Shown here: positions 1 to 64,000 of the stretch, piece by piece
Layout of the letters: each line of letters begins with the position of its first letter
Position numbering within the stretch: position 1 is the stretch's first letter
NCBI GenBank assembly: GCA_963719495.1
Contig: CAVRCI010000003.1
Span: 32,001 to 96,000 of the forward strand
DNA: 64,000 nucleotides
From: an uncultured Verrucomicrobiae bacterium
Lineage (GTDB): Bacteria > Verrucomicrobiota > Verrucomicrobiia > Chthoniobacterales > JAATET01
Direction: 5' to 3'
Notes under the pieces: generated by a model
The model's database searches: none
What the model was told of the DNA's origin: nothing
Seen by the model: only the letters and a program-made list of their open reading frames with translations
Position numbers and translations under genes: made by a program

Positions 1-510
1 CTGTGCCGTCTCGATGTCACCCTCCTTGATGGCCGCTTCCACCTCGACGAGCAGAATCGCGCCCGCCAGATCCTTGGGCGGTTCGGCGAGGGCTTTCAGT
101 TTTTCGAGAATCTCCCTGGCGGCACGCTGCCCCGGCCGATCCTCCAACAGCGTCCGAGCGTAGGCGACTCCCACCGGTGCGATCTGCGCCGGAGCAAACG
201 CAAGAAATGGCTCCAGCGTCCGCCAAGTCTTCCGCAAACCGTCCAAGCCAGACTGCGCGGGCGCCGCGAGCACCTCGGCCGAATCAGCCGGAAGCGCGAA
301 CTCGATCCCGGCGACCTTGTCCGGAGAATAGGTCGTGGCGACCTCCCCGTATTGCGACGCCTCCACGACCCGCAGCGATCCGGCCCCATCCACGCTGATC
401 CGGCCTTCCTTGGTCGAGCCATCGCTCAAAGTGACGGTCTCCGCCCGACCGCAGACGACCAAAGCCGCGCAGGCGGCGACGAGCACGAATTGCAAGGTCG
501 GCCTACGCAT
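1..510 (-). CDS. Secreted partner protein of the TPR operon (runs off the window edge); paralog of 61776..62702
   Basis: Not in the ORF track. ATG at 510 overlaps the TPR gene end and the frame stays open to base 1: MRRPTLQFVLVAACAALVVCGRAETVTLSDGSTKEGRI...SQYGEV...W..LEPFL...VGVAYARTLLE, which matches motifs in 61776..62702. Confidence 0.85.
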   Translation of the reverse strand, partial: MRRPTLQFVLVAACAALVVCGRAETVTLSDGSTKEGRISVDGAGSLRVVEASQYGEVATTYSPDKVAGIEFALPADSAEVLAAPAQSGLDGLRKTWRTLEPFLAFAPAQIAPVGVAYARTLLEDRPGQRAAREILEKLKALAEPPKDLAGAILLVEVEAAIKEGDIETAQ

Positions 511-3289
511 CGGGAGCCTCCTTGTCGGCGGTCGCGGGTGGGGCGGGCAACTGTTCGAGCCGCTTGCGGGCAAGCGCGTATTCAGGCGTGGCGGCGAGAT
601 CGGAGTTGTCGGTGAGTTCCTTGTAGGTGCGCCACGCCTCGTCCTTCATTTCCAGCTCTTCAAACGCCTGGCCGCTCTCCCAGTAGCTCTGCGCGACGAA
701 TTCCGGCATGCCGCCGTAGAGGATGTAGATGCGCTGGAAGTAGGCGATCGCCTTTTTCGGTTCTCCGACGGCGCGGTAGAGCTTGCCGATGCGGTAGATC
801 GTCTCGGCCTTGAGCTTGCCCTTCGTCGACGGCAGATTGATCAATTCTTCCAGCGCGGCGAGCGCCTGCTCCCGTTCGCCGCGCTCCTCGTAGATGTCCG
901 CGGTTGCGAGCAGAATCCGGGGAGTCAGTGGCGAGCTGGCCGCGACTTTCCGGAAAGTTTCGAAATACTCCAGCGCCCGCTTGTCGTCCCCGTCGGCCCG
1001 GGCGAGAAACCCGAGACCCGCGTAGGCCCGGTCTTTACTCAACGAGAGAGGGTAATACCGGAGCAGGGTGCGGTAGAATTCCGTCGCCTTCTCCGGCTCG
1101 CCCGCGTCCCGTAGGGCGTCGGCGACGTCCGCGAGAACCGGGACGCTCAGGTCCGTGGGGGCGGTATCGGCCGCCGTGTCCAGCAGCAGAGTCCCCGCCT
1201 TCGCGGGATTGGCGGTCCGCAGCATTTGCGCCCGCACCCAGCGGGTCCGGCTGGCGAGGGTGGCCTGCTTTTTGCGGGATGCGTTCGTCGTCAGGCCGTC
1301 CAGCCGGGTAACGAAGTCTTCCTGCTCCTCCCCGGGATACAGGCGGGAGAGATTCATGAGCATGTCTTCGACGGCACCCGCTTCGGGGTCGTTGCCGTAT
1401 TTCTCGACGGCCTCCCAGTAGAGTTTTCGCGCCTCGTCGGGCTGATCGTGCGTGCGGTAGTAGCCCGCGAGTTCGTTGAGCGCCTCGGAGATCCGGGAGC
1501 TGTTGGGACGTTCTTCGACGAATTTCCGGAAATGCGCCGTGAACGTGTCCCATTCCTCCAGGGACTCGTGGATTTTCCCGGCGCGGAACCACGCGTAATC
1601 GTAGAGCCGCTCGTTCGCCAGGGTCACCTGGGAATACACCTCGAGCGCCGATTCCCAATCCCCAAGCGCCAGCCGGGCGTCGCCCAGCAGCGCCAGCGCG
1701 TCGTTGTCGAGCCCGGACCCCGGGTGGGCCTCGAGAAACTCCCGCAACTCCTCGCCCGCGGGTTCAAATTGCTTCTGATTGAACAGGGTCTGCGCCATGC
1801 GGAACTCACTGTCCACGGAATGCGAGCCTTCGGGATATTGCTCGAGGTAGGAGGCGTGCGCCTCGCGGGCAGCCGGATAATCGCCATCGTAAAGCTTGGA
1901 CATCGCGAGCCAATACGCCGAATCGTCCCGGTGCGGGCTCTCCGGGAACGTCTCGGGGTGCGATTCGAGCAGCTCCGCGGCGGCGACGTTCTGATCGGCG
2001 AGGAGCAGGGCGTAGGCCGCCATGAAGTGGGCGCGCGCGGCGTAGGTCGATTTTGGAAATTCCTCCGCCACGCGCAGGAACGCGTCGCTGGCCGGCTCGG
2101 GACGTTTGAGCCGGAGCAGCGCCTCGGCCTTGAGGTAGGCGACGTCCGCACCTTGCTCGGAAGTCGGGTGGCGCTCGAGGAAGGCGTCCGCCGCGTCGAC
2201 CGCTTCCGGCCAACTCTCGGTGCGCGAGAGCGCGATCAACAATTGATAATTCGCCCGCTCCAGCAACTCGCTCTCGGGCAGAGTCCCGAGCATTTCCCGG
2301 TAGACCAGCGCCGCTTCGCGAAACCGATCCAAGTCGAAAAATCCTCCCGCGATCCGAAGCTGGAGCGCGCTGTCGAAATTCTCGATCTTTTCGAAGTCCG
2401 CCAATTCCTTCTCCGCTTGCTTGATCGCCTGCTGCATGGAAGCCGCGACGGCGGCCAGCCGGGGATCCTCGGGCACTTTCTCCTTCACCCCGGCGATCAC
2501 CTCCATCGTCCGCGCAATGATGCGTTCGCGCGGCCAGATCCGCTGGAGGACGAGGATGCCCTCGCGTTTCGACCCCTGCCCGAGCAACTTGTCGCCGAGC
2601 TGGAGCGCGGCGAGTTCGAAGCCCGCCAACGAGAGATTATCCGGCATGGCGGGCTCGTATTGCCGGACGAGTTCGGCGGCCCGTTCGAATTGCTCCGACT
2701 CGACGAGGCTCGCGAGGAGCATCTTGAAGGCCTGCGCTTTCTTGTCCCCGGTCAGCTTGTCCTTGTATTCGTCGAGGACCTCGGTGCCGTCAGCGGCCTG
2801 TCCCGCGCGCATCAAGGAAACCGCCATGAAGATGGCCGCCTGCTGCGCGTTGCCCGAGGTCGGGAAGACTTTGATGAACTCTTTGAACGCCGCGCTGGCG
2901 GCTTCGTTCTGCCCGCTTTGCATCAACCCGATGCCGAGGAAAAACGCCACGTCGTCGCGATTCGGGGCACTCGGGAATCTCGACAAATATTGCTTGGCGG
3001 CCTCAGCCACGCCGGACCAGTTCGCCGTCTTCGCGTTCGCGGTGACGAGCATCAAGTAAGCGCGATCCAGATTCGTCGGCTCCTGGCCGGTCTCGTCCAT
3101 CTGACGCAACGCGCTCGCCAAACGCTCGAGGGCCAGCGGGAAGTTCTGCTGATTGTAGGCCTCGACCCCGGCGTCGAACTCCGCTTCGACCGTGTAATAG
3201 ACTTCGGCTTCTTGCGCCGATAGCGCGTGAACGCTCACGCAGAGGGCAAGAATCCAGCCTAGGAATCGCTTGGAGTTCGGGGGAATCAA
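503..3289 (-). CDS. Large periplasmic tetratricopeptide-repeat protein (BamD/YbgF-like repeats)
   Basis: 928-aa ORF with a signal peptide and many F/Y..P.S...A.Y/F TPR units; paralog of 58891..61779. Confidence 0.9.
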   Translation of the reverse strand: MIPPNSKRFLGWILALCVSVHALSAQEAEVYYTVEAEFDAGVEAYNQQNFPLALERLASALRQMDETGQEPTNLDRAYLMLVTANAKTANWSGVAEAAKQYLSRFPSAPNRDDVAFFLGIGLMQSGQNEAASAAFKEFIKVFPTSGNAQQAAIFMAVSLMRAGQAADGTEVLDEYKDKLTGDKKAQAFKMLLASLVESEQFERAAELVRQYEPAMPDNLSLAGFELAALQLGDKLLGQGSKREGILVLQRIWPRERIIARTMEVIAGVKEKVPEDPRLAAVAASMQQAIKQAEKELADFEKIENFDSALQLRIAGGFFDLDRFREAALVYREMLGTLPESELLERANYQLLIALSRTESWPEAVDAADAFLERHPTSEQGADVAYLKAEALLRLKRPEPASDAFLRVAEEFPKSTYAARAHFMAAYALLLADQNVAAAELLESHPETFPESPHRDDSAYWLAMSKLYDGDYPAAREAHASYLEQYPEGSHSVDSEFRMAQTLFNQKQFEPAGEELREFLEAHPGSGLDNDALALLGDARLALGDWESALEVYSQVTLANERLYDYAWFRAGKIHESLEEWDTFTAHFRKFVEERPNSSRISEALNELAGYYRTHDQPDEARKLYWEAVEKYGNDPEAGAVEDMLMNLSRLYPGEEQEDFVTRLDGLTTNASRKKQATLASRTRWVRAQMLRTANPAKAGTLLLDTAADTAPTDLSVPVLADVADALRDAGEPEKATEFYRTLLRYYPLSLSKDRAYAGLGFLARADGDDKRALEYFETFRKVAASSPLTPRILLATADIYEERGEREQALAALEELINLPSTKGKLKAETIYRIGKLYRAVGEPKKAIAYFQRIYILYGGMPEFVAQSYWESGQAFEELEMKDEAWRTYKELTDNSDLAATPEYALARKRLEQLPAPPATADKEAPDA

Positions 3290-3343
3290 GTTGGATGACC
3301 CTAGCAGAGTTTACCGGTCGACGCACTTGGGAAGTCAGGCATT

Positions 3344-3355
3344 TCTACGCGTAAA
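3344..3355. promoter_or_regulatory. Palindromic regulator site TCTACGCGTAAA upstream of the left TPR operon
   Basis: Matches the 12-bp consensus; extended -10 TGcTAGGGT at 3306-3298 on the minus strand. Confidence 0.8.
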
Positions 3356-3379
3356 CAGCTGGCCGGTCCGTCGGGCGGA

Positions 3380-4576
3380 TCAGCCCGGGATCCAGAACGT
3401 TTCCTGCGTTCTCAGCGGGCGGGGCTCCCCGGCGACCTGGAGCGTAATGGTGGCGGCGGGAGAGTCGGGCAGCGGGTCGGACAATCCGCGGAGGAACAGA
3501 CGTTCGCCGCACTGCTCGAACTCGACCGGTTCGCCGGTCGCCTGCCAGCGGGCGCTCAACACTTCGTTGCCGATCTCGGCGAGGCAAAATTCGTCACCCG
3601 GGCAGCGGATCAGATGCACGAAAACCTGCCGACCCTTCGTGGTGATCAGCGCGCTGTTGTTCCACGAGAACGGCGAGCGATCCGAATCCGCCAGAATGTC
3701 GTGATGCCGCCGGACCCAGCGCCCGGCCTCTTCGATGATGCGGACACTTGCCTCCGGGATGCGTCCGTCGCCGCGCGGCCCGACGTTGAGCAGCAAATTC
3801 CCGGCGCTGCCCGCGGTGGTGAGAAGCATTCGGACGACGTCGGCGGGCGTCTTCCAGTTCGTGTCGCCGACGTGCCAGCCCCAGTTATCGTTCAGCGTCA
3901 TGCACGCCTCCCACGGGCCCTGCTTCGCGCTGAGCGACTGCTCGGAGCAGCGAAAATCGAACGGCTCACCGTTGCGTTCGTTGATCAGGATGCCGGGCTG
4001 GAGTTCCTTCGCCAGCCGGTTGGTGTCGCCCCCGTCGCGGAGGGCCGGAATCCCGCCGTCGTACCAGAGAACGTCGATCCGGCCGTAGTTCGTCATGAGC
4101 TCGCGCATCTGCGCCTGCACAAACGAGGCAAAGCCCCGCCGCGCGTCCTCCGAAGCCCACTCATCCGTCCAGTCCCTCGCGTAGGGCGTCGGATAGTCGG
4201 CGTGAAACCAATCCGCGACGGAGTAGTAAAATCCCACGCGCAGCCCCTCGGCCCGCACCGCCTCGACAAACGGTCGCAGCAGGTCGCGACATGCGCCGAT
4301 CTTCGCCGACTGAAAATCCGTCGTCGCCGTGTCCCAGAGACAAAACCCATCGTGATGCCGCGTCGTGAGAACGACGTATTTCATACCGCCCCGCTTCGCC
4401 AAGCGCGCCCATTCAGCAGGATCGTAATTCTCCGCGGTGAACGCCGCGGCGTAACGGTCCCGGTATTCCTCGAAGGGAATGCACTCGCGATTGGCGACCC
4501 ATTCACCCCGCCCGGCAACCGAGTAGGGCCCCCAATGCACAAAAAGACCGTAGCGCGCCGCCGAGAACCATTCCAT
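3380..4576 (-). CDS. Alpha-L-fucosidase (GH29), no signal peptide
   Basis: WF...YGLFVHWG, YVVLTTRHHDGFCLW, LWYDG, WEACMT and GNLLLNVGP motifs. Confidence 0.93.
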   Translation of the reverse strand: MEWFSAARYGLFVHWGPYSVAGRGEWVANRECIPFEEYRDRYAAAFTAENYDPAEWARLAKRGGMKYVVLTTRHHDGFCLWDTATTDFQSAKIGACRDLLRPFVEAVRAEGLRVGFYYSVADWFHADYPTPYARDWTDEWASEDARRGFASFVQAQMRELMTNYGRIDVLWYDGGIPALRDGGDTNRLAKELQPGILINERNGEPFDFRCSEQSLSAKQGPWEACMTLNDNWGWHVGDTNWKTPADVVRMLLTTAGSAGNLLLNVGPRGDGRIPEASVRIIEEAGRWVRRHHDILADSDRSPFSWNNSALITTKGRQVFVHLIRCPGDEFCLAEIGNEVLSARWQATGEPVEFEQCGERLFLRGLSDPLPDSPAATITLQVAGEPRPLRTQETFWIPG

Positions 4577-4631
4577 GCGCCAGACCTAGCAAAGTCGGCG
4601 GCTTCGACCAGCGTGGAGACGATTGGAAGCG

Positions 4632-4643
4632 TTTACGCGTAAA
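4632..4643. promoter_or_regulatory. Perfect palindrome TTTACGCGTAAA upstream of the GH29 gene
   Basis: Exact palindrome 56 bp upstream of ATG 4576. Confidence 0.85.
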
Positions 4644-4760
4644 TTTCTCCAAGGCGTTTCATCGACCGCGCCCCACGGCTTCCGCCTCGTCGTTCATCTG
4701 TTGAGCCCATCTTTGTTCTTCGGGAATTTCCAGCCGAGCCGAGCGGTATTCCAAACCACT

Positions 4761-5693
4761 CTAGATCTCCGGGCGCAAAATCTCGTTATCTGCATATCGC
4801 GGATCCTTCAACAGAGACTGCAGGCATTCCTCCGCTCGCGGCGAAGGATGGCAGGAAATCGCGGTAAGCGCCTCACTTTGGGCCGTATCCAAAGACTCGA
4901 ACGGACCGCCCTCCGGTCTGTCCATCAGTCGACTAATTGCGCTCGGCATCGATCGACCATCCCAATAGTCGAAGGACGCTCGCTCGATGAGAAAATCCAA
5001 AGATTCTGGAGTGCCCTGCCAAGACGCGACGCGATACGCGAAACTTTGGTTGTTCATCCGGTTCCGATCAGCCGGTCCGCTCGCTCGTTCGAAAGACTCA
5101 ATCATTTCCACCAAACGAGGGAGATCATCTGGATTCTACCTCCCCGCCGCGATGGCACCAATCGCAATGAACGCCGAATGCATTAAACGTGGACTCAACG
5201 CATCCGGTTGCTGAACGATGGCGAGCAATGCGGAAAGCGTGGTTTCGTCCGAGGCTAATATGTAGTAAGCTGGATGCTGTCTTCTGCAACGGCGAGAGGT
5301 ATCTCCTGTTTCAGATATTTCAGAATCCACGGAATGACTTCCGAAGAATGGCGGGTGTTCTCGAAATATGCCAGAGGCTGAATTCAAAATGATGATTTTT
5401 CATTTCCGGTCACATCCGTGCCGGGAGGTTCCGTGCATGGCGGTTCGCCGACGTCGCTCCCCACCACTAAGTGATACGCGGTGCAGATGTGGGTCAGCGC
5501 CAAATGGCACTGCTTTGAGCGGATTTTCGGGAAAACGGTCGTGAGACATCTGCTGGTTGGGCTCGAGCCCAGGCTAATATCATTTGATCCTACCGGGCAG
5601 CGGCGAGCGTTGTGCATAAAACGAGAACGGTCGACGATCTGCTTAAAGCAGTGCCATTCGGGTCAGGAGGAGGGAAAGAAGCGGGATTCGCAT
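4761..5693 (-). pseudogene. Decayed gene for a secreted helical protein, broken by a MITE, a frameshift and an in-frame TAG
   Basis: Removing 5499-5662 plus one TSD copy restores MRIPLLSLLLTHICTAY...; ORFs 5136..5387 and 4761..5114 are in the same frame, separated by a single TAG; visibly lower GC. Confidence 0.6.
5499..5662. mobile_element. MITE family 1, copy 1
   Basis: TIRs AATGGCACTGCTTTGAGC (5503-5520) and GCTTAAAGCAGTGCCATT (5641-5658); flanks TCAGC/TCAGG. Confidence 0.75.
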
Positions 5694-5848
5694 CACGTAT
5701 CCCGTTTTTATCGGGAGCGTCATGGCTCGGATAGTTTTCGATGTGTTTGCGCGTATCGTGACTCGCCGAGAAGGTCGGTTACGACGATTCAATGATCGGC
5801 GCGAAAGGGATCGGGGAGACGAAGGTCGGTCGGAAACGTCCCGCAGAA

Positions 5849-5860
5849 TTTACGCGTAAA
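5849..5860. promoter_or_regulatory. Perfect palindrome TTTACGCGTAAA upstream of the ABC operon
   Basis: Exact palindrome; -10-like TAACCT at 5904-5909. Confidence 0.85.
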
Positions 5861-5923
5861 AGCAGCGCAGGCACCGAGGGAATGGCTTCTCCTCCCTGGT
5901 CTGGTAACCTGCCCGTTTCCCCG

Positions 5924-8698
5924 ATGCCACGCCCACAGATTCGCCCTCGATTCCCGCTTCTCCACTGCCTGATCGCGGCGGCGATGCTCGTGGTGCCGGG
6001 CCTCACGGGAACCCGAGCGGCTGAATCCGACGGCGCGAATCGAGCGGACGAGGACAAAGCGACCATTCGCGTCACCGGCTACACGCCGTGGGCTTGGAAC
6101 GCCCTCACCCGCGCCCGGCGCTCGGCCCTTCAGGATTGGCTGGCCACCGAGCGCGATCCGGTGACGGGCGAACTCTGGGGCGACCTCATCAAGCTCGCGC
6201 CCGACAACCAGCTCAGCTTCCCGGGATTCAGCCTCAAGCTCCTCAACTTTGCCGCCGGCACGGGCGAGGAGGTCATCACGACGCCGGACGTCGGCGTGCA
6301 GGATTTTTTTCGCTACCGCGACCAGCGGTTCCTCCTGCCACTCAATCCCTTCATCTGGGAGATCCGCGCGGACGAGGCCGGCAAGCCGCTGCGGGCAAAG
6401 GACGGGAGCTGGGACTACGTCCTCGATGCCCGCGGCGAACGCGTGGTGGTCTGGCCCGACTGGGAAAAGGTCCCCGCGGCCTTCCGGGACATCGTCACGA
6501 ACGACGGCGACGTCTTCGGCCTCCCGATCCAGCGCACGGGGGTGGGACTCATGTATCGACGCGACATGTTCGAGCGGGCCGGGCTCGACCCCGATGCTCC
6601 GCCGCGTGATTGGGATGAGCTGTTCGACGTGGCCCTGCGTATCTCCGCGACTGGCGAAGGAGAGTCTCGCCGGTATGGCCTCATGTTGGCCGGCGATTTC
6701 GTGGAACTTCACACCCTCGGCGGCGGCGGAGAGAGCGCCCGGGTCGAGGAATACCCGGACGGCGCGACTCGCTGGGTCGCGGACTTCGCCTCGCCCGAAC
6801 GCCTCGCCGCGCTGCGCTTCGTCCGCCGTTGCACGCTCACGAAATGGATCGTGACGCCGGACGGCACGCCGCTGATCGTCTGGGAGCCGGATCGCGAGAC
6901 GCAGCCAGTGGTCGAGCATCCTTCCCTCGGAATCGGTCGTTGGGAGGGTGAACCCGGTCGCTCTGGAAGCCAGATCATTTTCCCCGACGCGGCCTACGGA
7001 CCCGCCCAGATCCGCACCGGCGTCGCCTTTAATCAATTGGGCGGATACGGCGTCGGCAACGACGACAAGTGGTACAACCTCTTCGCCGAACCGGAGGGCC
7101 GGCTGGCGATGAGCGTGCAGACGCCGGCGGCCATGATTCAGCAGCTGCAGGCCCTCGACCCCACGCAGGTCGGGTTCGGTCCAATCCCCCGCGGAAAGGC
7201 GGGTGCATTCATCCGCGCCGAGGGGCAGATCGGATCGCTGAACTACGTGCTGGCCGACAATCCCGAGCGGGCCCGGCTGTCCTGGGCCGTGCTCAGTTTC
7301 CTGGCCAGTCGCACTTACGAACGCCTCGCGGTCCATTCCTACGTGCGGGAGGGAGAAGGCGTGGCCGACACCCTCGACCCACGGCTACTCGTCGAGGAAG
7401 GTTACGAGACCATCACCGAGCAGATGTCGCCTTCCATGAAGGCCTATTGGGAGGGACTCGAGTCGTCGACGAAAGCGCCCATAGTGGCGCGGAATTTCCA
7501 GACCTTGTCCGACCAATACCTCCAGCCGATCTACCGGCGCGCGTCGCTGGAGCCAGACTACGACTACCTCACGGCCATCACCGGGGCGGAGGAGCAAGTG
7601 CAGAAGCGGCTGGATTTCCAGATGGGCGATTATCAGCGCGTCGAGGGGCGGGGCTGGATCATCACGGCGATCGTCGTCATTTTCGGCGCCGTCATCATTT
7701 TCAGCTGGGTCGCGTTCCGCTCGCTCTCCCAGCGCTACGACACTTCCAGTCAACGACCCGCGAAACGAAGCCGCGCGGACCGACGCCGAGCCCTCACGGC
7801 CTACTCCCTGCTGGCTCCGGGGATGATCCTCATCCTGGTCTTCAGCTACTACCCGATCCTCATTTCGCTGCCAATCGCGTTCCAGGATTACTACGTGGTC
7901 GGTGAAAGCGAGTGGATCGGTATCGCCAACTTCGTCGAGGTCTTCAGCAATCCGGTGACGTGGATCTCGCTCGCAAAAGCATTCTATTACCTGGGGCTCA
8001 CGGCCGCGGTCGGCTTCCTGGCCCCGGTGGTGCTCGCAATTCTGTTGAGCGAAACGTTCTCCATGCGCTACCTGCTGCGCACCATCTACTACCTGCCCGC
8101 CGTGGTCGCCGGGATTGTCATGCTGCTCATGTGGCGCCGGTTCTTCGAAGCGACCCCGGAAGGAATGGTCAACCGGCTCGTCATGCCGCTGATGGAACTC
8201 TGGAACAAAGTCGCGCCCGGCATCCGGTGGGACATCGCCGTCGAGCCCGTCGATTGGCTGCATCACCCGATCCTGGGCATTCCCAGCATCGTCTTCGTCG
8301 GCATCTGGGGCGGGATGGGACCCGGGATGCTGATTTATCTCGCGGCGCTCAAGAGCGTGCCGGAGGAACTCTACGAAGCGGCGGAACTCGATGGGGCCGG
8401 CTGGTGGGCGCGCTTCAGCCAGATTACCCTCTCTTATCTCCGTCCGCTTCTCGTGATCAACTTTGTCGGAGCGGTCATCGGAGCCTTCCAAGCTTCGGGA
8501 AACATTCTGGCGCTCTCCGGGAATTTCCCGGCGACCTACACCTTCGCGGTGCACATTTGGTTCGAGGCCTTCGGGCTCGGGCAATTCGGTGTCGGCACGG
8601 CTCTTTCGTGGGTGATGGCCAGTCTGCTGGTCGGCTTCACCGTCTGGCAGCTCCGGATCCTTCGCGACGTCGAATTCAAAAAAGCGGGAGCAGACTGA
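5924..8698 (+). CDS. Carbohydrate ABC transporter: substrate-binding protein fused to a MalF-like permease
   Basis: Signal peptide from ATG 5924; SBP motif LMYRRDMFERAGLDP...P.DWDEL; C-terminal TMs with the EAA loop ELYEAAELDGA. Confidence 0.9.
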   Translation: MPRPQIRPRFPLLHCLIAAAMLVVPGLTGTRAAESDGANRADEDKATIRVTGYTPWAWNALTRARRSALQDWLATERDPVTGELWGDLIKLAPDNQLSFPGFSLKLLNFAAGTGEEVITTPDVGVQDFFRYRDQRFLLPLNPFIWEIRADEAGKPLRAKDGSWDYVLDARGERVVVWPDWEKVPAAFRDIVTNDGDVFGLPIQRTGVGLMYRRDMFERAGLDPDAPPRDWDELFDVALRISATGEGESRRYGLMLAGDFVELHTLGGGGESARVEEYPDGATRWVADFASPERLAALRFVRRCTLTKWIVTPDGTPLIVWEPDRETQPVVEHPSLGIGRWEGEPGRSGSQIIFPDAAYGPAQIRTGVAFNQLGGYGVGNDDKWYNLFAEPEGRLAMSVQTPAAMIQQLQALDPTQVGFGPIPRGKAGAFIRAEGQIGSLNYVLADNPERARLSWAVLSFLASRTYERLAVHSYVREGEGVADTLDPRLLVEEGYETITEQMSPSMKAYWEGLESSTKAPIVARNFQTLSDQYLQPIYRRASLEPDYDYLTAITGAEEQVQKRLDFQMGDYQRVEGRGWIITAIVVIFGAVIIFSWVAFRSLSQRYDTSSQRPAKRSRADRRRALTAYSLLAPGMILILVFSYYPILISLPIAFQDYYVVGESEWIGIANFVEVFSNPVTWISLAKAFYYLGLTAAVGFLAPVVLAILLSETFSMRYLLRTIYYLPAVVAGIVMLLMWRRFFEATPEGMVNRLVMPLMELWNKVAPGIRWDIAVEPVDWLHHPILGIPSIVFVGIWGGMGPGMLIYLAALKSVPEELYEAAELDGAGWWARFSQITLSYLRPLLVINFVGAVIGAFQASGNILALSGNFPATYTFAVHIWFEAFGLGQFGVGTALSWVMASLLVGFTVWQLRILRDVEFKKAGAD

Positions 8699-8699
8699 C

Positions 8700-10580
8700 A
8701 TGCCGATCATCTCAAACATCGAAAGGCGGACCACGGCGGGCCGCTTTGCCGTCGGCACGATCTACGCCGTGCTCATCATCGGGGCCATTTCGATGCTGTA
8801 TCCGTTCCTGCTCATGCTCCGCCTGGCGACAGCCGACGCCGTGGATCAGCATTCGCTCTCCCCCCTCCCCGCCTTCTGGTGGGACGAGGACGTGCTGGTG
8901 CGGAAATACTTGGAGAATCAGTACAGCGAAAAGGGCCAGCAACTCCCCTACGCCTACGGCTCGACCGAATGGACGGCGTTCTCCCAGGCCGACGGATTCT
9001 GGGAAAAGTCGTTCAAGCCGCTCGAATCCGTCCCCTTCGCCGCGATCGAACGCCGCACCAACGACTACCGCGAATACCTCGCCCAGGCCGACCTCCGCTT
9101 CCTCTACCCCCAGTTCACCTACATCCCGGGCCGCGGCCAGTCGGATCGCTGGATTGCCTTCTGGCTCGCCGAGAAGGAAGGCGTCCCGCCCGACACCTAC
9201 CGCTACTTCGAGCGGCCCCGGCCCGATTGGAAACGCCGCGACTGGACCCCGACCTACGGCAAGCCCTGGAACGACTGGCAGGAATGGCTGGCCTGGCTCC
9301 AGCCCGCCGAACGCTACGCCTTCTCCTCGAGCTACCCGTGGCAGCGTTTTCTGGGACTGAAATACGACACGGTCGCCGCCCTCAACGCCGCGCACGGGTC
9401 GGACCACACCAGCTTTGCCGTCGGCCCGGTCCTGCCGGTCGATCCGCCGGACGCGGATTCGCCGCTCCGGGCGGATTGGATCGAGTTCGTCGAAACCAGC
9501 TACCCGCTCTACTGGCAGCAACTCACCCCCGGGGCGGTCGCGGCCAACGAGCTCTCCTGGCGGAACTGGCTGCGGACCGATAAAAACATCCGCAACCCGG
9601 CCGATTGGAAAGCCTTCACCGGTCTCGAAGTCGCGTCACTCGACGAGATCGAACTGTCGGCGGAAATGCCGCCGAACGAAATTCTCGCCCGGTGGTGGAC
9701 CGAATACGTTGCCGACGAAATCGGCTGGGAGGGCCGCCGCATCCTCTCCAGCGAGGCGGATTTCCACGCGCTGCTCCGGGGCAAATACCCCGACCTCGCC
9801 GCGCTCAACGCCGCCTGGGACACGTCCTACACCGACTGGAGCGAAATCCGTTTCCCGCTCGCGTCCGCCGATTACCACACGCTCAAGACCTACGGGTGGC
9901 GCATCAAGAGCTACCTGACCTTCAAAAATTTCGAGATCGTCCTCCAGTCCCTCGTCTTCGAGGGCGGCGCGTTCTTCAACACGTTCGTCGTCATCTCGCT
10001 CAGCATCCTCACCTCGCTCACGGTCAATCCGCTCGCCGCCTACGCGCTCTCGCGCTTCCGGCTCCGCAATTCCAACAAGATCCTCATCTTCCTCCTCGCG
10101 ACCATGGCGCTCCCGGCTGAAGTCGCCATCGTGCCCAGCTTCCTCCTCGTCCGCGACCTCGGCCTCACCGACAACTACCTCGCCCTCGTCCTGCCGCAAG
10201 CCGCCAACGCCTTCAGCATCTTCCTCCTCAAGGGCTTCTTCGACTCCCTGCCGTCGGAACTCTACGAAGCCGCCCTGCTGGACGGAGCCGGCGAATTCAC
10301 GCTCTTCTTCCGCATCACGATTCCCCTCTCGATGCCCATCATCGCGGTCACGCTTCTCAGCACCACCGTGGCGTCCTACAACCTCTTCATGCCGGCCGTG
10401 ATGTACATCGGCGACGTCACGATGTGGCCAATCTCGACGAAAATCTACGAGATCAACCAGACCAACAGCATCGGCGTCGGCATGGCCGCCCTCGTGGTCG
10501 CCAGCATCTTCCCGCTCCTCGTCTTCACCTTCTGCCAACGCATCATCATGCGCGGCATCATTCTTCCGACGATGAAATAG
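8700..10580 (+). CDS. Carbohydrate ABC transporter permease (MalG-like) with a ~350-aa extracytoplasmic insertion
   Basis: N-terminal TM and C-terminal permease domain with FFDSLPSELYEAALLDGA. Confidence 0.9.
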   Translation: MPIISNIERRTTAGRFAVGTIYAVLIIGAISMLYPFLLMLRLATADAVDQHSLSPLPAFWWDEDVLVRKYLENQYSEKGQQLPYAYGSTEWTAFSQADGFWEKSFKPLESVPFAAIERRTNDYREYLAQADLRFLYPQFTYIPGRGQSDRWIAFWLAEKEGVPPDTYRYFERPRPDWKRRDWTPTYGKPWNDWQEWLAWLQPAERYAFSSSYPWQRFLGLKYDTVAALNAAHGSDHTSFAVGPVLPVDPPDADSPLRADWIEFVETSYPLYWQQLTPGAVAANELSWRNWLRTDKNIRNPADWKAFTGLEVASLDEIELSAEMPPNEILARWWTEYVADEIGWEGRRILSSEADFHALLRGKYPDLAALNAAWDTSYTDWSEIRFPLASADYHTLKTYGWRIKSYLTFKNFEIVLQSLVFEGGAFFNTFVVISLSILTSLTVNPLAAYALSRFRLRNSNKILIFLLATMALPAEVAIVPSFLLVRDLGLTDNYLALVLPQAANAFSIFLLKGFFDSLPSELYEAALLDGAGEFTLFFRITIPLSMPIIAVTLLSTTVASYNLFMPAVMYIGDVTMWPISTKIYEINQTNSIGVGMAALVVASIFPLLVFTFCQRIIMRGIILPTMK

Positions 10581-10603
10581 CCGCCCGGCAGTCCGCAACG
10601 ATT

Positions 10604-12187
10604 ATGAAACTCAGCTTGTTCCGCCTCCTCCCGATTTGCCTCCTCGCCCCCGGCGTCGTCATTTCCGCAAGCGAAAAGGATTTGAAAACCACCACCAGCG
10701 TCGCTCTCGGCCAGGAATTCACCGCGAATCCCTACAACCATCCGAACATCCCGAACGTCGCCTTCGCCGGCTACGGCTACGGCGAAAAGCCCCTCCCGGA
10801 ACCCGCCGTCGTGGCCGACGTGAAGAGCGAAGGCGCGAAGGGCGACGGCCGCACCGACGACACCGCCGCGTTCCAGGCGGCCATCGCGAAGGCTGGAGAA
10901 AAAGGCGGAGCCGTGGCGATCCCGGCCGGCGAATACAAGCTCACCGACGCCCTCGTCATCACCCAGCCCGGCGTCGTCCTCCGCGGCGAGGGCCCCGACC
11001 GGACCATCCTCGCCTTCGCAAAACCCCTCGCCCAGAGCAGTCTGTCCTTCATGACCGGCAGCCGCCCCTCCTGGTACGGCGGAATGATCTGGATCGAACC
11101 CGGCGAGCCGAAGCAACCGAAGGACGCCGTCGCCGCCGACGTCCAGTTGGCGGTCATAGCCCCCGCCAGCCTGGGCGACTTCTCCGTGGAAGTGTCCGCC
11201 GCCGACGCCGAAAAACTCCGTCCCCTCGTTGGACAAATGGTGCAAATGACCTGGGAAGGCGACAAATCGCTCGCCATGCACATCGCCGGCGACCCCTCGA
11301 TGGAGGCCTACGATTGGAACTCCTGGGCGATGATGAAAGGCGGCTCCCTGGCCTGGCATTGGGCCAACGAGATCACCGCCGTTTCCGGCTCAACCGTCAC
11401 CTTCAAAAAACCGCTTCGACTCGACGTCCAACCGAATTGGAAAGTCACGATCAACGTCGGCCGCGATTACCTCACCAACTGCGGCGTCGAGCACCTCACC
11501 ATCCGATTTCCCGACACCAAAAAAGCCGACCACCTCAAGGACCCCGGATACAACGGCATCATGCTCCGCAACACCGCCCATTGCTGGGTGCGCGACGTCA
11601 CCATCGACAACACCGACAACGCCCTTCTCTTCGGTGGCGAGGTCATCAACTGCACCGCCACCGGCATCGAGATCACCGGTCGCCCGAATCACCACGGCAC
11701 GATGACGCGCGCCATGTCGCACGACAACCTCATCGAGAAATTCCACATTACCTCCGAGCCCCATCACGGCATCAACACCGAAGGCGCGTCCAGCGGCAAC
11801 GTCTGGCGCGCCGGCGTGATGGACCACGGCACCTTCGACTCGCACTGCATGATGTCCTTCGACTCCGTTCGCACCGACATCAAGATCAACAACACCGGCA
11901 ATCCCGGCGGAGCCAAGGACCACGGACCCTTCGTTGGACGCCGTATGGTGAGTTGGAACATCGACATCACCAACAACAACGCCGAATGGATCGCCCAGCC
12001 CGCGATCTTCCCCAGCGGCGCCATCGTCGGCATCCGCGGCGCCGCGCTCGATCTCAAAGCGACCGACCTCTGGCACATGCCCGACGGCCTCGACAAAGGC
12101 TGCGTCGTCGCCGACATCGGCACCAAACCCGCCGCCCCGGATCTCTACGAAGCGCAGCTGAATCTCCGCCTCGGCGCTCAGCGCTGA
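10604..12187 (+). CDS. Secreted right-handed beta-helix glycan enzyme (Pectate_lyase_3-like), paralog 1
   Basis: Signal peptide; GAKGDGRTDDTAAFQAAI..GGAV.IPAG.Y, VVLRGEG, GTFDSH. Confidence 0.85.
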   Translation: MKLSLFRLLPICLLAPGVVISASEKDLKTTTSVALGQEFTANPYNHPNIPNVAFAGYGYGEKPLPEPAVVADVKSEGAKGDGRTDDTAAFQAAIAKAGEKGGAVAIPAGEYKLTDALVITQPGVVLRGEGPDRTILAFAKPLAQSSLSFMTGSRPSWYGGMIWIEPGEPKQPKDAVAADVQLAVIAPASLGDFSVEVSAADAEKLRPLVGQMVQMTWEGDKSLAMHIAGDPSMEAYDWNSWAMMKGGSLAWHWANEITAVSGSTVTFKKPLRLDVQPNWKVTINVGRDYLTNCGVEHLTIRFPDTKKADHLKDPGYNGIMLRNTAHCWVRDVTIDNTDNALLFGGEVINCTATGIEITGRPNHHGTMTRAMSHDNLIEKFHITSEPHHGINTEGASSGNVWRAGVMDHGTFDSHCMMSFDSVRTDIKINNTGNPGGAKDHGPFVGRRMVSWNIDITNNNAEWIAQPAIFPSGAIVGIRGAALDLKATDLWHMPDGLDKGCVVADIGTKPAAPDLYEAQLNLRLGAQR

Positions 12188-12202
12188 CCCGCCCCCTTCC
12201 CG

Positions 12203-12286
12203 GTCCCGGAGGGACATCCGGATTTTAGCCGGTGGCGCGAGCCACCGGGTTCCACGTCATCAACGCACGCGCCCCGAATGGGGCGC
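12203..12286. repeat. Triple-hairpin REP-like element
   Basis: GTCCCggaGGGAC, CCGGTGGCgcgaGCCACCGG and GCGCCCCgaatGGGGCGC in series between convergent genes. Confidence 0.6.
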
Positions 12287-12322
12287 CGGACTCACAACCG
12301 TCTCGAGCACGGCGGAGGGGTC

Positions 12323-12469
12323 GCGGAGGGGTCGGTCATTCATATTGACACATCGGCGGCTGCGGCGGAGGGGTCGGTCATTCATATTGACACATCGGCG
12401 GCTGCGGGAACGAAGCCGTTGTATGCGCGGACACCATCCAAAATGCGCTCAAGTGGAATGACCACTCCC
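12323..12469. repeat. Two direct 42-bp copies of a GGGGTCGGTCATTCATATTGACAC motif plus an imperfect inverted copy
   Basis: Units 12323-12364 and 12365-12406; inverted TCAAGTGGAATGACCACTCCC at 12449-12469; another copy at 51826-51867. Confidence 0.8.
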
Positions 12470-12550
12470 ACAATGACGCTACCAGCCGCAGTTATCGCTG
12501 CGCCCCGAAACGAGGCAATGACGGCACAAATCAGATCAACGGCGGTTTAC

Positions 12551-14281
12551 TTACGCCGGACTGACGATCGTCTCCAGCACGTGCCTTCCAGGCGGCAAGA
12601 TCGTGGTGAGGATCGGAACATCGGTGAATCGATGGATGAGGTTGCCGCCCCTCGGCGATTCCTGCACGGACGGGACCCGCCGATCACGAAATTCCATCCG
12701 GCTCGTCAGCCCCCCACCGGAAAGTACGATTTGCGTCGGTGAAATCTCATGTTCCCCCCGCGGACAGGGAAATCCCCCTTCCAGCACCTCCGTCTCCCGC
12801 TCGAGTTCCAGAACGTGCCGGGCCGCGTAGCCGGTTCCGCTCGGAGTCAACGTGGTCTCCACGTGCGACCACGGTGCCGGTCGCCATTCGATCCGCGCGG
12901 AATGCCCATCAATGCTCGCGCTCAGGGGGCGCTCGCGACCGATCCAGGCGGTCTCATCGGTCGCGCGAAGGATCAGCGCCAGATCGACCGGGGGCATCCC
13001 GTCGCAGCCCAGTAGTTCGAAGCCGTGCCTCGTGCCGTACGCAAATCGCCCGTAACGGCTGTCGGCACGTCCCATCCAAGCGGGCCCGTATTGCCCCGCC
13101 ATCAGCAACAGTGGTTCGTCGGGGGTGCCAGCGAGCACTCCTCCAAATTCCAGAAAAGGAATCGCCGAGTTTCTCGTCGCCGCGGGCGCAGCCCCCGCGG
13201 ACCAGAATGGATGCGTTGCGGGTTGGCCCAGTGCGAGTAGCGACTTGAGGCACCAGTAGGGCGACGTCTCGGCGATGTACAGCTCCGCGACATTTTCGTT
13301 CGGGTAGGTGCAACCCAGCCCCAGGCATCCGTCGTCCCGGCGAACGGGTCGTGCATGCCACCAACGCCGCTGACGCCGCCACAGCCCGGCGATCACCGGC
13401 CACGGAAGGGCCTCGCAATCGACGAGCGCCAAGGTCGCCCAAGCGGCATTCCAGACTTCGCGGTAGCACAGACTGCGACCCCACAGGATCGGCGCGCCAT
13501 CGGCGGCGGCGAAGTGTTGGAAATTGGCGGCGAAAGCGACCGACCGGGCGAGTAGTGCGCGTGCCCGTTCCGGCTGTCTGGGCGCGAGCATCTCCGCGGC
13601 AATCGGACCGTAGCAATGGAACGCCGCGGGAAGGTAAAGGTCCGCCGAGCGGGTGCCGGGATCGCAACCATCGAAATACCAGCCGTCTCCCGAGTACATC
13701 GCGTCGAGGGCATCGAGGTCCTCCTCGATCCGCGTCCACGAACCCGAACCGACCAGCGCGTCGAGCGCAAGATTCACGAGCACCCGGAACCACAGCCAGT
13801 TGTTCGGATGGACTCGGCGATGGTTGATTTGATCCAGCCAATCAACCGCCCTCTGGCGCTCCCCCGGCGAAAGCGGCTCCCACATTTCCCTCCGCGCCCA
13901 CAGCAGCGCCATCGCGACGGCGGGCATCTCACAAAATCCCTGGCAAAGATCTTCGCACGGCCCCCAAAAGTCCGGGTGATCGGGATCCGTGCCGGCGATC
14001 AGACCCGCCCGCCACCGGCTCCACATCCGCCCATCAAGCCGCGCCCCGTCGCCGGCTCGCGCCAGCGCGGCCATCGCCCACAGCGGACGGGCGTAACCCT
14101 GGAATGCATCCCACACCGGCTCGTAAAACGCTCGCGGCGGCCCAATCACGATCCGCGCGCCCGACGGAGTCATGTGTGGAACGAGCGCCCAAAGCTCTTC
14201 GTTCAACCGCGCAATCGCGGCGTCCCGGCGTCGTTCGCCCGCCGCCCCCTCAACCACGAAACCCGCCCCGCGTGCGCACAC
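12551..14281 (-). CDS. DUF2264 family protein (putative glycoside hydrolase); start uncertain
   Basis: GYARPLW, AGTDP.HPDFWG, NNWLWFRVLV, Y.GDGWYFDG, GRSLCYR and SPYWCLK motifs. Confidence 0.85.
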   Translation of the reverse strand: MCARGAGFVVEGAAGERRRDAAIARLNEELWALVPHMTPSGARIVIGPPRAFYEPVWDAFQGYARPLWAMAALARAGDGARLDGRMWSRWRAGLIAGTDPDHPDFWGPCEDLCQGFCEMPAVAMALLWARREMWEPLSPGERQRAVDWLDQINHRRVHPNNWLWFRVLVNLALDALVGSGSWTRIEEDLDALDAMYSGDGWYFDGCDPGTRSADLYLPAAFHCYGPIAAEMLAPRQPERARALLARSVAFAANFQHFAAADGAPILWGRSLCYREVWNAAWATLALVDCEALPWPVIAGLWRRQRRWWHARPVRRDDGCLGLGCTYPNENVAELYIAETSPYWCLKSLLALGQPATHPFWSAGAAPAATRNSAIPFLEFGGVLAGTPDEPLLLMAGQYGPAWMGRADSRYGRFAYGTRHGFELLGCDGMPPVDLALILRATDETAWIGRERPLSASIDGHSARIEWRPAPWSHVETTLTPSGTGYAARHVLELERETEVLEGGFPCPRGEHEISPTQIVLSGGGLTSRMEFRDRRVPSVQESPRGGNLIHRFTDVPILTTILPPGRHVLETIVSPA

Positions 14282-15695
14282 GCAGATTCCGCAGCAGCAG
14301 ATCGGTGCGCGTCATGCAGCGAATCGCGAACCGCCCGCACGACAGGACCGGGCCGTTATTGTCGTCCGCGCGGTCGGTCGCATCGATCACGACCGTCCCG
14401 TCGATCGCGCACTGGATGCGATCGCCAATCTGTAGGAAATCGAGTCGATGCCACGAACCAATCTCGTAGAGCGGACCGTGCACGCCGAATCCCATCGGGC
14501 GAAGCCACGGATTCTTCAGCATCGCGTGCGAGGCCACGTCGTTCCGCACGTCGTCCATCTCGCGGTAATACTCCCAGTGGTAATTTCGGATATCCTCCCA
14601 GCACACCGGACGCATCACGCCATTTGTCCTTGGTCGGTGGCAGGCCAGAAAATCCTCCCGCTGCATGCCGCTGCACTGCGTCATCAGCAGGCTCAACCCG
14701 CCCCGGCGCAGCGGCTGAAATTCGTAATTGATGTGCAAATCGCCCTCGAACCAATCCCGTGACCACAAATACACGTGGTTCAGATCGAGCACGGAAAAGT
14801 CGTGCAGCGGATCCGCCGGAGGGGTCGTGATCCGCAGGCCGTCCGCCGTGATCCGGGGAGCCTGCACGCAGCCCTGAAGGTGAAAACGGCGCAAATCCTC
14901 CGGGTCAGTCAGCCCCAACGACAACCTCTCCCGCCAATCCGCACCCTCCGGCGACTCGAACGTCGCGCGTCCGCGTCCGAGGTAGGTGCGCTCGAGTTGC
15001 CGCTGCACCGCCGCGTCCGGCTCGGGACATTCCTGCGCGAACAACCGGACCGCACCCGCCTCGTCCAGTTCCTCGTCGTATCCCCGCACCTCGCCCGTCG
15101 CAAACATCGTCGATCCCACGCACAGCATGCCCCCCGGCTCCGGCACGGACAACGGTCCCTCGTGCATCGTGTCGCTGTGCCCCACGAGCACCCCGTTGGC
15201 GAACAACCGGTGTCGATTGGCCGCCGCATCCCACGAATAGGCGAGGTGCACCCATCGACGCGCACGAAATTCCCAGTGGCCCGCCGCCGCGACCGCGTGC
15301 CGTTTCTTGAACGCTTCGTAAACGTAACCCGGCCCCCGCTTCAGGTAGAGGCTCGGCGTCCAAAAACTCGACCACACCAACGCCACGTGCGCCGCCCGAC
15401 TGTCCTTCACCGTCTCCCGGTCGCTGAAAAGCGTGAACTCGTCCGCATCCGGCACCGACAGACTGTGCGTTTCGAGCTTCTGCGCCGGATGCAAGTCCTC
15501 CAGCGCCATCACCCAGATCGTCAGGGTTCCCCGCGGTTCCCCCAGATGATGCGGCCCCAGCACGATCCCGCCAAACACGTCGTCCAGGGTCAATCCCGAA
15601 CGCCCCTCGTGCGTGACCCGCCGCACCCCACCACGACGCACGTCCAACTCATCCTTCGGAATCGACGCCACATCGTAGGTAAATCGCGGAGACAT
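14250..15695 (-). CDS. LamG/ConA-like domain plus DUF1961 (YesU) family protein
   Basis: WVHLAYSWD..RLFANGVLVG (LamG-like); C-terminal NYHWEYYR and GRFAIRCM. Confidence 0.7.
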   Translation of the reverse strand: MSPRFTYDVASIPKDELDVRRGGVRRVTHEGRSGLTLDDVFGGIVLGPHHLGEPRGTLTIWVMALEDLHPAQKLETHSLSVPDADEFTLFSDRETVKDSRAAHVALVWSSFWTPSLYLKRGPGYVYEAFKKRHAVAAAGHWEFRARRWVHLAYSWDAAANRHRLFANGVLVGHSDTMHEGPLSVPEPGGMLCVGSTMFATGEVRGYDEELDEAGAVRLFAQECPEPDAAVQRQLERTYLGRGRATFESPEGADWRERLSLGLTDPEDLRRFHLQGCVQAPRITADGLRITTPPADPLHDFSVLDLNHVYLWSRDWFEGDLHINYEFQPLRRGGLSLLMTQCSGMQREDFLACHRPRTNGVMRPVCWEDIRNYHWEYYREMDDVRNDVASHAMLKNPWLRPMGFGVHGPLYEIGSWHRLDFLQIGDRIQCAIDGTVVIDATDRADDNNGPVLSCGRFAIRCMTRTDLLLRNLRVRTRGGFRG

Positions 15696-15860
15696 GCGCG
15701 CGATCATCGTTCACTCGCCGCGCAAGACAAGATCGAAGCCCCTTTTCGGCAGGTTCAGGGTGTGATTGCGAAAATTGTCGGTCATGCGGCGCGCTGGGTG
15801 AAGAAGTGGGCGCGGAAGGGATTCTGCGCCCTACCTTTGGTGACCGTTTTCGCGGTCACA

Positions 15861-16146
15861 CCCGAATGGCACTGCTTTAAGCGGTTCGTCGGCGGAAAAC
15901 GGGTTACTGGTTCACCGGATGACTTGAGTCCAAACTGGCTTATTTACCCTCGCAGGGCAGTTGCGCGCAGTGTGCAGAAAGTCAGAGATTCTTCGGATTA
16001 CCTCAGAATGACAGCTTGGGGGGACGGGAGACATTCGTTGCGAAGCAACGTCTTCGTCCAAACCTGTCATCCTGAATGCAATGAAGGATCTCTGACTTTT
16101 CAGGACGAGAGCGGTCGAAAACTCGCTTAAAACAGTGCCATTCCGA
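15861..16146. mobile_element. MITE family 1, copy 2, with a nested long hairpin repeat
   Basis: TIRs GAATGGCACTGCTTTAAGCG (15864-15883) and CGCTTAAAACAGTGCCATTC (16124-16143); 5-bp TSD TCACA (15856-15860, 16147-16151); inner inverted repeat 15978-16019 / 16058-16099. Confidence 0.8.
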
Positions 16147-16160
16147 TCACACCCGCAGAT

Positions 16161-17276
16161 TCATCTTCCCACGGATTCACGCCGGATCTGGCCGGGCGTT
16201 TTCCCCGTCACCCTTCGGCACACGTTGTTGAACAACCGGGCGTCGGAAAATCCCGCGCGCTCCGCCAGCGCAAACATCGGCTCCTCGCCATTCACGATTT
16301 CCGGCATGACCGCTTCCAGCTTGGCCCGGCACAATTCCCCGTAGATCGGCAATCCAATCTCGTCCCGAAACAGGCGCTCCAAAGTCCGCCGCCCAATGCC
16401 ACTCCCCAGCGCGACGTCCTCGACCGTCTGGAGTTCCGCCGATTGGGTTCGCATGATCCGCAACGCGGCCGCCACCGCCGGATGCCTCGCCGTGAAACGG
16501 TCGGTCGACCGGCGGGCCACCACGTAGAGCGGAGGAATCTTTTCGGTTTTCCGGGGTGCGGGTTTGCCCCGCAGCAGCCGGGCCAGCAGCCGCGCCGCCT
16601 CGAATCCGAGTGTTGCGTAATCCGGCGCCACGCTCGACAACGCCACCGGCGAAATCAGTGACTCCAGCTCGTCGTCGTCCACGCCGACCACCGCGACATC
16701 GATCGGCACCTGCAGGTTGGTCTGCAAGGTTGCTTCAACCAGCCGCCGCGCACGGTGATCGTTCACCGCCATGATCCCGATGGGTTCCCCCGACGTCGTG
16801 CCCCCCCCAAGGATATCGTCATCCTCGTTGCACAGACGGCAGGAAAAATCCCGGGCCGCGAGAGCCTCCGAGAATCCGGCGAAGCGCTCCCGCCCGAAAA
16901 CCGTGTCGGTCGAACCCACGAACGCAAATCGCCGAAATCCGTGGTCCAGCAGGTGCTTCGCCGCCAGCTCTCCCGCGGCAATGTCGTCGCAAACGATCCG
17001 CGGCACCGGACTTCCCTCCAGTCGATTGGACACGTTGACGGTCGCGCGATAGTGTTGGCCTGCGGCAACCCACTCGTCCGTCGCCAGAAAGCCGATCATC
17101 CCGTCGAGACGAAGGCTGGGGTCTGGCGGGGGTTGCGCCGAATCGGAAGCGTCGATCAGCCACTCGGGTTGCTCCGCAGCAAACTGTCGAATACCTCGCA
17201 AAATTCCCCGGCTGAGCTTGAGCGCAAACGGAAGAAACACTCCGATGTGGAGGGATCGACGCACGGGCTCACTCAC
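16161..17276 (-). CDS. XylR-type transcriptional regulator (periplasmic-binding-protein-like sensor plus AraC HTH)
   Basis: VPIDVAVVGVDDDE...LSSV; C-terminal RRTLERLFR and AERAGFSD...F.RVTGKTP. Confidence 0.92.
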   Translation of the reverse strand: MSEPVRRSLHIGVFLPFALKLSRGILRGIRQFAAEQPEWLIDASDSAQPPPDPSLRLDGMIGFLATDEWVAAGQHYRATVNVSNRLEGSPVPRIVCDDIAAGELAAKHLLDHGFRRFAFVGSTDTVFGRERFAGFSEALAARDFSCRLCNEDDDILGGGTTSGEPIGIMAVNDHRARRLVEATLQTNLQVPIDVAVVGVDDDELESLISPVALSSVAPDYATLGFEAARLLARLLRGKPAPRKTEKIPPLYVVARRSTDRFTARHPAVAAALRIMRTQSAELQTVEDVALGSGIGRRTLERLFRDEIGLPIYGELCRAKLEAVMPEIVNGEEPMFALAERAGFSDARLFNNVCRRVTGKTPGQIRRESVGR

Positions 17277-17407
17277 GCAAAGAGAATGGTCGGTGTCAAG
17301 TCACGCTGCCGGTGAAGTGCGGTTGCGTCGGCGGGTTGGACGGCGATTGTTGGCGGCTGGAAGCCACCACTCCGGTGCCCGCGATGCCCGAACTGCTCCA
17401 TAAATCG

Positions 17408-17439
17408 AAAAGTCCCACCGCCCGTTGGGCGGTGGGACT
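17408..17439 (-). terminator. Intrinsic terminator after the PEP-CTERM gene
   Basis: 13-bp stem AGTCCCACCGCCC/GGGCGGTGGGACT followed by a short T run on the minus strand. Confidence 0.7.
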
Positions 17440-17486
17440 GATCAGAAGTCCAGTTGATCGACGCGCCGCTTGGGCGCGCTATCGGT

Positions 17487-18434
17487 TCAGGACCGACGCC
17501 GACGACGCATGGCCAGAACGCCCACACCACCGGCGATCAAGAGAGCAAACGAAGAAGGCTCCGGGACCGCGGCCATTCCCGTGAGAACTTCCTGCAGCCC
17601 TGCATCACCAGCTGTGGTGCTGAAGCGGAGGATGTCGGCTTGGCCCTGCTTGTTGAAATTGATGCCAAAGCCAGAAATAGAGCCTAAGTCGGTGCTACTG
17701 CTGGTGAGTAGAGCTGCGCCCAGACCGGCCTCGGTCTGCGAACTCAAATCGACGCCAAAATCTTTGGCACCGCCCGAGTCATCGTTTCCGACCCACAACT
17801 GAATCGTGTCGTTGCCGGCGGTTAGGTCAATCTTGATGAGCAATAGATAAGTGCCGCTAGCGTTCAATTCCTTGGCAGCTTCGTTGATACCTGGGTTGCC
17901 GAAGGTCAAGGCCCCGCCCCCGGCGTTGAGGTATGGTTTGGCGTTATCCTCACCGAAAACCACACTATTCAGACTACCACTAAGTTGCAGCCGCGTGTCA
18001 CGGTCGGGAACCGTCTCGGGGCCTGGTGTGCTTGTCATCCCGGTCGCGCCAGTGGAACTGATCAACCCCGTCACCCATACCGTGCCGAGTGAGAACGTAG
18101 AATCAAACGCCCGAGTGGCGACTCCGGTGCCACCCCGGTTGGCCCGACCGTCGTTGGTGTCCGTCTCGTTGCCGAAAGTGCTGTAGCCGGACGAGGTGAA
18201 GGTGAGCTGATTATTCGCCTGATAGTCTACATTATTGGAGCCGGTCCACGCCCCGCCCCACCCATCAGTTGCCGTACCCAGCGTCGGCAAATCCAAGTTA
18301 GAAGTGCCGTAGTTATTGAAATATTCCGTGATCAACGCCCCACTTGCGGGAACCGACACGGCCAAGGGGAGCGCGACAGCGAGGGCCGCGAGAGATGGAA
18401 ATTGTAGTCTGAAGGGAATGGATGGGGTTTTCAT
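17487..18434 (-). CDS. PEP-CTERM surface protein
   Basis: Signal peptide; C-terminal VPEPSSFALLIAGGVGVLAMRRRRRS. Confidence 0.93.
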   Translation of the reverse strand: MKTPSIPFRLQFPSLAALAVALPLAVSVPASGALITEYFNNYGTSNLDLPTLGTATDGWGGAWTGSNNVDYQANNQLTFTSSGYSTFGNETDTNDGRANRGGTGVATRAFDSTFSLGTVWVTGLISSTGATGMTSTPGPETVPDRDTRLQLSGSLNSVVFGEDNAKPYLNAGGGALTFGNPGINEAAKELNASGTYLLLIKIDLTAGNDTIQLWVGNDDSGGAKDFGVDLSSQTEAGLGAALLTSSSTDLGSISGFGINFNKQGQADILRFSTTAGDAGLQEVLTGMAAVPEPSSFALLIAGGVGVLAMRRRRRS

Positions 18435-18536
18435 ACTTTCCAACGATGGTTCGACAGACCGCTCCTGTCATTACCGTTTTACGTCAAAGTCTTACTTTTT
18501 CGCGTCTAAGGCGTTTTTTTTGCAAAACGAAGAGGA

Positions 18537-18612
18537 ACCACAGATTGCAGGCACGGGTGCAGATAATGAAGAGGCGTCCCTGCCATCTGCGCCCATCCGT
18601 GCCATCTGCGGT
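18537..18612. repeat. Imperfect inverted repeat of the CACAGAT...ATCTGCGG type
   Basis: ACCACAGATTGCAGGCACGGGTGCAGAT ... ATCTGCGCCCATCCGTGCCATCTGCGGT. Confidence 0.55.
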
Positions 18613-18705
18613 CAATCCATCCCTTCTCGGCGGGAGGCCGGGGTGAGGGCAAGCATCCGAGCAATGGAGTTCGCGCCGCCGCGCCCCACCAGACCCGCCG
18701 CGAAT

Positions 18706-18758
18706 TCTACACGTAAACCTCAAACCCCTTTGCCCTCCCGAGTGCCGATCCCTAGCTT
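18706..18758 (+). promoter_or_regulatory. Site TCTACACGTAAA (18706-18717) plus a sigma70-like promoter
   Basis: TTGCCC(18730)-N17-TAGCTT(18753); ATG at 18766. Confidence 0.8.
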
Positions 18759-18765
18759 CCCCGCC

Positions 18766-21105
18766 ATGACCATTCGCCCCCTCTTCGCACTCGCGGCCTC
18801 CGCCCTCCTCACCACCGCCTCCGCGGAGACGGGAGCGGACCTTGCCGCGCAATATCGCGAGACGCCCGACACGCATCCGCTGCTCCCGAACGTCTCCTAC
18901 GCCGGGTATCGCGCCGGGGAAATGGCTCCCCCGACGGTGCCGGTCGTCGTCAACCTGCGGGACTTCGGCGGCAAGGGCGATGGCAAGACGGATAATCGCG
19001 ACGCGTTTCGGGCGGCGATCGAGGCGGCGTGGCAGAAGGGCGGCGGCGCGGTGGAGATTCCCAACGGCACCTACGCCGTAGACGGACTGATCCTGCTGGA
19101 CCGCGACGGCGTCGTGCTGCGGGGCGAGAGCCGGGACGGAACCATCATCAAATTCACCCGCCCCCTGGCCGACATCCTCGGCGCGCCCGGGCACGGTTCT
19201 TCGCCGTGGAACTGGAGCGGCGGCCTCCTCTGGATGGGCCCGGGCGACCGATTCCTCGCGGACAAGGACGGGACGTGGAAGCACGACAAGACACCCCCAG
19301 CCGACTCGAAGTCCCGCAGCGCGTGGGAATTGGTCGGTGCCGCGGAAAAGCTCGCCGCGGTGAAGGACACCCCCAAACGCGGTGAGACGGTGGTGACCGT
19401 CGACGACGCCTCGCGGCTGCAGCCGGGTGCCCTGCTGAACCTCGTCTGGAACAACCCGACCGACAACTCGCTCTGGCGCGAGATCGGGCAGGACGAGTCG
19501 TTCAACGATTACGACTTCGGCGACGTGTTGAGCGATCCGGCGCGGAAGCCGCGGCTTTTCTGGACCGTGAAGATCGCCGCCATCGACGGCAACAAGGTGA
19601 CGCTCGCACAGCCCCTCCGGGTCGACGTGCGCCCGGAGTGGGAGGTTGCCTTCTTCGATCCGGGTGCGCTCCTCACGGAGGCTGGCGTTGAAAATCTCAC
19701 CATCGAACTCGATGCCCGCGCGGAGCTGGGTCACAACGCGGGCCTCGGTTGGAACGGCATCTTCGTCAACCGCGCGTGGAATTGCTGGGTGCGCAACGTG
19801 ACGGTGAAAAATGGCGAGTGCGGCATTCACGTCGCGGGTGCCAAAAATGTCTCTCTGCTCGACACCAAGGTCACCGGCGACCGCCCCATGCACCACCCCT
19901 ACACCGTGCGCTCGCAGGCGCAGGACATCCTCACCGACGGCTTCGAGATCGACGTGAAGGGTCAGGTGATGCACGGCATCAACATCGAAAGCCGCGCCGC
20001 CGGCTGCGTCTGGACGCGCGGCGTGATGAACGCGGGCACCTTCGACTCGCACCGGGCGATGCCGTTCGACTACGTGCGCACCGACATCGACGTGGCCAAC
20101 ACCGAGGACTCCTGGCCGGGTGGCGCGAAAAAAGCCGGTCCCTACACCGGTCGTCGCGCCGTCAATTGGAACATCCGCATCAAGGATTCCAACCGCCCCG
20201 AAGCCGAGAGCGCCATCTACATCAACCACCCCCGCACCTACACCTACGGTGCGCTGGTCGGCATCCAGGGCGGCCCGCTCTTCGAGGGCGAAGGCATCGC
20301 GATGCCCGCGCCGGAGAAAATCAAGAACGTCGTCAACGCCGACGACGGCACCGTGCCGGATCCGGCCAACCTCTACGACTTTCAGCGCGACGTGCGGCGG
20401 GAGCGCGACGGCTGGGTGCGGCTCGCGAGTCCGACCACCGGTATTGTCTCGCCCGGCGACATCACGCTCTCGGCGGCGGGTGGCCCCGCGGGTGGCGGTG
20501 CCGTGAAGGAATACAAATACCTCATCAATGGCGAGGCCGTCGGCACCGGATCGGGGACGGCCCCGGACTTTGTCTGGAAGAACGCTCCCGCCGGTGATTA
20601 CACGGTGGTCGTCGAAGCCACCGACGAGGCGGGCCAGACGCTCGCCTCCGCGCCGAGCCGCCTCGTCGTGGGCACGCGTCGCCGGGTGCAGGAGTCCGAT
20701 CCAGCCATCGAATACATCGGCGAAAAATGGGAAACCGAGGAAAATCCCGCCTTCGACGGCGGTGCCGCCGAAGTGAGCAAGGCCGACGAATCGGCGATTG
20801 AATTCAAATTCACCGGCACCCGGGTTCGCCTCTTCACTCTGCACAACAACAACTCGCAGATTTTGAAATTCTACATCGACGACCTGACCACTCCGGTCGC
20901 CGAGGCCAAGATCCACGGCGGGCAGGCCTACTACGATTATCTCGGCTGGGACTCCGGCCCGCTCCCCGCCGGCCCGCACGTGCTCCGCATCGAGGCGGAA
21001 CGCCGATTGCTCGTGGATTACCTCGAGGTGGTGGATACCAGCGGTGGCGGCGAGGGCGACGGCGAGGGCAACGGCGAGGGCGGCGGCGAGGGCGGCGCGC
21101 CTTGA
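18766..21105 (+). CDS. Secreted beta-helix glycan enzyme, paralog 2, with Ig-like and galactose-binding-like C-terminal domains
   Basis: Signal peptide MTIRPLFALAAS; HPLLPNVSYAGY, GGKGDGKTDN, GTFDSH; C-terminal FKFTGT..GPHVLRI. Confidence 0.87.
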   Translation: MTIRPLFALAASALLTTASAETGADLAAQYRETPDTHPLLPNVSYAGYRAGEMAPPTVPVVVNLRDFGGKGDGKTDNRDAFRAAIEAAWQKGGGAVEIPNGTYAVDGLILLDRDGVVLRGESRDGTIIKFTRPLADILGAPGHGSSPWNWSGGLLWMGPGDRFLADKDGTWKHDKTPPADSKSRSAWELVGAAEKLAAVKDTPKRGETVVTVDDASRLQPGALLNLVWNNPTDNSLWREIGQDESFNDYDFGDVLSDPARKPRLFWTVKIAAIDGNKVTLAQPLRVDVRPEWEVAFFDPGALLTEAGVENLTIELDARAELGHNAGLGWNGIFVNRAWNCWVRNVTVKNGECGIHVAGAKNVSLLDTKVTGDRPMHHPYTVRSQAQDILTDGFEIDVKGQVMHGINIESRAAGCVWTRGVMNAGTFDSHRAMPFDYVRTDIDVANTEDSWPGGAKKAGPYTGRRAVNWNIRIKDSNRPEAESAIYINHPRTYTYGALVGIQGGPLFEGEGIAMPAPEKIKNVVNADDGTVPDPANLYDFQRDVRRERDGWVRLASPTTGIVSPGDITLSAAGGPAGGGAVKEYKYLINGEAVGTGSGTAPDFVWKNAPAGDYTVVVEATDEAGQTLASAPSRLVVGTRRRVQESDPAIEYIGEKWETEENPAFDGGAAEVSKADESAIEFKFTGTRVRLFTLHNNNSQILKFYIDDLTTPVAEAKIHGGQAYYDYLGWDSGPLPAGPHVLRIEAERRLLVDYLEVVDTSGGGEGDGEGNGEGGGEGGAP
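21049..21096 (+). repeat. 4 x 12-bp coding microsatellite (GGCGAGGGCRRC) giving a GEGx tail
   Basis: Directly visible tandem units. Confidence 0.8.
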
Positions 21106-21116
21106 GCGGAGCACCC

Positions 21117-21140
21117 GGGTCTCCTCACGTCGACCACTAC
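21117..21140. repeat. GTAG-type REP half element
   Basis: GGGTCTCCTCACGTCGACCACTAC, one mismatch to 30471-30494 and to the reverse complement of 47040-47063. Confidence 0.75.
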
Positions 21141-21157
21141 GGCGGGGGCTGGGTAAT

Positions 21158-21210
21158 TCTACACGTATAGCATCCCCGACTTTGCCGGTTCGGGGACGGT
21201 GCGGCACACT
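21158..21210 (+). promoter_or_regulatory. Site TCTACACGTATA (21158-21169) plus promoter
   Basis: TTGCCG(21182)-N17-CACACT(21205); ATG at 21217. Confidence 0.75.
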
Positions 21211-21216
21211 GCCGCG

Positions 21217-23136
21217 ATGAAGAAATCCCCGCTTCCCCTCCTCGCGCTCCTGGCGCTCGCGCCCGCCGTCTTCGCCGCCGACATCGTCTACGAGGCCGAA
21301 GGCCAATCGCGGGTGCGGCCCGTCGCGATGCCGGAGAAGCTCACCAATCCCTGGTCGGACGAACTGGAGAAGGAGTTTTGGACGCGCGCGAACGTCTCCA
21401 TCGACGCCTACGAAGGCAAAGGCTACGGCGGCACCTTCTTCGAGAATGAGAAGCGATCCTACCCGATTGCGATGATGGATTTCCTGGCCGGCAACCGCGA
21501 GAACGCGCTGAAATTTCTCCAAGCGGAGGACGCCGACGCCAAACGCTGGCATGGGCACACGGAGGGCATCGACCTTTTCCCCAGCTTCACGCTCAAGGCG
21601 CAGATGCGGAAGTATTTCTACTTCGGCCAATTCCTCGACGGCGACTACCGCCAGCGCATGAAGAAGGCCTTCGGCAAACTCACTGAAAAGGAGCCTCTGC
21701 GCCGCCCGCACGACGCCTTCGAGGGCGCAGGTGACGGGTGGACGCCCGAGGTGATGAACAGTTGGGTCGACGTGCGCGGCACCGACAACCTGCGCTTCAT
21801 GCGCGACACGTCCGTTTACCTGATGGCCGAGGAGTCGGGCAACGACGAGGTCCGCGACCTCTACCGCGACAAACTCGTCGAGCACGTGCGCGCGATGTTC
21901 ACGATGGGGATGGGCGAATGGGACTCGGAAAATTACCTCGGGCATTCCTTCGAGGCGTGGCTCAACCTTTACGACTTCGCCCAGGACGAGCAGATGCGGC
22001 TGCTCGGGAAAGGTGCGCTGGACTGGATCTCCGCCGCCGCCGCGGTGAAGTATTTTCACGGCGGCTTCAACGGCCCGACCAAGCGCGATTACTACCACAT
22101 GCGGCCCTTCAGCGCGGCGGCTGCCGTGTTCGGTCTCTACTTCGGCGACTCCGCCGCGGAACCCGAGGCCGACTACGACCACGTCTATCTCCTCACCAGC
22201 AACTACCGACCGCCGCAGGCCGTGGTCGGACTCGCCCGCAAGGAATTCGACAAGCCGGTCGAGTTGCAGCTCTCGCACCCCACCTACGAGCACTTCCAGG
22301 AAGGCAAGGACGCCGCGCCGGAATTCTTCGAGTTTCAATTTATCGCCGACACCTGCCAGCTCGGTTCACTGCCGACCGGCAACACCGGCGACGCCAACGG
22401 CCTCAAGCTCATCGCCGTGCACCCGGAGCGCGGTATCGTTTACTTCGTGCCCGCCTCCGGTGAAGCCGGGACCAAGATCACAACCAGCACGAACGGCAAG
22501 GACCACGTCGCGCAAAATCGCAACCTCATCCTCTTTCTCAACGGCGATGGCAAAGCACCGTTCCGGTTTTTCGTTCCCACCGACGCGAAACGCGAAAACA
22601 CCGACGGCGTCACGTTTTTCCAACTTGCGAAGACGTGGATCGCCATCCGCCCCATCGCGATGAAAATCGGCGGCCGCGACGCCGAGGCGACGAAGACCGT
22701 GCAGGAAAAACAGAAATACTCCGAAGCCGAAATCCTCACCGGGGAGGGTAACGGGAAAAATTTCTGCGGCTTCGCGATGGAAGTCGGCGAGAAGGGAACG
22801 CACGGCGACTACGGCAAGTTCAAGCGGGCCGTGCTCGAGAAGTCCCGCGTCGACCTCGACCGCCTCGACGACGGCGCGGCTGAATTCACCGGTGCCAACG
22901 GCGACACCGTCCGCATCCAGATCAACGCCGACGGCCTGCCCACCGTCTGGCGCAACGGGAAGGAACACGACTGGAAAGCCCACTGGGCGCCCTACCAGCC
23001 GACCGACGGCGGCAACGCCCCCATCCGCGAAGAATGGAAGAGCGGCAAACTCCACGTCGAGGCGGGCGCACACACCTTCGAGGGCCGGATCGACGAAGCC
23101 GGGCACTACACCTTCACGAACGAACGAGCGAAGTGA
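21217..23136 (+). CDS. Secreted hypothetical protein, probably with an alpha/alpha-toroid lyase (heparinase-like) architecture
   Basis: Signal peptide; GTDNL..M and GMGEWDSENY motifs; helical N-half and beta-rich C-half. Confidence 0.75.
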   Translation: MKKSPLPLLALLALAPAVFAADIVYEAEGQSRVRPVAMPEKLTNPWSDELEKEFWTRANVSIDAYEGKGYGGTFFENEKRSYPIAMMDFLAGNRENALKFLQAEDADAKRWHGHTEGIDLFPSFTLKAQMRKYFYFGQFLDGDYRQRMKKAFGKLTEKEPLRRPHDAFEGAGDGWTPEVMNSWVDVRGTDNLRFMRDTSVYLMAEESGNDEVRDLYRDKLVEHVRAMFTMGMGEWDSENYLGHSFEAWLNLYDFAQDEQMRLLGKGALDWISAAAAVKYFHGGFNGPTKRDYYHMRPFSAAAAVFGLYFGDSAAEPEADYDHVYLLTSNYRPPQAVVGLARKEFDKPVELQLSHPTYEHFQEGKDAAPEFFEFQFIADTCQLGSLPTGNTGDANGLKLIAVHPERGIVYFVPASGEAGTKITTSTNGKDHVAQNRNLILFLNGDGKAPFRFFVPTDAKRENTDGVTFFQLAKTWIAIRPIAMKIGGRDAEATKTVQEKQKYSEAEILTGEGNGKNFCGFAMEVGEKGTHGDYGKFKRAVLEKSRVDLDRLDDGAAEFTGANGDTVRIQINADGLPTVWRNGKEHDWKAHWAPYQPTDGGNAPIREEWKSGKLHVEAGAHTFEGRIDEAGHYTFTNERAK

Positions 23137-23150
23137 ACCCACGGCTTGCC

Positions 23151-24731
23151 ATGACTATCTCCCGACCCCTCGTCCTCGCCACGGCGGCGGGAGCGCTGTT
23201 CTCGTTCACCACCCTCCCCCTGCGGGCCCAGAACGATCCCTTCACCGAAGTCCAGGTGAACGTCCTGCCGAAGAAGGGGATGAAGTTCGATCCGCTGGCG
23301 ATCTACCGCGAGGATCAGGCCGTGTTGCAGGGCGCGTTTGGCACGAGCGCGGACGACACGGTCACCGATTTGGCGACGCTCCCCGACGGACGCGTCCTGG
23401 CCATCGGGACGCTCGGCGCGCCCGCCGAGGCGGCGAAGCGTTTTCCCGTCACGATGGCGGACGGGGTCGGCGCGACGGGATCGGCGTTTCTCGCGGTCTT
23501 TGATCCGACCTTCCGCCAGATGGAGCGGCTGGTTCCGCTTCCCAAGGACATCACGCGCCCCGCGTGCATCCGGGTTGCCCCGGACGGCACGGTGTTTGTC
23601 GGCGGCGATGCCGCGGCTGTGGACCGCCTCGCCGTGATGAAATTTTCGCCAGCTCTCGACGTCATGCTCTGGCGCGCCGACGCGGTTGGTGACCGCATGA
23701 CCGGCCTCGCGCTCATGCCCGACGGCTCCGTCGTCGTCGCCCCGGATCAAGCGCCCTTCATCTCACGCATCCGCGCCGACGGCGGTGGCCTCATTCCGTT
23801 CGGGAACGAAAAACACTTCCGCGTGGATGGGGCCAATCCGCAGGTGGCGGACAAATACTGGGGCGGCAACGGCTACTCGGACCTCGGATATCGCGGCTGC
23901 ACGTATCAGCGAGGCGGCTCCGGCGGGATCGGCGTGACCGCGGACGGCAACCTCGTCTTCTTCACGAGTAATTTCGTGAGGCTGCCCGACGGCAGTCCGG
24001 ACTTCGATCCGATGCTGCTGAAGTTCACGCCGTCCGGCGAATTACTCTGGGCCAGGAACCTGCTCCAGGGCCTGCCATCCCCGTCGGACCAGAAGTCGCC
24101 CTACCTCACCGTCGATCCGCACTCAGGCGATCTGCTGCTCACCCTACGCCAGCACGGAAGCTTTGCGAACAACATGGCCGTCGGTCCGCAAGCCTACCTC
24201 ACCACGGAATCCTGGCTCACCGGCAACATCATGATCGGCTGGATCGCCCGGGTCGACGCGGGCACCGGCGACGTGAAAGCGGGCACGATGTATTTCCCCG
24301 ACATGGGCCGGCCGCCGAAGGGCGGGAAGCGCACCGCGAACTCGCTCTTCCCCTCCGCCGTGCGCGCCGACGCGGCCGGTCGCATCTACGTGACTGGTGC
24401 GACGGCCTACAAGCTCACCACCACCCGGCACGCCTTTCAGCCCGAGCCGCTGGGCGGCAGCGGATTCCTCACCGTCTTCGATCCCGATCTTTCGCGCGTC
24501 CTCTACGCGAATTTGCTCACAGGTCAGGGATTCAACCTCCAGGGAACGGCGCTCACGGTGACGGACGGCGGCCCGATCGTCGCGGCCGCTCTCAAGCGCG
24601 GCGCCAAACCACCCTTCGGATTCGTGGCGGCCAACGCGGAGAAAACCGACTTTCTCTCGCCCGAACCGACGGGCGAAAAAGACGCGATGCTCTCGCTGTT
24701 CCCCTCCCAAACGTGGTTCGCCGAAGACTGA
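23151..24731 (+). CDS. Secreted beta-propeller (SBBP-like repeat) protein
   Basis: Signal peptide; DAAGRIYVTGAT...TT..AFQ and GFLTVFDPDLS..LYA repeats. Confidence 0.8.
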   Translation: MTISRPLVLATAAGALFSFTTLPLRAQNDPFTEVQVNVLPKKGMKFDPLAIYREDQAVLQGAFGTSADDTVTDLATLPDGRVLAIGTLGAPAEAAKRFPVTMADGVGATGSAFLAVFDPTFRQMERLVPLPKDITRPACIRVAPDGTVFVGGDAAAVDRLAVMKFSPALDVMLWRADAVGDRMTGLALMPDGSVVVAPDQAPFISRIRADGGGLIPFGNEKHFRVDGANPQVADKYWGGNGYSDLGYRGCTYQRGGSGGIGVTADGNLVFFTSNFVRLPDGSPDFDPMLLKFTPSGELLWARNLLQGLPSPSDQKSPYLTVDPHSGDLLLTLRQHGSFANNMAVGPQAYLTTESWLTGNIMIGWIARVDAGTGDVKAGTMYFPDMGRPPKGGKRTANSLFPSAVRADAAGRIYVTGATAYKLTTTRHAFQPEPLGGSGFLTVFDPDLSRVLYANLLTGQGFNLQGTALTVTDGGPIVAAALKRGAKPPFGFVAANAEKTDFLSPEPTGEKDAMLSLFPSQTWFAED

Positions 24732-25523
24732 ACTCAAACGGGGAGAGGACGTCTCGTCCTCTCGATCCAGACGTGAGGACGAGACGTCCTCACTCCGCTT
24801 ATCCGACTACCTCGTGGGCGGCAGATCGGTCGTCGAGATCGCCACGTCGCGGATCCCCACCACCCCGCGACCAAGCAACCGGATGGCGAAAAAGACGCAA
24901 TGCTCTCGCTGTTCCCCTCCCAAACGTGGTTCGCCGAAGACTGAACTCAAACGGGGAGAGGACGTCTCGTCCTCTCGATCCAGACGTGAGGACGAGACGT
25001 CCTCACTCCGCTTATCCGACTACTTCGTGGGCGGCAGATCGGTCGTCGAGATCGCCACGTCTCGGATCCCCACCACCCCGCGACCAAGCAACCGGATGGC
25101 GAAAAAGACGCGATGCTCTCGCTGTTCCCCTCCCAAACGTGGTTCGCCGAAGACTGAGCTCAAACGGGGAGAGGACGTCTCGTCCTCTCGATCCAGACGT
25201 GAGGACGAGACGTCCTCACTCCGCTTATCCGACTACTTCGTGGGCGGCAGATCGGTCGTCGAGATCGCCACGTCGCGGATCCCCACCACCCCGCGACCAA
25301 GCAACCGGATGGCGAAAAAGACGCAATGCTCTCGCTGTTCCCCTCCCAAACGTGGTTCGCCGAAGACTGAACTCAAACGGGGAGAGGACGTCTCGTCCTC
25401 TCGATCCAGACGTGAGGACGAGACGTCCTCACTCCGCTTATCCGACTACTTCGTGGGCGGCAGATCGGTCGTCGAGATCGCCACGTCTCGGATCCCCACC
25501 ACCCCGCGACCAAGCAACCGGAT
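24672..25523. repeat. Tandem repeat, 4 x 213 bp, spanning the 3' ends of two convergent genes
   Basis: CCGAAGACTG recurs at 24721, 24934, 25147 and 25360; each unit has a 17-bp perfect inverted repeat (first copy 24745-24761 / 24775-24791). Confidence 0.97.
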
Positions 25524-27614
25524 GAATAGCCTGCCCCCACTGGAACGCGGATACTCGCCCTTCGGCACGACGGCTTCGTAGGAGATCCAAGCCCCCGCCG
25601 GCATCGGGACCAACGGCGGAAAGACCACGAGATTGCGCCCCCGCGCTTTCTTCCCCTCGTAATAGGCGGTGTCGTATTGCACTTCCAGCCGTGTGAATTG
25701 ACCTTCGACCCGGATCTGGAACGCCACCCGGAGGTTTTCGTCCACCGTCGCGGCCGCTTCCCGCCGACCGTCGGCGGCAAAAAACGCAAACCCAACCCCC
25801 TGCCCGAAGGAAGTGACCCCGTCGCGCGGTCGGCGAAAGACACTGTGCCGCGCCGGATCGTGCCAGCTCTGCACGAACGTGGCCCCAAGGCCGGGATCGC
25901 CCGCGGTGGCGGGGATCACCTGAAAGAGGTCGAACGGAACGGGCGCGACCCCCCACGAGGCCGAAAGGCCGGGCAGACCGTCGCGCCGCCCCGGATCGAA
26001 CAAGCCCTCCGGTGGGTTCTCCGGATCCCAGGACGGCATGAGCCCAAAAGCCACGTCGGGACGGTTCGGGAAACCCGAACTGTTCTGACTGCTCCCACCC
26101 TGCTGCGTGAAGTAGCGCGAGGCATCCGCCGTCCCGCCCGCCGCCTTGTTCGCCGTGGGCACGGCGCAGAAGCTCACGTCGAGCGGCAGGGCCAGCTTCG
26201 ACACCGGTTCGGCGGCGGTGCTCCGCACCGGGGTGGGCGCGCCAAACTCGACGGCCCCTTTCGCCGTTCCGAGCGCGTAGAAGATCCGCCCGTCCGGGCT
26301 CGACCAGATGAGATCCACGATCCCGTCGGCGTTCCAATCGCAGGGCTGCGGCGCGCAGTAGGCGAGAAAAGCCGAGTCCTTCGTTCCCTCGAACGTGATC
26401 ACCTTCGAGTCGGTCATCGGCGTTTCGCCACTGGTCCAGCGCCCCTCCGCATTCGGGAAAACGGTGAGCAATCCCTCGCTGTCGTTCACGAACAGGTCGA
26501 AGTGCCCGTCGCCGTCCCAATCTGCCGCAAACGGAGCGAGAAACGTGCGCTCGCCACCCACCATGAGCAACTGCTCGCGGGGTTGACCGGTCGAACGGGA
26601 GGGGAACGTAAACAGCCGGATGGCGTTCACCGAATAGGTGCCTTCACCAACGAGAATGTCCCGGAGGCCGTCGCGGTTCCAGTCCACGACGAACGGCGTC
26701 GCGTAGTTCATGAACGCCACCGGCTCGTTCGTCGTCTTTCGGGTGACCAGGCTGTGCTGCGGCACGAGCTTGAGCACGATCCGATCATTGCTCTTCGAGT
26801 AGGTGCGGAAATCCGGCGCGCCGGGACGCCCGCCATTCAGCGCCAGATAAAGATTTCCCTGCGCGTCGCCCGCGACGAAATCCGCCATCCCATCCCCGTT
26901 CCAATCGCACGGCGCGGCCACGGCGCGCAGTTGCCGGTAGCCGTTGAGAACCGCCACCGTTGCCCCCGCCTCGCCGTCGGCCGCAACTTCCTCCCACGGA
27001 TACGGCAGCCCGGCTTCGGCCTCCTCCTCGATTTCGTCGTCGGCGCGCTGCTGGGCCGATGATCGTGATTTGTTCTCGCGTTTCAGCCGCTCGAGCGCGT
27101 CCTCGCGCTGCTTATCGATCCGTTCCTTCTGCCGCTCCTCGTTCCGCGTGAGCTGCTTTTTTTCCGTTCCCTCCAGTGTGATCGCGCGGAAGGTCGAGCG
27201 CTCGTTGTCGAGGAGGAGCGGCATCACCTCGCCGACGCCAAAGGCGGGCGAGCCGGGCGAGCCAACGTTTTTCCAAAACCAGAAAAACCCCGCGCCATCC
27301 GGCGACACCAGGTCCGGAAGGTTGTCGCCATCGAGATCGACGAGCGAAGCCGAGTGTCCCATCGGCGCGTAGGCAAACTGATTGCTCTTGTCGACGTGCA
27401 TGTTCACGCCCTCCACCGCCACCGATTTCCGCAACCAGCCGTACGCATCCACCCCCAACCACGGATACACCGCCTCGACCGTGCGCTCGAACCGTCCGTT
27501 CGCGAGGAAGTTCTCCCCGCTCATCCCGTCCATACTGCCGTTCCCCTGCGCCCAGGTGCCCCCCGCCGCCAACGCCAACGCAATGAGGCCGAAAATACCC
27601 CCGCGGACGCTCAC
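25446..27614 (-). CDS. Secreted FG-GAP/VCBS repeat protein
   Basis: GTG 27614 overlaps the vapC stop; signal peptide; five D-W/L-N/D-x-D-G/N-x-x-D repeats. Confidence 0.88.
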   Translation of the reverse strand: MSVRGGIFGLIALALAAGGTWAQGNGSMDGMSGENFLANGRFERTVEAVYPWLGVDAYGWLRKSVAVEGVNMHVDKSNQFAYAPMGHSASLVDLDGDNLPDLVSPDGAGFFWFWKNVGSPGSPAFGVGEVMPLLLDNERSTFRAITLEGTEKKQLTRNEERQKERIDKQREDALERLKRENKSRSSAQQRADDEIEEEAEAGLPYPWEEVAADGEAGATVAVLNGYRQLRAVAAPCDWNGDGMADFVAGDAQGNLYLALNGGRPGAPDFRTYSKSNDRIVLKLVPQHSLVTRKTTNEPVAFMNYATPFVVDWNRDGLRDILVGEGTYSVNAIRLFTFPSRSTGQPREQLLMVGGERTFLAPFAADWDGDGHFDLFVNDSEGLLTVFPNAEGRWTSGETPMTDSKVITFEGTKDSAFLAYCAPQPCDWNADGIVDLIWSSPDGRIFYALGTAKGAVEFGAPTPVRSTAAEPVSKLALPLDVSFCAVPTANKAAGGTADASRYFTQQGGSSQNSSGFPNRPDVAFGLMPSWDPENPPEGLFDPGRRDGLPGLSASWGVAPVPFDLFQVIPATAGDPGLGATFVQSWHDPARHSVFRRPRDGVTSFGQGVGFAFFAADGRREAAATVDENLRVAFQIRVEGQFTRLEVQYDTAYYEGKKARGRNLVVFPPLVPMPAGAWISYEAVVPKGEYPRSSGGRLFIRLLGRGVVGIRDVAISTTDLPPTK

Positions 27615-28054
27615 TCGAATCCCGCCACATCCAGGACGCGCAGCCCGACCTTCTCCGCGAGAATCCGTTGGCGGGCATCGAAGCTGATAAAAATCTCCGG
27701 TTCCAACTGCGCGGCACACGCGACGTGCAACACATCCAACGTCCGGCAACCCAGCTCCGGAGTGTGGGCGGAGAATTGCCGAAAGGACTCCATCAACGCC
27801 AAGCGGTCGATCTCTGGAAAATAGTAGAACCCTTGGTGTTTCCGGCGCTGGAAGAGCGCGATCTGCCCGTCCGCGTCCGTGACGCTGATATCGTTCCAAA
27901 AGACCTTGAGTCGCAACGCGTTGATCAACTCCGCTTCCTGTAATTCCCAGACCGGCAGCGGATCGTCCTGACCGACGACCAGCCGCTCCAACCCAACCGA
28001 ACCCGTCTCGAGCAGGTAAAGTTTGATCAGGGCGCTGGTGTCGAGATAGATCAC
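27611..28054 (-). CDS. vapC: Type II toxin, PIN domain (VapC family)
   Basis: IYLDTSALIKLYL.E, RTLDVLHVACA and FISFD.RQ motifs. Confidence 0.92.
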   Translation of the reverse strand: MIYLDTSALIKLYLLETGSVGLERLVVGQDDPLPVWELQEAELINALRLKVFWNDISVTDADGQIALFQRRKHQGFYYFPEIDRLALMESFRQFSAHTPELGCRTLDVLHVACAAQLEPEIFISFDARQRILAEKVGLRVLDVAGFE

Positions 28055-28284
28055 CAGCGGCCCTCGCGGTCGGCTCGCACGGTTTCAGCCCCGGATCGAC
28101 CCTTGCAGCGAAGAGCCGTTGCCAGGTGGTCCTCCCACTCGAGAATCTTTCGCGGCCCGGCGGGGACGAGTCTGACGGCGGGCTTGCCGCGATTGGAGAC
28201 TTCGAAGATCTCACCCTGCTTGACCCGCGCCTCGATAGTCGACCAATGCGCTTTCATCTCGCGAACCGAAATTGTCGTTATCAC
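28051..28284 (-). CDS. Type II antitoxin, Phd/YefM family
   Basis: ISVREMKAHWS...V.QGE...VSNRGKPAVRLVP; overlaps the toxin start. Confidence 0.9.
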   Translation of the reverse strand: MITTISVREMKAHWSTIEARVKQGEIFEVSNRGKPAVRLVPAGPRKILEWEDHLATALRCKGRSGAETVRADREGRW

Positions 28285-28391
28285 TAAAAATGGATATCAT
28301 AGGTGTTACAAAACGTCAAACTTCGGGAGTTTGCTCCGCCCCCCTCCGCCCCCCTCCGCTCCACTGACCGGCCCGATAGCGAGCGATTGCC

Positions 28392-30341
28392 TCACAGCTT
28401 CCCCCCCTGCTGATTAAGGATCGTGGGCCAGCGGCCGAGCATGTAGACGAGGATGTTCGACGCCAGCGCGTAAGAGTTGCGGATGTTGCCGTCGTCGATG
28501 CCGCGGAAAAACTCATCCCGGTAATCCCACATGAGATTCACCCACCGCCCGCGCCCATCACTGCCGCCGATCTGGAAGGCATTGTTGACGAGCGTCATGT
28601 CGTAACGCAGGAAATTCCCGTAGGCGTTCTTCGTGAGCACCACCGACACGACCCCGGGCCGGATCTCGATCACCTCGATGGGCGACTGGTAATACTGCAT
28701 CCCGGGCGGCAGCTCCGCGAGGTCGAAGTAGGCGTCCTCGCCGCTCAGGAACGTCGTGTCACGCCCCCGCAACGGGTGAAAATCCTTGTCCACGTCGGGA
28801 ATCACGCGCCGCATCTCGCGGCGAAACGCGACGTTGAATTTCGACCCCTCGCCCGCGAAGCCCGAGTCGCCCCAGATCGCGCCGCCGCGCAACACGTATT
28901 GAAAGAGCGTGTCCACCTCCGTCTCCGTGAGCGTGAAATCGTCGTTCCCGGTGAAGTAGATGAACGGCGGCATCGGCTTCACGTCGAGCAGGTATTCGAC
29001 GAGAAAATCCGTGCTCTCCGGATTGCCCGGCTCGGGGTTCCAGATGTATCCGCGCATCGAATAAAAATCCCCGCCCGGCAGGTTCTCCCGCAGCTTCGTG
29101 CGCAGGGCCTCGCGCCCCTCCGCGTTCCACGTCATCGTCTTCGACGCCTTGTCGTAGGTGTAGGGCACCAGCTTCGGATCGAGCACCACGGCGGTCGGTT
29201 TACGCCGACCCTTGATCGCGTCGTTCGACGCCGCGCGCAGAAATTGCAGCATGTTCGACATCGCCCCCGGCGTGAATTCCCACAGCGCGCCGCGGGCATC
29301 GGTCGTCTTCCCATTCACGTCGCGATACCCCCAGCCGTAGCTGATGAACGGCCCCGTCGTCGGATCGAAGTCGGACTGCTGCTCGTAGAGTTTGTAATTC
29401 CCGTCCGAGCTGTCCGGCAGTCCGACGGCGGATTTTTCGATCTGCCGCCCATTGTCCGCCCGCCGCCAATCGAGCGCCGCGTACCAGTCGCCGGAGTGGA
29501 TGACGAAGTAGCAGGAAAATTCGTTGATCGTCTTGAGCGTTTTCCCGCGGCCCGAGATGCCGATACCGCCCTCGCCCGACCCGATCCATTCCCGCAGTCC
29601 CTTGCCCAGGCCCGATCCTTCGCCGAAGCCACTGGACACCCCGCCGCCCCCGCCGCCCACCACGCTCGAAGATGGAGCCGGCGGTCCGCCGCCCACGACC
29701 GGCGCCGCCACGCTGAACTGCAGCGGGCTCGCTTGCGCGGCCATCGTCGTGATCGCCGTGAACATCGCGTCCGTCTGCATCGCTCCCACCACCACCGACA
29801 CCTGGGGGTCGAACGTGGGCGCGCCCCCGCTCGCCGAACTGCCCGGCGGCGACGCCTCCACGGAAGGCTCCAAAAATCCGTCGTCCGTCGCCTCGAAGTC
29901 GGATTTCTCAGTCTGCAACGGTGCCAGCACGACCAGAAACAACGCCACGACCACACCCGTATGAAACAGGATCGATATGCCTATGGGGCGGGACGCCCGC
30001 AGGCGATCCACCCACCCGACGGGTGCCGCCGGCACCTCCGCGGCTCGCGCGATGAACCCACACTCGACCTCGCCGAAACTGATCCGGTCCCCCCGCCGCA
30101 ATCTCACCGGATCGACGACGCGATCCCCGTTCACCATTGTCCCATTCGTCGACCCCAGATCCTCCAGCACCACCGCGCCGTCCTCGCCCCGCGTGATCCG
30201 CGCGTGGCGCGACGAAACCGACGAATCGTCGAGCACGATGTCGTTGTCCGACGTGCGCCCGACCGTCGCCTCCCCGACTTTCAACGGGACATCCTGGGTC
30301 GGCGAATCTGGAAAATCGAAACTCAGGAAAAAATCAGCCAC
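28392..30341 (-). CDS. FHA domain + single TM (SxxxH) + P/G/S-rich linker + DUF4159-like domain protein
   Basis: VGR, SVSSRHA and DLGSTNGT (FHA); GISILFHTGVVVALF; PFIYFTG..DF.LT..E...L..Y..RGG.IWGD (DUF4159-like). Start GTG 30341 chosen from the promoter position. Confidence 0.85.
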   Translation of the reverse strand: MADFFLSFDFPDSPTQDVPLKVGEATVGRTSDNDIVLDDSSVSSRHARITRGEDGAVVLEDLGSTNGTMVNGDRVVDPVRLRRGDRISFGEVECGFIARAAEVPAAPVGWVDRLRASRPIGISILFHTGVVVALFLVVLAPLQTEKSDFEATDDGFLEPSVEASPPGSSASGGAPTFDPQVSVVVGAMQTDAMFTAITTMAAQASPLQFSVAAPVVGGGPPAPSSSVVGGGGGGVSSGFGEGSGLGKGLREWIGSGEGGIGISGRGKTLKTINEFSCYFVIHSGDWYAALDWRRADNGRQIEKSAVGLPDSSDGNYKLYEQQSDFDPTTGPFISYGWGYRDVNGKTTDARGALWEFTPGAMSNMLQFLRAASNDAIKGRRKPTAVVLDPKLVPYTYDKASKTMTWNAEGREALRTKLRENLPGGDFYSMRGYIWNPEPGNPESTDFLVEYLLDVKPMPPFIYFTGNDDFTLTETEVDTLFQYVLRGGAIWGDSGFAGEGSKFNVAFRREMRRVIPDVDKDFHPLRGRDTTFLSGEDAYFDLAELPPGMQYYQSPIEVIEIRPGVVSVVLTKNAYGNFLRYDMTLVNNAFQIGGSDGRGRWVNLMWDYRDEFFRGIDDGNIRNSYALASNILVYMLGRWPTILNQQGGKL

Positions 30342-30350
30342 GCGCCACGC

Positions 30351-30403
30351 AGAATGCACCAGACGATCCCCCGATCAAACCAACGCCGAAATGTACGCGT
30401 AGA
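30351..30403 (-). promoter_or_regulatory. Site TGTACGCGTAGA (30392-30403) plus -10 CATTCT
   Basis: The -10 begins at 30356, 36 bp from the site edge. Confidence 0.75.
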
Positions 30404-30432
30404 ACTCGCGACCTGTCACCCGGGTTCACCGC

Positions 30433-30494
30433 GTAGTAGCGGAGGTCACGACGCTTCACCCTCCGCCCAAGGGTCTCCTCACGTCGACCGCTAC
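30433..30494. repeat. GTAG...CTAC REP doublet
   Basis: GTAGTAGCGGAGGTCACGACGC ... GGGTCTCCTCACGTCGACCGCTAC; inverted homolog of 47040-47095. Confidence 0.75.
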
Positions 30495-30565
30495 GGACCA
30501 CGGCAAAGAAAAGGGCGGACCCGCAACTTGCAGGTCCGCCCGGAAGAAGGGACGCGTTCGCCTGA

Positions 30566-31417
30566 TCAGCTCTCGCGCCGACGGCGGCGCTGGAGAGCGA
30601 TGATTCCCATCCCGCCAGCCACAAATAGTGCGACCGAGCCAGGCTCGGGAACCGCCACGATGTCACCGAAATCCTTGGTGAAGCGAACTTCGTCCCAAGT
30701 GTATCCTCCGCCGGTGTCACCGCCGTAGTAGGCCTCGTCAATCGCGTTTCCACTGCCGTCACGAGCAAACTTCGAATCCAAAATCGACCCATCCGCGGTG
30801 CCCAGGTTGGTCAGGTCGGGATTGAACCAAAACTCGATCTGCGTATCACTCGGACTTGCGCCCGTCCCCTTGGTCACCTTGGCGAGAAATCCAACGGTGC
30901 TGCCGACCGTGTAAGCCCCACCGGACACCTCCACCACCTGATTGCCGCCGGACGTCTGCCACGCCTTCGCATAAATATTCGTATCCGTGAAACCAAAGCC
31001 GAGGATGTTGACGACGCTACCACCCTCCAAACGCATCTCGGTGAACCCGCCCGCCGTGAGCGCAGTATCGATCCGGCCCAGCGTGAACATCCAGTAAACC
31101 TCTCCGTCGGGGTCGCTGGAGAAATCGTAGGACGTCGTCTGCGAGGCGGAGCGGGAACCGGCGGAAGCAAAATCATACACCAACGCACCGCCGCTCGGCG
31201 CGCTCAGGTCGGAATAGGTCAATCCGCTCGAGGGCTCATAGGAAATCGTTCCGGTGTTGTCCGACCAGCCGTCACCCGAGAGATCGTCCTGAAAGTCCAA
31301 CGGACTCGCGCCGTAGTCGAACGATTGATCGTAGATGGGCACCGCGAAGGCTGCGGACGAAACGACGGTCACCAAGCTGGCGGCGATGAGCAGTGGGGAG
31401 GCTTTGCGGGATTTCAT
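30566..31417 (-). CDS. PEP-CTERM surface protein
   Basis: Signal peptide; WDEVRF; C-terminal VPEPGSVALFVAGGMGIIALQRRRRRES. Confidence 0.93.
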   Translation of the reverse strand: MKSRKASPLLIAASLVTVVSSAAFAVPIYDQSFDYGASPLDFQDDLSGDGWSDNTGTISYEPSSGLTYSDLSAPSGGALVYDFASAGSRSASQTTSYDFSSDPDGEVYWMFTLGRIDTALTAGGFTEMRLEGGSVVNILGFGFTDTNIYAKAWQTSGGNQVVEVSGGAYTVGSTVGFLAKVTKGTGASPSDTQIEFWFNPDLTNLGTADGSILDSKFARDGSGNAIDEAYYGGDTGGGYTWDEVRFTKDFGDIVAVPEPGSVALFVAGGMGIIALQRRRRRES

Positions 31418-31475
31418 TGCCGCAAATATTCGCCCGGAAAACCATCAAGGCAACTCCAACCAGGAAAACCTGGAG

Positions 31476-31528
31476 TTTACACGTAAATATTCAGAGCCCT
31501 TGGTGGGGAGTCCCGGTCGATGCACGGT
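31476..31528 (+). promoter_or_regulatory. Site TTTACACGTAAA (31476-31487) in a divergent intergenic region, plus promoter
   Basis: TTGGTG(31500)-N17-CACGGT(31523). Confidence 0.8.
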
Positions 31529-31534
31529 GACCTC

Positions 31535-33094
31535 GTGCCTTCCACCGACTCCCTCCATTACCACCAGCCACCGTCCGAAAACCTTGCCCTCACGCTCGAC
31601 GTCGACCTCTGCATTTACGGCGGCAATTCCGGCGGCGTGATCGCCGCTCTCGCCGCCACCCGACGCGGCCTTCGCGTCGCGCTCCTCGAGCCGGGCCGAC
31701 ACCTGGGCGGACTCACGGCAGGCGGACTCACCTTCACCGACATCGGCAACAAACACGCCATCGGCGGACTCTCGCGCGAGTTCTACCGACGCGTCGGACG
31801 ACACTACGACCGCGAGGAATTCTGGACCTTCGAGCCGCACGTCGCCGAGACCGTTTTCCGCGACTGGCTCGCGGAGGCCGGGATCACCTGTCACTTCGGC
31901 AGCTTCCTCGACTCGGTCGAGATGGACGCCGACCGCATCCGGCGGATCACCACCGAGAATGGCATCATCGTCTCGGCCCGGATGTTCATCGACGCCAGCT
32001 ACGAGGGCGACCTCCTCGCCCGGGCCGGAGTGAGTCACACGGTCGGACGCGAGTCGAACGCGACCCACGGCGAGACGTGGAATGGCTCGCAAGTGATGGA
32101 GCACCATCAGTTCGATCTTCCGGTCGATCCCTACCGCGTCGAGGGCGACCCGGACAGCGGCCTGCTGCCCGGCATTGACGCCGAACCCCACGTCGCCGGA
32201 GCGGGCGACACCCGCGTGCAGGCCTACAATTTCCGCCTCTGCCTCACCGACGACGATGCCAACCGCATCCCGTTCACCGAACCAGCCGACTACCGCCGGG
32301 AGGATTACGAACTCCTCGCGCGCTACTGCCGGGCGGGCCACGTGCCGCAATTCGCCAAATTCGACCGCCTCGTCAACGGCAAGGCCGACACGAACAACCA
32401 CGGCGCGGTCTCGACGGATTTCATCGGCGCGAATCACGCGTTCCCCACCGCCGACTACGCCGAGCGCGAGCACATCTTTCAGGCGCACGTCGCGTGGACG
32501 CTCGGGCTGCTGTGGTTCTGGACCAGCGACCCCGCGGTGCCGGCGGCCTTTCAGGAACCCTTCCGCCGCTGGGGCTGGTGCCGGGACGAATTCGTCGCGA
32601 CCGGCGGGTTTTCCCACGCGCTCTACGTCCGCGAAGCGCGCCGTCTCGTCGGCGACGTCGTCATGACCGAGCACCACTGCACCGGTGCGGAGACGGTCGA
32701 CGACGCCATCGCGCTCGCCGCCTACACGATGGATTCCCACAATTGCCGCCGCGTCGTCGTCGACGGCGTCGTGCGCAACGAAGGCAACGTCGAAGTCGCC
32801 TCCGGTCCTCCCTACCCGATTTCCTACCGCGCCATCGTCCCGAAACGCGGCGAGTGCGGCAACCTGCTCATTCCCTTCTGCCTCTCGGCTTCCCACATCG
32901 CCTTCGGCTCCATCCGCATGGAACCCGTCTTCATGATCCTCGCCGAATCCGCCGTCGAGGCCGCCGCCCTCGCGCTCGAACACGACGTCGCGGTGCAGTC
33001 CGTCCCCTACCCCACGCTCCGCGAGCGCCTCCTGACTGCGGGCCAAATCCTCGACGCCGTCCCCGACGTCAAGGACCGCCAATCCGGCGAATAA
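31535..33094 (+). CDS. FAD-dependent oxidoreductase (FAD_oxidored family)
   Basis: DLCIYGGNSGG..AA, LGGLTAGGL, FIDASYEGDLLA, LYVREARR, SIRMEPVFM; start GTG 31535 or ATG 31520. Confidence 0.9.
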   Translation: MPSTDSLHYHQPPSENLALTLDVDLCIYGGNSGGVIAALAATRRGLRVALLEPGRHLGGLTAGGLTFTDIGNKHAIGGLSREFYRRVGRHYDREEFWTFEPHVAETVFRDWLAEAGITCHFGSFLDSVEMDADRIRRITTENGIIVSARMFIDASYEGDLLARAGVSHTVGRESNATHGETWNGSQVMEHHQFDLPVDPYRVEGDPDSGLLPGIDAEPHVAGAGDTRVQAYNFRLCLTDDDANRIPFTEPADYRREDYELLARYCRAGHVPQFAKFDRLVNGKADTNNHGAVSTDFIGANHAFPTADYAEREHIFQAHVAWTLGLLWFWTSDPAVPAAFQEPFRRWGWCRDEFVATGGFSHALYVREARRLVGDVVMTEHHCTGAETVDDAIALAAYTMDSHNCRRVVVDGVVRNEGNVEVASGPPYPISYRAIVPKRGECGNLLIPFCLSASHIAFGSIRMEPVFMILAESAVEAAALALEHDVAVQSVPYPTLRERLLTAGQILDAVPDVKDRQSGE

Positions 33095-33158
33095 TTGATC
33101 ACCCCATCTTTGCGCTCTCTGCGTTCTCTCGCGGCAAAATCGATCCCGCACCCCGCAA

Positions 33159-33222
33159 TCTACGCGTAAACCCACCGCCCCACGCTCCCCGCCTTTACGC
33201 GCCCCGCCCGCGCCTCCACGAT
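33159..33222 (+). promoter_or_regulatory. Site TCTACGCGTAAA (33159-33170) plus promoter
   Basis: TTTACG(33194)-N17-CACGAT(33217), 47 bp from the site. Confidence 0.78.
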
Positions 33223-33241
33223 ACCGCCCCACCCCAGCACC

Positions 33242-35434
33242 ATGACCAGCCTCACCCTCCTCGGCCTCCCCCTGCTCGATATCATCGTGATCATCGCCTA
33301 CTTCGCGGTCGTCGTGTGGATCGGCTTCCGCGCCATGCGGCACGTCCACACCTCCGAGGATTACTTCCTGGCGGGCCGAAAATTCGGGAAGACGATCCAG
33401 ACCTTCGCCGCCTTCGGTCAGGGCACGAGCGCGGAGTCCGCCGTCGGCACCACCACGATGGTCAGCACCAACGGCGCCGCCGGCATCGGCTTCGGACTCG
33501 TGAGCGGCATCGTCGCCATGCCCGTCTTCTGGATGACCACGATGTGGTATCGCCGGCTGCGCTACCTGAGCCTCGCGGAGTTTTTCAACGAGCGCTACGG
33601 CTCGCGCGCGATGGCCGGATTCTACGCGCTCACGCAGACGTTCATGTTCATGATCATGGCCGCCGTCGGCTTCACGGCCATGAGCAAGACCATCGCCGCC
33701 ATCGCCGAGAAACCCGTCGCCGCCCTCTCCCAGGCCGAAACCGCCGAACGCGCCCTCGCGCTCGAATACCAAACCCTGCGCGACACCGATTACCGCCTGC
33801 TCTCCGCACCCGAACGCGAGCGTCTGGACGATCTCGCCGAGGCCGCCCCGGCGCGCAACTTTTCCTACGTCAACCGCACCTGGCTCACCGTCTGTCTCGC
33901 CGTCATCGTCCTGCTCTACGCCGTCACCGGCGGCCTCGAAGCCGCGTTCCTGACGGACATGATCCAGGGCATTTTCATCATCCTGCTCACCCTCATGCTC
34001 ATTCCCTTCGCGATGGCGAAGATCAACGTGATGTACGACGTCACCGGCGTCCTCGGGACGTTCCAGGCCTTCCACGCCAACCTGCCCGAGGCCTTTTTCA
34101 AGGTGCTCGGCTCGCCGAACGTGCCGCAGTTCACCTGGTATTTCATTTTCGCCTACGGCCTGCTCTTCGTCGCGAACACCGGCGTCCAAGCCAACCAACT
34201 CACCGCCGCCGGCTCGGCCAAGGACGACGAGACCGCGCGCTTCGGCTTCCTGAGCGGCATTTTCATCAAACGCTATTGCACGGTCATCTGGGGATTCATC
34301 GCGATGATGACGCTCCTCCTCTACGGCAACAAAGTCTCCGATCCCGACTACGTGTGGGGAATGGCCACCCGCGAACTCCTCCCGACCGGCCTCGTCGGTC
34401 TCATGATCGCCTGCCTCATGGCCGCGCTCATGTCCACGGCGGACGCGCTCATGCTGACCGTCTCCTCCCTGCTGACCAACAGCGTTTACCGCCCGCTCGT
34501 TCCGGGAAAAACCGAGAGCCACTACGTGCTCGCGGGCCGCATTTTCTGTCTCGCCTACATCGTCGGCGGCGTCGCCATCGCGTTCGCCCTCGACGACATT
34601 CTCACGCTCCTTCTCTTCATGATCGGGTTCAATTCCATCATCGCGGCCACCTTCTGGCTGGGCATGATCTGGCGTCGGGCCACGCGCACCGCCGCGTGGG
34701 TCTCCATCGGCATCACGTTTCTCTTCACACTCGCGCTCCCGATCCTGGTCCCGCTCATCCCCGGCGTCCGCTCGAATCCCGACCTCGCCCGCAAAACCGA
34801 AGGCTACGCCATCGAGCGCACCTACACCGCCAAGGCGCTCGACGTCACGCGCCGCGCCGAGGAGATCGCCGTCTGGGACGCGCTCGCCGCCCGCGGCGAA
34901 TCCGACGGCACGCGCCCCGCGCCACTCGTCGAGGGCGAGTCGTTCCAACGCAGCGACTACGTGGCACCGCAGAGCATCTTCTGGCAGACCGGCGTCACCC
35001 GCGACGACGCGGGCAACCCGGTGGGCGGGGGCCTGCTCAAGGTCGAACTCCTCGCCGCCCAGTGGCTCGGCTTCGACCTCACCCGCCACCGCCAATCGCT
35101 CAACGAAACCCTCGCCGCCCTCCTCCGCATCGCCATCCCCTTCGGCGTCATCCTCGTCGTTTCGCTCTTCACCACCCGCGAAGACACCCGCCGCCTCGAC
35201 TTCTTCTACGCCCGCCTGCGCACCCCCGCCTACGCCGACCACGCCGCCGACGACATCGAAGTCGAACGCGTCCGTGCCAATCCCGCGCTGCGCGACGACC
35301 TGAAGCTGTTCCCGGGATCGGACTGGGAATTCCGCAAATGGCACCGCGCCGACTGGATCGGTCAGGCCTGGGTCTGCGCCGGTGCCGCCGGTCTCTTCGT
35401 CCTGCTCTACCTCCTCGTCACGGTCGGAAGATGA
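33242..35434 (+). CDS. Sodium:solute symporter family protein
   Basis: EDYFLAGRKFG, EFFNERYGS, GGLEAAFLTD.IQG and LMAALMST motifs; many TMs. Confidence 0.93.
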   Translation: MTSLTLLGLPLLDIIVIIAYFAVVVWIGFRAMRHVHTSEDYFLAGRKFGKTIQTFAAFGQGTSAESAVGTTTMVSTNGAAGIGFGLVSGIVAMPVFWMTTMWYRRLRYLSLAEFFNERYGSRAMAGFYALTQTFMFMIMAAVGFTAMSKTIAAIAEKPVAALSQAETAERALALEYQTLRDTDYRLLSAPERERLDDLAEAAPARNFSYVNRTWLTVCLAVIVLLYAVTGGLEAAFLTDMIQGIFIILLTLMLIPFAMAKINVMYDVTGVLGTFQAFHANLPEAFFKVLGSPNVPQFTWYFIFAYGLLFVANTGVQANQLTAAGSAKDDETARFGFLSGIFIKRYCTVIWGFIAMMTLLLYGNKVSDPDYVWGMATRELLPTGLVGLMIACLMAALMSTADALMLTVSSLLTNSVYRPLVPGKTESHYVLAGRIFCLAYIVGGVAIAFALDDILTLLLFMIGFNSIIAATFWLGMIWRRATRTAAWVSIGITFLFTLALPILVPLIPGVRSNPDLARKTEGYAIERTYTAKALDVTRRAEEIAVWDALAARGESDGTRPAPLVEGESFQRSDYVAPQSIFWQTGVTRDDAGNPVGGGLLKVELLAAQWLGFDLTRHRQSLNETLAALLRIAIPFGVILVVSLFTTREDTRRLDFFYARLRTPAYADHAADDIEVERVRANPALRDDLKLFPGSDWEFRKWHRADWIGQAWVCAGAAGLFVLLYLLVTVGR

Positions 35435-36774
35435 GATCCCAACGCAACCCCGTCCTCACGTCCGTCGTTCTCGCCTCTCTTCTGACCGCCCCCCTCGCCG
35501 TGAGCGCCCCGCCGCCCGAACCCCAATCCGATCCCGGCATCACCGACGAGTCGCTCGTTCCCGATTACACCCTCCCCGACCCGCTCGTCCTCGCCGACGG
35601 CACCCGCGTCCGCGACGCCGAATCGTGGCGCACGCAACGCCGCCCGGAGATTCTGCGCCTCTTCGAGACGCACGTTTACGGGCGCACGCCCACGCGCAAG
35701 TTGGACTCGACGGTCAGCGAGACCACGTCGCTCGACGAGCACACCCTCGGCGGCATCGCGACGCGCCGGGAAGTCACCGTGCGCTTCACCGACGAACCCG
35801 ACGGCCCCCGGATGAACCTCCTCATCTACACACCCAACGCCGCAGCCGGACCGGTGCCCGCCTTCCTCGGCCTCAATTTCGACGGTAACCAGACCACCCA
35901 GACCGATCCCGACATCGCCCTCCCGACCGCCTGGCTGCGCGATAATCCTGAGAAGGGAATCGTCGACCACCGGGCGACCGAGGCCTCCCGCGGCATCAAG
36001 ACCGAACGCTGGCCCGCCGAAGCGATCCTCCGTCGCGGCTACGCGCTCGTCACCATCTACTGCGGGGACTTCGACCCCGACCGCGACGATTTCTCCGACG
36101 GCGTCCACCCCCTCTTCTACGCCCCCGGCCAGACGCGCCCCGCGGCGGACGAATGGGGCACCCTCGGCGCGTGGGCCTGGGGCCTGAGCCGCGCCCTCGA
36201 TTACCTCGGGACCGACCCCGCCATCGACGCCACCCGCGTCGCCGTCGTCGGACACTCCCGCCTCGGCAAGGCCGCGCTCTGGGCGGGTGTCCAGGACGAA
36301 CGCTTCGCACTCGTCATCTCGAACGACTCCGGTTGCGGCGGAGCCGCCCTCAGCCGCCGCCGCTTCGGCGAGACGGTCGCCGTGATCAATCGCAAATTCC
36401 CCCACTGGTTCTGCGCCAATTTCAAAAACTACAACGACAACGAAGCCGCCCTCCCCGTCGATCAGCACCAACTCATTGCCCTCATCGCCCCCCGCCCCGC
36501 CTACGTCGCCAGCGCGGCCAACGATCTCTACGCCGACCCGACGGGCGAATTCCTCGCCGCCCGCCACGCCGATCCTGTCTATGCCCTTTTCGACCGAACC
36601 GGCGTCGGCGTCGACGCCCCCCCGCCCGTCGACCAACCCGTCGGCGACACCATCGGCTACCACCGCCGCACCGGTGACCACGACATCACCGGCACCGACT
36701 GGGACCACTTTCTCGATTTCGCCGACCGGCACCTCGCTCCGAAAATTCAAGTCAGACAGGATTTACAGGATTAA
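35431..36774 (+). CDS. Carbohydrate esterase, CE15/glucuronoyl esterase-like
   Basis: ATG overlaps the symporter stop; signal peptide; AWAWGLSRALDYL, GHSRLGK, LPVDQH.LIALIAPRP. Confidence 0.9.
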   Translation: MRSQRNPVLTSVVLASLLTAPLAVSAPPPEPQSDPGITDESLVPDYTLPDPLVLADGTRVRDAESWRTQRRPEILRLFETHVYGRTPTRKLDSTVSETTSLDEHTLGGIATRREVTVRFTDEPDGPRMNLLIYTPNAAAGPVPAFLGLNFDGNQTTQTDPDIALPTAWLRDNPEKGIVDHRATEASRGIKTERWPAEAILRRGYALVTIYCGDFDPDRDDFSDGVHPLFYAPGQTRPAADEWGTLGAWAWGLSRALDYLGTDPAIDATRVAVVGHSRLGKAALWAGVQDERFALVISNDSGCGGAALSRRRFGETVAVINRKFPHWFCANFKNYNDNEAALPVDQHQLIALIAPRPAYVASAANDLYADPTGEFLAARHADPVYALFDRTGVGVDAPPPVDQPVGDTIGYHRRTGDHDITGTDWDHFLDFADRHLAPKIQVRQDLQD

Positions 36775-36848
36775 CAGGATGGTGAGAAATGACCGAGGCG
36801 GGAGACATGGTGGAAATTCAAATCCTGAAAATCCTGTTAATCCTGTCT
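36754..36848. repeat. Inverted pair of 3 x 9-bp ACAGGATTW repeats
   Basis: AGACAGGATTTACAGGATTAACAGGAT ... ATCCTGAAAATCCTGTTAATCCTGTCT; contains the esterase stop codon. Confidence 0.8.
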
Positions 36849-36865
36849 TATTCACACCTCCCCGT

Positions 36866-38164
36866 ATGACAGACCTCGCCCAATCGCTCGCCGCCGCCGC
36901 GACCAATCCCGCCCAGACAACCGCCCTCCTCCAGGCCGCCATCGACGCCGCCGCCTCCACCGCCGGCGTCGTCACCGTCCCGCCGGGCCGTCACGTCATT
37001 CGCACCCTCTTCCTCCGCAACGGCGTCACGCTCGAACTCGCGCTCGGCGCCACCCTGCTCCCCGACACCGACCTCGACGCCTATCCGGTTCTCCAAGCCG
37101 GACACAACCAGGACCGCCAACCTTTCCACCTCCTCGTCGCCGACGGCATCGAGGACTTCGTCATTCGCGGCCCCGGCACCATCGACGGCTGCGGAATGAG
37201 TTTTTGGGATGAACCTCTCCCCGGCAGCCCATGGTATCGCGCCAAAACCCGCCGGATCAGCCCGCTCGTCGAAATCCGCAACTGCCGCAACGTCCGCCTC
37301 GAGAATTTCGCCATCCGCGACAGCCCCGGCTGGACCGTCCACTGCCTCGACTGCGACCACGTGCGCATCGAGGGCCTCGTCATCGACAACCACCTCTATG
37401 GCCCCAACACCGACGGCCTCGACATCAACGGCTGCCGCCACGTCTTTATCTCGAACTGCCGCATCCACGGCTGCGACGACAACATCATCCTCAAAGCCAC
37501 CGCCGACGCGCGCTCCTGCGAGCACATCGTCGTCACCAACTGCATCCTCGAATCGACCTGCGCCGCCCTCGGCCTCGGCGCCGAGACCCGGTCCTCCATC
37601 CGCCACGTCGCCATCAGCAACTGCACCGTCCTCAACAGCATCCGCATGATCCAGATCATCATGTGGGACGGCGGCACCGTCGAAAACGTCGTTATCTCCA
37701 ACGTCACCGGACGAGCCATGACCACCATCGGCACCGACCGCGCCATCCACCTCGACATCCAGCAGCACCACGGCGAAAACCCCGAACTTGGGACGATGCG
37801 CAACGTCCAGATCAGCAACGTCGTCTGCGAGACCCGCGGCCGCATCCTCCTCACCGCCCAGGACGGCGCGTTTCTCGAAAACATCACCCTCCGCGACGTC
37901 CGCCTCATCTATCCCGAAGTCGAAGACCCCACCCGCACCGTCGCCGCCAGCACCAGTCAGCAACTATCGAACTTCTCCCCCGAAGCCCGCCTCGCCCGCG
38001 CCGCCGTCGTCGCCGACAACGTGAAAAACCTCGTCCTCGCCCACGTCGCCGCCACCTGGCCGCAGGATCGCTCCAAAATCGAGACCCCCATGCGCGGCCT
38101 CTGGACCCGCAACGTCCCCGGCGCCATCATCGACTGCCCCCACCTCGCCCCCAGCGACGGGTAG
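36866..38164 (+). CDS. GH28-related glycoside hydrolase, no signal peptide
   Basis: GPGTIDG, SPGWTVH, NTDGLDI and CDDNI.LK motifs. Confidence 0.88.
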   Translation: MTDLAQSLAAAATNPAQTTALLQAAIDAAASTAGVVTVPPGRHVIRTLFLRNGVTLELALGATLLPDTDLDAYPVLQAGHNQDRQPFHLLVADGIEDFVIRGPGTIDGCGMSFWDEPLPGSPWYRAKTRRISPLVEIRNCRNVRLENFAIRDSPGWTVHCLDCDHVRIEGLVIDNHLYGPNTDGLDINGCRHVFISNCRIHGCDDNIILKATADARSCEHIVVTNCILESTCAALGLGAETRSSIRHVAISNCTVLNSIRMIQIIMWDGGTVENVVISNVTGRAMTTIGTDRAIHLDIQQHHGENPELGTMRNVQISNVVCETRGRILLTAQDGAFLENITLRDVRLIYPEVEDPTRTVAASTSQQLSNFSPEARLARAAVVADNVKNLVLAHVAATWPQDRSKIETPMRGLWTRNVPGAIIDCPHLAPSDG

Positions 38165-38298
38165 GGCGCGAAATCCTTTCGCGCCCACTTCTTCTCCCAA
38201 GAGTTGCCATTCGCGGCGACCGCCCAAGCGTCAGCAAAGCGGCACGGATCGCAGATACCGTTGATCACGGACAATAGGTCTGGACCCATCGGCAAGAT

Positions 38299-38872
38299 CA
38301 GAACTCCTGACATACGCTTGGAGGACCGAAGGCAGAAACGAAAAAGAAATGGCGGTATTTTTTGGAATTTGAAGACAATCGAGAGGCTTGCCTCTCTGAA
38401 TCTCTCGATTTTCAGAGCGCGATCCGGCGCGAAGAACCGTCAGCCGACTGGAGGGGTATGTTAGGAGTTCTGAACTCCAATCTGGCAAACAGTAGGCTCG
38501 CCACGCCACCCCCTCATCTCCCGATAAAATGATGCGGCCGCTACATTTTATTGGGGAATCCGCTGTGACGTGGCGACACGAAAAACGGTGCGCTGGCCCG
38601 GGGGGTGCGGTCCTGTCGAAGTTCTCCGCGGCTCGAGCAATTTCCTTCGCGATGGCCCCGCTTCTCGTGCGCCCCTGCGAGCTGGATTTCCCGCCAAGAG
38701 CCGCGCCTCGCCTCTCACTTCCAACTTCAATCGGGCGAACCGTAGGCTCGCAGCGCCATCCGCTGATCTCCCGATAAAATGATGCGACCGCTACATTTTA
38801 TCGGGAATCCGTTGCGACACGAAGACACGAAAACCGCCAGCCAACAGGTGGAGGGGTATGTCAGGAGTTCTG
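38299..38872. mobile_element. MITE/IS remnant family 2 (574 bp) with an internal duplication
   Basis: Perfect 17-bp TIRs CAGAACTCCTGACATAC / GTATGTCAGGAGTTCTG; 5-bp TSD AAGAT (38294-38298, 38873-38877); extra right end at 38456-38472. Confidence 0.8.
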
Positions 38873-39045
38873 AAGATGCCGATGCCACGTAGCACTGGCT
38901 TCCAGCCGATGGACAGCTCACTTCCGATAGCTGGCATGGCTCCCCTGACTGCGACGTCTCGCAAGCATCCGCCCCCGCCACGTTTTACCGCGCGCCACCC
39001 CACCGAAAATGGGCGGGCAGGAGACTGGCCCGCCCTACCGTTGCG

Positions 39046-39185
39046 CTACGGACGAAAGCTCCGCGTCGTGCCGTTGAGCGGATCGACCTGGAGGGCGGCG
39101 AAGTTGGGCGGCAATGGCTCTGTCGAACGCTCGGCGGCGAGCGTGACGTGCCAGCTCTGACCCAGATCAAGATCGGTCGAGCCAG
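39046..39185 (-). pseudogene. Orphan 3' end of a second Verru_Chthon cassette D gene
   Basis: GSTDLDLGQSWHVTLAAERSTEPLPPNFAALQVDPLNGTTRSFRP* aligns with the D C-terminus LPPNFAVVAIEPINARPTVFRP*. Confidence 0.8.
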
Positions 39186-39812
39186 TCAGGGACGAAACAC
39201 CGTCGGGCGGGCGTTGATTGGCTCGATCGCCACCACTGCGAAATTCGGCGGCAACCCGGTAACGACCCCGTCCGTTCGCGGATCGGCTTCGGGCACCAAC
39301 GTGAGAAATGCCCTGTTCGACGGTGCAACCAGGCTGCCCGCCGGAGTGAAGAGCACCTCGGAATACTTCACCGATCCGCGGGGCTTGGCTTCGGTGAGGT
39401 TGTTGTAGATGTCCAGCAAGGCGGAAAATTTTGCATCGCTCTTCACGGCCACGCCCGTCGGCAGGCGACGCTCGGGATTCACGGGTTTCCAGGAGGCGGC
39501 TACCGTCGGGTCGGAACTGCTGCTCGGCTTGTCCCAAATCTGGTAACTGCTGAAAATTTCACCGCCGGTCTCATCGCGGTAGAAACGGATCGCGACTTGC
39601 CGGTTGAAGGTGCTCGCCCGTTGGTGCGCGAGGCTGACCGCGGCGGAAATTTCCTCCGAAGCCCCCGTCATGTTGATTCCCTCGGAAAGCCCGCGAATCG
39701 CGGGCACCAAGAGCGTCATCAGAATGGCGATGATCACCATCACCACCAGAAGCTCGATCAGCGAGAAGGCCGAGCGCCTGGGATTGCCCATCGGAGAAAG
39801 GAAGCCACTCAT
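39186..39812 (-). CDS. Verru_Chthon cassette protein D (type IV pilin-like)
   Basis: Prepilin motif AFSLIELLVVMVII; C-terminal PPNF...FRP. Confidence 0.9.
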   Translation of the reverse strand: MSGFLSPMGNPRRSAFSLIELLVVMVIIAILMTLLVPAIRGLSEGINMTGASEEISAAVSLAHQRASTFNRQVAIRFYRDETGGEIFSSYQIWDKPSSSSDPTVAASWKPVNPERRLPTGVAVKSDAKFSALLDIYNNLTEAKPRGSVKYSEVLFTPAGSLVAPSNRAFLTLVPEADPRTDGVVTGLPPNFAVVAIEPINARPTVFRP

Positions 39813-39817
39813 GTTGT

Positions 39818-42800
39818 TCAGGGCGCGAATTGCACGGTTGAGAGAACGCGCCAGCGATACCAGCGGTCGATTGGAACGTAATCGCCACTGAGATTCACCT
39901 GAGTGTAATCGGGAATGTCCGGCGCGTTGGTGTCGAGAAACCGCTCGATCGTCGTCGCGCCCCGGTATTCTCCGACCACCGCGTCGCGCGCCTCATCCCA
40001 CTCGTTCCAGCCGCCCGACCCGGTCCCAGTCTGACGCAATGCCTGCACGCGGTAATGGACCGTGTAGGTGTTCGACTTCGTCGTCACCCGCGAAAGCAAC
40101 GCCAGGTAAGGCTGTTCCCTCAAGGTGTCGGAGGTGAGACGACGGGTGCCCCACCACGTCCCGAGATTGGCACCCGTCTGCCCCTCCGGCACGATCGACG
40201 CCGCGCTGACCTGAGTAGCACTCCGGAAAATATCGCCAGCCGCGAAGACCTTTTCAAATTCCTTCACCGTCTCATCGCGGTCGATCGGGTAGCGAATGCG
40301 GTCCGAAATTGGACCGATGTACTGACTGTATTTGTAAGACTTACCACCCGTCGCCAGTCGATCCTCGACCGCCGAAAGCATGAGCGGCTTCAGAGCCCCG
40401 CGGAGAGCCGTCGAGCGCTCGATGTGCACGAAGGGCATCATCTGAAAATTCAAATTGACCTTGCCCGCGGTGGACAGCGGATCGCTGATCGGAAATGGCT
40501 CGACCACCGGCATCCAATAGTTATCCAAATACAGGTGGTCTGGAGGCGACCCGAAGCCCGGATGCGCCGATCCGCCGGCTGGCCGTGGATTGAAGAGCAG
40601 CGTTTGCCACGGTTGCAGATCGCCGGAGGAATTTGCCGTAACGAGAGCACCCAGTTCTCCAGCCGACGGAACCGATCGGTTGGGTTCAAAACTGTCCCCC
40701 GCCCCCACCCGGCCAAGATACTTGTCCCCAAAATAACCACCGAAATTTTTGTTGGTATCGCCGGAATCCGACCTGGGGAAAAACGCCCCATCGACATTCG
40801 CACCGATCCCACTTTGCCAGTCGCCCAAGGTGCTGCCGTCGCTCATCCGCGCGCCGCCAGTGAAACCAGCAGGAATGACTGGGGCAGAGTATTCGTTGAA
40901 GGAAATTCCAGGCACGAGGGTCGAGGTCGCCCCAATCACATCGATATTGGTCAAGCGCTTCACTCCATTTCCATCGGCCTTCCACCCATACTGATTCGGA
41001 TTGATATATTGGCTGATGGACGAGCTCCGCATCGAGTGGGCAAACCGCCCCGTCACCGCAGCAGCGGCAGGACTACTGCCCGTGCCTGAGTAAGGATTCG
41101 ACGCCGTGCCGTAGCCGGAAACGGAAGCAAATGTCGACGCCGTGGGACTGATGGCAAGAAGGCGAAAGTCCCCGCGGGTGGAACCATCCGTGGGTGCCCA
41201 CTCGACGGCACAGACGACATCTCCGGGTCGAATGACAAGTTGGGAATTCGAGTCGCCGTTCGTATTACCGACGAGTCGATTGCGCACATCGAGCAAATCT
41301 CCGTCCTGGATACTCGACTGATCGATCGGCTGCTGACGCGGATGCGAGATCGGCGTCACCTTTCCTCCGCTGAACCGGGTGCCTGTCGATACGTGCTGAG
41401 GCATCACGAACGACGCGTCGGGAAACGAAACGCTGAGTCGCTGATACTCGTTGGCGTTCTTCCAGGATTTGAGAATTACCGTGAGATTGCCACCCGTGAA
41501 ATTGACCGTCGGCCCCGTCACGGGAATCGATGGTGACACAAACGGGTAATCGGTATCCTTGTCCCCACCGCCGCTCTTGGCTTCCTTGAGATTGCTGAAG
41601 CTCGAGGACACGTGAGGCTGCATGTTGCCGGTTCGTGGTGCGGCGTAATTCGCAAAAATTTGAAAACTGCCGACGGAGTCCGACGTTCCGGTGGCGCGGT
41701 TGCCCTGCCAATTGTAGCTGCCGTAGCGCATCGCTGTGGAAGTCGATGTCACGAAGGCAGTCCCGTTGAGACGCAACGAGTTCAGCCCCTGTATCTCGAT
41801 TTCTCCGCCGGGGACGACACTGGGCGTTCCCTGTGCCGCAAGGTAGGGTTGGAAAATGAGGAATGCGCGCGCCTCGAGGGTAACTTGGCTAACGGCATTC
41901 CCTAGATTTGGATAGCTTGTGGCCGACGAAGTTGGCCAAATTCGGGAGCCACTGCTGTTAAAAACCTCCGGCGATTTTCCATCACTCACCTCGTAACGTC
42001 CATCTGCATAGTTGTTGCGCACCTTACTGGCCATGAAAACGATCCCGATCTGACTGATCGTGACATTACGGCCCATCCCCATGGCACTGTTGCTGACTTT
42101 GGCGGGGATCACGTAGTTGCGCGGTCCGGCAGACTTGTCGTCAATGATCCCATTGTTTCCCGGACGGATTTCCACCTGGGGATCAGCGGTGGTGACAGAG
42201 TAGCGATAAGTCACCCGATCGCTCGAACTGCCAAAGCTCAAGTAATCGCTGTTCGTATTGGCACGGACCGTGTCGAAGACTTGAGCCAGCACCTTGTCGG
42301 CACCCCCGGCACCCCATTTATCGAAAAAGCTCCTGCCGTAACCGGGGATTTGCGTTCCGGAGAGCGAGCGGACGTAATTGAAGAGCTGTTGGTTCCGTGA
42401 GAGGTCCACATCGGCAGTGGGCGAATCCGCAGGTTGATCGGCCACGTAAAGTCCGCCGCTGGCGATTCCCCGCTGGAAGGAATAGGAAAAATTCCCGATT
42501 CGAGAGCAGAAATCAATCAGCCGATCCTTCACCGTGCGATCGGTCGTCGCGGTTTGTTGCGGCCAGAGCGAGACTCTCGGGGTCCCGAAAAGCGTCGTTT
42601 CGGGAGCCCGGTTTTGCGCCGTCAAAAAGAAGGACCGCTGCGAAAGAAATTGTGCATTCAGGTCCAGATTCGGTGTTCGGTCGGGCTTGAAGAGTAATTC
42701 GTCCGAAGTCGCGTAGAGGCGGTCACTGTCGGGAATCAAAGGCGAACCCTTCCGAAATTCGCTCTGGTCGCTGGCGGGCCACACCTGAGTGTTCGTCTCC

Positions 42801-43930
42801 TCGCTGGTCCCCGGTCGACCAGTAGCCGACGTCCGCTGCGCGCCGCCCTTCGACGATTCGTCCGCGCTGGTGGCGCTCCCGGCGATCCTGGGCGTCAGCG
42901 CGTAGTAATTCGCCAACGGCGCGTAATACCCATCGGGATTGCTGACCGCGGACGAGATCGACGTGGCGTCGACGAGCGACGCCGGTGGTTCGTAATTGGT
43001 GGAGAGCGACTTGAGCACCGGACTCAGGCTCGTCGTCGAAGGGTGCCCGACGAGCCGCTGAAATTCTCCCCGCACCGGCATCGCGATCGACATGCGAACC
43101 TCCGACCATGTCGTGGCTTTGGGAACGTCCCAGAAGCTGCCTTCGCTGGCGGTGTTGATGTTCAGCTTGCAGGTGTCGTCGTCGGCCCAGAAGGCGATGC
43201 GTCCAACGATCGGATTCGTCTGGTCCGGCCGGGGGGTGGATCCCGAGAAACTGGCTCTGCCGCCGCTGCCGCCGCTGGGAGCGGCCAGTTTTCCATCCCT
43301 GAGAACGTAGATCCACTTCACCGGCATGGGCAGGCGGCGGGTGGCGGCGGTGGAGATGCTGGTGCCGGGGACGGTGGTGGCTGCCGAGAAGCCTTCGACC
43401 GCGCCCGCACTGACGTCAACGGTGGGATCAGTATCCACGACCGCCGGATCGGCGATGGGGAATACCGGAGTGGCGATAAACGTCGAGGCATTTGCCGGAT
43501 CGGGTCGCTTGACCACCGCCGGTTCGTTGAGGTCGGTGAAGAGAGCGGGTTGTGTATTCCAACCGTTGATCGCCGCCACTTCCGCATTGACTTCGGCTGT
43601 GCCAAATCCCGACACCACCATGTTGTCGGAGGAGTAAAGTTTGTAAGCGGTGACATTGCCGGATGTATCGAACGATCTCACCATCCCCGGCTGCGAAGCC
43701 CAACCGACGCGGGGTTGGATGGTGGCGTCGCGAACCTGCCCCTGCACGATATTCACGGCGGTCTCGGCGAGCCGCAACGTCTCCTGCCCACTCGCGAAGG
43801 CACCTGCATTCTGTTGATCGGTGCGCACGGTGACGAACAAAGCCAAAACGATCGCTGACAAGAGCACGAGAAACGTGAGGGCGATCACCAACGCGGCGCC
43901 GCGGGACGGAAGGGGGAATCTCTTTTTCAT
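39818..43930 (-). CDS. Verru_Chthon cassette protein A (large PilX/PilC-like protein)
   Basis: RGAALVIAL, WASQPGM.R, YKLYSS, MPVKWIYVLRDG, GRIAFWADD..CKLNINTASEG, TTKSNTYTVHYRVQ. Confidence 0.93.
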   Translation of the reverse strand: MKKRFPLPSRGAALVIALTFLVLLSAIVLALFVTVRTDQQNAGAFASGQETLRLAETAVNIVQGQVRDATIQPRVGWASQPGMVRSFDTSGNVTAYKLYSSDNMVVSGFGTAEVNAEVAAINGWNTQPALFTDLNEPAVVKRPDPANASTFIATPVFPIADPAVVDTDPTVDVSAGAVEGFSAATTVPGTSISTAATRRLPMPVKWIYVLRDGKLAAPSGGSGGRASFSGSTPRPDQTNPIVGRIAFWADDDTCKLNINTASEGSFWDVPKATTWSEVRMSIAMPVRGEFQRLVGHPSTTSLSPVLKSLSTNYEPPASLVDATSISSAVSNPDGYYAPLANYYALTPRIAGSATSADESSKGGAQRTSATGRPGTSEETNTQVWPASDQSEFRKGSPLIPDSDRLYATSDELLFKPDRTPNLDLNAQFLSQRSFFLTAQNRAPETTLFGTPRVSLWPQQTATTDRTVKDRLIDFCSRIGNFSYSFQRGIASGGLYVADQPADSPTADVDLSRNQQLFNYVRSLSGTQIPGYGRSFFDKWGAGGADKVLAQVFDTVRANTNSDYLSFGSSSDRVTYRYSVTTADPQVEIRPGNNGIIDDKSAGPRNYVIPAKVSNSAMGMGRNVTISQIGIVFMASKVRNNYADGRYEVSDGKSPEVFNSSGSRIWPTSSATSYPNLGNAVSQVTLEARAFLIFQPYLAAQGTPSVVPGGEIEIQGLNSLRLNGTAFVTSTSTAMRYGSYNWQGNRATGTSDSVGSFQIFANYAAPRTGNMQPHVSSSFSNLKEAKSGGGDKDTDYPFVSPSIPVTGPTVNFTGGNLTVILKSWKNANEYQRLSVSFPDASFVMPQHVSTGTRFSGGKVTPISHPRQQPIDQSSIQDGDLLDVRNRLVGNTNGDSNSQLVIRPGDVVCAVEWAPTDGSTRGDFRLLAISPTASTFASVSGYGTASNPYSGTGSSPAAAAVTGRFAHSMRSSSISQYINPNQYGWKADGNGVKRLTNIDVIGATSTLVPGISFNEYSAPVIPAGFTGGARMSDGSTLGDWQSGIGANVDGAFFPRSDSGDTNKNFGGYFGDKYLGRVGAGDSFEPNRSVPSAGELGALVTANSSGDLQPWQTLLFNPRPAGGSAHPGFGSPPDHLYLDNYWMPVVEPFPISDPLSTAGKVNLNFQMMPFVHIERSTALRGALKPLMLSAVEDRLATGGKSYKYSQYIGPISDRIRYPIDRDETVKEFEKVFAAGDIFRSATQVSAASIVPEGQTGANLGTWWGTRRLTSDTLREQPYLALLSRVTTKSNTYTVHYRVQALRQTGTGSGGWNEWDEARDAVVGEYRGATTIERFLDTNAPDIPDYTQVNLSGDYVPIDRWYRWRVLSTVQFAP

Positions 43931-45037
43931 CTAATTTTCTGGTTGCACCGAATACTTCGCACCCCGCAGAGGGATCACCTGATTGAAGATGCGGAACGGG
44001 ACGCCGGCGGAGGCCAGCTTGGCGGACAAATCCTCCAGATCGTCATCGAGCTTGTTGGGATCGGTGAACCATCCCGCGTCGAGACGAAGAGCCGTCGGCG
44101 GCGAGGTCCCCGCTCCGGTGATGCGGGCGGCGGCGGCCTCGTCGATCGCCACCATCACGACTCGTAGCATCGGCGGCAATTGAGCAAACTGCAGGGCATC
44201 CCGATCCGTGGCCCGCTTGCGCCCACTCTCGGTGCGCGAATCGTAGGTGTAGTCGCTGGTGATGCTCCAGGGTTGCCACGAAGAATCGATCTCCTGGGCG
44301 TCCTGCTCGGGCAACTCGGGGCGGATGATGAGGGCAAGGATGTTTTCCGCGATGGGTTGGGGTCGCGAAGCACTGGAGGTCAGCCCACCGGTGATCCAGT
44401 CGCGATCGTCACTCGTGTTATTGTCCGTGAACGCCGGGTAGCTCGTGAAATCCTGGGATGGCTGCACGTTCTCAATGAGACGAAACCGCCAGCGCTCCGG
44501 CAGCGGATCGAGAAACGGCGGACGCAAATCCTTGTCTGATCCCCATTCGATGTAATACCCGCAGGCGTTGAGGAGATTCGGCAGATCGGCATACTGGGTC
44601 GACGTGTCCGTAAAGCCGAGCGGTGCGAAGAAAAACACGCCATGGCCGGGATGAACGGCGGCATTCCCCGGCAAAATCGACGCTGTTGGTCCACTGAGAT
44701 AAGCGAGGTCGCTCGCCCGACCGTATTTCGCGGGAACGAACAAACCGTCACCCGGCGTCCGCCGGTCCCAGGACGAATTGTAATAATCGAGATGTGTGTT
44801 CACCGTGGCCTGCGCCAGACGCCGGGTCAGCGTGTCGTAGGCGGTTCTGGCCCCCGCAAACATCGTGACGGAACTCGCGGTCGATCTCCATATCTTGAAG
44901 GTGCTGTCCGTGACCGACAGCAGCATGATCGCAAAAACGGCTAGCACGGCCATCGTCACCAGCACCTCGATGAGCGTGAACCCCGTCTTCCCTCCGCCCG
45001 ACCCGAAGCGGCTCACGCACCAGTTTCGGAACTTCAT
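43931..45037 (-). CDS. Verru_Chthon cassette protein C (pilin-like)
   Basis: GFTLIEVLV, LAQAT.N...DY, FF.APLG, LLNACGYYI, QLPPM.RV.MVAIDE. Confidence 0.92.
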   Translation of the reverse strand: MKFRNWCVSRFGSGGGKTGFTLIEVLVTMAVLAVFAIMLLSVTDSTFKIWRSTASSVTMFAGARTAYDTLTRRLAQATVNTHLDYYNSSWDRRTPGDGLFVPAKYGRASDLAYLSGPTASILPGNAAVHPGHGVFFFAPLGFTDTSTQYADLPNLLNACGYYIEWGSDKDLRPPFLDPLPERWRFRLIENVQPSQDFTSYPAFTDNNTSDDRDWITGGLTSSASRPQPIAENILALIIRPELPEQDAQEIDSSWQPWSITSDYTYDSRTESGRKRATDRDALQFAQLPPMLRVVMVAIDEAAAARITGAGTSPPTALRLDAGWFTDPNKLDDDLEDLSAKLASAGVPFRIFNQVIPLRGAKYSVQPEN

Positions 45038-45039
45038 TC

Positions 45040-45540
45040 TCACTGCGTCGACGCGTTCTCGGCCTCGGAAAGCAGGATGCCCGAAGTGGGGACAGCGGCG
45101 GCAATGGCTTTGCCGCTGGGATTCTCTACAGCCCAGAGCGCCGCACGCCTCAGGGACTGCGAGGTGGAACCACCCGGCAGCGACACCGGCAAGACCTCCA
45201 GTTTGGAAGAATAGACCGTCAGATTGGACTCGGCTGATTCCAACTCACGCCCTTCACCATCGAAATTGCGCTGCCCCGTCGAAACGGTATCGAGGACCGC
45301 TCCATCGGTCAGCAACAACTCCGCGACAAGTCGCTGCTGAATCTGCGCCAGGACGGTGCTCGCCTTCGAGTCCTGGTGCGTCTGCATTGCCACGGGCAAC
45401 AACCCAAACAAGGCCATGATCGCGAAAGAGAAAATCCCCAGTGCCAGCGTGACCTCGACGAGGGTGAAAGCGGAGACTGAGCGACCGGTCGTCTTCGGCG
45501 ACCACGCTATCGAGGATTGGGGAGAATCTGGCATCAGCAT
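45040..45540 (-). CDS. Verru_Chthon cassette protein B (pilin-like)
   Basis: AFTLVEVTLALGIFSFAIMALFGLLPVA and FDGEG; start 45540 or 45534. Confidence 0.9.
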   Translation of the reverse strand: MLMPDSPQSSIAWSPKTTGRSVSAFTLVEVTLALGIFSFAIMALFGLLPVAMQTHQDSKASTVLAQIQQRLVAELLLTDGAVLDTVSTGQRNFDGEGRELESAESNLTVYSSKLEVLPVSLPGGSTSQSLRRAALWAVENPSGKAIAAAVPTSGILLSEAENASTQ

Positions 45541-45555
45541 TGGGGGGACGCCGTC

Positions 45556-45619
45556 AATATACGCACACTCTCCCCGACCCGTGAGGCGAAACGCTCCAAT
45601 CCGATTTTTTACACGTAAA
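45556..45619 (-). promoter_or_regulatory. Site TTTACACGTAAA (45608-45619) plus -10 TATATT for the pilin cassette
   Basis: The -10 begins at 45561, 47 bp from the site. Confidence 0.82.
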
Positions 45620-45670
45620 GCCCAGCCCCCGGGGTTCCGACCGACGACCCGCATCCCTCCCGCCGCCGGT

Positions 45671-45724
45671 TTTACGGTTAAAACCAAGTGGGCGTTGACG
45701 CCCCCAGCGTCGTTTCCACAGGGT
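45671..45724 (+). promoter_or_regulatory. Degenerate site TTTACGGTTAAA (45671-45682) plus promoter for the dehydrogenase
   Basis: TTGACG at 45695 has the same offset from the site as in three other promoters; CAGGGT at 45719. Confidence 0.6.
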
Positions 45725-45807
45725 GGTGCCGGGGAGCGCCCCCCTCCGCCCAACCCATCGCGACCGGCCTCCGGCATCACTTTTTCAACCGCGAAATCCT
45801 CTTTTCA

Positions 45808-47043
45808 ATGCCGGACAAATTCCCTGACCCGAACCCCCGTCCCCTCCGCGTCGGCGTGGCGGGAATGGGCGGGTATGCGGCCACGATCATCCGGTCGCTC
45901 TCGCAGGCCGGAAGCGAAGTGAGGCTCGCCGCCGTCTGCGATCCGGCCCCGGACTCGCACGCCGAAGCGGGCGCGAACCTTCGCGCCGCCGGCGTCGAAA
46001 TCTTCGACGGTTTCTCCGCGATGCTGGCCGGTCCCATCGATGCCGTGTGGCTGCCGGTTCCCATCCACCTGCACCGGGCGTTCACCGAAGAAGCACTGCT
46101 GGCCGGGAAGGCGGTCATGTGCGAGAAACCCGCGGCCGGCAGCCTGCAGGATGTCGACGCGATGATCTCCGCCCGCGACCGCTCCGGACTCCCGGTGCTC
46201 GTGGGGTTTCAGGACATCTACACCGATTCCACGCGGGAAGCGGGACGCCGCCTCGCCGCGGGCGCCATCGGGCGCATTCGGCGGGTGACCCTCCTGGGAG
46301 CGTGGCCTCGCGACCCAAGCTACTTCCAACTCCGGAGCTGGGCGGGGAAACTCCGCCACGCGGAGACCTGGGTCCTCGACAGTCCCGCCCAAAACGCCCT
46401 CGCGCATTTCCTCAATCTCGCACTCCATCTGGCCGGATGCTCTCCGGAGGGGCCCGCGCGTCCCGTCGGCATCGAGGCGGAACTCTACCGCGCCAATCCC
46501 ATCGAAAACTACGACACGTGCGGACTCCGCGTCCGGTTCGACAACGACTCGACGCTGCTGGCCCTGCTCACGCACGCCTGCGAGGAGACGATTCAGCCGG
46601 AAATCCGCATCGTGGGTGACCGCGGCGAGATGCGATTCCGCGCGTGGAAATCGGTCACGTTCGACGGACCGGATGGCCCGAGCGAATTTCCCGCCGCGAC
46701 CCAGTCCCACCAACCCATGATCGACACCTTCGCAAAGATCGCGCGCGGCGAGGCCCCCATCGGCAACGCCGCCACCCTCGAGTCGGCGCGCGTCCACACT
46801 CTCGTGATCAACGGCGCCAGCACCGCGACGCCCGTTCACACCGTGCCTTCGCGCCACGCCTCCGGCGGCGGCGTCGCCCCCATCGCCATCGAGGGCGTCA
46901 CGGACCTGATGCGATCCTGCGTCGAGACCGGTCGGCTGCCGCACGAGACCGACGCGGCGGATTGGACGCATCCCGCCGGCTCGTGCGATCTGCGGAAGCT
47001 TCGAGAGTTCGTCGGCCCGGCACCCGCCCCGATCACCGCGTAG
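45808..47043 (+). CDS. Gfo/Idh/MocA family oxidoreductase
   Basis: LRVGVAGMGGYA, P..LH, VMCEKP. Confidence 0.92.
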   Translation: MPDKFPDPNPRPLRVGVAGMGGYAATIIRSLSQAGSEVRLAAVCDPAPDSHAEAGANLRAAGVEIFDGFSAMLAGPIDAVWLPVPIHLHRAFTEEALLAGKAVMCEKPAAGSLQDVDAMISARDRSGLPVLVGFQDIYTDSTREAGRRLAAGAIGRIRRVTLLGAWPRDPSYFQLRSWAGKLRHAETWVLDSPAQNALAHFLNLALHLAGCSPEGPARPVGIEAELYRANPIENYDTCGLRVRFDNDSTLLALLTHACEETIQPEIRIVGDRGEMRFRAWKSVTFDGPDGPSEFPAATQSHQPMIDTFAKIARGEAPIGNAATLESARVHTLVINGASTATPVHTVPSRHASGGGVAPIAIEGVTDLMRSCVETGRLPHETDAADWTHPAGSCDLRKLREFVGPAPAPITA

Positions 47044-47095
47044 CGGTCGACGTGAGGAGACCCCGGACCTCGAGCGTCGTCACCTCCGCTTCTAC
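47040..47095. repeat. GTAG...CTAC REP doublet filling a convergent intergenic gap
   Basis: GTAGCGGTCGACGTGAGGAGACCC...CGTCGTCACCTCCGCTTCTAC. Confidence 0.8.
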
Positions 47096-48336
47096 GGGGT
47101 CGGGGCCGGGATGGACCGCAGGTCCCGCACCTGGACGTGCCTCTGGGTGACCCGCGCGTGTTTCGTCCAGACCTCAAAATCCCCGCCGTCCTCGAAGCCG
47201 CCATGCTCCGCCCCGTGCATGGGTCGCAGGTCATGACGCCCCCCCGGCCACTTGCTTTTCGCGACGAGATCGAGGCTGACGTTCTCCAGAAGCACGTCCT
47301 CGATCTCGGCACCCTCGCTCCCCTCGATGAAGATGCCCGCCTCGGAGCGGCAGCGGATATTGTGAAAACGGATGTCGCGGATGCGTCCCGCCGCGTCACC
47401 GTCGTTGCGCGGAACGGACGTGACGTAGATCGGCTCGCCGTTGCCCCAATAGAGCGGATGGAACCGACGCGTTTCGATCGTGCAGTTCGAAAATGCCACG
47501 TTTTCGACCGTGCCCGTGTCCCGGAGCTGAATGCTGAGTCCGCGGTGGGAACGGTTGATGACACACCCATCGACGAGGATGTTGCGAAAATCCCCCGCGC
47601 TCTCGGTCCCGATCTTGATCGCCGCTGAGGTGCTCACCAGTCGGCAATCCGCGATGAGAATGTCCTCACACGGTCCCTGATCGGCGTGCTCGCGGGTGTT
47701 CTTGAGCACGATGCAATCGTCCGCCGCCTCGATGTGACAGCCGAGGATGCGCACGTCGCGGCAATGGTCGGGGTCGATGCCGTCGCAATTTGGCACGTCG
47801 AGACGGTTCAGGATCGTCAGCGACTGGCAGAGGACGATTTCGCAGCCCGTGAGGTGGATCGTCCACGACGCCGAGTCGCGGAACGTGAAGTCGCGCAGCG
47901 TCACCTGACGGCAATGGTGAAACCCGATCCCGCGCGGTCGCCAGGCCTTCGGCTTCCGAATGTAAGGTCCGTCGTCCGTGCGCCAGCCGTCCATGTAATC
48001 GAGCGCCGATCCGTCGATCACGCCGAGCCCCGTCACCGCGATCTGCTCGGCATCGCGCGCCTGAATGAGAAACGCCCCGTCGGCGACCCCGTAGAGCCCC
48101 GACATCCCGGTCTCGCCGAGGTAGTCGGCGGGATCGGGCGAGGCCTTCAACACGGCCCCGGCCTCCAGGTGCAGCTCCGTGCGGGAGTGCAACGTGAGCG
48201 TGCCGCACAGATGCCGACCCGCCGCCAGCGTGACCCGTCCGCCCCCGGCGGCACCCGCGGCGTCCAACGCCGACTGGATGCACTCGGTGGCGAGGGTCGA
48301 CGCCGACTCGGGCGGTTCAACGATGTGGGCGGACAT
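47092..48336 (-). CDS. GH28-related glycoside hydrolase, no signal peptide
   Basis: GLGVIDG, NCDGIDPD, ADDCIVLK, AIKIGTES. Confidence 0.9.
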   Translation of the reverse strand: MSAHIVEPPESASTLATECIQSALDAAGAAGGGRVTLAAGRHLCGTLTLHSRTELHLEAGAVLKASPDPADYLGETGMSGLYGVADGAFLIQARDAEQIAVTGLGVIDGSALDYMDGWRTDDGPYIRKPKAWRPRGIGFHHCRQVTLRDFTFRDSASWTIHLTGCEIVLCQSLTILNRLDVPNCDGIDPDHCRDVRILGCHIEAADDCIVLKNTREHADQGPCEDILIADCRLVSTSAAIKIGTESAGDFRNILVDGCVINRSHRGLSIQLRDTGTVENVAFSNCTIETRRFHPLYWGNGEPIYVTSVPRNDGDAAGRIRDIRFHNIRCRSEAGIFIEGSEGAEIEDVLLENVSLDLVAKSKWPGGRHDLRPMHGAEHGGFEDGGDFEVWTKHARVTQRHVQVRDLRSIPAPTP

Positions 48337-48377
48337 GAGTGGAAGCGAACACCGCGCCAATCGCGCGGCTCGCCATT

Positions 48378-51300
48378 TTAGAGCGAAGCGTCGTCCGTGT
48401 GCGCCTCCGGGTCGCCGCCCGCCGGTGCCTTGGTGGACGTCATCTCCCCGAGCGCGGCCAGCGGGTCCGCGCCGAGCAGCACGGTGTCCTTGCCGTCGCG
48501 TTTCACGACCGCGACGCCGGGCACGCCGGGCGCAGGCTGGGAGGCCAGGTAAATCTCCTCGCTCTCACCGTCCAGCTCGACCCGCACGCCCGTGCCACCC
48601 GCCAGCGCGGTGAACTTCGGCTCTTTCGTCCCCCGCTTTTGCGGGTAGAGCACCCAGAGCATCGGCGTATCGGGACCGGTTTCGACGCGCACCCATTTCT
48701 GGTATTCGCCGGCCAGCCATTTCCCCTTCCAATCCTTCGGCGGAATGAGCGCCTCGCCGTCGGTGTCCTTGATCTTCGCGTGCCAGGCCTCCATTTCCTT
48801 CTGATCCTCGGGCACGATCTTCTTCCCGTCCTTGCGCGGCCATTTGTCGGGACCACTCATGTGTTCGTCGAAGTAATACCAACGCCCGACCTCGAAGTCG
48901 TCGATGTCGGGATTCGCCAGGAACACCACCGCGTCGGTGTCCCACTGACCCTCCGCCCGGATGATCTGGCCGTCGCGCTTCACGTCCCGCGCGAGCAGGT
49001 GAATGTTCAGATGCTGCCGATCCGCGCTCCGCGTCTCGTCGCGCACGACGAGGTAGTCCGCCAACGCGCTCTTCTCCGGATGCTTCACGAGCATGAGAAA
49101 GCGCCGGTGCGTGATCGGCACCGCGGCCTTCCGCGTCGGGTAATGATACTGAAACTTCGCGTCGTCCGGATAGATCGGCGCGAGCGTGAGCGTCTCGTCC
49201 GTCCGCTCCGCCACGACCACGTCGGCAACCGGCGTGGACTCGAACCCGCCGACCCGCGCCGTGGCCTGAATCTGCTCCATCGCGGGCACTTCCGTCGAAT
49301 CGCCCTCGTGGATGAACGGACGCTGAACGCCGAACGTCATCGAGTTGTGCAGCGCCGCGTGGTCGCCGCGCGGGTGATACGAGCAGTTGTAGTCCAGCGA
49401 GAGCGGCGCGCCGGCCCCGTAGAAATGGTAGCTCAACTCGTCGTTGTGATAATGCCCGCGCGCCGGTCCGGCCTTGAAGCTCACGAACGTCTCATCAGGC
49501 TGGCCAAACCGCGTGCGCATGATCGAGCCAAAGCCGTAGTAATCAGCACTCCCCCACTCCATCTTCTCCGCCGGAGTCGCCGGGATGCCGTGATCGATCA
49601 TCACCAACTCCGTGAGCAGCGACGTGTCCACACCGTTCTCGGACACGAGGTTGTAGGTCCCCATCATCTCCGACGCGAAATCCGGGTCGGCTTCTTTGAA
49701 AAATTTCGCCAACTGCCCAAACGCCGCCCCCGCGCCCGACACCCACCGGTGCGTGTCGCCAATGGGCGCTTCGTGCCGCAGACCCAGCCGCGCGTCGAAG
49801 GGCGTCAGCAAATTCCGGTGCCATTGGCCGGTCTTCTTGTAGAGCGGGTTGTCGACCACCGGATTCGCGAAGCCGATGTTGTTGAAGAGCGAGCCGATCT
49901 CGAGCTGCAGGTGCAGCGCGTAACCGGAATAGCCCGGGCACTCGTAGCCCACCCCATCGATCGGCAGCAGCGTGCGCTCCTGGTCGTCCTTGAAATTCTC
50001 CAGCGCAAAGTTCAGCCACTCCTCCGAGTCGGGATGATCCCGCAGCCCCGCCCCGGCGAACGCCGCGACCATGTATTTGTCGGTGTGGAAGTTCGGATTT
50101 CCCGGTCCCCAACCAAGCTCGTAGCCCGGCCACTGGTCGAGGTCCGTGAAGATGTAGCCCAGCGCCGCCTGCGACGGGCCGCCGATGGGTTGCCCATCGC
50201 TGAACAGGTCCGCGAGCGCAAACTGGTCGTCGAGTTGACGCACCGCCCGGCTCGTCGGATTCAGAAAGTCGTCCTGGTAACGCCGTCCCAACCAAAGCCC
50301 CGCGTCGGGCAGCCGCGGCGGCTTCACTTCCTCGCCCTTGATCAACGCGACCAGATCCTTTTCCACGCCCTTGAGCTCCTCACCGTTTTCCAGCCGCTCC
50401 CGCAGCACCTTCATCACCGGCGTGTCCTTGTTCTCCGCAAAATCCTTCTGCAGCCGCTCCAGCGTCGCCTCGTCGAGGAGGATCGACGGTCCCGCCTTCG
50501 ACGGATCGCGATTCCACTCCAGCACGTATTCGTGCATCTGATCGTCCAGCGTCCAGTCGACGTGACGCCGCACGATGCTGTTCAGTTTATCCGTCGTGTC
50601 GAAGAGTTCCCGCCGCCCGGCGAGCACCGCATACGAGCGCGTCCCTGCGGCCACCGGGAACTTCATCCGCGCCGTGTTTCCATTCTCCGCGTAGATGCGG
50701 ATCGTCTGCGCGTAAGGATTCTCCCACAGCATCGGGTGCGTCGCCACGACCCCGAACGCCGGTGCCTGCGGGTCGTATTTCGCGTTCTCCGTCTTCTTCC
50801 CCGGCGTGGCCCCCGAGCTGGTCACGAGAAAATCCTGACCGCCCCCCGGCATCTGATTCCACCGCGGACGCAGCGCGACGAACGGCCCGCGCTGCCCCGG
50901 CTGAGGCTCCAGCGGAACGTAATTCATGTTCGTGTTCCCGCCGAAGTTCTCGTAGCCAAACCACCGAATCCACATCGCCGTGTCGATGCCCTCGTTCAAC
51001 TCCCAGAAATAATCCAGCTTGCCCTCCTCGACGTCCGTGCTCTCCCGCACCGCGATCCACGGATCGCCCGCGACGAACCGCAGCGTCGCCGTGTATTTCT
51101 TACCGCCCTCGAAAACGTAGGCCACCTCGACATCGATGAAGACCGGCCCCTCGGTGACCACCCGCGTCGTGATCGATTCCACCGTCACGTCGCCCTCGAA
51201 CCACGCCCGACCCCGCCAATCCTTCCCGCCCTTCAACCGGATGCCGCCCAGCACCGGCGGCGCGTCCTTCGCGGCCACGGGCGCACTCAGCTTCGGAGCC

Positions 51301-51659
51301 GGCACGCGAAATTCGTAGTCCCCGTTGCTCACCACGATGGCGTCCCCGTCCCGCCGCTGCGCGAGCGGCGAATCCGTCGCCCCCTTCACCAGCGACACCT
51401 CCTTCGATTCCTCCCCCTTCTTGCCACCCTCGAGAGTCGCGATGAACCACACCCGCGCCTTCCCGTCCGGCAGCGACTCGACCTGCGCCGGGCGCTTCTC
51501 CCCACCGATCTCCACGGACATCGCCCCGGACGCCGACGGCACGTCCTGATGAACCAGCTCACCCGGCCAATCCAGCTTCAGCGGATTCGAAATCGTGAAA
51601 GATTCCTGGGCGACGAGCAGGGACGGAAGCAAACAGCAGACGAGGAGGAACGAGCGCAT
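48378..51659 (-). CDS. Large secreted heparinase II/III-like polysaccharide lyase candidate
   Basis: Signal peptide from MRSFLLVCC; DG..YECPGYS.Y, GHYHNDELS, HNSMTF. Confidence 0.75.
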   Translation of the reverse strand: MRSFLLVCCLLPSLLVAQESFTISNPLKLDWPGELVHQDVPSASGAMSVEIGGEKRPAQVESLPDGKARVWFIATLEGGKKGEESKEVSLVKGATDSPLAQRRDGDAIVVSNGDYEFRVPAPKLSAPVAAKDAPPVLGGIRLKGGKDWRGRAWFEGDVTVESITTRVVTEGPVFIDVEVAYVFEGGKKYTATLRFVAGDPWIAVRESTDVEEGKLDYFWELNEGIDTAMWIRWFGYENFGGNTNMNYVPLEPQPGQRGPFVALRPRWNQMPGGGQDFLVTSSGATPGKKTENAKYDPQAPAFGVVATHPMLWENPYAQTIRIYAENGNTARMKFPVAAGTRSYAVLAGRRELFDTTDKLNSIVRRHVDWTLDDQMHEYVLEWNRDPSKAGPSILLDEATLERLQKDFAENKDTPVMKVLRERLENGEELKGVEKDLVALIKGEEVKPPRLPDAGLWLGRRYQDDFLNPTSRAVRQLDDQFALADLFSDGQPIGGPSQAALGYIFTDLDQWPGYELGWGPGNPNFHTDKYMVAAFAGAGLRDHPDSEEWLNFALENFKDDQERTLLPIDGVGYECPGYSGYALHLQLEIGSLFNNIGFANPVVDNPLYKKTGQWHRNLLTPFDARLGLRHEAPIGDTHRWVSGAGAAFGQLAKFFKEADPDFASEMMGTYNLVSENGVDTSLLTELVMIDHGIPATPAEKMEWGSADYYGFGSIMRTRFGQPDETFVSFKAGPARGHYHNDELSYHFYGAGAPLSLDYNCSYHPRGDHAALHNSMTFGVQRPFIHEGDSTEVPAMEQIQATARVGGFESTPVADVVVAERTDETLTLAPIYPDDAKFQYHYPTRKAAVPITHRRFLMLVKHPEKSALADYLVVRDETRSADRQHLNIHLLARDVKRDGQIIRAEGQWDTDAVVFLANPDIDDFEVGRWYYFDEHMSGPDKWPRKDGKKIVPEDQKEMEAWHAKIKDTDGEALIPPKDWKGKWLAGEYQKWVRVETGPDTPMLWVLYPQKRGTKEPKFTALAGGTGVRVELDGESEEIYLASQPAPGVPGVAVVKRDGKDTVLLGADPLAALGEMTSTKAPAGGDPEAHTDDASL

Positions 51660-51668
51660 GATCGGGCA

Positions 51669-51732
51669 ACCATAGAAACCCCCGCCACCCGAGGCAACGG
51701 CCCGGCGGGCAATCCGCATGTTTACGCGTAGA
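51669..51732 (-). promoter_or_regulatory. Site TTTACGCGTAGA (51721-51732) plus promoter
   Basis: TTGCCT(51697)-N17-TATGGT(51674), 47 bp from the site. Confidence 0.85.
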
Positions 51733-51825
51733 ATTTTCAATACGGATCGGTATCGCGTCCGTCATTTTCGCGCACGAATTGTCGCGTCAAGAAGGTCCTG
51801 CAGGATCCAACGCCATCTCGTTCCT

Positions 51826-51867
51826 GAGGGGTCGCCTGAGGGGTCGGTCATTCATTTTGACACATCG
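51826..51867. repeat. Third copy of the GGGGTCGGTCATTCATWTTGACACATCG motif
   Basis: Near-identical to the copies at 12.3 kb. Confidence 0.75.
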
Positions 51868-52001
51868 ATGGGGACTCGGCGGCTCCTGCGAAAGCGCGCG
51901 AACGTCAAATGCGGCGGCGGCGGGCCGATCTGCAACCAAGCCGGGGCTGAGGGTCAAATGCAACGCGGATGGGATGCACGTCGCGGCGACGGGGATCGCG
52001 T

Positions 52002-55000
52002 TCAGCGGGTGATTTTCAGCCGTACGAAGCGCCGGGGGGCACCGTCGCTGGGGATCGTCGCCTCCATCCGGACGGTATCGCCGAGATCCGCGATTTGTTG
52101 CTCCGTCACTCCGGCACTCGACCAATTGACGAGGTCGTCGCTCCATTTCACCGCACCCGATACATCGACCGCGGTTTTGAGCCGCAGGTAGCGAAACTGC
52201 AGATTGGTGCCGTTGCGCTCGAGCTCCGTGGTGTCGTTGCCATCGGCGACGCTCGGATTCGAACCCTGAAAATATTCCGAAAGCGTCGTCTGACGGTCAC
52301 TGTCGAGGTCCGCGGACTCGCCCCAATGGGTGGCTTCCTTCGCGGGATCCGCCAGGATCGCGGGGGAGAAATGGGCCGAGAGCCACGCTTCGTAAGGAGA
52401 GGTGCTCGCGAGTCCGGTTGCCTCGAAGCCGCTGAACTGGACCACCGGGCGCGAACTGGTCCGTGCATCGCTGCCCGCCATGAGGCCGACCGCCGTGACG
52501 TCGGCAAAGTCGCGGGGCAGGAAGATGGCGCTCTGCTGGTCGAAGTCCAGACTCGTCGCCGGATCGTAGGGTGCCCAGTAGCCGTCGGTGCCGTCGGTGT
52601 GGAAGGCCAGCGTCGCGGTGCCGCTGCTCGGCGTTATCAGGTCCTGCGAGACAAAGAACTGCGTGCCCTCGCGCACCAACCAGCGCACTTCGCCGGCGCT
52701 GGTCAGCGTGACGCCCGACATCCGCAGGATGCTGCTGCCGGTGAACTTCACGCGCTGCGTCGCTCCACCGGCGAGGAAGTCGGCCTTGTCGAAATACAGC
52801 AAGCCGATGAGCCGTCCCGATTGCCCGGCACCATTCGCAACGAGCGAGATCTTGAGCGAGTCGTTGCCGGAGCTGCTGTTCTCGACCCGGGCGCGGTCGA
52901 ATTTGCGCGTTGGCGGATTGAGGGTTTCCACTCGCCACCCCCCGTAGAATGGCATGCCCGAGTAACCGGTGGTCGGGTTCAGTGGCGAGCTCGTGCTGAA
53001 CGTGTGCTGGGCGACGCTGTCGTCCGCCGTGCCATCGCCATCCAGGTCGACGAGTTGCGCGGCTGGATCGGCGTCGCGCAGATTCCGATGCGTGGTCACG
53101 AGCCCGCCGGTGTTCCCCCAGCTCACGAAGGTATGCGGCGCGGCGCTGGCCGGGCCGACGTGAACCTGACGCGCGAGGATCCTTAAGCGCAGGTCGCTGT
53201 CGGTAACGGTGAGCTGCATCTGATAGGTGCCGGCTTGCGCGAACGTGTGGTTGGTCACCGCGCCCGCGCCCACCGATCCATCGCCGAAATTCCACGAGTG
53301 GAGGATCGGAATCCCATCCGCGTCGCGTGACGGCGTCGCGTCGAAGATCGCGGTCAGCGGCGCGGGTCCGCCCGGGGGAGAAACGATCACGCGCGCCGTG
53401 GGATCGAGCGGCGTTGGTGCGGGACCCGTGCTCGTGATTTCGAGGAAATCGAGCCGCGCCCGGTTCGAGCCGGATACGCCGCTGATGCGGAGGTGATGCG
53501 GTCCGTCGGGCAGCTCGCCGGAATCCCAGATGCGCGACTGATGGAGCGGCGAGCCGCTCTGCACGTGGATGGTCTGCTGCGGCGTCCCCATGTCGTCGAG
53601 GTAAATGGCGATGTTCTGCGCGTTATTGTTGCTGAATCCGTAGACGACGGCGCGAGTGCCGTGGAAGTCGACTTCCGCCGACCCGCCGCCCGATGTCTCG
53701 CGCAGGTCGCGGCCGAAGTGGCTGGCGTCGGTGAGCGTGCTCCACGAGCCGGTGTAGAGCACATTGGGATGATTCTCCTGCAGCACAAGCTGGTGCCTGA
53801 GCACCAGGCGGCGCGGTGCCGACCACGTCTCGGCACCGAGGTCGTCGACCATTTTCACCCGCACCTCGTGGACGCCGCCCGGCGCGCCCGCCCACGTGAG
53901 GCGATACGGCGCGACGGTGACGGCGGGCTGCGGCGTGCCGTCGAGCTGGAACGTGACCGACGCGATGCTGCGTCCCGCCGAGACGAATCCCGCCGCTTCG
54001 AGGGTCACGGCGCCGGGCATCGCGTACCCGCCGTTGGGCGAGACGAGATCGACCGCGGCGGATCCGGTGTGCCGGAACTGAAGCTGCGCGGCATAAAGAT
54101 CGGGAATGCCCGGCTCCGCACCTGGGTCGGCGATGATGTTGCCTTTCTCGCCTGGGACCATGGCCCACGCGTCGCTGGTGTCGGTCGGCGCGCCCCGAAC
54201 GCCGACGAGCGCGCCGAGCGAATGCGCGTCCGGCTGATTCACGTAGAGTCCGCCGTTGGCAAGCTGCCCGCCGCCGGTAATCTCCACGTTCCAGTGCACG
54301 ACGTTCTTACCCACGAAAGGGCCGAAGTCGTTCGCGCCGCCGGGACCGCCGTCGTTGAACAGCGAGATGTCGGTCCTGACGATGTCGAAGGGCATGAAGC
54401 GGTGCGAATCGAAGGTGCCGTGGTTCATCACGCCGTGCCGACAGACGATCCCACTCGAGAGATCCTCCACGCTGATACCGTGGTGGACCGGCGCATCGAG
54501 GAGGAAATCCTCCAGCAGGCAATCGGTCCCGCGCACGAAGGTCTGCGCGTGGTGCATCCTCACGGTGCCCGTGAATTCGATGCCACTGAGCGCGAGCCCC
54601 TTGTTGCTGCGGCTCAGCACGCCGTTCTCGGCGTTGGCTATCCGCACGCGGCGCACCCAGCAGTTGATCGTCTTGGTGAAAAAGACCGCGTTCCATCCGT
54701 CGTAGGTGTTGTGCGGTTTCGTCAGCGGCGCGCCGACCATCTCGATCGTCAGGTCTTCGATCCCGATCTCTTCCACAACCGGCCCGGTCGGCTCGAAGCC
54801 CACCTCGAATCCGGCGCGCACGTCCGCCCGCAGCGGTTGGGCGAGCGTGATCGTATTGCCCGCGATGGCGCGGATTTCCACCGGCCACTGCCACTGGGCG
54901 CGATCGTTGAGCGCGCCGGCGCCGCCCCAGTTGAAATTTCCCATGAGCGAATGTCCGGCGAGGTGTTTCCAAAGCGCGTAGCTGTCCGCCGCCCCCTTGT

Positions 55001-55745
55001 TCCGCCAGCACAGGAGGTAGTGCTGTCCCGCCCGCAGTTGCGAGGCATCGTTCACCTCGACCGTGAAGCTTCCGCGCGTCGGGGTATTCGTCACGTCGGC
55101 CAGGCGGGGACCGCTCCAGGCCGTGCTGCCCGACCACCACGCCGACCAGTCGCCGCCATAATCGGTGCCGCCGAAGGTCTCGATGACTTTGCGATTCACG
55201 GTGTCGAGCTGCTCCGGTGGTGAGACCCAAAGCATCCCGCCCTGCCACGACCAACGCGATCCGCCCGAACCCGTCAGGTCGGGAGCGATCGCAGCGGCCA
55301 GTGAACGGTCGAATCGGAGCGTGGTCGTTTCCAATCCCGCCCCCCGCAGCACCACGCCCGACCGCGACAGGTGGACCACGCCGCGCGCGAGAACGACGCC
55401 CGGCGGCAGCAGCACCGCGCCGCCGCCCATGCGCCAGGCCGCGTCGATCGCCGCCCGCAGCGCCCCGGTGTTGTCGGTGGTGCCATCGGCCACCACCCCG
55501 TAGTCCGCCGCACGCACGACGACCGGCACATCCGGGATCGGCACGTCGCCGCGACGATAGCCCGCGTAGGAATTATTCGGAATGTTCGGGTGCGAATTCG
55601 GCGACGCCGCGTAGGCGCTCCAGACATCCTCCGCGGTCTGCGAATGGGCCGCGCCTGCCCCGAATCCCAGGATCAGGACCAATGCCAACGCGGGCTGCAG
55701 AAGTCTTACCGGAACTGCGCTGCGAGTGATGGAGATCGTTGTCAC
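52002..55745 (-). CDS. Secreted beta-helix glycan enzyme, paralog 3: beta-helix + Ig-like + galactose-binding-like + PKD + extra C-terminal domains
   Basis: HPNIPNNSYAGY, DGTTDNT, GTFDSH; PKD WNFGDG..HTF..AGTY; terminal YEAWL..HF...DLDSD...EYFQG.NP...RRFVRLKITR. Confidence 0.88.
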   Translation of the reverse strand: MTTISITRSAVPVRLLQPALALVLILGFGAGAAHSQTAEDVWSAYAASPNSHPNIPNNSYAGYRRGDVPIPDVPVVVRAADYGVVADGTTDNTGALRAAIDAAWRMGGGAVLLPPGVVLARGVVHLSRSGVVLRGAGLETTTLRFDRSLAAAIAPDLTGSGGSRWSWQGGMLWVSPPEQLDTVNRKVIETFGGTDYGGDWSAWWSGSTAWSGPRLADVTNTPTRGSFTVEVNDASQLRAGQHYLLCWRNKGAADSYALWKHLAGHSLMGNFNWGGAGALNDRAQWQWPVEIRAIAGNTITLAQPLRADVRAGFEVGFEPTGPVVEEIGIEDLTIEMVGAPLTKPHNTYDGWNAVFFTKTINCWVRRVRIANAENGVLSRSNKGLALSGIEFTGTVRMHHAQTFVRGTDCLLEDFLLDAPVHHGISVEDLSSGIVCRHGVMNHGTFDSHRFMPFDIVRTDISLFNDGGPGGANDFGPFVGKNVVHWNVEITGGGQLANGGLYVNQPDAHSLGALVGVRGAPTDTSDAWAMVPGEKGNIIADPGAEPGIPDLYAAQLQFRHTGSAAVDLVSPNGGYAMPGAVTLEAAGFVSAGRSIASVTFQLDGTPQPAVTVAPYRLTWAGAPGGVHEVRVKMVDDLGAETWSAPRRLVLRHQLVLQENHPNVLYTGSWSTLTDASHFGRDLRETSGGGSAEVDFHGTRAVVYGFSNNNAQNIAIYLDDMGTPQQTIHVQSGSPLHQSRIWDSGELPDGPHHLRISGVSGSNRARLDFLEITSTGPAPTPLDPTARVIVSPPGGPAPLTAIFDATPSRDADGIPILHSWNFGDGSVGAGAVTNHTFAQAGTYQMQLTVTDSDLRLRILARQVHVGPASAAPHTFVSWGNTGGLVTTHRNLRDADPAAQLVDLDGDGTADDSVAQHTFSTSSPLNPTTGYSGMPFYGGWRVETLNPPTRKFDRARVENSSSGNDSLKISLVANGAGQSGRLIGLLYFDKADFLAGGATQRVKFTGSSILRMSGVTLTSAGEVRWLVREGTQFFVSQDLITPSSGTATLAFHTDGTDGYWAPYDPATSLDFDQQSAIFLPRDFADVTAVGLMAGSDARTSSRPVVQFSGFEATGLASTSPYEAWLSAHFSPAILADPAKEATHWGESADLDSDRQTTLSEYFQGSNPSVADGNDTTELERNGTNLQFRYLRLKTAVDVSGAVKWSDDLVNWSSAGVTEQQIADLGDTVRMEATIPSDGAPRRFVRLKITR

Positions 55746-55757
55746 GGAAAGAGAAGG

Positions 55758-58550
55758 TCAGGGGTTCGAAACGGAGGTGGGCTTTTCCGCGACGGCTGCG
55801 GTGACCGAGTCCCCGCCGCCGGGTTCGCCCGCCAGCCACGCGAAGAGGTTGCGGGCATACTGCGCGTTGTCGTGTTCGGTGATGTCGGTGCCCGCGCCGT
55901 TCGCGTTGAAGAACGTGTTGCGGTCGAAATGGATCGCCACCCGCCCGGCGTCCGCCGTTGCGACGATGAGCGACCCGTCCCGCGCATCGGTCGGGCGGGT
56001 CGTGCCCTGGCATTTCTTCGAGCCCGGCGTGCCATCGTTGTTGCGGGTGTTGCCGGAGGCGGCGGCGAGCCGCGTGATGCTCACCCCGGCGGGCGGCGGG
56101 CCGGCGGGGATGCGCCCCGGCGAGACGCCTTCGCCCATGAAGGTGTCCACGCCGTCGAAGATCGGGTGGTTCGGAACGACGAACCCGCCCTTCGCGAGAT
56201 CGACCGTGTAGAGGCCGAGGTCCTGGTTCACCGCGAGTCCGAAGCGGTCGAGGAATTGCTGATCGGAATCCGGCGCGTCGCACCAGCTCGATCCGAAGTT
56301 CGCATCGGAGATGAACAGCGCCGCGCCACCGCCGCGCACGTAGGCTTCGAGCGCGTCGATCGCGGCGGTGCCGTAGACCGCGTTGTTCGAGGCGAGGACG
56401 ACTGCCGCGTATTCGTCGAGATCGAGCGCGGCGAGGTCGAGCGGCGCGCCGATGGTCTGCCCGGTGCCGGGAGCGCCGGACTCGAGTGGTTCGGCCACTT
56501 GCTCGACGATGAAGCCCTCGCCCTCGAGCAGGACCTTCAGCGCGCCCCAGCCGTGGTTGCCGTTGTTGGTCGCGGTGTTGCCGAGATCGGCGAGTTGCTC
56601 GGTGCGGTCGGCGTCGTTTTTCGCTTCGAGGAAGCCACCGCTGCGGTCCGCGCCGCGGATGAAGAGCAGCTTCTTCGGCGACGAGACCAGGGCGACCCAG
56701 TCGGCGGTCGCGGGCGCCGGGGGGGAGCCGAGCGAGACGCTGCCGCCGCCGGTGACGGTCGTGACGGAGCCGGGCTGGAGCGCGCCGCCATTGCGCGGAT
56801 CGAACCACCTGACGTCGAACGTCCCCGGCTGGTCCGTGAGATCGAGCGACCGCGTCCCGCCCGACGGCAGGAAGACGACGTATTCGCTGCCCTCCTTCGC
56901 GAGGCAGAATCCGTCGTCGATGTTGTCGGCGGCGTTGCCGACGAGATCGTTGCGGTTGTGCATTTCCCAGAAGGGCACGCCATTTTCCGAAAAGAACTCG
57001 AGCGCGTGTCGGCACTGGTCCCACCAAAGGTCGCGGGAGCGAAAATCCTGCAGCGTGAGATCGGATTGCGCGTGCGAATAACCGAAATACCATTCGTTCC
57101 CAGCGCCGCCCGCCATCAGCGTGCCCCAGAGTGCGCGCTTGCGCGGCACGTCGTGCGTCGGATCGTCGGCGTCGGGCACCAGCGCGTGCGAGGCGTCGCC
57201 AGGTTCGTCCACCGCCACGACCCACGGTTTGCCGACGGTGGCGGACTTGTCGATCCACTCCTTCGTCCAGCCAAAGACTTTGGCAAAATTTTTCGAGTTG
57301 GTCTGGATCGACACACCGGTGAGTTCGGACGCGGTCCCGAGCATGGGCGTGTAGATCGCGCTTTGCTCGCCGGGGTAGGTGTGGATCACGATCGGGTGGC
57401 CATACGGATCGTGGTCGCGAAAATACTGCGCCATCGCCTTCCGCTGGGCGTCGGTCTGGTCCTTGCTCTCCTCGCCGAGGTTCCAGTTCAGCGCGAGGTG
57501 GTGGGCGAAGCGGGCGATCAGCTCGCGGTAGTAGAGCTTGCGCTGCGTGCCGACGCCACCGCCGTCGAGGAGCGTCTCGTTCTCGGTCTCCTGCGTCTTG
57601 AAATGCAGATACATCCCTCGCGCGTCGGCGTGCGTGAAGACCACCTCCCACTGGTCGAGCCGCGACACGTCCAGTCGCACCCGCTCGCCGTAGGCGGTGT
57701 AGGGGAAAACGTTTTTGTCGTCGCCGTCGATGTTCATGGTGAGGAACGAGAAGGCGTTCAACCCTTCGTCCGCGAGGTAGTTGATCGCGCCGATCAGCCC
57801 CTTGCCCCGGCCGTTCCGCCACGTCGGGTCGCCGGGCTGCCAGTCCGCAACGTGAGGCCCCCACGTCTTGATCTTGTCGTCGGCCCGGCCGTCGCTCTTG
57901 AAGTCGCCGTCGAAGTCCGAGTAGGCCAGCAGGTTCTCGGGCGAGTCCGCTCCCTGTTTCAGAAAATACCCGCCCGTCCCGGCCCAGCGCAGGTGGTGCC
58001 CGCCGACGTATTCGAGCAGGCCGCGCGCGCGATTGTCGGGCACGGCCTTGTCGCCCGCGACGACCTCGAACGTGCCGTCGACCTCGCCGTCGGGGTCGCC
58101 ATTCAACGTCGCGGCGCCACCGGGTGCCGCCTCGTCGCTCACCGCCACATCCGTCCCGGTGCTAAACTGCGCCGCGAAATTCCACGTCCCAAGTTCCGGC
58201 GGGGCGAAATGGACGCGCCAGATGTTGCCTGCCGCCGCGCCGGTCTCGCCCGCAGCGCCGTCGGCCGCGTAGTAGCCGGGCACGACGAAACTCCTGCCGC
58301 TGGCCGGATGCGTGAACGTGACATCGAGCCGGTAGTCGAGAAATGGATTGGGCGTCGCGTCCTCGGAGGACGCCGGCCCCTCGAACGCGACCGTCACCCG
58401 GTGCCACTGCCGGAGGTCGCCATGAACGCCGACGGTCGGCGTGCTCGACACAGCCGAAGGTGTGGCCGCGGCGGCCTCGCGCCCGGATTCTGCGGAGGCG
58501 GAAATCCAGAGGCCGAAAAGCAGCGATAGGAAGGGGAGGAGAGCTTTCAC
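55758..58550 (-). CDS. Secreted DUF5060/DUF4038-like putative glycoside hydrolase with collagen-binding-like and glutamine-amidotransferase-like C-terminal domains
   Basis: NPFLDYRL.V.F.H, VPGYYAADG, WNLGEE, VRWFDPRNGG; signal peptide from GTG 58550. Confidence 0.8.
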   Translation of the reverse strand: MKALLPFLSLLFGLWISASAESGREAAAATPSAVSSTPTVGVHGDLRQWHRVTVAFEGPASSEDATPNPFLDYRLDVTFTHPASGRSFVVPGYYAADGAAGETGAAAGNIWRVHFAPPELGTWNFAAQFSTGTDVAVSDEAAPGGAATLNGDPDGEVDGTFEVVAGDKAVPDNRARGLLEYVGGHHLRWAGTGGYFLKQGADSPENLLAYSDFDGDFKSDGRADDKIKTWGPHVADWQPGDPTWRNGRGKGLIGAINYLADEGLNAFSFLTMNIDGDDKNVFPYTAYGERVRLDVSRLDQWEVVFTHADARGMYLHFKTQETENETLLDGGGVGTQRKLYYRELIARFAHHLALNWNLGEESKDQTDAQRKAMAQYFRDHDPYGHPIVIHTYPGEQSAIYTPMLGTASELTGVSIQTNSKNFAKVFGWTKEWIDKSATVGKPWVVAVDEPGDASHALVPDADDPTHDVPRKRALWGTLMAGGAGNEWYFGYSHAQSDLTLQDFRSRDLWWDQCRHALEFFSENGVPFWEMHNRNDLVGNAADNIDDGFCLAKEGSEYVVFLPSGGTRSLDLTDQPGTFDVRWFDPRNGGALQPGSVTTVTGGGSVSLGSPPAPATADWVALVSSPKKLLFIRGADRSGGFLEAKNDADRTEQLADLGNTATNNGNHGWGALKVLLEGEGFIVEQVAEPLESGAPGTGQTIGAPLDLAALDLDEYAAVVLASNNAVYGTAAIDALEAYVRGGGAALFISDANFGSSWCDAPDSDQQFLDRFGLAVNQDLGLYTVDLAKGGFVVPNHPIFDGVDTFMGEGVSPGRIPAGPPPAGVSITRLAAASGNTRNNDGTPGSKKCQGTTRPTDARDGSLIVATADAGRVAIHFDRNTFFNANGAGTDITEHDNAQYARNLFAWLAGEPGGGDSVTAAVAEKPTSVSNP

Positions 58551-58670
58551 CGGATGGAGGGAGGAAGCCAATTCAACGGCTGGCGCGGACAAGGGCCTTC
58601 CGTATCGTCGGTCAACGCCGCAAAGCGCCGACGAAAAGAGGAGTTTTGGAGGGGAGACACCAAGGCACCC

Positions 58671-58732
58671 AGAATATCCGATCAACCTCGAAACGCCAAC
58701 CCGCACCGGGTGGACGAGATTTTACGCGTAGA
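58671..58732 (-). promoter_or_regulatory. Site TTTACGCGTAGA (58721-58732) plus promoter
   Basis: TTGGCG(58699)-N17-TATTCT(58676). Confidence 0.8.
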
Positions 58733-58794
58733 GCCAAACGGTCTTCGTGCGAAAGGCGGAGCCCGCTGCGATCGACCGGTGCATCGAGATGATG

Positions 58795-58848
58795 TTTACG
58801 CATATAACATCCTCTCGATAGCAGGTGCTCGTCTTCCCAAGGTAGGAT
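58795..58848 (+). promoter_or_regulatory. Degenerate site TTTACGCATATA (58795-58806) plus -10 TAGGAT for the TPR-exbBD operon
   Basis: The -10 at 58843 is 37 bp from the site. Confidence 0.65.
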
Positions 58849-58890
58849 CGGAGTTTCCGCATCCGTCCCTCCCAACTCCCCTCTTCGATA

Positions 58891-61779
58891 ATGCCACGCC
58901 CCCCCGACGGCACCGTGCTCGAGTCAGATTTACATTCCCGCGACCGGGGACGCGGCCCGGTATCCACGCTCGTTCGGGTGGCCGTGATCGCCGCCGCGAT
59001 AGCGACGGTGAGCACCGGACGAATGGAAGCGCAGCCGAGTCCGGCGGACGGATTGGATGCCGGGTGGGCCAGCTACCAGAGCGGAAAGTTTCCGGAAGCG
59101 GCTGCGAGTCTGGAAAAATTCACCGCCGAGCAGAGCGGCAATGCGGCGTATCTCGGCGTGTTCAAGCGCGTCACCTACCTCCTGGCGTTGTGTTACGTGA
59201 AGACGGAGGACTGGGCGAAGGTCCACGACGCCGTCGAGCGCTTCGCGAAGGCCACCGGGGAGGGTCAGCCAGGATGGGAGGACGAGTTGACATTCTGGAA
59301 TGGCGTGGCGCTCGTGAAGACCGGCGAGCCCGCCGCCGGGCGCGAGGCGTTGCTGGCTTTCTTGAAGTCGAATCGGGACCCGGCCAAGCGGTTCCCCGCC
59401 ATTCTGCTCGTCGGATCGGCCTACACCGCGGAAGGAAAGTCAGCCGAAGCCGCCGCCTTTTACGCGCAAGCCGGAGCCTCGCTGCCGACCATGGATGCCG
59501 CCCGGCTCCGAATGCTCGAGTTGGACTCCTACGTTGCCGCCGACGATCTGCCCGGCGCGATCGCCGCGGCGGATCGCGGCTTCGCGGTGCTCGACGAGAT
59601 GCCGCAAGTCGTCGCGTTTCAACTCCTCGCGCTGCAATTGGCCGAGAAACTGATCGAGGCCGATCGGGTCCGCGAAGCCATCGCGATCCTGCTGCGGATC
59701 GGATCACGCGAGGAATTGCTGGCTCTCCAGCAGCAGCGCATCGATCAACTCGCACCGCGGATCTCCGCCTCGACCGCCGGTGACCCCGGCCTCGCCGCGC
59801 TTTCCAAGCTCTCGGAGAGCGTGAAATCCGACGCCGCGAGGCTCGCGGACGTCCCGGATTTCGACTCGATGGTGCGCTTCCGCCTGGCCTCCGCTTTCCT
59901 TCGTCTGAAACGCTACAACGAGCTGACATTCATCTTGAGCGGGATGCTCGCCGACCTTCCGGCCGACGCGATCAACGAGCAGGCGTCCGACACGCTCGTC
60001 CGCTCCTACATGCAGGTCGGACGATGGCCGCGGGTCGTCGAGACGGCCCGTGCCTTCCGCGAAAAGTTCCCCAACTCGGCATCGCTCCCGGGCGTCATGC
60101 TGCTCGAAGCCCAGGGGCTGCAGGAACAAGGGAAGCTCGACGAGGCCGAGAAGGCGTTCGGTGAATTGGTCGAAAAATTCCCCCAGGACGATCTCACCCC
60201 GGAGGCCACATTTCTGCGGGCATTCAACGACATGCTGCGCGAGGAATTCGAATCCGCCATCGCGCAGTTCCAAGCCATCGCCCAGGACGAATCCGACACC
60301 GCGACCGCGGAGAAGGCGATGTTCTGGACCGCCGAAGCCGAATCGATGCGCAAGGCACCGGACGCCACGATCACCGCCGCCGACGCCTATCTGGAGAAGT
60401 ATCCGCGGGGCGAATACGCACCGGACGCTCTCTATCGGAAGGCATTCGCCCTCCACGCGCTGCGCGACTACGAGGCCAGCGTCCCGCTACTCGAGACCTT
60501 CCTGAAGCAAAATCCCGGCCACACCTACGCCGGCGAGGCGCTCCTCCTGAAAGCCGACGCCGCGCTGGCCCAGGGCGATACCAAGGCCGGGCTCGCCCTG
60601 CTGGCGTCGGTCGCACCGGGTCCGTATTACGAAGAGGCGCAATTCCGCACCGCCAAGGTCCATCGGCTCGCCGAGGACCACGACGCGCTGCGCGAGCACC
60701 TCGAGAAGTTCGTCTCGAACAATCCAGCCAGCGCCCGCCTGGCCGAAGCGGTCTATTGGATCGCGTGGAGCTGGCGCGACGACCCGGCGAAGCAAAACGC
60801 AGCTTACTGGACGGCCATCGACCGTTTCGGCAACGATCCCGCCCAATGGGGCGTTCAGGAAATCCTCCAAGGCCTCATCAAGGCCAACGGAGGCGAGGAA
60901 GCGAAGCAGGAGCTGGCGGAGAAATTCCGCCAGGAAAGTCGAAAGGCCGAACTCGCCAAAAAGCGCTCGCTCGATCTTCAGCTCCGCTGGGCCCAGGCGG
61001 AATTGATTCGCAAATCGGACCCCGGCGCCGCCCGCCAGCTTCTCGTGGACTCCGCGCCATTCCTCGATCCGGCCCGCGACAATCCGCAGATTCTCGTCGC
61101 CGTCGCCGACGCCCTCCGTGCCGCCGGGAAGCGACCCGAGGCCAGCGCGCTCTACGCCGACATCCGGCGATGGAACCCCACCTCGACGGCCAACGACCGC
61201 GTCTTCGCTGCGCTGGGCGGGATGTCCGCCGAGGACGGGGACTACGCGAAAGCGCTCGAATATTTCGACCGCTTCGACCGCGAGATCCCGTCCTCCGCGC
61301 TGCGAGCCGAGATCGGGCTTGCCTCCGCCAACGCCCTCGTCGAACTCGAGCGCTACGACGAGGCGATCCAGAAAATCGAGACGCTGCTCGATACGAAGTC
61401 CGCCCCGAAACGCCTCAAGGCCTCGGCGCTCGTCGCCCTCGGTCGGATCGAGATCACCCGCGGCGAACCCCGCCGCGCGGTCGCCCCGCTGCAACGGGTT
61501 TACGTCCTCTATGGCGCCTACCCGGAACTCGCCGCGGAGGCCTACGTCGAAACCGCCAAGTCGCTCGAGAAACTGGACGACCCACTCGGCGCTGCCCGCA
61601 CTTACCTCGAGTTTCTCGAGACCGGCCGGCTGGATACGCCCGCGACGAAAGCCTTCGTCGCCGAAGCTCGAAAAAATTTGGCCGACATCCCCGCAGCGAC
61701 GCGGACCGAGGCCGAGGCGCAGAACCGTGCCGCGGCCGAAGCCGTCGCCACGGCCAGCGTGGGGGGGGCGGGGTCATGA
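58891..61779 (+). CDS. Large periplasmic TPR protein, paralog of 503..3289
   Basis: TPR repeats; shared FDS....R.A..F and QR.Y.LYG..PE..A..Y...A.RTY motifs; start uncertain. Confidence 0.9.
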   Translation: MPRPPDGTVLESDLHSRDRGRGPVSTLVRVAVIAAAIATVSTGRMEAQPSPADGLDAGWASYQSGKFPEAAASLEKFTAEQSGNAAYLGVFKRVTYLLALCYVKTEDWAKVHDAVERFAKATGEGQPGWEDELTFWNGVALVKTGEPAAGREALLAFLKSNRDPAKRFPAILLVGSAYTAEGKSAEAAAFYAQAGASLPTMDAARLRMLELDSYVAADDLPGAIAAADRGFAVLDEMPQVVAFQLLALQLAEKLIEADRVREAIAILLRIGSREELLALQQQRIDQLAPRISASTAGDPGLAALSKLSESVKSDAARLADVPDFDSMVRFRLASAFLRLKRYNELTFILSGMLADLPADAINEQASDTLVRSYMQVGRWPRVVETARAFREKFPNSASLPGVMLLEAQGLQEQGKLDEAEKAFGELVEKFPQDDLTPEATFLRAFNDMLREEFESAIAQFQAIAQDESDTATAEKAMFWTAEAESMRKAPDATITAADAYLEKYPRGEYAPDALYRKAFALHALRDYEASVPLLETFLKQNPGHTYAGEALLLKADAALAQGDTKAGLALLASVAPGPYYEEAQFRTAKVHRLAEDHDALREHLEKFVSNNPASARLAEAVYWIAWSWRDDPAKQNAAYWTAIDRFGNDPAQWGVQEILQGLIKANGGEEAKQELAEKFRQESRKAELAKKRSLDLQLRWAQAELIRKSDPGAARQLLVDSAPFLDPARDNPQILVAVADALRAAGKRPEASALYADIRRWNPTSTANDRVFAALGGMSAEDGDYAKALEYFDRFDREIPSSALRAEIGLASANALVELERYDEAIQKIETLLDTKSAPKRLKASALVALGRIEITRGEPRRAVAPLQRVYVLYGAYPELAAEAYVETAKSLEKLDDPLGAARTYLEFLETGRLDTPATKAFVAEARKNLADIPAATRTEAEAQNRAAAEAVATASVGGAGS

Positions 61780-62702
61780 GCGCGTTCATCCACCGCTTCC
61801 CGATCCGCCGGACGGCTTCGATCTGCCTGGCGATCTTCGGACTCGCCGCGCAACCGCTCCGGGCGGACGTGACTGGCGACGTGATCCAGCTCGCATCCGG
61901 GAAGGAAGTGCAGGCGCGCGTGAGCGGTCTCGACGGCGAAGCTCTCACCCTCATCCGCAAGACCCAATACGGAGTCGTCACCGAGCGGCTTCCGTTGGAT
62001 CAGGTGCGAGCCGTCAAGTTCGCCGACGAGGAACGCCTCGCCGCCGACCTTCCGAAGCTGACCGACCGCGCGCGACTCGAGCAGCTCTGGAATGCCCGCA
62101 AACCCTTCCTGCCCATTCCGGAATCGATGGCCGGAGCCGTCGGTCTGCGCTTCGCACGGGTGCTCCTCGATTCCACCAAACCCGCCGACGCCCAGCTCGC
62201 GGAAGGCGTTCTGGATGACGTCGAGGAGAAGGACTGGAGCAAACCCCGCCGCGCCGACGCCTCGGGCCTGCGCTTCGAGGCTCTCCTGAAATCCGGGGAC
62301 GAAGCGACCGCGCTCGCCCGGGCCGAGGAGGCTCTCGCGCGCAAGGACCAGCCCCGCATGCGGTCCGACGCGAGCTACTTTCTCGCCAATCGGGCGATCA
62401 ACGAGTTCCTCGAGCTGCTCGCCGAGAACCCGCGGTGGAGTCAGGACCCCTTCGTCCGGCCGGAGCGCGACCGCCTGTATTACACCGCGATCGACCTGCT
62501 TCTCATCCCGTATCTCGAGGACGGCTCCTCCCCGGAGACGGCGTCCCGGAGCGTCTGGCGGCTCTCCGAATTCTACGCCGAAGCGGGCGAAACCGAGGCC
62601 GCCCGCTCGAGCGCACAGGACGTCGTGACCATTTTTAGCTCCACCCCCGAGGCGAAACTCGCCGAGAAATATCTGACCACATCCGAAAAAACCGAACCAT
62701 GA
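61776..62702 (+). CDS. Secreted partner protein (N-terminal beta domain plus TPR-like helices)
   Basis: ATGA overlaps at both ends; signal peptide MSAFIHRFP...LAAQPLRA. Confidence 0.85.
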   Translation: MSAFIHRFPIRRTASICLAIFGLAAQPLRADVTGDVIQLASGKEVQARVSGLDGEALTLIRKTQYGVVTERLPLDQVRAVKFADEERLAADLPKLTDRARLEQLWNARKPFLPIPESMAGAVGLRFARVLLDSTKPADAQLAEGVLDDVEEKDWSKPRRADASGLRFEALLKSGDEATALARAEEALARKDQPRMRSDASYFLANRAINEFLELLAENPRWSQDPFVRPERDRLYYTAIDLLLIPYLEDGSSPETASRSVWRLSEFYAEAGETEAARSSAQDVVTIFSSTPEAKLAEKYLTTSEKTEP

Positions 62703-63532
62703 ACGCCCACCTCTCTCCCCTCCGCCCCCCCCTCCGAGCCCTGCTCTACGCGAGTCTGCTGACAATCGCGATCTCCGCGTCGTCGCACGCGCAGGAGCCC
62801 GCCGCCACGCCTCCCCCCCCGCCCGCCGTCGCCGAGAAGTCGCTGCTCGACCTCTACGCCCAGGGTGGCTTGCTCATGCATTTCATCCTCGTCTGCTCGA
62901 TGGGGACGATCACCGTCGGCATCTACTGCGCCCTGCAGATCAATCGACGGAAAATGCAACCAGCCGCGCACATCGGCGCCCTCACGCAGTTCATGCAGTC
63001 ACGCGACGTCGGAGGAGCCTACGAATTCTGCCAGCAGCACCCGAATGCCTACACGAACACCGTTTCCGCCGCGCTTCTCAAGGTGAATTTCGAGCGGGAA
63101 CTGGCCAACAAATTTTCCATGGAGCAGGCCGCCGCCGAGTCGCTCGCCGAGGTCGAGACCCGGAGCATGGTCTGGGTGAACTACCTGAACGTGTTTGCCA
63201 CCCTCGCGCCGATGCTCGGGTTGCTGGGGACGGTGACGGGCATGATCCAAAGTTTCGACCAGCTCGCAGCCGGACGCAGCGAGCCGGCGGACCTCGCGGG
63301 GGGCATCGGGCAGGCCATGCTCACGACCGCGGGCGGTCTCATCGTCGGTATCCCGGCCATGTTCCTGTATTTCTTCTTCCGGAACCAATTGCTCATCGTC
63401 GTGACCGAGATTCAGAAATCCGTGACCTTCCTGATCGATATTCTCAGCGGGGAATTGAAGCTCGAGGGAGCGGTCGACCCCGCGGCGACGACCGAGCCGC
63501 CGCCGGAGCAGCAGCCCTCGGAGGAAGCCTGA
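62699..63532 (+). CDS. exbB: MotA/TolQ/ExbB proton channel protein
   Basis: APMLGLLGTVTGMIQSF and LAGGIGQAMLTTAGGLIVGIPA. Confidence 0.93.
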   Translation: MNAHLSPLRPPLRALLYASLLTIAISASSHAQEPAATPPPPPAVAEKSLLDLYAQGGLLMHFILVCSMGTITVGIYCALQINRRKMQPAAHIGALTQFMQSRDVGGAYEFCQQHPNAYTNTVSAALLKVNFERELANKFSMEQAAAESLAEVETRSMVWVNYLNVFATLAPMLGLLGTVTGMIQSFDQLAAGRSEPADLAGGIGQAMLTTAGGLIVGIPAMFLYFFFRNQLLIVVTEIQKSVTFLIDILSGELKLEGAVDPAATTEPPPEQQPSEEA

Positions 63533-63560
63533 TCACCGTGCATCCCGCCGCCGCCCCCCG

Positions 63561-63971
63561 ATGAAAATCGAACGTCGTTCCAGCGGAAAGCCGGGCTTCA
63601 TGCTCGCGCCCATGATCGACATGACCTTTCTGCTGCTCATCTTCTTCATGGTCACCACGAAGATCAGCAAGGATAAGGTCAATCTCGAGATCGCCCTGCC
63701 TACCGCGGCCAACGCCGTGCGACCCGATGACCTCACGAACCGCGACATCATCAACATCGACAGCGCGGGGAACTATTTCATCTCCAACGACCCGATGACC
63801 AAGGAGTCGCTGCGAGCCTACCTCGTGAAACGATTTGAAAACTACCCACCGCTCCGTCTCTACGTCCGCGCGGACCGCAATACGCCCAGCAAACAAATCA
63901 AGGAACTGATGCGCCTCGCCGCCGAAGCTGGAGCCATCGACGTCATCTTCGGCAGCTACGAGAAGGAATGA
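63561..63971 (+). CDS. exbD: ExbD/TolR biopolymer transport protein
   Basis: LAPMIDMTFLLLIFFMVTT (conserved Asp) and VRADR.TP. Confidence 0.93.
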   Translation: MKIERRSSGKPGFMLAPMIDMTFLLLIFFMVTTKISKDKVNLEIALPTAANAVRPDDLTNRDIINIDSAGNYFISNDPMTKESLRAYLVKRFENYPPLRLYVRADRNTPSKQIKELMRLAAEAGAIDVIFGSYEKE

Positions 63972-63972
63972 A

Positions 63973-64000
63973 ATGAAGGTCCGTCGTCGCGAAGAAGAGG
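63973..64000 (+). CDS. Start of the next gene, probably a second ExbD (truncated)
   Basis: MKVRRREEE starts 1 nt after the exbD stop and resembles ExbD N-termini; only 9 codons visible. Confidence 0.55.

Follow-up and report, generated by a model that had tools for sequence, protein, structure and literature searches.

A candidate verrucomicrobial polysaccharide-utilisation regulon linking a Verru_Chthon pilin-like cassette, TPR/ExbBD motor operons and glycan enzymes through one operator

Background

The passage of polysaccharides across the outer membrane in Verrucomicrobia that possess few SusC/D pairs, or none at all, matters for carbon turnover as well as for the gut symbiont Akkermansia. 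Known counterparts include the SusC/SusD-based polysaccharide-utilisation loci (PULs) of Bacteroidota and the MUL1 locus of Akkermansia, which contains Amuc_0544 (MUL1A), Amuc_0543 (MUL1B) and ExbB/D; MUL1B and ExbD/B are named as part of MUL1 in the supplement of PMC13174399. The mul1A gene (amuc_0544) has been called a mucin transport gene (10.1101/2025.02.20.639370), and nine CAZymes associate with Mul1A (10.1101/2024.03.27.586211). In 2026 it was concluded that MUL1B is gut-specific, and attachment was assigned to the MUL2 pilus (PMC13174399), whose pilin set differs from Verru_Chthon. A motor locus of PVC bacteria with a vWA transducer was described in 2025 without a given function; its main text suggests a gliding-like role and contains no match for PA14, DUF4159, Akkermansia, mucin or polysaccharide (PMC12204202).

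Verru_Chthon families (TIGR02600, 02598, 02599, 02596) have no assigned function, and the term gave no match in the literature searched. The closest structural counterpart of the cassette is the type II secretion system (T2SS) tip GspH-I-J-K (PDB 3CI0, 5VTM). One pseudopilin gene belongs to a cluster induced by alginate, and a second pseudopilin is over-expressed during growth on it, which the authors read as secretion, proposing T2SS export of alginases (PMC13274419).

Here we analyse a stretch of 64,000 nucleotides (the window) from an uncultured Verrucomicrobiae bacterium. The locus links Verru_Chthon cassettes, the PVC motor-vWA locus and MUL1, which were separately described unknowns, via one sugar operator, and provides a specific motif, regulator and gene list as a testable set. 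For the Verru_Chthon families it offers a predicted GspK fold, membership of a regulon and, across genomes, an association with glycan enzymes.

Results and Discussion

A single operator and its probable LacI regulator

The original prediction placed one palindrome before the pilin cassette, both TPR operons and most enzyme and transporter units. The pattern TNTACRYGTANA has 11 matches in the window (0.00 expected), all of them intergenic and including the sites before the cassette and the TPR operons; the looser TACRYGTA likewise matches 11 times (0.27 expected). Since the pattern was derived from these same sites, the window odds are flattered, and the independent test is congener G004, which has 13 sites (2 with the reversed-pattern control). 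Each of the remaining 39 relatives has 0-3 matches. Four further copies flank a LacI gene on a different contig of the same genome, where all 15 genome-wide matches are intergenic. Altogether, about 15 transcription units in two loci are preceded by the near-palindromic operator, and the LacI gene is both adjacent and among them: one site lies 17 bp upstream of its start, the palindrome thus being common to the targets and the regulator's own promoter. Among five congeners, a LacI orthologue (99%) is present only in G004, the sole one with sites.

In G004, the operator footprints are kept while their flanks have diverged, and all these genes and the 13 sites form a single 83-kb island, from which the DUF5060 and beta-helix/PKD genes and motor operon 2 are absent, leaving one motor operon. 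The island occupies a different location there and is missing from four congeners. The sites of TPR1 and the FHA-stalk gene lie between co-directional genes and can therefore serve those genes only. The palindrome claim needs two qualifications: the sites before the cassette and TPR operon 2 lie in divergent promoters with an enzyme gene on the other side, and no site is close to the block 12551-18443 (DUF2264, LamG, XylR-type regulator, first PEP-CTERM gene). The placement of enzymes, importers, cassette and motor operons behind a single operator is supported (Table 1).

Table 1. Features of the window and of the two motor-operon ends lying outside it
Position	Strand	Feature
1..486	-	5' part of 'partner' gene, motor operon 1 (MUL1B-like)
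C3:28830-31560 (outside window)		exbB, exbD, exbD and vWA-headed stalk gene of motor operon 1
503..3289	-	Giant TPR protein 1 (~911-928 aa), first gene of motor operon 1
3344..3355		Operator 55 bp before TPR1; region not divergent; kept in G004
3380..4576	-	GH29 alpha-L-fucosidase (PF01120 3.5e-79); operator 4632-4643
5849..5860		Operator before ABC permease operon
5984..10580	+	Two sugar-ABC permeases, first fused to solute-binding domain; no ATPase gene in window
10604..12187	+	Beta-helix lyase-like protein (DUF4955; BT3328-family lyase match weak, below cut-off)
12551..17276	-	DUF2264, DUF1961/LamG, AraC-plus-sugar-binding-domain (XylR-type) regulator; no close operator
17487..18443	-	PEP-CTERM protein 1
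18706..21105	+	Operator 18706-18717; from 18766, beta-helix lyase-like protein carrying an Ig domain
21158..24731	+	Operator 21158-21169; two proteins (639, 526 aa) with signal-peptide-like N-termini, no glycan-related family
28392..30403	-	FHA - membrane helix with SILFH - linker - DUF4159, third TonB-like stalk; operator 30392-30403
30566..31417	-	PEP-CTERM protein 2; operator 31476-31487 common to divergent FAD oxidoreductase (31520-33094)
33159..38164	+	Operator 33159-33170, SSF symporter, CE15 esterase, GH28
39186..39812	-	Verru_Chthon D (GspH/FimU-like minor pilin, putative)
39818..43930	-	Verru_Chthon A, 1370 aa; predicted GspK/XcpX-fold tip pseudopilin, large variable insertions
43931..45043	-	Verru_Chthon C (putatively GspJ-like, by position and size)
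45040..45540	-	Verru_Chthon B (putatively GspI/PilV-like, by position and size)
45608..45619		Operator 68 bp before cassette gene B
~45670		Second, weaker site, closer to divergent Gfo gene; this and the 45608 position kept in G004
45808..47043	+	Gfo/Idh/MocA sugar dehydrogenase
47092..51732	-	1093-aa protein, no known family, signal-peptide-like N-terminus; then GH28; operator 51721-51732
52002..58550	-	DUF5060 protein and beta-helix/PKD protein; missing from G004 island
58721..58732		Operator in the divergent DUF5060/TPR2 intergenic region; a second, weaker site starts at 58792
58891..61779	+	Giant TPR protein 2, first gene of motor operon 2; missing from G004 island
61776..62702	+	'Partner' protein 2, with helical repeats and a small beta domain at the N-terminus; remote MUL1B-family homologue
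62699..63971	+	exbB and first exbD, operon 2
L006:573-2197 (outside window)		Second exbD and PA14-headed stalk gene of operon 2

Enzymes, importers and the absence of TonB receptors

The predicted count of about 12 glycan-active genes is fair: ten window genes carry glycan-related domains (GH29, three pectate-lyase-like beta-helix, two GH28, CE15, DUF2264, DUF5060, DUF1961/LamG), and three more large proteins have signal-peptide-like N-termini and no match to glycan-related families. Several regulon enzymes of 1200-1800 aa have a common C-terminal '...F.RL.V' tail. In silico annotation shows a set of enzymes whose predicted target glycan contains uronic acid, fucose, galactose and xylose. The importers also proved correct (two ABC permeases, one with a fused binding domain, and one SSF symporter), as did the pilin cassette, two ~900-aa TPR genes, ExbB, ExbD and two PEP-CTERM genes.

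The locus resembles Bacteroidota PULs in its co-regulated CAZymes, inner-membrane importers, sugar-sensing regulator and ExbBD energy source, but differs from them in lacking a TonB-dependent barrel or plug and in having stalks without the TonB C-terminal domain. The absence of a beta-barrel receptor, already noted for the window, extends to the whole genome (98.6% complete), with 0 matches to PF00593 and PF07715 (Plug) and positive controls in three known genomes; the same genome has 10 ExbB homologues versus only 2 TonB_C matches. SusD is absent among the Pfam matches of the scanned window and second-locus proteins. A cognate receptor sharing the operator was likewise not found: the TonB-receptor matches of G004 are on a different contig, which has no operator site. 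Against a receptor-free model, at least one TonB receptor is retained in most congeners.

A GspK-like cap in the Verru_Chthon cassette

The four cassette genes are adjacent and form a single operon (39186-45540, minus strand, order B-C-A-D). A, C and D score above the TIGRFAM cut-offs (899.9/332.3, 298.8/256.5 and 91.4/70, respectively), and B is marginal (49.6 versus 51.4), its ORF being over-long by ~80 N-terminal residues and 37% identical to a paralogue. The prepilin N-terminal motif PF07963 is above cut-off in D and C; B has the motif, scoring 19.9 versus 21.2. The fold of A was read from the AlphaFold model of a homologue (P0091; pLDDT 80, pTM 0.85) that is 32% identical to the window protein over its whole length. 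This model matches GspK with Z 12.5 (rmsd 3.5, 248 of 280 residues aligned) and XcpX with Z 12.4, the next unrelated row having Z 6.6; the beta-rich insert is the least conserved part of A. Given this giant GspK fold, B-C-A-D is predicted to be a pseudopilus (minor-pilin) tip set, in which B, C and D probably take the H/I/J positions, judging from size, motif and weak NCBIfam matches.

The cassette shares with the T2SS tip three small prepilin-type proteins and a GspK-fold cap. It differs in that the cap is >4x the length of the solved GspK chain, that there is no adjacent major pilin, ATPase, platform or secretin, and that the genome contains eight different variants of the cap gene. Genome-wide, PilT is found above cut-off three times, together with five PilB/GspE-type ATPases, five secretin genes and a full T2SS-like operon on contig C2. 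Of 13 further cassette loci, 10 have glycan enzymes beside the cassette; across the 13 loci these enzymes make up 29 of 106 neighbours, versus 1 of 118 in 16 motor loci. The modelled GspK fold would point to secretion as readily as to uptake.

Motor operons remotely related to the probable MUL1 locus

Both 'TPR/ExbBD' units extend past the window, with the sixth genes outside it, and are six-gene operons in which the TPR and MUL1B-like partner genes are joined by exbB, two exbD genes and the gene of a TonB-like stalk whose head is either vWA or PA14. The head of operon 1 is vWA (PF13519 E 2e-5, just under cut-off; a homologue is above cut-off for PF13768), and that of operon 2 is PA14-like, not vWA, according to an Atlas match, the alignment and a paralogue above cut-off for PF07691. 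The stalk membrane His is invariant in all 36 aligned sequences; by pattern (SHLS-type) it is found in 44 of 50, with S/T four residues before it in 23. All six genes are present in 49 of 80 related loci. As in the PVC motor-vWA locus (PMC12204202), operon 1 combines TPR, ExbB, a pair of unlike ExbD proteins and a stalk that has a membrane His, disordered linker and vWA head, and in both operons TPR, tolQ-like and two different tolR-like genes lie upstream of the stalk. The present locus differs in its further stalks (PA14 and FHA-DUF4159), its conserved partner gene and its sugar operator.

The relationship to Akkermansia, originally noted as a likeness in gene content, is real as homology. 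At the probable MUL1 locus (L151-L153; L151 was tentatively equated with MUL1 from species, gene content and its location roughly a quarter of the way along the chromosome), ExbB, both ExbD and TPR have their best matches of this genome in these operons. These ExbB proteins and those of Akkermansia fall into one clade with support 99/97, which also contains a further ExbB of this genome (C13_6); with this member inside and the Akkermansia branch long, any exact sister (87/82) is provisional. Profile-profile comparison matches the partner to the MUL1B family from end to end (HHalign; 96.4% probability, E 1.2e-9, 253 columns), the N-terminal domains alone giving 82%; controls against a TPR profile reach 88-90% along part of the length. 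The homology is a remote one, at 13% identity, and the partners of this genome are not recovered by the MUL1B HMM at E<0.5. New here, at the level of sequence comparison, are the grouping of the motor ExbB with that of probable MUL1 and the end-to-end alignment of the second gene, by which the motors look like distant relatives of the Akkermansia mucin-import machinery. The two differ in gene order (exbB-exbD-exbD-TPR-MUL1B there, TPR-partner-exbB-exbD-exbD-stalk here), in the lack of a stalk gene in the Akkermansia locus, in their very low identity and in the duplication here under a local sugar regulator.

The substrate-specific TPR motor of the original prediction was not borne out as a general feature. 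The operon is widely conserved and elsewhere lies among housekeeping genes, with a glycan enzyme near 1 of 16 loci; none of 10 PA14-type operons is near a match to the 38-enzyme reference set, a cassette gene occurs within 10 kb in 1 of the best 80 motor loci, and in G002 and G003 the motor operons are far from the strongest cassette matches. We propose that the motor is a general machine duplicated into the regulon, specificity residing mostly in the tip and enzymes.

Uptake and its alternatives

These features suggest receptor-free uptake of complex sugars. We put at about even the chance that this is a polysaccharide-utilisation regulon of a Chthoniobacterales-type verrucomicrobium working without a SusC/D pair, in which tip and motor serve uptake. 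The LacI protein would bind the operator and sugar would lift repression, the step in which we have most confidence. Next in confidence, the tip set would be loaded onto the cell's common pilus/T2SS machinery, encoded elsewhere with secretins and PilT; then, the variable cap insert might bind glycan and retraction draw it to or through a secretin. Least confidently, the proton-driven stalk might pull a periplasmic TPR/partner complex, which would hold hydrolases and from which fragments would reach the ABC and SSF importers, in line with what has been proposed for Akkermansia MUL1/MUL2. Tip capture and periplasmic transport are our inference, and enzyme export and adhesion fit the same genes; as no outer-membrane channel is encoded in the regulon, entry is left unexplained, which counts against uptake. 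Further points against this reading are the divergent setting of two key sites, the single motor operon of the G004 island, the usual distance of motor operons from glycan genes and cassettes, and the remoteness of the MUL1B relationship with its differing gene order and missing stalk gene.

T2SS tips contact their substrates, and the cassette could be a substrate-selecting tip for the large enzymes and PEP-CTERM proteins, with the motor and TPR proteins helping their folding, movement or release at the cell surface and small products entering via ordinary porins. GspK/XcpX as the best fold match of A, the full T2SS-like operon, the enzyme tail as a possible sorting signal and the proposed export of alginases (PMC13274419) favour such a role; however, a cap insert of several hundred variable residues resembles an adhesin more than an export adaptor, eight different cap genes and PilT are present in the genome, and a mucin-importing role has been described for the relative of the motor locus in Akkermansia. 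We regard export and display as rather unlikely. Less probable still is a substrate-induced apparatus that carries none of the substrate, the tip being an adhesin for polysaccharide particles and motor, stalk and TPR a gliding or adhesion machine. PA14 and vWA are adhesion domains, but the heads here are periplasmic, on an inner-membrane stalk. The gliding-like role suggested in the main text of PMC12204202 and the attachment role of the MUL2 pilus (PMC13174399) agree with it, as does a weak match of the FHA-stalk gene to GltG, via the FHA domain only. Against it, the Akkermansia relative is associated with the import of mucin in a species not known to be motile, and outer-membrane entry would be left unexplained in a genome without TonB receptors. 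It is very improbable that the operator controls enzyme and importer genes only and that the cassette and motor operons merely ride in a mobile island: the variable location and occurrence of the island, the divergent cassette and TPR2 sites and the housekeeping surroundings of other motor operons would fit, but the co-directional TPR1 and FHA-stalk sites, the two conserved sites of the cassette region (one per start) and the company of cassettes and glycan enzymes across genomes argue against it.

Extending the uptake reading, we tentatively consider a phylum-wide, receptor-free verrucomicrobial route for glycans, itself doubtful, in which a retractable pilus with interchangeable, glycan-specific GspK-like tips, the Verru_Chthon cassettes, one per substrate locus, would deliver polymer to a secretin. 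From there a proton-driven TPR conveyor with a TonB-like vWA/PA14 stalk, as common ancestor of MUL1, would move it across the periplasm. If so, MUL1 would not be confined to the gut; its environmental form would be the vWA transducer locus, and a candidate for the missing MUL1 transducer would be the PA14 stalk gene that stands alone in Akkermansia (L131). The 2026 claim of a gut-specific MUL1B (PMC13174399) is questioned by the 102 clusters at 50% identity that the MUL1B profile finds, whose habitats are not given, and by the presence of a six-gene operon in an Akkermansiaceae MAG (L123).

Operator and regulon

The palindromic operator, TNTACRYGTANA, was read from intergenic DNA and matches 11 sites in the window against 0.00 expected; genome-wide, all 15 matches are intergenic, the remaining four lying in a second glycan locus on contig C2. 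Because the pattern was derived from these very sites, it was tested in other genomes. Among 40 relatives, the congener G004 holds 13 matches (2 with the reversed control), and the other 39 only 0-3. In G004 a single island of about 83 kb unites the window genes with those of C2 and with the LacI gene (99% identical), and it keeps the operator positions upstream of TPR1 and in the interval that separates the cassette from the Gfo gene. This last interval contains two sites, one close to each gene start; the cassette and TPR2 sites occupy divergent promoters, and those of TPR1 and the FHA gene lie between co-directional genes. We have little doubt that the regulon itself is real.

The LacI gene on C2, at L002:14440-15471, has an operator copy 17 bp upstream, and we infer that its product would be the protein binding the operator; the other four congeners carry LacI paralogues only, with identity of at most 40%. 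The XylR-type regulator of the window was rejected as the owner of the operator: its own promoter lacks a site, but the promoter of the LacI gene carries one, and among the congeners this gene occurs together with the sites. A crude screen of the source genome's seven remaining cassettes for palindromes of their own yielded no convincing candidate. A related motif, found ahead of another LacI paralogue (see table), suggests a family-wide recognition code.

Genes were called with a purpose-built hexamer model, and a Pfam and NCBIfam scan of 33 proteins from the window bore out the gene inventory of the original prediction. The region had no listed RNA holder. The regulon encodes two GH29, two GH28, CE15, four beta-helix lyase-like proteins, GH42, GH52 and a GH10-like enzyme; DUF2264, which may be a beta-glucuronidase (GH154), is a further family considered. 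Judged from this predicted enzyme set, the annotations point to a polymer with fucose, galactose, xylose and uronic acid as the substrate. PDB sequence searches returned no match for the partner, A, the PA14 stalk, the 1093-aa protein or the 639-aa protein.

The pilin-like cassette

Verru_Chthon A gave a pLDDT of 31 when modelled without an alignment; its full-length homologue P0091, modelled from 58 sequences, reached a pLDDT of 80 and a pTM of 0.85. The P0091 model matched GspK (Z 12.5, rmsd 3.5, 248/280 aligned) and XcpX (Z 12.4) in VIA-align alone, Foldseek giving no match at E<=0.001; the next-ranked structures were HhH domains (Z 6.6). Among 120 homologues the least conserved stretch is a beta-rich insert, at about residues 620-940 of the window protein. 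Three small prepilin-type genes accompany this GspK-like cap, and on the modelled fold the cassette is predicted to be a GspH/I/J/K-like tip set without a motor of its own.

Eight A-like genes are present in the source genome, and in a Pfam scan of 74 chosen proteins seven of these loci had a nearby gene of glycoside hydrolase, sulfatase or lyase-like type. For other genomes, 15 regions were taken from strong matches and two were dropped as orthologues of counted loci, leaving 13 loci with 106 scanned neighbours of at least 200 aa. Of these neighbours, 29/106 are glycoside hydrolases, lyases, sulfatases, SASA esterases or sialidase-like (10 of the 13 loci), against 1/118 at 16 motor loci taken as the control (two counting a polysaccharide deacetylase), this single enzyme residing in the one locus that also holds a cassette gene. 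The Fisher p value (~1e-9) is overstated, because kin are not independent. A phylum-wide TIGR02600 search (E<=1e-8) gave matches in at least 3 of 91 genomes and was not used for distribution, because a maximum of six candidates was scored per genome.

Entry across the outer membrane

The predicted lack of a TonB-dependent receptor in the window extends to the whole genome (4.54 Mb, 98.6% complete), in which PF00593 and the plug family have zero matches; it contains 10 ExbB homologues and two TonB_C matches. This absence is atypical of the genus, since each of the five congeners shows between 1 and 3 receptor matches, those of G004 being on a contig without the operator motif. No recognisable barrel is encoded in the regulon. 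Elsewhere the source genome encodes five secretins, five PilB/GspE-type ATPases and, over the cut-off, three PilT. Among 41 relatives (weak hits included), six genomes match neither cassette gene C nor the partner; three of the six have 2-10 TonB-receptor matches and the other three, which are small, none; this co-absence, among kin that are not independent, is suggestive of alternative strategies.

Motor operons and Akkermansia MUL1

Each motor operon comprises genes for a TPR protein, the partner, ExbB, two different ExbD proteins and a stalk, in which a Pro-rich linker joins a His-bearing membrane helix to a globular head (vWA in operon 1, PA14 in operon 2). A helix of this type (SILFH) is also encoded by the FHA-DUF4159 gene, which has its own operator. 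Two of the four six-gene operons in the genome are in the window region, one is beside another cassette and one is among housekeeping genes. Related ExbBs were found in 438 GTDB stretches, mostly Chthoniobacterales and Verrucomicrobiales by name; all six genes are present in 49 of the best 80, the rest of these 80 being short contigs or poorly called genes. Within the order, 24 of 121 genomes carry PA14-type stalks. Ten of 16 PA14-type regions are clearly in six-gene operons, and none of these ten matched a 38-enzyme reference set (crude gene calls), so PA14-headed operons were not supported as markers of glycan loci. Complex prediction for the stalk linker together with the periplasmic domains of both ExbDs scored 0.02, a value that speaks neither for nor against such a complex. 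The motor design is already known, because the accessible text of PMC12204202 describes the vWA form, with a modelled His contact with the motor, a function stated to be unknown and a suggested role in gliding; sugar regulation, PA14 heads and DUF4159 heads are absent from its main text as accessible.

Four genomes of one genus, A. muciniphila by protein look-up, have four ExbB genes each. One locus has the order exbB-exbD-exbD-TPR (~1100 aa)-347-aa protein, and its gene content, together with its place one quarter into the chromosome, makes it the probable MUL1. The best matches of its ExbB, both ExbDs and TPR in the source genome all fall among the four six-gene operons. In a tree of 45 ExbB sequences, the probable MUL1 ExbB and the window ExbBs share a 99/97 clade, which also holds C13_6, and each of the three other Akkermansia ExbBs pairs with a different gene of the source genome, on long branches. 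Two other candidate counterparts were rejected: the TPR protein C12_19 is not among the matches of the Akkermansia TPR, and the C5 exbB-exbD-TPR operon has an ExbB that pairs with another Akkermansia ExbB.

The profile of the 347-aa protein (probable MUL1B) matched 102 clusters. Comparisons of MUL1B with the partner by single sequence (probability 0.1%) and shallow profile (2%) were not significant; the deepened profile alone was, with 87 against 56 sequences giving a probability of 96.4% (E 1.2e-9, 253 columns, 13% identity) over an alignment spanning the signal peptide to the C-terminal helices. The N-terminal domains alone reached 82%, and in a control each family matched the TPR profile at 88-90% over part of its length. 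On these profiles, MUL1B and the partner appear to be remote but end-to-end homologues, and the motor operons are likely to be homologous to MUL1. The supplement of PMC13174399, as far as accessible, names MUL1B (amuc_0543) and ExbD/B as MUL1 parts, and the same article reports finding neither a MUL1B homologue nor MUL1 synteny in aquatic Akkermansiaceae. The six-gene operon is present in a metagenome-assembled genome labelled Akkermansiaceae (L123), and in another Akkermansiaceae genome (G119) two PA14 stalk genes come after TPR-exbB-exbD-exbD.

Role of the tip and motor

In secondary sources, as far as accessible, mul1A is called a gene for mucin transport (10.1101/2025.02.20.639370) and nine CAZymes are reported to associate with Mul1A (10.1101/2024.03.27.586211). 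We give even odds to the overall reading, its uncertain step being that the tip and the motor would work in capture and import and not in export or adhesion. Against capture and import, the motor operons are mostly distant from glycan genes and cassettes, only one of them is kept by G004, and an entry channel is not encoded in the regulon. The GspK fold is also compatible with secretion, and PMC13274419, in its accessible part, assigns the pseudopilin of its alginate cluster to enzyme export.

Singly, the components are already known or named. Neither their combination under a single operator nor the connection with MUL1 was found in print, and searches for 'Verru_Chthon' and for MUL1 with Akkermansia and ExbB returned no papers, in a literature that lacks most subscription journals, which may already state the link.

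Other features

Features and their coordinates (plain numbers, window positions, the window being G000:C3:32001-96000; G000, source genome; C, its contigs; L, stretches taken from genomes)
Feature	Coordinates	Observation
Second glycan locus	C2:678-698 kb	GH52, GH42, GH10-like, GH29, ABC importer, beta-helix and MAM/PA14/PKD proteins
Eighth A-like locus	C11:142 kb	weak BNR hit only
Related operator motif	G000:C4:334871	TTTAC-GG-GTAAA; paralogue has similar helix-turn-helix
Regulon ABC systems	5984-10580; L002:3135-6566	no adjacent ATPase gene in either
C14 cassette A gene	L042:8356-11995 = G000:C14:66338-69992	split over several frames; G004 copy one 1326-aa gene
Toroid-headed stalk	L141:8883-10403	related operon; prenyltransferase-like alpha/alpha toroid head
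Tandem vWA stalks	L135; L136	two or three copies
Stand-alone PA14-headed stalk	L131:9313-10584	A. muciniphila-type genome G116; 33% identical to operon-2 stalk; membrane His missing
213-bp unit	24664-25602	about four copies; unit contains 3' ends of both convergent genes; gap of equal length in G004
High-identity patch	23151-28054; L031:4987-9890	three proteins 99-100% identical between G000 and G004; neighbours 80-91%
PIN-domain gene	27611-28290	inside glycan island; upstream room for short antitoxin-type ORF
42-bp element	12323-12406; 51835-51876	in tandem, with third copy elsewhere
83-bp repeat pair	38473-38805	
F-x-R-L domain	52002 (protein)	short, C-terminal; shared with C2_415, C2_418, C13_40, C13_367 and C13_606 (large proteins)

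The high-identity patch may stem from a recent exchange or from reads shared during assembly. The 42-bp elements and the 83-bp repeat pair are probably remnants of mobile elements, and the F-x-R-L domain is a possible export or anchoring signal.

What the first reader, a model, noticed from the sequence alone, without database searches (positions are those of the whole stretch)
3344..58806. Thirteen copies of an unassigned 12-bp palindrome TYTACRCGTARA define a locus-wide regulon
Sites start at 3344, 4632, 5849, 18706, 21158, 30392, 31476, 33159, 45608, 45671 (degenerate), 51721, 58721 and 58795 (degenerate). Each lies just upstream of a gene start, and I noticed none inside genes. The divergent regions at 45.6 kb and 58.7 kb carry two sites, one per direction. 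I do not recognise the motif. The xylR-yesU-DUF2264 genes lack it, and AraC-type proteins usually bind direct repeats, so the cognate dimeric factor is probably encoded elsewhere (inference).
Basis: seen in the sequence. Interest (0 to 1): 0.85.

Follow-up and report, generated by a model that had tools for sequence, protein, structure and literature searches.

The report
LacI-type operator of a glycan-degradation regulon
A short DNA palindrome sits in front of about twenty gene groups for complex-sugar breakdown in an uncultured verrucomicrobial bacterium and is likely the docking site of one LacI-type repressor, an ordinary kind of switch that here would also control unusual cell-surface machinery.

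Summary
All 13 sites are at the stated coordinates: 9 exact, 2 with one mismatch, 2 with two. Shuffles gave 0 exact matches. The 9 exact sites are the only ones in the 4.54-Mb genome.

All 13 lie in intergenic DNA upstream of genes, and they are not part of a longer repeat.

The regulon extends beyond this window. A second cluster of 7 sites lies on contig C2 around a LacI-family gene, P0001 (C2:678440-679471). One site sits 17 nt before its ATG and another just after its stop.

In the only genome with a P0001 orthologue (G004, 99% identity) the two loci form one contiguous ~70-kb locus holding 16 of that genome's 20 relaxed-pattern sites. There the core T-n-TAC-nn-GTA-n-A is kept while flanks diverge to 41-75% identity.

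Among 401 genomes of the order, only G000 and G004 show this enrichment; a third, G229, carries the sequence inside a repeat element.

Best reading: the motif is the operator of this autoregulated LacI-type repressor. Its TTAC-NN-GTAA core matches E. coli GntR sites. This is a new member of a known kind, of moderate interest.

The parts
3344..3355 (.). Operator TCTACGCGTAAA, 54 nt upstream of the TPR gene start (503-3289, minus strand)
   Evidence: The G004 counterpart keeps 11/12 positions while the flanks are 64% identical.
4632..4643 (.). Operator TTTACGCGTAAA, 55 nt upstream of the GH29 alpha-L-fucosidase gene (3380-4576, minus strand)
   Evidence: 12/12 conserved in G004; flanks 55%.
5849..5860 (.). 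Operator TTTACGCGTAAA, 21 nt upstream of the ATG (about 5882-5885) of the SBP-permease fusion gene. A second permease (8700-10580) and an unknown gene (10636-12228) follow.
18706..18717 (.). Operator TCTACACGTAAA, about 48 nt upstream of the ATG (about 18766) of a pectate-lyase-fold protein (to 21105)
   Evidence: The G004 site at 269675 has the same 12 letters.
21158..21169 (.). Operator TCTACACGTATA (1 mismatch) upstream of the unknown 645-aa gene (21199-23136) and the 565-aa gene (23034-24731)
   Evidence: G004 has TATACCAGTAAA at the matching place.
30392..30403 (.). Operator TGTACGCGTAGA (1 mismatch), 32 nt upstream of the FHA/DUF4159 gene (28392-30359, minus strand). The FG-GAP gene (25446-28214, minus strand) follows.
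31476..31487 (.). Single operator TTTACACGTAAA in a divergent region between a PEP-CTERM gene (30566-31417, minus strand) and an FAD-dependent oxidoreductase gene (31520-33094, plus strand)
   Evidence: 11/12 conserved in G004; flanks 51%.
33159..33170 (.). Operator TCTACGCGTAAA, 71 nt upstream of the sodium:solute symporter gene (33242-35434). A GH28 gene (36476-38164) lies downstream.
45608..45619 (.). Operator TTTACACGTAAA facing the Verru_Chthon cassette (B 45040-45471, 43931-45043, A 39818-43930, 39186-39812; all minus strand)
45671..45682 (.). Degenerate operator TTTACGGTTAAA facing the GFO/IDH/MocA oxidoreductase gene (likely ATG near 45808, to 47043)
   Evidence: G004 has the better palindrome TATACGCGTATA here.
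51721..51732 (.). Operator TTTACGCGTAGA upstream of the unknown 1113-aa gene (48378-51719, minus strand) and a GH28 gene (47092-48360, minus strand)
   Evidence: 12/12 conserved in G004; synteny with G004 ends exactly at this site.
58721..58732 (.). Operator TTTACGCGTAGA upstream of the DUF5060 gene (55758-58706 at most; likely start near 58550; minus strand) and the PKD/pectate-lyase-fold gene (52002-55745, minus strand)
58795..58806 (.). Degenerate operator TTTACGCATATA, 84 nt upstream of the TPR gene (58891-61779). ExbB (62699-63532) and ExbD (63561-63971) follow.
12551..17276 (-). DUF2264, DUF1961 and XylR-like (periplasmic-binding domain plus AraC HTH) genes. This block has no operator and is not part of the regulon as read here.

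Best explanation
The palindrome T-n-TAC-nn-GTA-n-A is a conserved, promoter-proximal DNA site that is most likely the operator of one LacI-family regulator, P0001. P0001 is encoded outside the window at G000:C2:678440-679471.

Inferred mechanism:
- A P0001 dimer would bind each operator, one half-site (TnTAC) per recognition helix.
- Because the sites lie 17 to about 170 nt before start codons, binding would block transcription of about 13 transcription units in the window and about 7 on C2, including its own gene.
- A sugar released from the target glycan would bind the effector domain and release the repressor.

Shown here: the sites, their confinement to two loci, their conservation, the LacI identity of P0001, and sites flanking its gene.

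Inferred: physical binding, repression rather than activation, and the inducer.

The regulated genes point to a fucose- and uronic-acid-containing plant or algal wall glycan. They include two GH29 fucosidases, two GH28 enzymes, a GH42-like enzyme, several pectate-lyase-fold proteins, ABC and SSF transporters and oxidoreductases. They also include a Verru_Chthon pseudopilin cassette, TPR-ExbB-ExbD genes and PEP-CTERM proteins.
For: 1. Statistics and confinement.
- 9 exact sites against 0 in shuffles, and these are all 9 of the genome's exact sites.
- At PWM score 18 or more: 13 in the window, 7 in C2:678-698 kb, 3 elsewhere. The window sites trained the PWM; the C2 sites did not.

2. Position. 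Every site is intergenic, with its end 17-170 nt before a start codon. Divergent regions carry one or two sites. Ravcheev 2014 (PMC4052901, passages) reports more than 75% of LacI-family sites at 30-140 bp upstream and fewer than 1% in coding DNA.

3. Regulator.
- P0001 has a LacI HTH (PF00356, E 2.6e-13).
- Its AlphaFold model (pLDDT 92.5) matches Lac repressor, CcpA and PurR (Foldseek E 5e-17).
- One site lies 17 nt before its ATG, directly after a TTGACA hexamer. Another lies 30 nt after its stop.
- The same paper reports autoregulation in 72% of LacI-family factors.

4. Co-occurrence.
- Among 41 genomes only G004 has an orthologue (99% identity; next best 40%).
- Among 401 genomes of the order only G000, G004 and G229 exceed 3 exact sites per strand. 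G229's copies sit in a repeat element.

5. Footprint. In G004 the window locus and the LacI locus are one contiguous locus with 16 of that genome's 20 TNTACNNGTANA sites. Across 17 site pairs the motif keeps 8-12 of 12 positions. Flanks are 41-75% identical, except 92% at the LacI promoter. Changes fall at positions 2, 6, 7 and 11. T1, T3, A4, T9, A10 and A12 are invariant in 20 G000 and 16 G004 sites.

6. Recognition code.
- P0001 has P15-M16 and L20 (PurR numbering).
- In Table S1 of Camas 2010 (PMC2978694, supplement file 6) every class with Met at AA-16 has T at NT-4, as here.
- E. coli GntR (K15-M16) has TTACCCGTAA 34 bp upstream of gntK, the same TTAC-NN-GTAA core.
- Only 2 of 17 LacI HTHs in G000 have xM-TVS-L (P0001 and P0002), and both have TTTACnnGTAAA beside their genes.
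- P0002 has no orthologue in G004, which leaves P0001 as the shared candidate.
Against: - No binding or expression data exist.
- G004 is the same genus, so co-occurrence and footprinting rest on a single independent comparison.
- The XylR-like gene of the window is also shared with G004, so co-occurrence does not separate the two candidates.
- The palindrome's centre is G|C or A|C, not the C|G found in 1173 of 1303 LacI-family motifs.
- Camas' PM class is linked to AT, not TT or CT, at NT-5/NT-4. That table also covers TVSR-type helices, whereas P0001 has TVSL.
- Pfam did not detect the effector domain of P0001 at E 1e-4 or better.
- No consistent -35/-10 pattern around the sites was found by eye, so promoter occlusion is not demonstrated.
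- Among 28 paralogues of P0001 (loci L009-L036), only 1 (L013) showed a similar palindrome upstream.
- The paralogue P0002 shares the M16/L20 helix and could cross-bind.
Confidence: 0.7

Rival explanations
1. The XylR-like regulator in the window (16161-17276; periplasmic-binding domain plus AraC-type HTH) binds the palindrome and controls the regulon.
For: It is the only recognisable transcription factor inside the window. It is also present in the syntenic G004 locus. AraC-family proteins with flexible linkers can use inverted half-sites (established knowledge, recalled).
Against: There is no motif near its own operon. The 6-bp half-sites of a tight 12-bp palindrome fit a dimer with one helix-turn-helix per half-site, not the roughly 17-20 bp sites of a two-HTH AraC domain (family knowledge). 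The core matches LacI-type GntR sites and the Met-16 rule. The LacI gene is flanked by sites.
Confidence: 0.07
2. A different LacI paralogue is the main factor, or shares the sites. The leading candidate is P0002 (C4:333796-334827; R15-M16-L20), with P0001 controlling only part of the set.
For: P0002 has the same MTVSLALR helix and its own TTTACGGGTAAA site 46 nt upstream. Some regulon sites have the same GG/CC centre: 45671 and C2:697692.
Against: No P0002 orthologue was found in G004 at E 1e-60 or better (genome 88% complete), yet G004 keeps 16 sites, including GG-centred ones. P0002 lies in neither locus.
Confidence: 0.12
3. The motif is not a transcription-factor operator. It would instead be a repeat element, an RNA hairpin, a methylation or restriction target (its centre is ACGCGT), or a promoter element of an alternative sigma factor.
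For: In genome G229 the same 12-mer occurs 6 times inside a conserved repeat of about 80 nt. This shows that the bare sequence can have other origins.
Against: In G000 nothing beyond about 18 bp is shared between sites. There are no Rfam matches in the window. A methylation target would not be confined to promoters of two loci. Perfect dyad symmetry and use in both orientations do not fit a directional sigma-factor promoter. Conservation is position-specific.
Confidence: 0.04

Closest known systems
E. coli GntR/IdnR (LacI family) and their operators upstream of gntKU and gntT
   Same: Both are palindromic operators with the core TTAC-NN-GTAA. E. coli has GTTACCCGTAAC 34 bp before gntK, with a second site 13 bp away (the 13-bp arrangement is noted in PMC4052901). 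Both proteins have Met at recognition position 16. Both are local sugar-catabolic regulons with sites close to start codons.
   Different: P0001 is only 25% identical to GntR over 203 residues. It scores 24.9-44 bits against GntR models whose cut-offs are 400-433 bits, so it is not an orthologue. The outer bases differ (T-n-TTAC here, TGTTAC in E. coli). The centre is GC/AC here and CC/CG in E. coli. The regulon is about 20 operators over about 80 kb instead of a few operons.
Local LacI-family regulons reconstructed by comparative genomics (RegPrecise; Ravcheev et al. 2014, PMC4052901, passages read)
   Same: It shares the even palindrome, the upstream position, autoregulation, and control of carbohydrate-utilisation genes near the regulator gene.
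   Different: It lacks the central CG pair found in 1173 of 1303 factors; 78 of 1303 are exceptions. The word Verrucomicrobia does not occur in that paper's main text. The targets include pseudopilin-like, TPR/ExbBD and PEP-CTERM genes, which are not typical catabolic targets.
Polysaccharide utilisation loci of Bacteroidota with their regulators (SusR, hybrid two-component systems, ECF sigma/anti-sigma). This comparison is recalled, not tested.
   Same: Both are large co-regulated sets of glycoside hydrolases, transporters and TonB-type energy transduction genes devoted to one glycan.
   Different: No SusC/SusD pair was seen among the proteins scanned. The predicted control is by a cytoplasmic LacI-type repressor through about 20 separate operators, rather than by a membrane sensor.

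Membership tests
LacI-family transcription factor (for P0001, the proposed cognate factor) | N-terminal LacI-type helix-turn-helix | tested here: met
   PF00356, E 2.6e-13, 50 bits against a cut-off of 27, residues 9-54. phmmer hits to LacI-family PDB chains.
LacI-family transcription factor (for P0001, the proposed cognate factor) | Hinge helix with the conserved Leu (PurR position 54) after the HTH | tested here: met
   L60 of P0001 is invariant in the alignment with 6 homologues and E. coli GntR. The model shows helix 55-67. The numbering correspondence is my own alignment by eye.
LacI-family transcription factor (for P0001, the proposed cognate factor) | Two-lobed periplasmic-binding-protein-like effector domain | tested here: met
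   Pfam did not detect it in P0001 at E 1e-4 or better. The AlphaFold model (pLDDT 92.5) matches Lac repressor, CcpA, PurR and RbsR over about 360 columns (E 5e-17 to 1e-13). Homologues at 41-51% identity carry PF13377.
LacI-family operator | Even palindrome of 16-22 nt with a central CG pair | tested here: inconclusive
   It is an even palindrome with a 12-nt strong core and weakly A/T-rich flanks out to about 18 nt. The central step is G|C or A|C, not C|G. Ravcheev 2014 lists 49 factors with a different centre and 29 with a degenerate centre, out of 1303.
LacI-family operator | Upstream, non-coding position and autoregulation of the factor's gene | tested here: met
   All 20 G000 sites are intergenic and 17-170 nt before start codons. 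One site lies 17 nt before the P0001 ATG.
LacI-family operator | Physical binding by the factor and release by an effector | not testable with these tools
   No tool here models protein-DNA binding, and no RNA data were found for this organism.
GntR/IdnR orthologous group of gamma-Proteobacteria | Orthology of the protein | tested here: not met
   25% identity over 203 residues. NCBIfam GntR and IdnR models score 22.6-44.2 bits against cut-offs of 400-500 bits.
REP/MITE-type repeat element | Copies share sequence well beyond the palindrome | tested here: not met
   Flanks of the 13 sites are unrelated. No direct-repeat family of 20 nt or more covers a site. By contrast, G229's copies share about 80 nt.
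AraC/XylR-type binding site | Two roughly 17-20-bp half-sites, usually direct repeats, next to the regulator's own operon | tested here: not met
   The motif is a 12-bp inverted repeat, and none lies near the XylR-like operon. The description of AraC-type sites comes from established knowledge, not from a call.

The most novel reading that the evidence does not exclude
One sugar-sensing LacI repressor switches on a complete SusC/D-independent glycan-foraging apparatus in Verrucomicrobia. The set would comprise secreted beta-helix and GH28/GH29/GH42-like enzymes, a Verru_Chthon pseudopilin cassette, a TPR-ExbB-ExbD motor, PEP-CTERM surface proteins, SBP-permease fusion transporters and periplasmic oxidoreductases. 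The operator would then be the first handle that assigns a physiological role, glycan capture and import, to the enigmatic Verru_Chthon cassette and to PEP-CTERM proteins.
Probability: 0.3. Interest if true: 0.7.

Novelty: new member of a known kind. Interest (0 to 1): 0.45.

Why it matters
Gene regulation in Verrucomicrobia is almost unstudied. The large LacI-family survey read here does not mention the phylum in its main text. A full-text search for the motif strings returned only primers and unrelated constructs.

This operator and regulator pair gives a testable, self-contained regulon of about 20 promoters and about 40 genes in an uncultured lineage. It groups many proteins of unknown function with known glycoside hydrolases. 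These include proteins of 645, 1113, 638 and 477 aa, DUF5060, FHA/DUF4159, the Verru_Chthon cassette, PEP-CTERM proteins and TPR-ExbBD.

That grouping is a guilt-by-association argument that these proteins take part in polysaccharide use. The switch itself, a LacI-type repressor with a palindromic operator, is textbook.

Tried and rejected
1. Independent orthologues with DNA context.
- The genome-contig scan found only G004's MAG.
- The metagenome-contig scan found only 28% and 48% partial relatives.
- The protein database holds an 87%-identical homologue (P0004, on a 15-kb contig) and a 51% one (P0005).

2. Sequencing runs. One run holds 30% of the sampled words of the C2 locus as near-identical short contigs and may be the source sample. 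Two other runs gave only 35-45-nt chance pieces. This yielded no third lineage and no RNA.

3. Palindromes upstream of 28 P0001 paralogues from relatives (loci L009-L036). Only L013 (38% identity) has CTTTACCCGTAAAG. The others have unrelated palindromes or none. There is no family-wide support.

4. G229, the only other genome in the order with 6 sites per strand, proved to carry a repeat element.

5. A search by eye for a fixed -35/-10 register around the sites found none. TTGACA or TTGAAA lies 2 nt upstream of the motif at only 3 promoters (LacI, MAM-domain gene, unknown 1113-aa gene). I also rejected the idea that the gene-proximal half forms the -10 hexamer. The final T is present in only 3 of about 14 gene-oriented sites, by my reading.

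6. C10:114187 and C10:114222 (PWM scores 17.5 and 15.4) are two arms of a different inverted repeat (TTTACGCGGATAA ... TTATCCGCGTAAA) upstream of a NagB-like gene. I do not count them as regulon members. C13:770533 lies beside tRNA-like sequence, and C12:59945 is inside a gene.

7. Functions of unknown regulon proteins. PDB sequence searches gave nothing for the 1113-aa, 982-aa and 645-aa proteins. The 717-aa C2 protein is GH42-like.

8. The Rfam scan of the window found no match.
Full report
**1. The observation**

The pattern TYTACRCGTARA has 9 distinct exact sites in the window (15 strand matches). None of 100 dinucleotide-preserving shuffles gave a match.

The window is G000:C3:32001-96000 of a 4.54-Mb, 16-contig genome. 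A regular-expression scan of all contigs finds 9 exact sites, all in the window. The flanks of the 13 sites share nothing beyond a weak A/T preference. No direct-repeat family of 20 nt or more covers a site. Rfam finds nothing in the window.

**2. Gene context**

The genome is 64% G+C, so long spurious ORFs abound. I called genes by third-position G+C and annotated them with Pfam and NCBIfam. Sites and the genes they precede:

| Site | Gene(s) it precedes |
|---|---|
| 3344 | TPR protein |
| 4632 | GH29 fucosidase |
| 5849 | SBP-permease fusion, second permease, unknown gene |
| 18706 | pectate-lyase-fold protein |
| 21158 | two unknown proteins |
| 30392 | FHA/DUF4159 and FG-GAP proteins |
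| 31476 | PEP-CTERM protein and, divergently, an FAD oxidoreductase |
| 33159 | sodium:solute symporter, with GH28 downstream |
| 45608 | Verru_Chthon cassette (A: TIGR02600, E 3e-270; B: TIGR02598) |
| 45671 | GFO/IDH/MocA oxidoreductase |
| 51721 | unknown 1113-aa protein and GH28 |
| 58721 | DUF5060 protein and a PKD/pectate-lyase-fold protein |
| 58795 | TPR-ExbB-ExbD |

Where the longest ORF overlaps a site, the true start lies downstream of it. This rests on conservation with G004 and on signal-peptide-like N-termini. The end of each motif lies 17 to about 170 nt before the likely start codon. The XylR-like/DUF1961/DUF2264 block has no hit at PWM score 10 or more.

**3. Beyond the window**

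I built a PWM from the 13 sites and scanned the genome. It finds a second cluster on C2: 678411, 679501, 680581, 687628, 690852, 697692 and 697745. At score 18 or more there are 13 sites in the window, 7 in this C2 locus and 3 elsewhere.

The C2 locus encodes the same kinds of proteins:
- a second GH29;
- large pectate-lyase-fold/PKD proteins;
- a GH42-like protein;
- a DegT aminotransferase;
- a MAM/PA14 protein;
- a GH10-like protein.

It also encodes one transcription factor, a 343-aa LacI-family protein, P0001 (C2:678440-679471; PF00356, E 2.6e-13). Site 678411 lies directly after a TTGACA hexamer and ends 17 nt before the P0001 ATG. Site 679501 lies 30 nt after its stop.

**4. Is P0001 a LacI-family protein?**

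Pfam sees only the HTH. The AlphaFold model, built from an alignment of 68 homologues, has mean pLDDT 92.5. Its best structural matches are Lac repressor, CcpA, CelR, RbsR and PurR (Foldseek E 5e-17 to 1e-13, probability 1.00). Homologues at 41-51% identity carry PF13377.

**5. Comparative evidence**

- Among 41 genomes (G000 plus 40 relatives), P0001 has one orthologue, in G004 (99% identity). The next best hits are 40% or lower.
- The species-representative collection gave the same single genome, an uncultured Verrucomicrobiae MAG.
- JGI metagenome contigs gave no close relative.
- Exact motif counts in the 41 genomes are G000 9 forward/6 reverse, G004 5/5, and all others 0-3.
- In 401 genomes of the order, 64 have any match. 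Only G000, G004 and G229 exceed 3 per strand. G229's copies lie in a conserved repeat of about 80 nt.
- G004:C1:250-302.5 kb is syntenic with window positions 1-51732. It then continues directly into the reversed C2 locus, ending with the LacI gene. Nucleotide identity is 74-94%. The two G000 loci are therefore one locus in G004.
- Sixteen of G004's 20 TNTACNNGTANA sites lie in that locus.
- Across 17 aligned site pairs the motif keeps 8-12 of 12 positions. Two of the low values are aligner gaps, and the site letters show better agreement. Flanks are 41-75% identical, except 92% at the LacI promoter.
- Pooled logos of 20 G000 and 16 G004 sites show T1, T3, A4, T9, A10 and A12 invariant. C5 and G8 are nearly invariant. 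Positions 2/11 and 6/7 are variable.

Because G004 is congeneric, this counts as one independent comparison.

**6. Linking motif and factor**

Ravcheev et al. 2014 (PMC4052901; passages) report the following for LacI-family factors:
- even palindromes in 1251 of 1303 factors;
- a central CG in 1173, a different centre in 49 and a degenerate centre in 29;
- autoregulation in 72% of factors.

The present motif fits all of these except the central CG.

Camas et al. 2010 (PMC2978694; section 9 and supplement files 3-6) tabulate recognition residues 15/16 against operator bases NT-5/NT-4. Every class with Met at position 16 has T at NT-4 (KM TT:43, EM TT:6, LM TT:7, PM AT:6, SM AT:9, TM AT:12). With the dyad between motif positions 6 and 7, NT-4 here is the invariant T3. 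P0001 reads S-P-M-T-V-S-L, that is P15, M16, L20.

E. coli GntR (K15, M16; translated from the K-12 record) has ATGTTACCGATAACA and GTTACCCGTAACAT in the gntK upstream region. That is the same TTAC-NN-GTAA core. That these are the GntR operators is stated in general terms in the Ravcheev passage and otherwise recalled. I did not read Tsunedomi 2003 or Peekhaus and Conway 1998.

Of the 17 LacI HTHs in G000, only P0001 and P0002 (C4:333796-334827) have xM-TVS-L. Both have TTTACnnGTAAA next to their genes. P0002 has no orthologue in G004 at E 1e-60 or better, which leaves P0001 as the shared candidate. The exact helix SPMTVSLALRN occurs in 2 of 68 aligned homologues, P0001 and the 87%-identical P0004.

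**7. What weakens the assignment**

- The XylR-like gene is also shared with G004.
- The PM class of Camas is AT, not TT or CT.
- That table covers TVSR-type helices.
- The centre of the palindrome is not CG.
- There is no uniform promoter register.
- Paralogues' upstream regions gave no family-wide pattern.
- There are no binding or RNA data.

**8. Mechanism proposed**

P0001 dimers would occupy about 20 operators close to or over the promoters of glycan-degradation, transport and surface-machinery operons, and of its own gene. They would be released by a sugar derived from the substrate. All of this is inference.

The enzyme set comprises GH29 (two copies), GH28 (two copies), a GH42-like enzyme, pectate-lyase-fold proteins and DUF5060. 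It suggests a fucosylated, uronic-acid-containing wall polysaccharide. The ligand is unknown.

**9. Novelty**

A full-text search for the motif strings returned 36 papers. The 15 listed are primers or unrelated constructs. The kind of system is textbook, while the motif, the factor and the regulon membership are new. I class it as a new member of a known kind.

Earlier scan notes on this same stretch (e1-9906499, e1-9995982; titles only) also describe the pilin cassette, ExbBD and CAZymes as lying under one operator.

Noticed in passing
window 4644-5848: A 1.2-kb stretch of low G+C (54.5% against 64%) lies between the two perfect operators at 4632 and 5849. G004 has only about 240 bp and a single operator here, serving both divergent genes. 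The insert holds a 35-42-nt element with copies on C7, C2 and C6.
   Followed up: partly
window 51721-51732 / G004:C1:302447-302458: Synteny between G000 and G004 ends exactly at the last base of this operator. In G004 the C2-type locus follows; in G000 the 52-64 kb segment follows. This points to a rearrangement next to an operator. The G004 homologue of the DUF5060 gene (69% nucleotide identity, on contig C7) has no TNTACNNGTANA site on that contig.
   Followed up: partly
window 24664-25602: A tandem repeat of four copies with a 213-bp period (82-100% identity) lies between the 565-aa gene and the end of the FG-GAP gene.
   Followed up: no
window 12323-12406 and 51835-51876: A 42-nt element (GAGGGGTCGGTCATTCATATTGACACATCG core) is duplicated in tandem after the 10636-12228 gene. 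A third copy (79% identity) lies in the intergenic region upstream of operator 51721.
   Followed up: no
window 38473-38555 and 38723-38805: Two copies (87% identity) of an 83-nt element end in an inverted repeat (CCCGATAAAATG...CATTTTATTGGG). They lie in the gap between GH28 and the Verru_Chthon cassette and look REP-like.
   Followed up: no
window 5885-8698 and 8700-10580: Two unusually long ABC permease proteins. The first (937 aa) combines a solute-binding-protein segment (SBP_bac_1) with a BPD_transp_1 permease domain. The second (626 aa) has a 420-aa N-terminal extension.
   Followed up: no
L005 (G000:C10:114187-114233): Two inverted arms (TTTACGCGGATAA and TTATCCGCGTAAA, 35 bp apart) lie upstream of a NagB-like/PIG-L gene pair at a contig end. 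They resemble half of the motif but look like a different operator.
   Followed up: partly
L048-L053 (G229, six contigs): A dispersed repeat element of about 80 nt has TCTACGCGTAGA at its centre (…CCTGGCGGCCGGTGCCGGTACCAGAGTA-TCTACGCGTAGA-TCTTCAAGAG…).
   Followed up: partly
G004:C1:267219-268317: The G004 orthologue of the XylR-like gene matches in two overlapping pieces (67% and 84% identity). This could be a frameshift or an alignment artefact.
   Followed up: no
L055 (G000:C4:333796-336515): A second LacI paralogue, P0002 (RMTVSLALR helix), has its own TTTACGGGTAAA site. It is divergent from a BNR_4 gene followed by a di-haem oxidoreductase fragment. This is probably a separate small regulon with a near-identical operator.
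   Followed up: partly

Follow-up and report, generated by a model that had tools for sequence, protein, structure and literature searches.

A candidate ExbBD-type motor arm joining an FHA domain to a DUF4159 head in a pectin-type locus of an uncultured Verrucomicrobiae bacterium

The TonB-ExbBD and TolA-TolQR systems of E. coli combine a three-part arm, which carries a Ser-x3-His motif in its anchor helix, with a Ser in helix 1 of the ExbB-type motor subunit (PMC12215075, PMC10907165), and in the cryo-EM structure TonB His20 touches ExbB Ser34 (PMC12215075). A second described arm is GltG of Myxococcus xanthus, with FHA, helix and TonB-C domain, which binds AglR in two-hybrid tests (PMC3169522). 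A later model, which includes an AglQ/AglS heterodimer, docks the helix-adjacent FHA of GltG on the AglR ring (PMC11761067). In the AglR-AglQ-AglS motor a single TolQ/ExbB-like subunit is combined with two TolR/ExbD-like subunits that differ from each other, and TPR proteins are encoded in its locus. Recently, His-anchored vWA arms encoded after TPR-tolQ-tolR-tolR were described in PVC bacteria (Williams-Jones et al. 2025, PMC12204202); according to the introduction of the same paper, TolA/TonB chimeras lost their native function when domain II was disordered. As to glycan uptake, the MUL1 mucin-uptake locus of Akkermansia is described as resembling a Sus system (PMC13174399). For DUF4159 (PF13709), a literature search with subscription journals and bioRxiv supplements outside its scope returned only the Pfam database paper, and a search of the same scope for FHA with TonB/ExbB, or for ExbB/ExbD/FG-GAP, in Verrucomicrobia returned no account of the system treated here.

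The window (the whole stretch of DNA that was analysed, 64,000 nucleotides) contains a gene for a membrane-anchored DUF4159 protein, below called the arm, with the following features.

28392..30341, minus strand: the arm gene (FHA domain, transmembrane helix with Ser-x3-His, linker, enlarged DUF4159 head), from a stop-free translation, Pfam, model and structure match
30042..30326, minus strand: FHA domain spanning about residues 6-100 and predicted to be cytoplasmic, with G28-R29, S43, H46 and N66-G67 intact (Pfam, GarA alignment)
29925..29990, minus strand: single predicted transmembrane helix, residues 118-139 (model pLDDT 82-88)
29961..29975, minus strand: S123-x3-H127 (SILFH), residues 123-127, candidate motor-docking motif (His/Ser conservation; Tyr variant in one clade)
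29871..29900, minus strand: conserved D148-F149...F156 box past the helix, candidate motor box (alignment), at the place of the ExbD-binding D-box of TonB (PMC10907165)
29607..29921, minus strand: disordered Gly/Ser/Ala-rich linker of about 105 residues (composition; pLDDT below 50 over residues 155-236)
28434..29522, minus strand: DUF4159 head, residues 274-636 (Pfam, alignment, structure match)

The arm resembles GltG in its cytoplasmic FHA, single helix, long disordered linker and globular head, and the motors encoded near it resemble AglR-AglQ-AglS in having one ExbB-like and two different ExbD-like subunits. However, GltG possesses two FHAs and a TonB-C-like head, whereas the arm has one FHA, a DUF4159 head and an FG-GAP partner, and the NCBIfam model gliding_GltG matched only the FHA part of the arm (residues 27-96) with 41.7 bits against a cut-off of 650. 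With the vWA arms, one of which (C3:28830) is encoded next to the window, it shares the His helix, a candidate motor box, a disordered linker and a non-TonB head, but the heads themselves differ, and section 8 of PMC12204202 names neither an FHA nor an FG-GAP partner. The Ser-x3-His motif, the ExbB Ser and the three-part layout recall the E. coli systems, from which the arm departs by the absence of a TonB_C head and a polyproline rod, by the two different ExbDs and by an ExbB Trp38 that is not conserved; furthermore, the neighbouring gene encodes an FG-GAP propeller, and no TolB_N match was found in the source genome. By membership the arm is neither TonB, TolA nor GltG. An FHA on a motor arm has its precedent in GltG and non-TonB heads in the vWA arms (2025); what is new is an FHA-bearing, enlarged second copy, detached from motor genes, under the palindrome of a carbohydrate locus of pectin type, in a genome with no detectable TonB-dependent receptors.

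Translation of the open reading frame gave 649 residues with no internal stops, and Pfam placed an FHA domain at residues 26-90 (E 2e-23) and DUF4159 at residues 459-582 (E 1e-9). The AlphaFold2 model, built on 41 sequences and with a mean pLDDT of 79, consists of an FHA sandwich (residues 1-100), a helix (118-139), a disordered stretch (155-236) and, starting near residue 245, a folded head. Since basic residues precede the helix and acidic residues follow it, the FHA is predicted to lie inside and the head outside. An earlier note on this DNA had placed SILFH (29975-29961) in the single transmembrane segment, an FHA before it, and a DUF4159-like rather than TonB_C domain at the C-terminus, and all three assignments were borne out. 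The same note had likened the linker to the Pro/Gly/Ser linker of TonB; a long Gly/Ser linker is present (residues 141-245: Gly 17%, Ser 14%, Ala 12%), but the TonB-like richness in Pro is not. Because Pro makes up 10% of it, against 21% and 38% in the two TonB_C proteins of the source genome, the linker does not qualify as a polyproline rod of the TonB type.

The modelled head matched Hoch_4089 (PDB 4i66), a DUF4159 protein, with Z 21.7 and an rmsd of 2.4 Å over 199 aligned residues. The arm differs from Hoch_4089 by its membrane anchor and by about 125 residues of conserved inserts, two in number (about residues 290-357 and 388-450), which also distinguish its head from that of shorter relatives. 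A search of the ESM Atlas returned DUF4159 clusters only, and no longer fused versions of the head were seen among proteins of 722-2060 residues, the latter being weak evidence.

His127 was found in 88/88 aligned relatives, and position 123 was occupied by Ser (68) or Ala (20); elsewhere in the helix the residues were variable. As judged from this alignment the SILFH motif is not a product of chance, because His is invariant and only Ser or Ala occurs at position 123. An initial alignment of 41 proteins, 38 of which covered the helix, contained S-x3-H in 30 and A-x3-H in 8. The full SHLS motif is incomplete in the arm, where the last Ser is Val138. The DF...FL box following the helix is also conserved among the relatives (D in 62/88, F in 71/88 and F in 61/88), yet it does not have the alternating pattern of the E. 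coli D-box at that position (compared with PMC10907165). In more distant genomes, Tyr replaces His in 10 of 12 family genes, and the Tyr-type arms are still encoded within motor operons; conservation of SxxxH, which the earlier note had proposed to check, holds for the His of the aligned relatives, with Ser or Ala at the first position, and fails in most of this distant group. A statement that His is invariant across the whole family was accordingly dropped.

The motor subunits encoded together with the arms show a matching pattern. His-type arms are accompanied by an ExbB with Ser in helix 1 in 19/19 operons, and Tyr-type arms by an ExbB with Ala, Leu or Met and a new Trp two residues on in 8/8 operons, one truncated ExbB and the ExbB of locus L007 being excluded from the counts and the whole switch being confined to one clade, hence one event. 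In three of the eight Tyr-type ExbBs a Ser is found one residue earlier. The helix-1 Ser was aligned to ExbB Ser34 through a TolQ-like protein of the source genome with S-x3-W, and the equivalent of Trp38, which joins Ser34 in contacting TonB in E. coli, is Trp in 0/27 cognate ExbBs. The switch from His/Ser to Tyr/Ala-Leu-Met offers a ready swap system for arm-motor specificity.

The family comprises a short form of about 430 residues, which lacks an FHA, and a long form, to which the arm belongs and in which the head is enlarged by about 125 residues. In a quick tree a branch with support 100 separated the long form from the rest. The long form occurred only in the source genome among 401 sampled genomes, and a homologue search yielded 39 long-form proteins. 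The short-form set consisted of 145 loci, some of them near-copies. Counting only loci whose flank extended over at least 1 kb, exbD was the immediate upstream neighbour in 16/106 and an FG-GAP gene the immediate downstream neighbour in 15/118; when both flanks were available (96 loci), 14 had exbD and FG-GAP, one had exbD only and 81 had neither. The order exbB-exbD-exbD-arm-FG-GAP was found in 11 of 12 further regions from a sample of the phylum. Strong matches to the arm family (E < 1e-80) and to the FG-GAP family (E < 1e-45) fell in the identical 14 of 401 genomes, although these thresholds were chosen post hoc, 10 of the 14 genomes belong to one family, and each search gave weaker matches in five other genomes.

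Two FHA-less long forms, L003 and L007, are encoded in one operon with exbB-exbD-exbD-TPR-TPR. The synteny of TPR, one tolQ-like and two tolR-like genes known from the vWA arms is thus seen for the family (16/106, 11/12, L003 and L007), but not for the FHA-bearing long forms: no motor gene was present in the fetched flanks of 8 such loci, the arm gene included. An exbB lies 30-50 kb away on the same contig in genome G401 and at one G402 locus, and none was listed on the same contig for the other three loci checked, those of G403 and G404 among them. The absence of motor genes from the FHA-bearing loci, the flexible linker low in Pro and the fact that the motors at the window edges are already armed would fit an arm that has left the motor and acts as a membrane-tethered scaffold or sensor, with the Ser-x3-His helix as inherited baggage or serving some other binding. 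We consider this very improbable, as His and Ser/Ala are kept in all 38 long forms with the helix while neighbouring positions vary freely, dispersed short forms retain the motif, and FHA-less long forms sit in motor operons.

The earlier note had overlooked the FG-GAP gene near the arm gene, which together with a second propeller gene is located as follows.

25446..27614, minus strand: candidate partner gene, encoding a 722-residue secreted protein that carries an FG-GAP propeller and a C-terminal module resembling a CBM (FG-GAP Pfam; downstream of the long form in 10/10 loci)
23133..24731, plus strand: NHL-like propeller protein travelling with the long form (weak Pfam NHL)

The FG-GAP protein starts with a signal-peptide-like segment, and its C-terminal part gave a weak profile match (E 0.0017) to a hyaluronate-lyase domain (4d0q), which we take to be a carbohydrate-binding module. 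An FG-GAP gene lies next to the long form in 10/10 long-form loci, and its product is a likely target of the DUF4159 head. A homologue of the NHL-like propeller is present in 6/7 long-form genome loci; no relationship was detected between the FG-GAP family and the NHL-like protein.

Our preferred reading, to which we assign a probability of roughly 55%, is that the arm is a force transmitter of the TonB/TolA/GltG type for an ExbB-ExbD-ExbD' proton motor and acts on the FG-GAP/CBM-like protein, probably in polysaccharide acquisition. It is favoured because of the invariant His in the 88 relatives, the five-gene operons, the constant pairing with FG-GAP and the matched residues of arm and ExbB. 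The claim of the earlier note that the gene encodes a force-transducing subunit for an ExbBD-type motor is thereby supported, at the level of motif conservation, operon position of the relatives and the His/Ser to Tyr/non-Ser switch. In such a system the arm helix would dock on the helix-1 Ser of ExbB and the box after the helix would engage the ExbD pair; rotation of the motor could reel in the linker, and the head might bind and then pull or release the FG-GAP protein, by analogy with TolA and TolB. The arm of the window would then be a specialised second version, with a larger head, a larger partner and an extra propeller, in a pectin-type locus. Points that go against the motor-arm reading are the 8 FHA-bearing loci with no motor gene, the 81 of 96 short forms that lie apart from motor and partner, the non-conserved ExbB Trp, the single-event nature of the switch and the Gly/Ser-rich linker, in view of the inactive TolA/TonB chimeras mentioned above.

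The two motor operons that bracket the window, about 30 kb on either side of the arm gene, are both of the type TPR-TPR-exbB-exbD-exbD.

58891..63971, plus strand: TPR, TPR, exbB and exbD of candidate motor operon 1; immediately beyond the window come another exbD and the operon's own T-x3-H arm
503..3289, minus strand: large TPR gene heading candidate motor operon 2; exbB-exbD-exbD and an S-x3-H vWA arm are found immediately ahead of the window

Each edge motor has its own His-anchored arm, a vWA protein (C3:28830) in one case and a protein assigned to no Pfam family (C3:96416) in the other. The earlier note had argued from the lack of a conventional TonB in the window; indeed no TonB_C (PF03544) match was found there, the only two in the genome being on contigs C11 and C1, but this does not single out the arm as the missing partner, because both edge motors own His-anchored arms. 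The source genome encodes 10 ExbB proteins, and its short-form system is scattered, with the motor on C13, the arm on C15 and the FG-GAP gene on C8. Five of its motors are of the PVC type (two on C3 and one each on C2, C11 and C13). Relatives assign the genome to Verrucomicrobiota, with which its Verru_Chthon cassette and PEP-CTERM genes are in accord. The C13 motor was at first considered as partner of the FHA arm, since 12/12 ExbBs of short-form operons matched C13 best (45-52%), a reading weakened for the long form by the motor subunits of the L003/L007 operons, whose best matches are window-type motors, narrowly so for ExbB. The window-edge motors are the likeliest partners, with the C13 motor as the alternative, because the FHA-less L003/L007 operons hold that motor type and a palindrome is common to both edge operons (see below). 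Most likely the arm borrows these two co-regulated motors.

30392..30403, minus strand: locus palindrome TCTACGCGTACA (minus-strand reading), candidate operator; a weak sigma-70-like -10 match overlaps with it

The palindrome contains the motif YTACRCGTA at 30402-30394, about 50 bp upstream of the arm gene, in agreement with the earlier claim that the gene carries the operator, here a candidate operator. YTACRCGTA matched 17 times in the window (11 sites) compared with 0.22 expected, and 39 times genome-wide, with 17 of the matches on the contig of the arm. It precedes both edge motor operons (at 3345 and 58722) and is found upstream of the arm orthologue in locus L001. Within the window it is common to the arm gene and to glycan-use genes, and the window is rich in genes for GH28, pectate-lyase-like, GH29, esterase, ABC and SSF proteins. 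Long-form loci are repeatedly found among glycosidase-like genes. From this neighbourhood the arm probably has a role in glycan handling. The four genomes checked alongside the long form all keep a short copy as well, and because of this the long copy looks specialised.

A motor arm could instead serve envelope upkeep or surface-protein assembly, in the manner of Tol, of a Verru_Chthon pseudopilin cassette or of PEP-CTERM proteins. Around the core short-form operon lie housekeeping genes, among them one for SurA/PPIase, and SH3 genes; the pairing of an arm with a propeller recalls TolA-TolB, in a genome with no TolB_N match; Verru_Chthon cassette and PEP-CTERM genes are present in the window, and cassette-like genes lie beside loci L004 and L006. 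We nevertheless find this quite improbable for the long form, considering the palindrome it shares with glycan-use genes, the CBM-like module of its partner, the glycosidase-like surroundings and the short copy that is retained in parallel (4/4 genomes).

The FHA pocket is intact in the arm (R29, S43, H46, N66) and aligns residue for residue with the FHA of GarA. The Arg and Ser of these motifs bind phosphothreonine in the Fha protein of Agrobacterium (PMC3953482), and on pocket residues the arm could do the same. It is conceivable that the arm is switched on or off, with its FHA recognising a phosphothreonine that a Ser/Thr kinase has produced, as the earlier note had suggested with its kinase-gated subunit; the cytoplasmic motor tail would be one possible site of that residue. 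The source genome encodes four Ser/Thr kinases above the Pfam cut-off, and its C13 ExbB has a Thr-containing cytoplasmic zinc-ribbon tail. However, none of the kinases is encoded on the contig of the arm, and kinase genes were found in 4/155 arm-family loci and in 0/10 long-form loci. Among the 39 long forms 23 matched the FHA profile, 12 had a short N-terminus with no FHA, three lacked the N-terminus and one had a remnant. The pocket positions were covered in 15 long forms, 10 of them intact and five without the Arg, Ser or Asn, against 165 intact and 19 degenerate pockets among 184 control FHAs, which were chosen by likeness to the query and hence lean towards intact. The Asn was missing in 7/7 partly covered FHAs of long forms. 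On the quick tree the FHA is distributed patchily, with change counts overstated as two proteins labelled FHA-less (P0014, P0025) are truncated FHAs. Moreover, the FHA of PrgH functions without its phosphothreonine residues (PMC3635987), and that of GltG, as noted above, is modelled as docked on its motor. Kinase gating was thus not upheld beyond the intact pocket and we hold it to be unlikely; the FHA is optional for the family, probably a cytoplasmic docking module, and the family as a whole does not rely on phosphothreonine binding. If the FHA did gate the arm, kinase signalling would be tied to a Ton/Tol-type motor, and the same question would arise for GltG.

Although the genome has 10 motors of ExbB type and its pectin-type locus is large, no match to the receptor barrel (PF00593) or plug (PF07715) was found at a completeness of 98.6%, where divergent receptors could be missed, so that the route of glycans across the envelope is at issue. 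The arm provides a testable force path, from the motor through the His127 helix to the DUF4159 head and its FG-GAP/CBM partner, and offers DUF4159 a first concrete role. The far-reaching version, in which Verrucomicrobia possess a receptor-free, proton-driven glycan-acquisition machine (ExbB-ExbD-ExbD', DUF4159 arm, FG-GAP/CBM protein) and the lineage of the source genome has, through the cytoplasmic FHA of its arm, the first Ton/Tol-type transducer switched by Ser/Thr phosphorylation, is speculative and we think it rather improbable.

Two small genes separate the arm gene from the gene of its candidate partner.

28051..28284, minus strand: Phd/YefM antitoxin (Pfam E 1.6e-4, below cut-off)
27611..28054, minus strand: PIN-domain toxin, its stop overlapping the start of the partner gene (Pfam E 1.8e-4, just below cut-off)

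This toxin-antitoxin pair is inserted between the arm and FG-GAP genes both in the window and in locus L001.

In the relatives of the 649-aa arm protein (FHA domain, transmembrane helix with S-x3-H, linker and DUF4159 domain), loci L160-L171 include one clade in which the anchor His is replaced by Tyr, and in the ExbB of this clade the Ser on which that His is proposed to dock is replaced by Ala, Leu or Met and a new Trp is found. The clade thus shows a naturally occurring alternative to the usual Ton/Tol docking code.

Four further predicted His-anchored arms are encoded in the source genome (G000), each at the end of an exbB-exbD-exbD operon:

Contig C3, 96416-97597: His-anchored arm
Contig C3, 28830-29867: His-anchored arm
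Contig C11, 56283-57332: His-anchored arm
Contig C2, 607338-608531: His-anchored arm

One of the four is a vWA protein by Pfam. No Pfam family matched the arm at C3:96416, which by eye we take to be PA14-like. The whole genome contains 10 ExbB-type genes and two TonB_C proteins, and no match was obtained in it with the barrel and plug models of TonB-dependent receptors. One of these ExbBs is distinguished by its tail:

Contig C13, 6539-7498 (locus L078, 2040-2999): ExbB whose tail, on the cytoplasmic side, is a CxxC...CxxC zinc ribbon by a weak Pfam match (below cut-off)

This tail is kept in many cognate ExbBs, and since zinc ribbons are often fused with FHA domains in other proteins it is a candidate partner of the FHA domain.

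Palindromes of the TTTACGCGTAAA type lie 5' of many genes of the locus (window 3345-58731), and four such sites are clustered on C2 (678412-697746). The following features belong to the window:

16161-17276: LacI-sensor/AraC gene, in the same locus as the palindromes
27611-28284: Phd/YefM-PIN pair, inserted between the arm and partner genes
39186-45780: Verru_Chthon pseudopilin cassette, placed under a palindrome of the same type (45609)

Genes resembling the cassette also flank the long-form loci L004 and L006 and one motor operon on C2. The PIN stop codon overlaps the GTG start of the partner (FG-GAP) gene, and among the loci compared the insertion is present also in L001 and absent from L002-L007.

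Where the NHL-like and FG-GAP genes run towards each other, a 213-bp unit lying between them is repeated in four tandem copies, 98% alike (24672-25524). The unit takes in the NHL-like gene's 3' end. A 42-bp element is duplicated at 12323-12407, and sequence resembling it is found again between genes at about 51850.

Open frames of 1,600-2,300 aa in four genomes (G007, G158, G251 and G392) contain DUF4159-like stretches, and the domain is thus found in very large proteins too. The short DUF4159 arm is tandemly duplicated in L012, L028, L031, L037, L045, L051 and L075.
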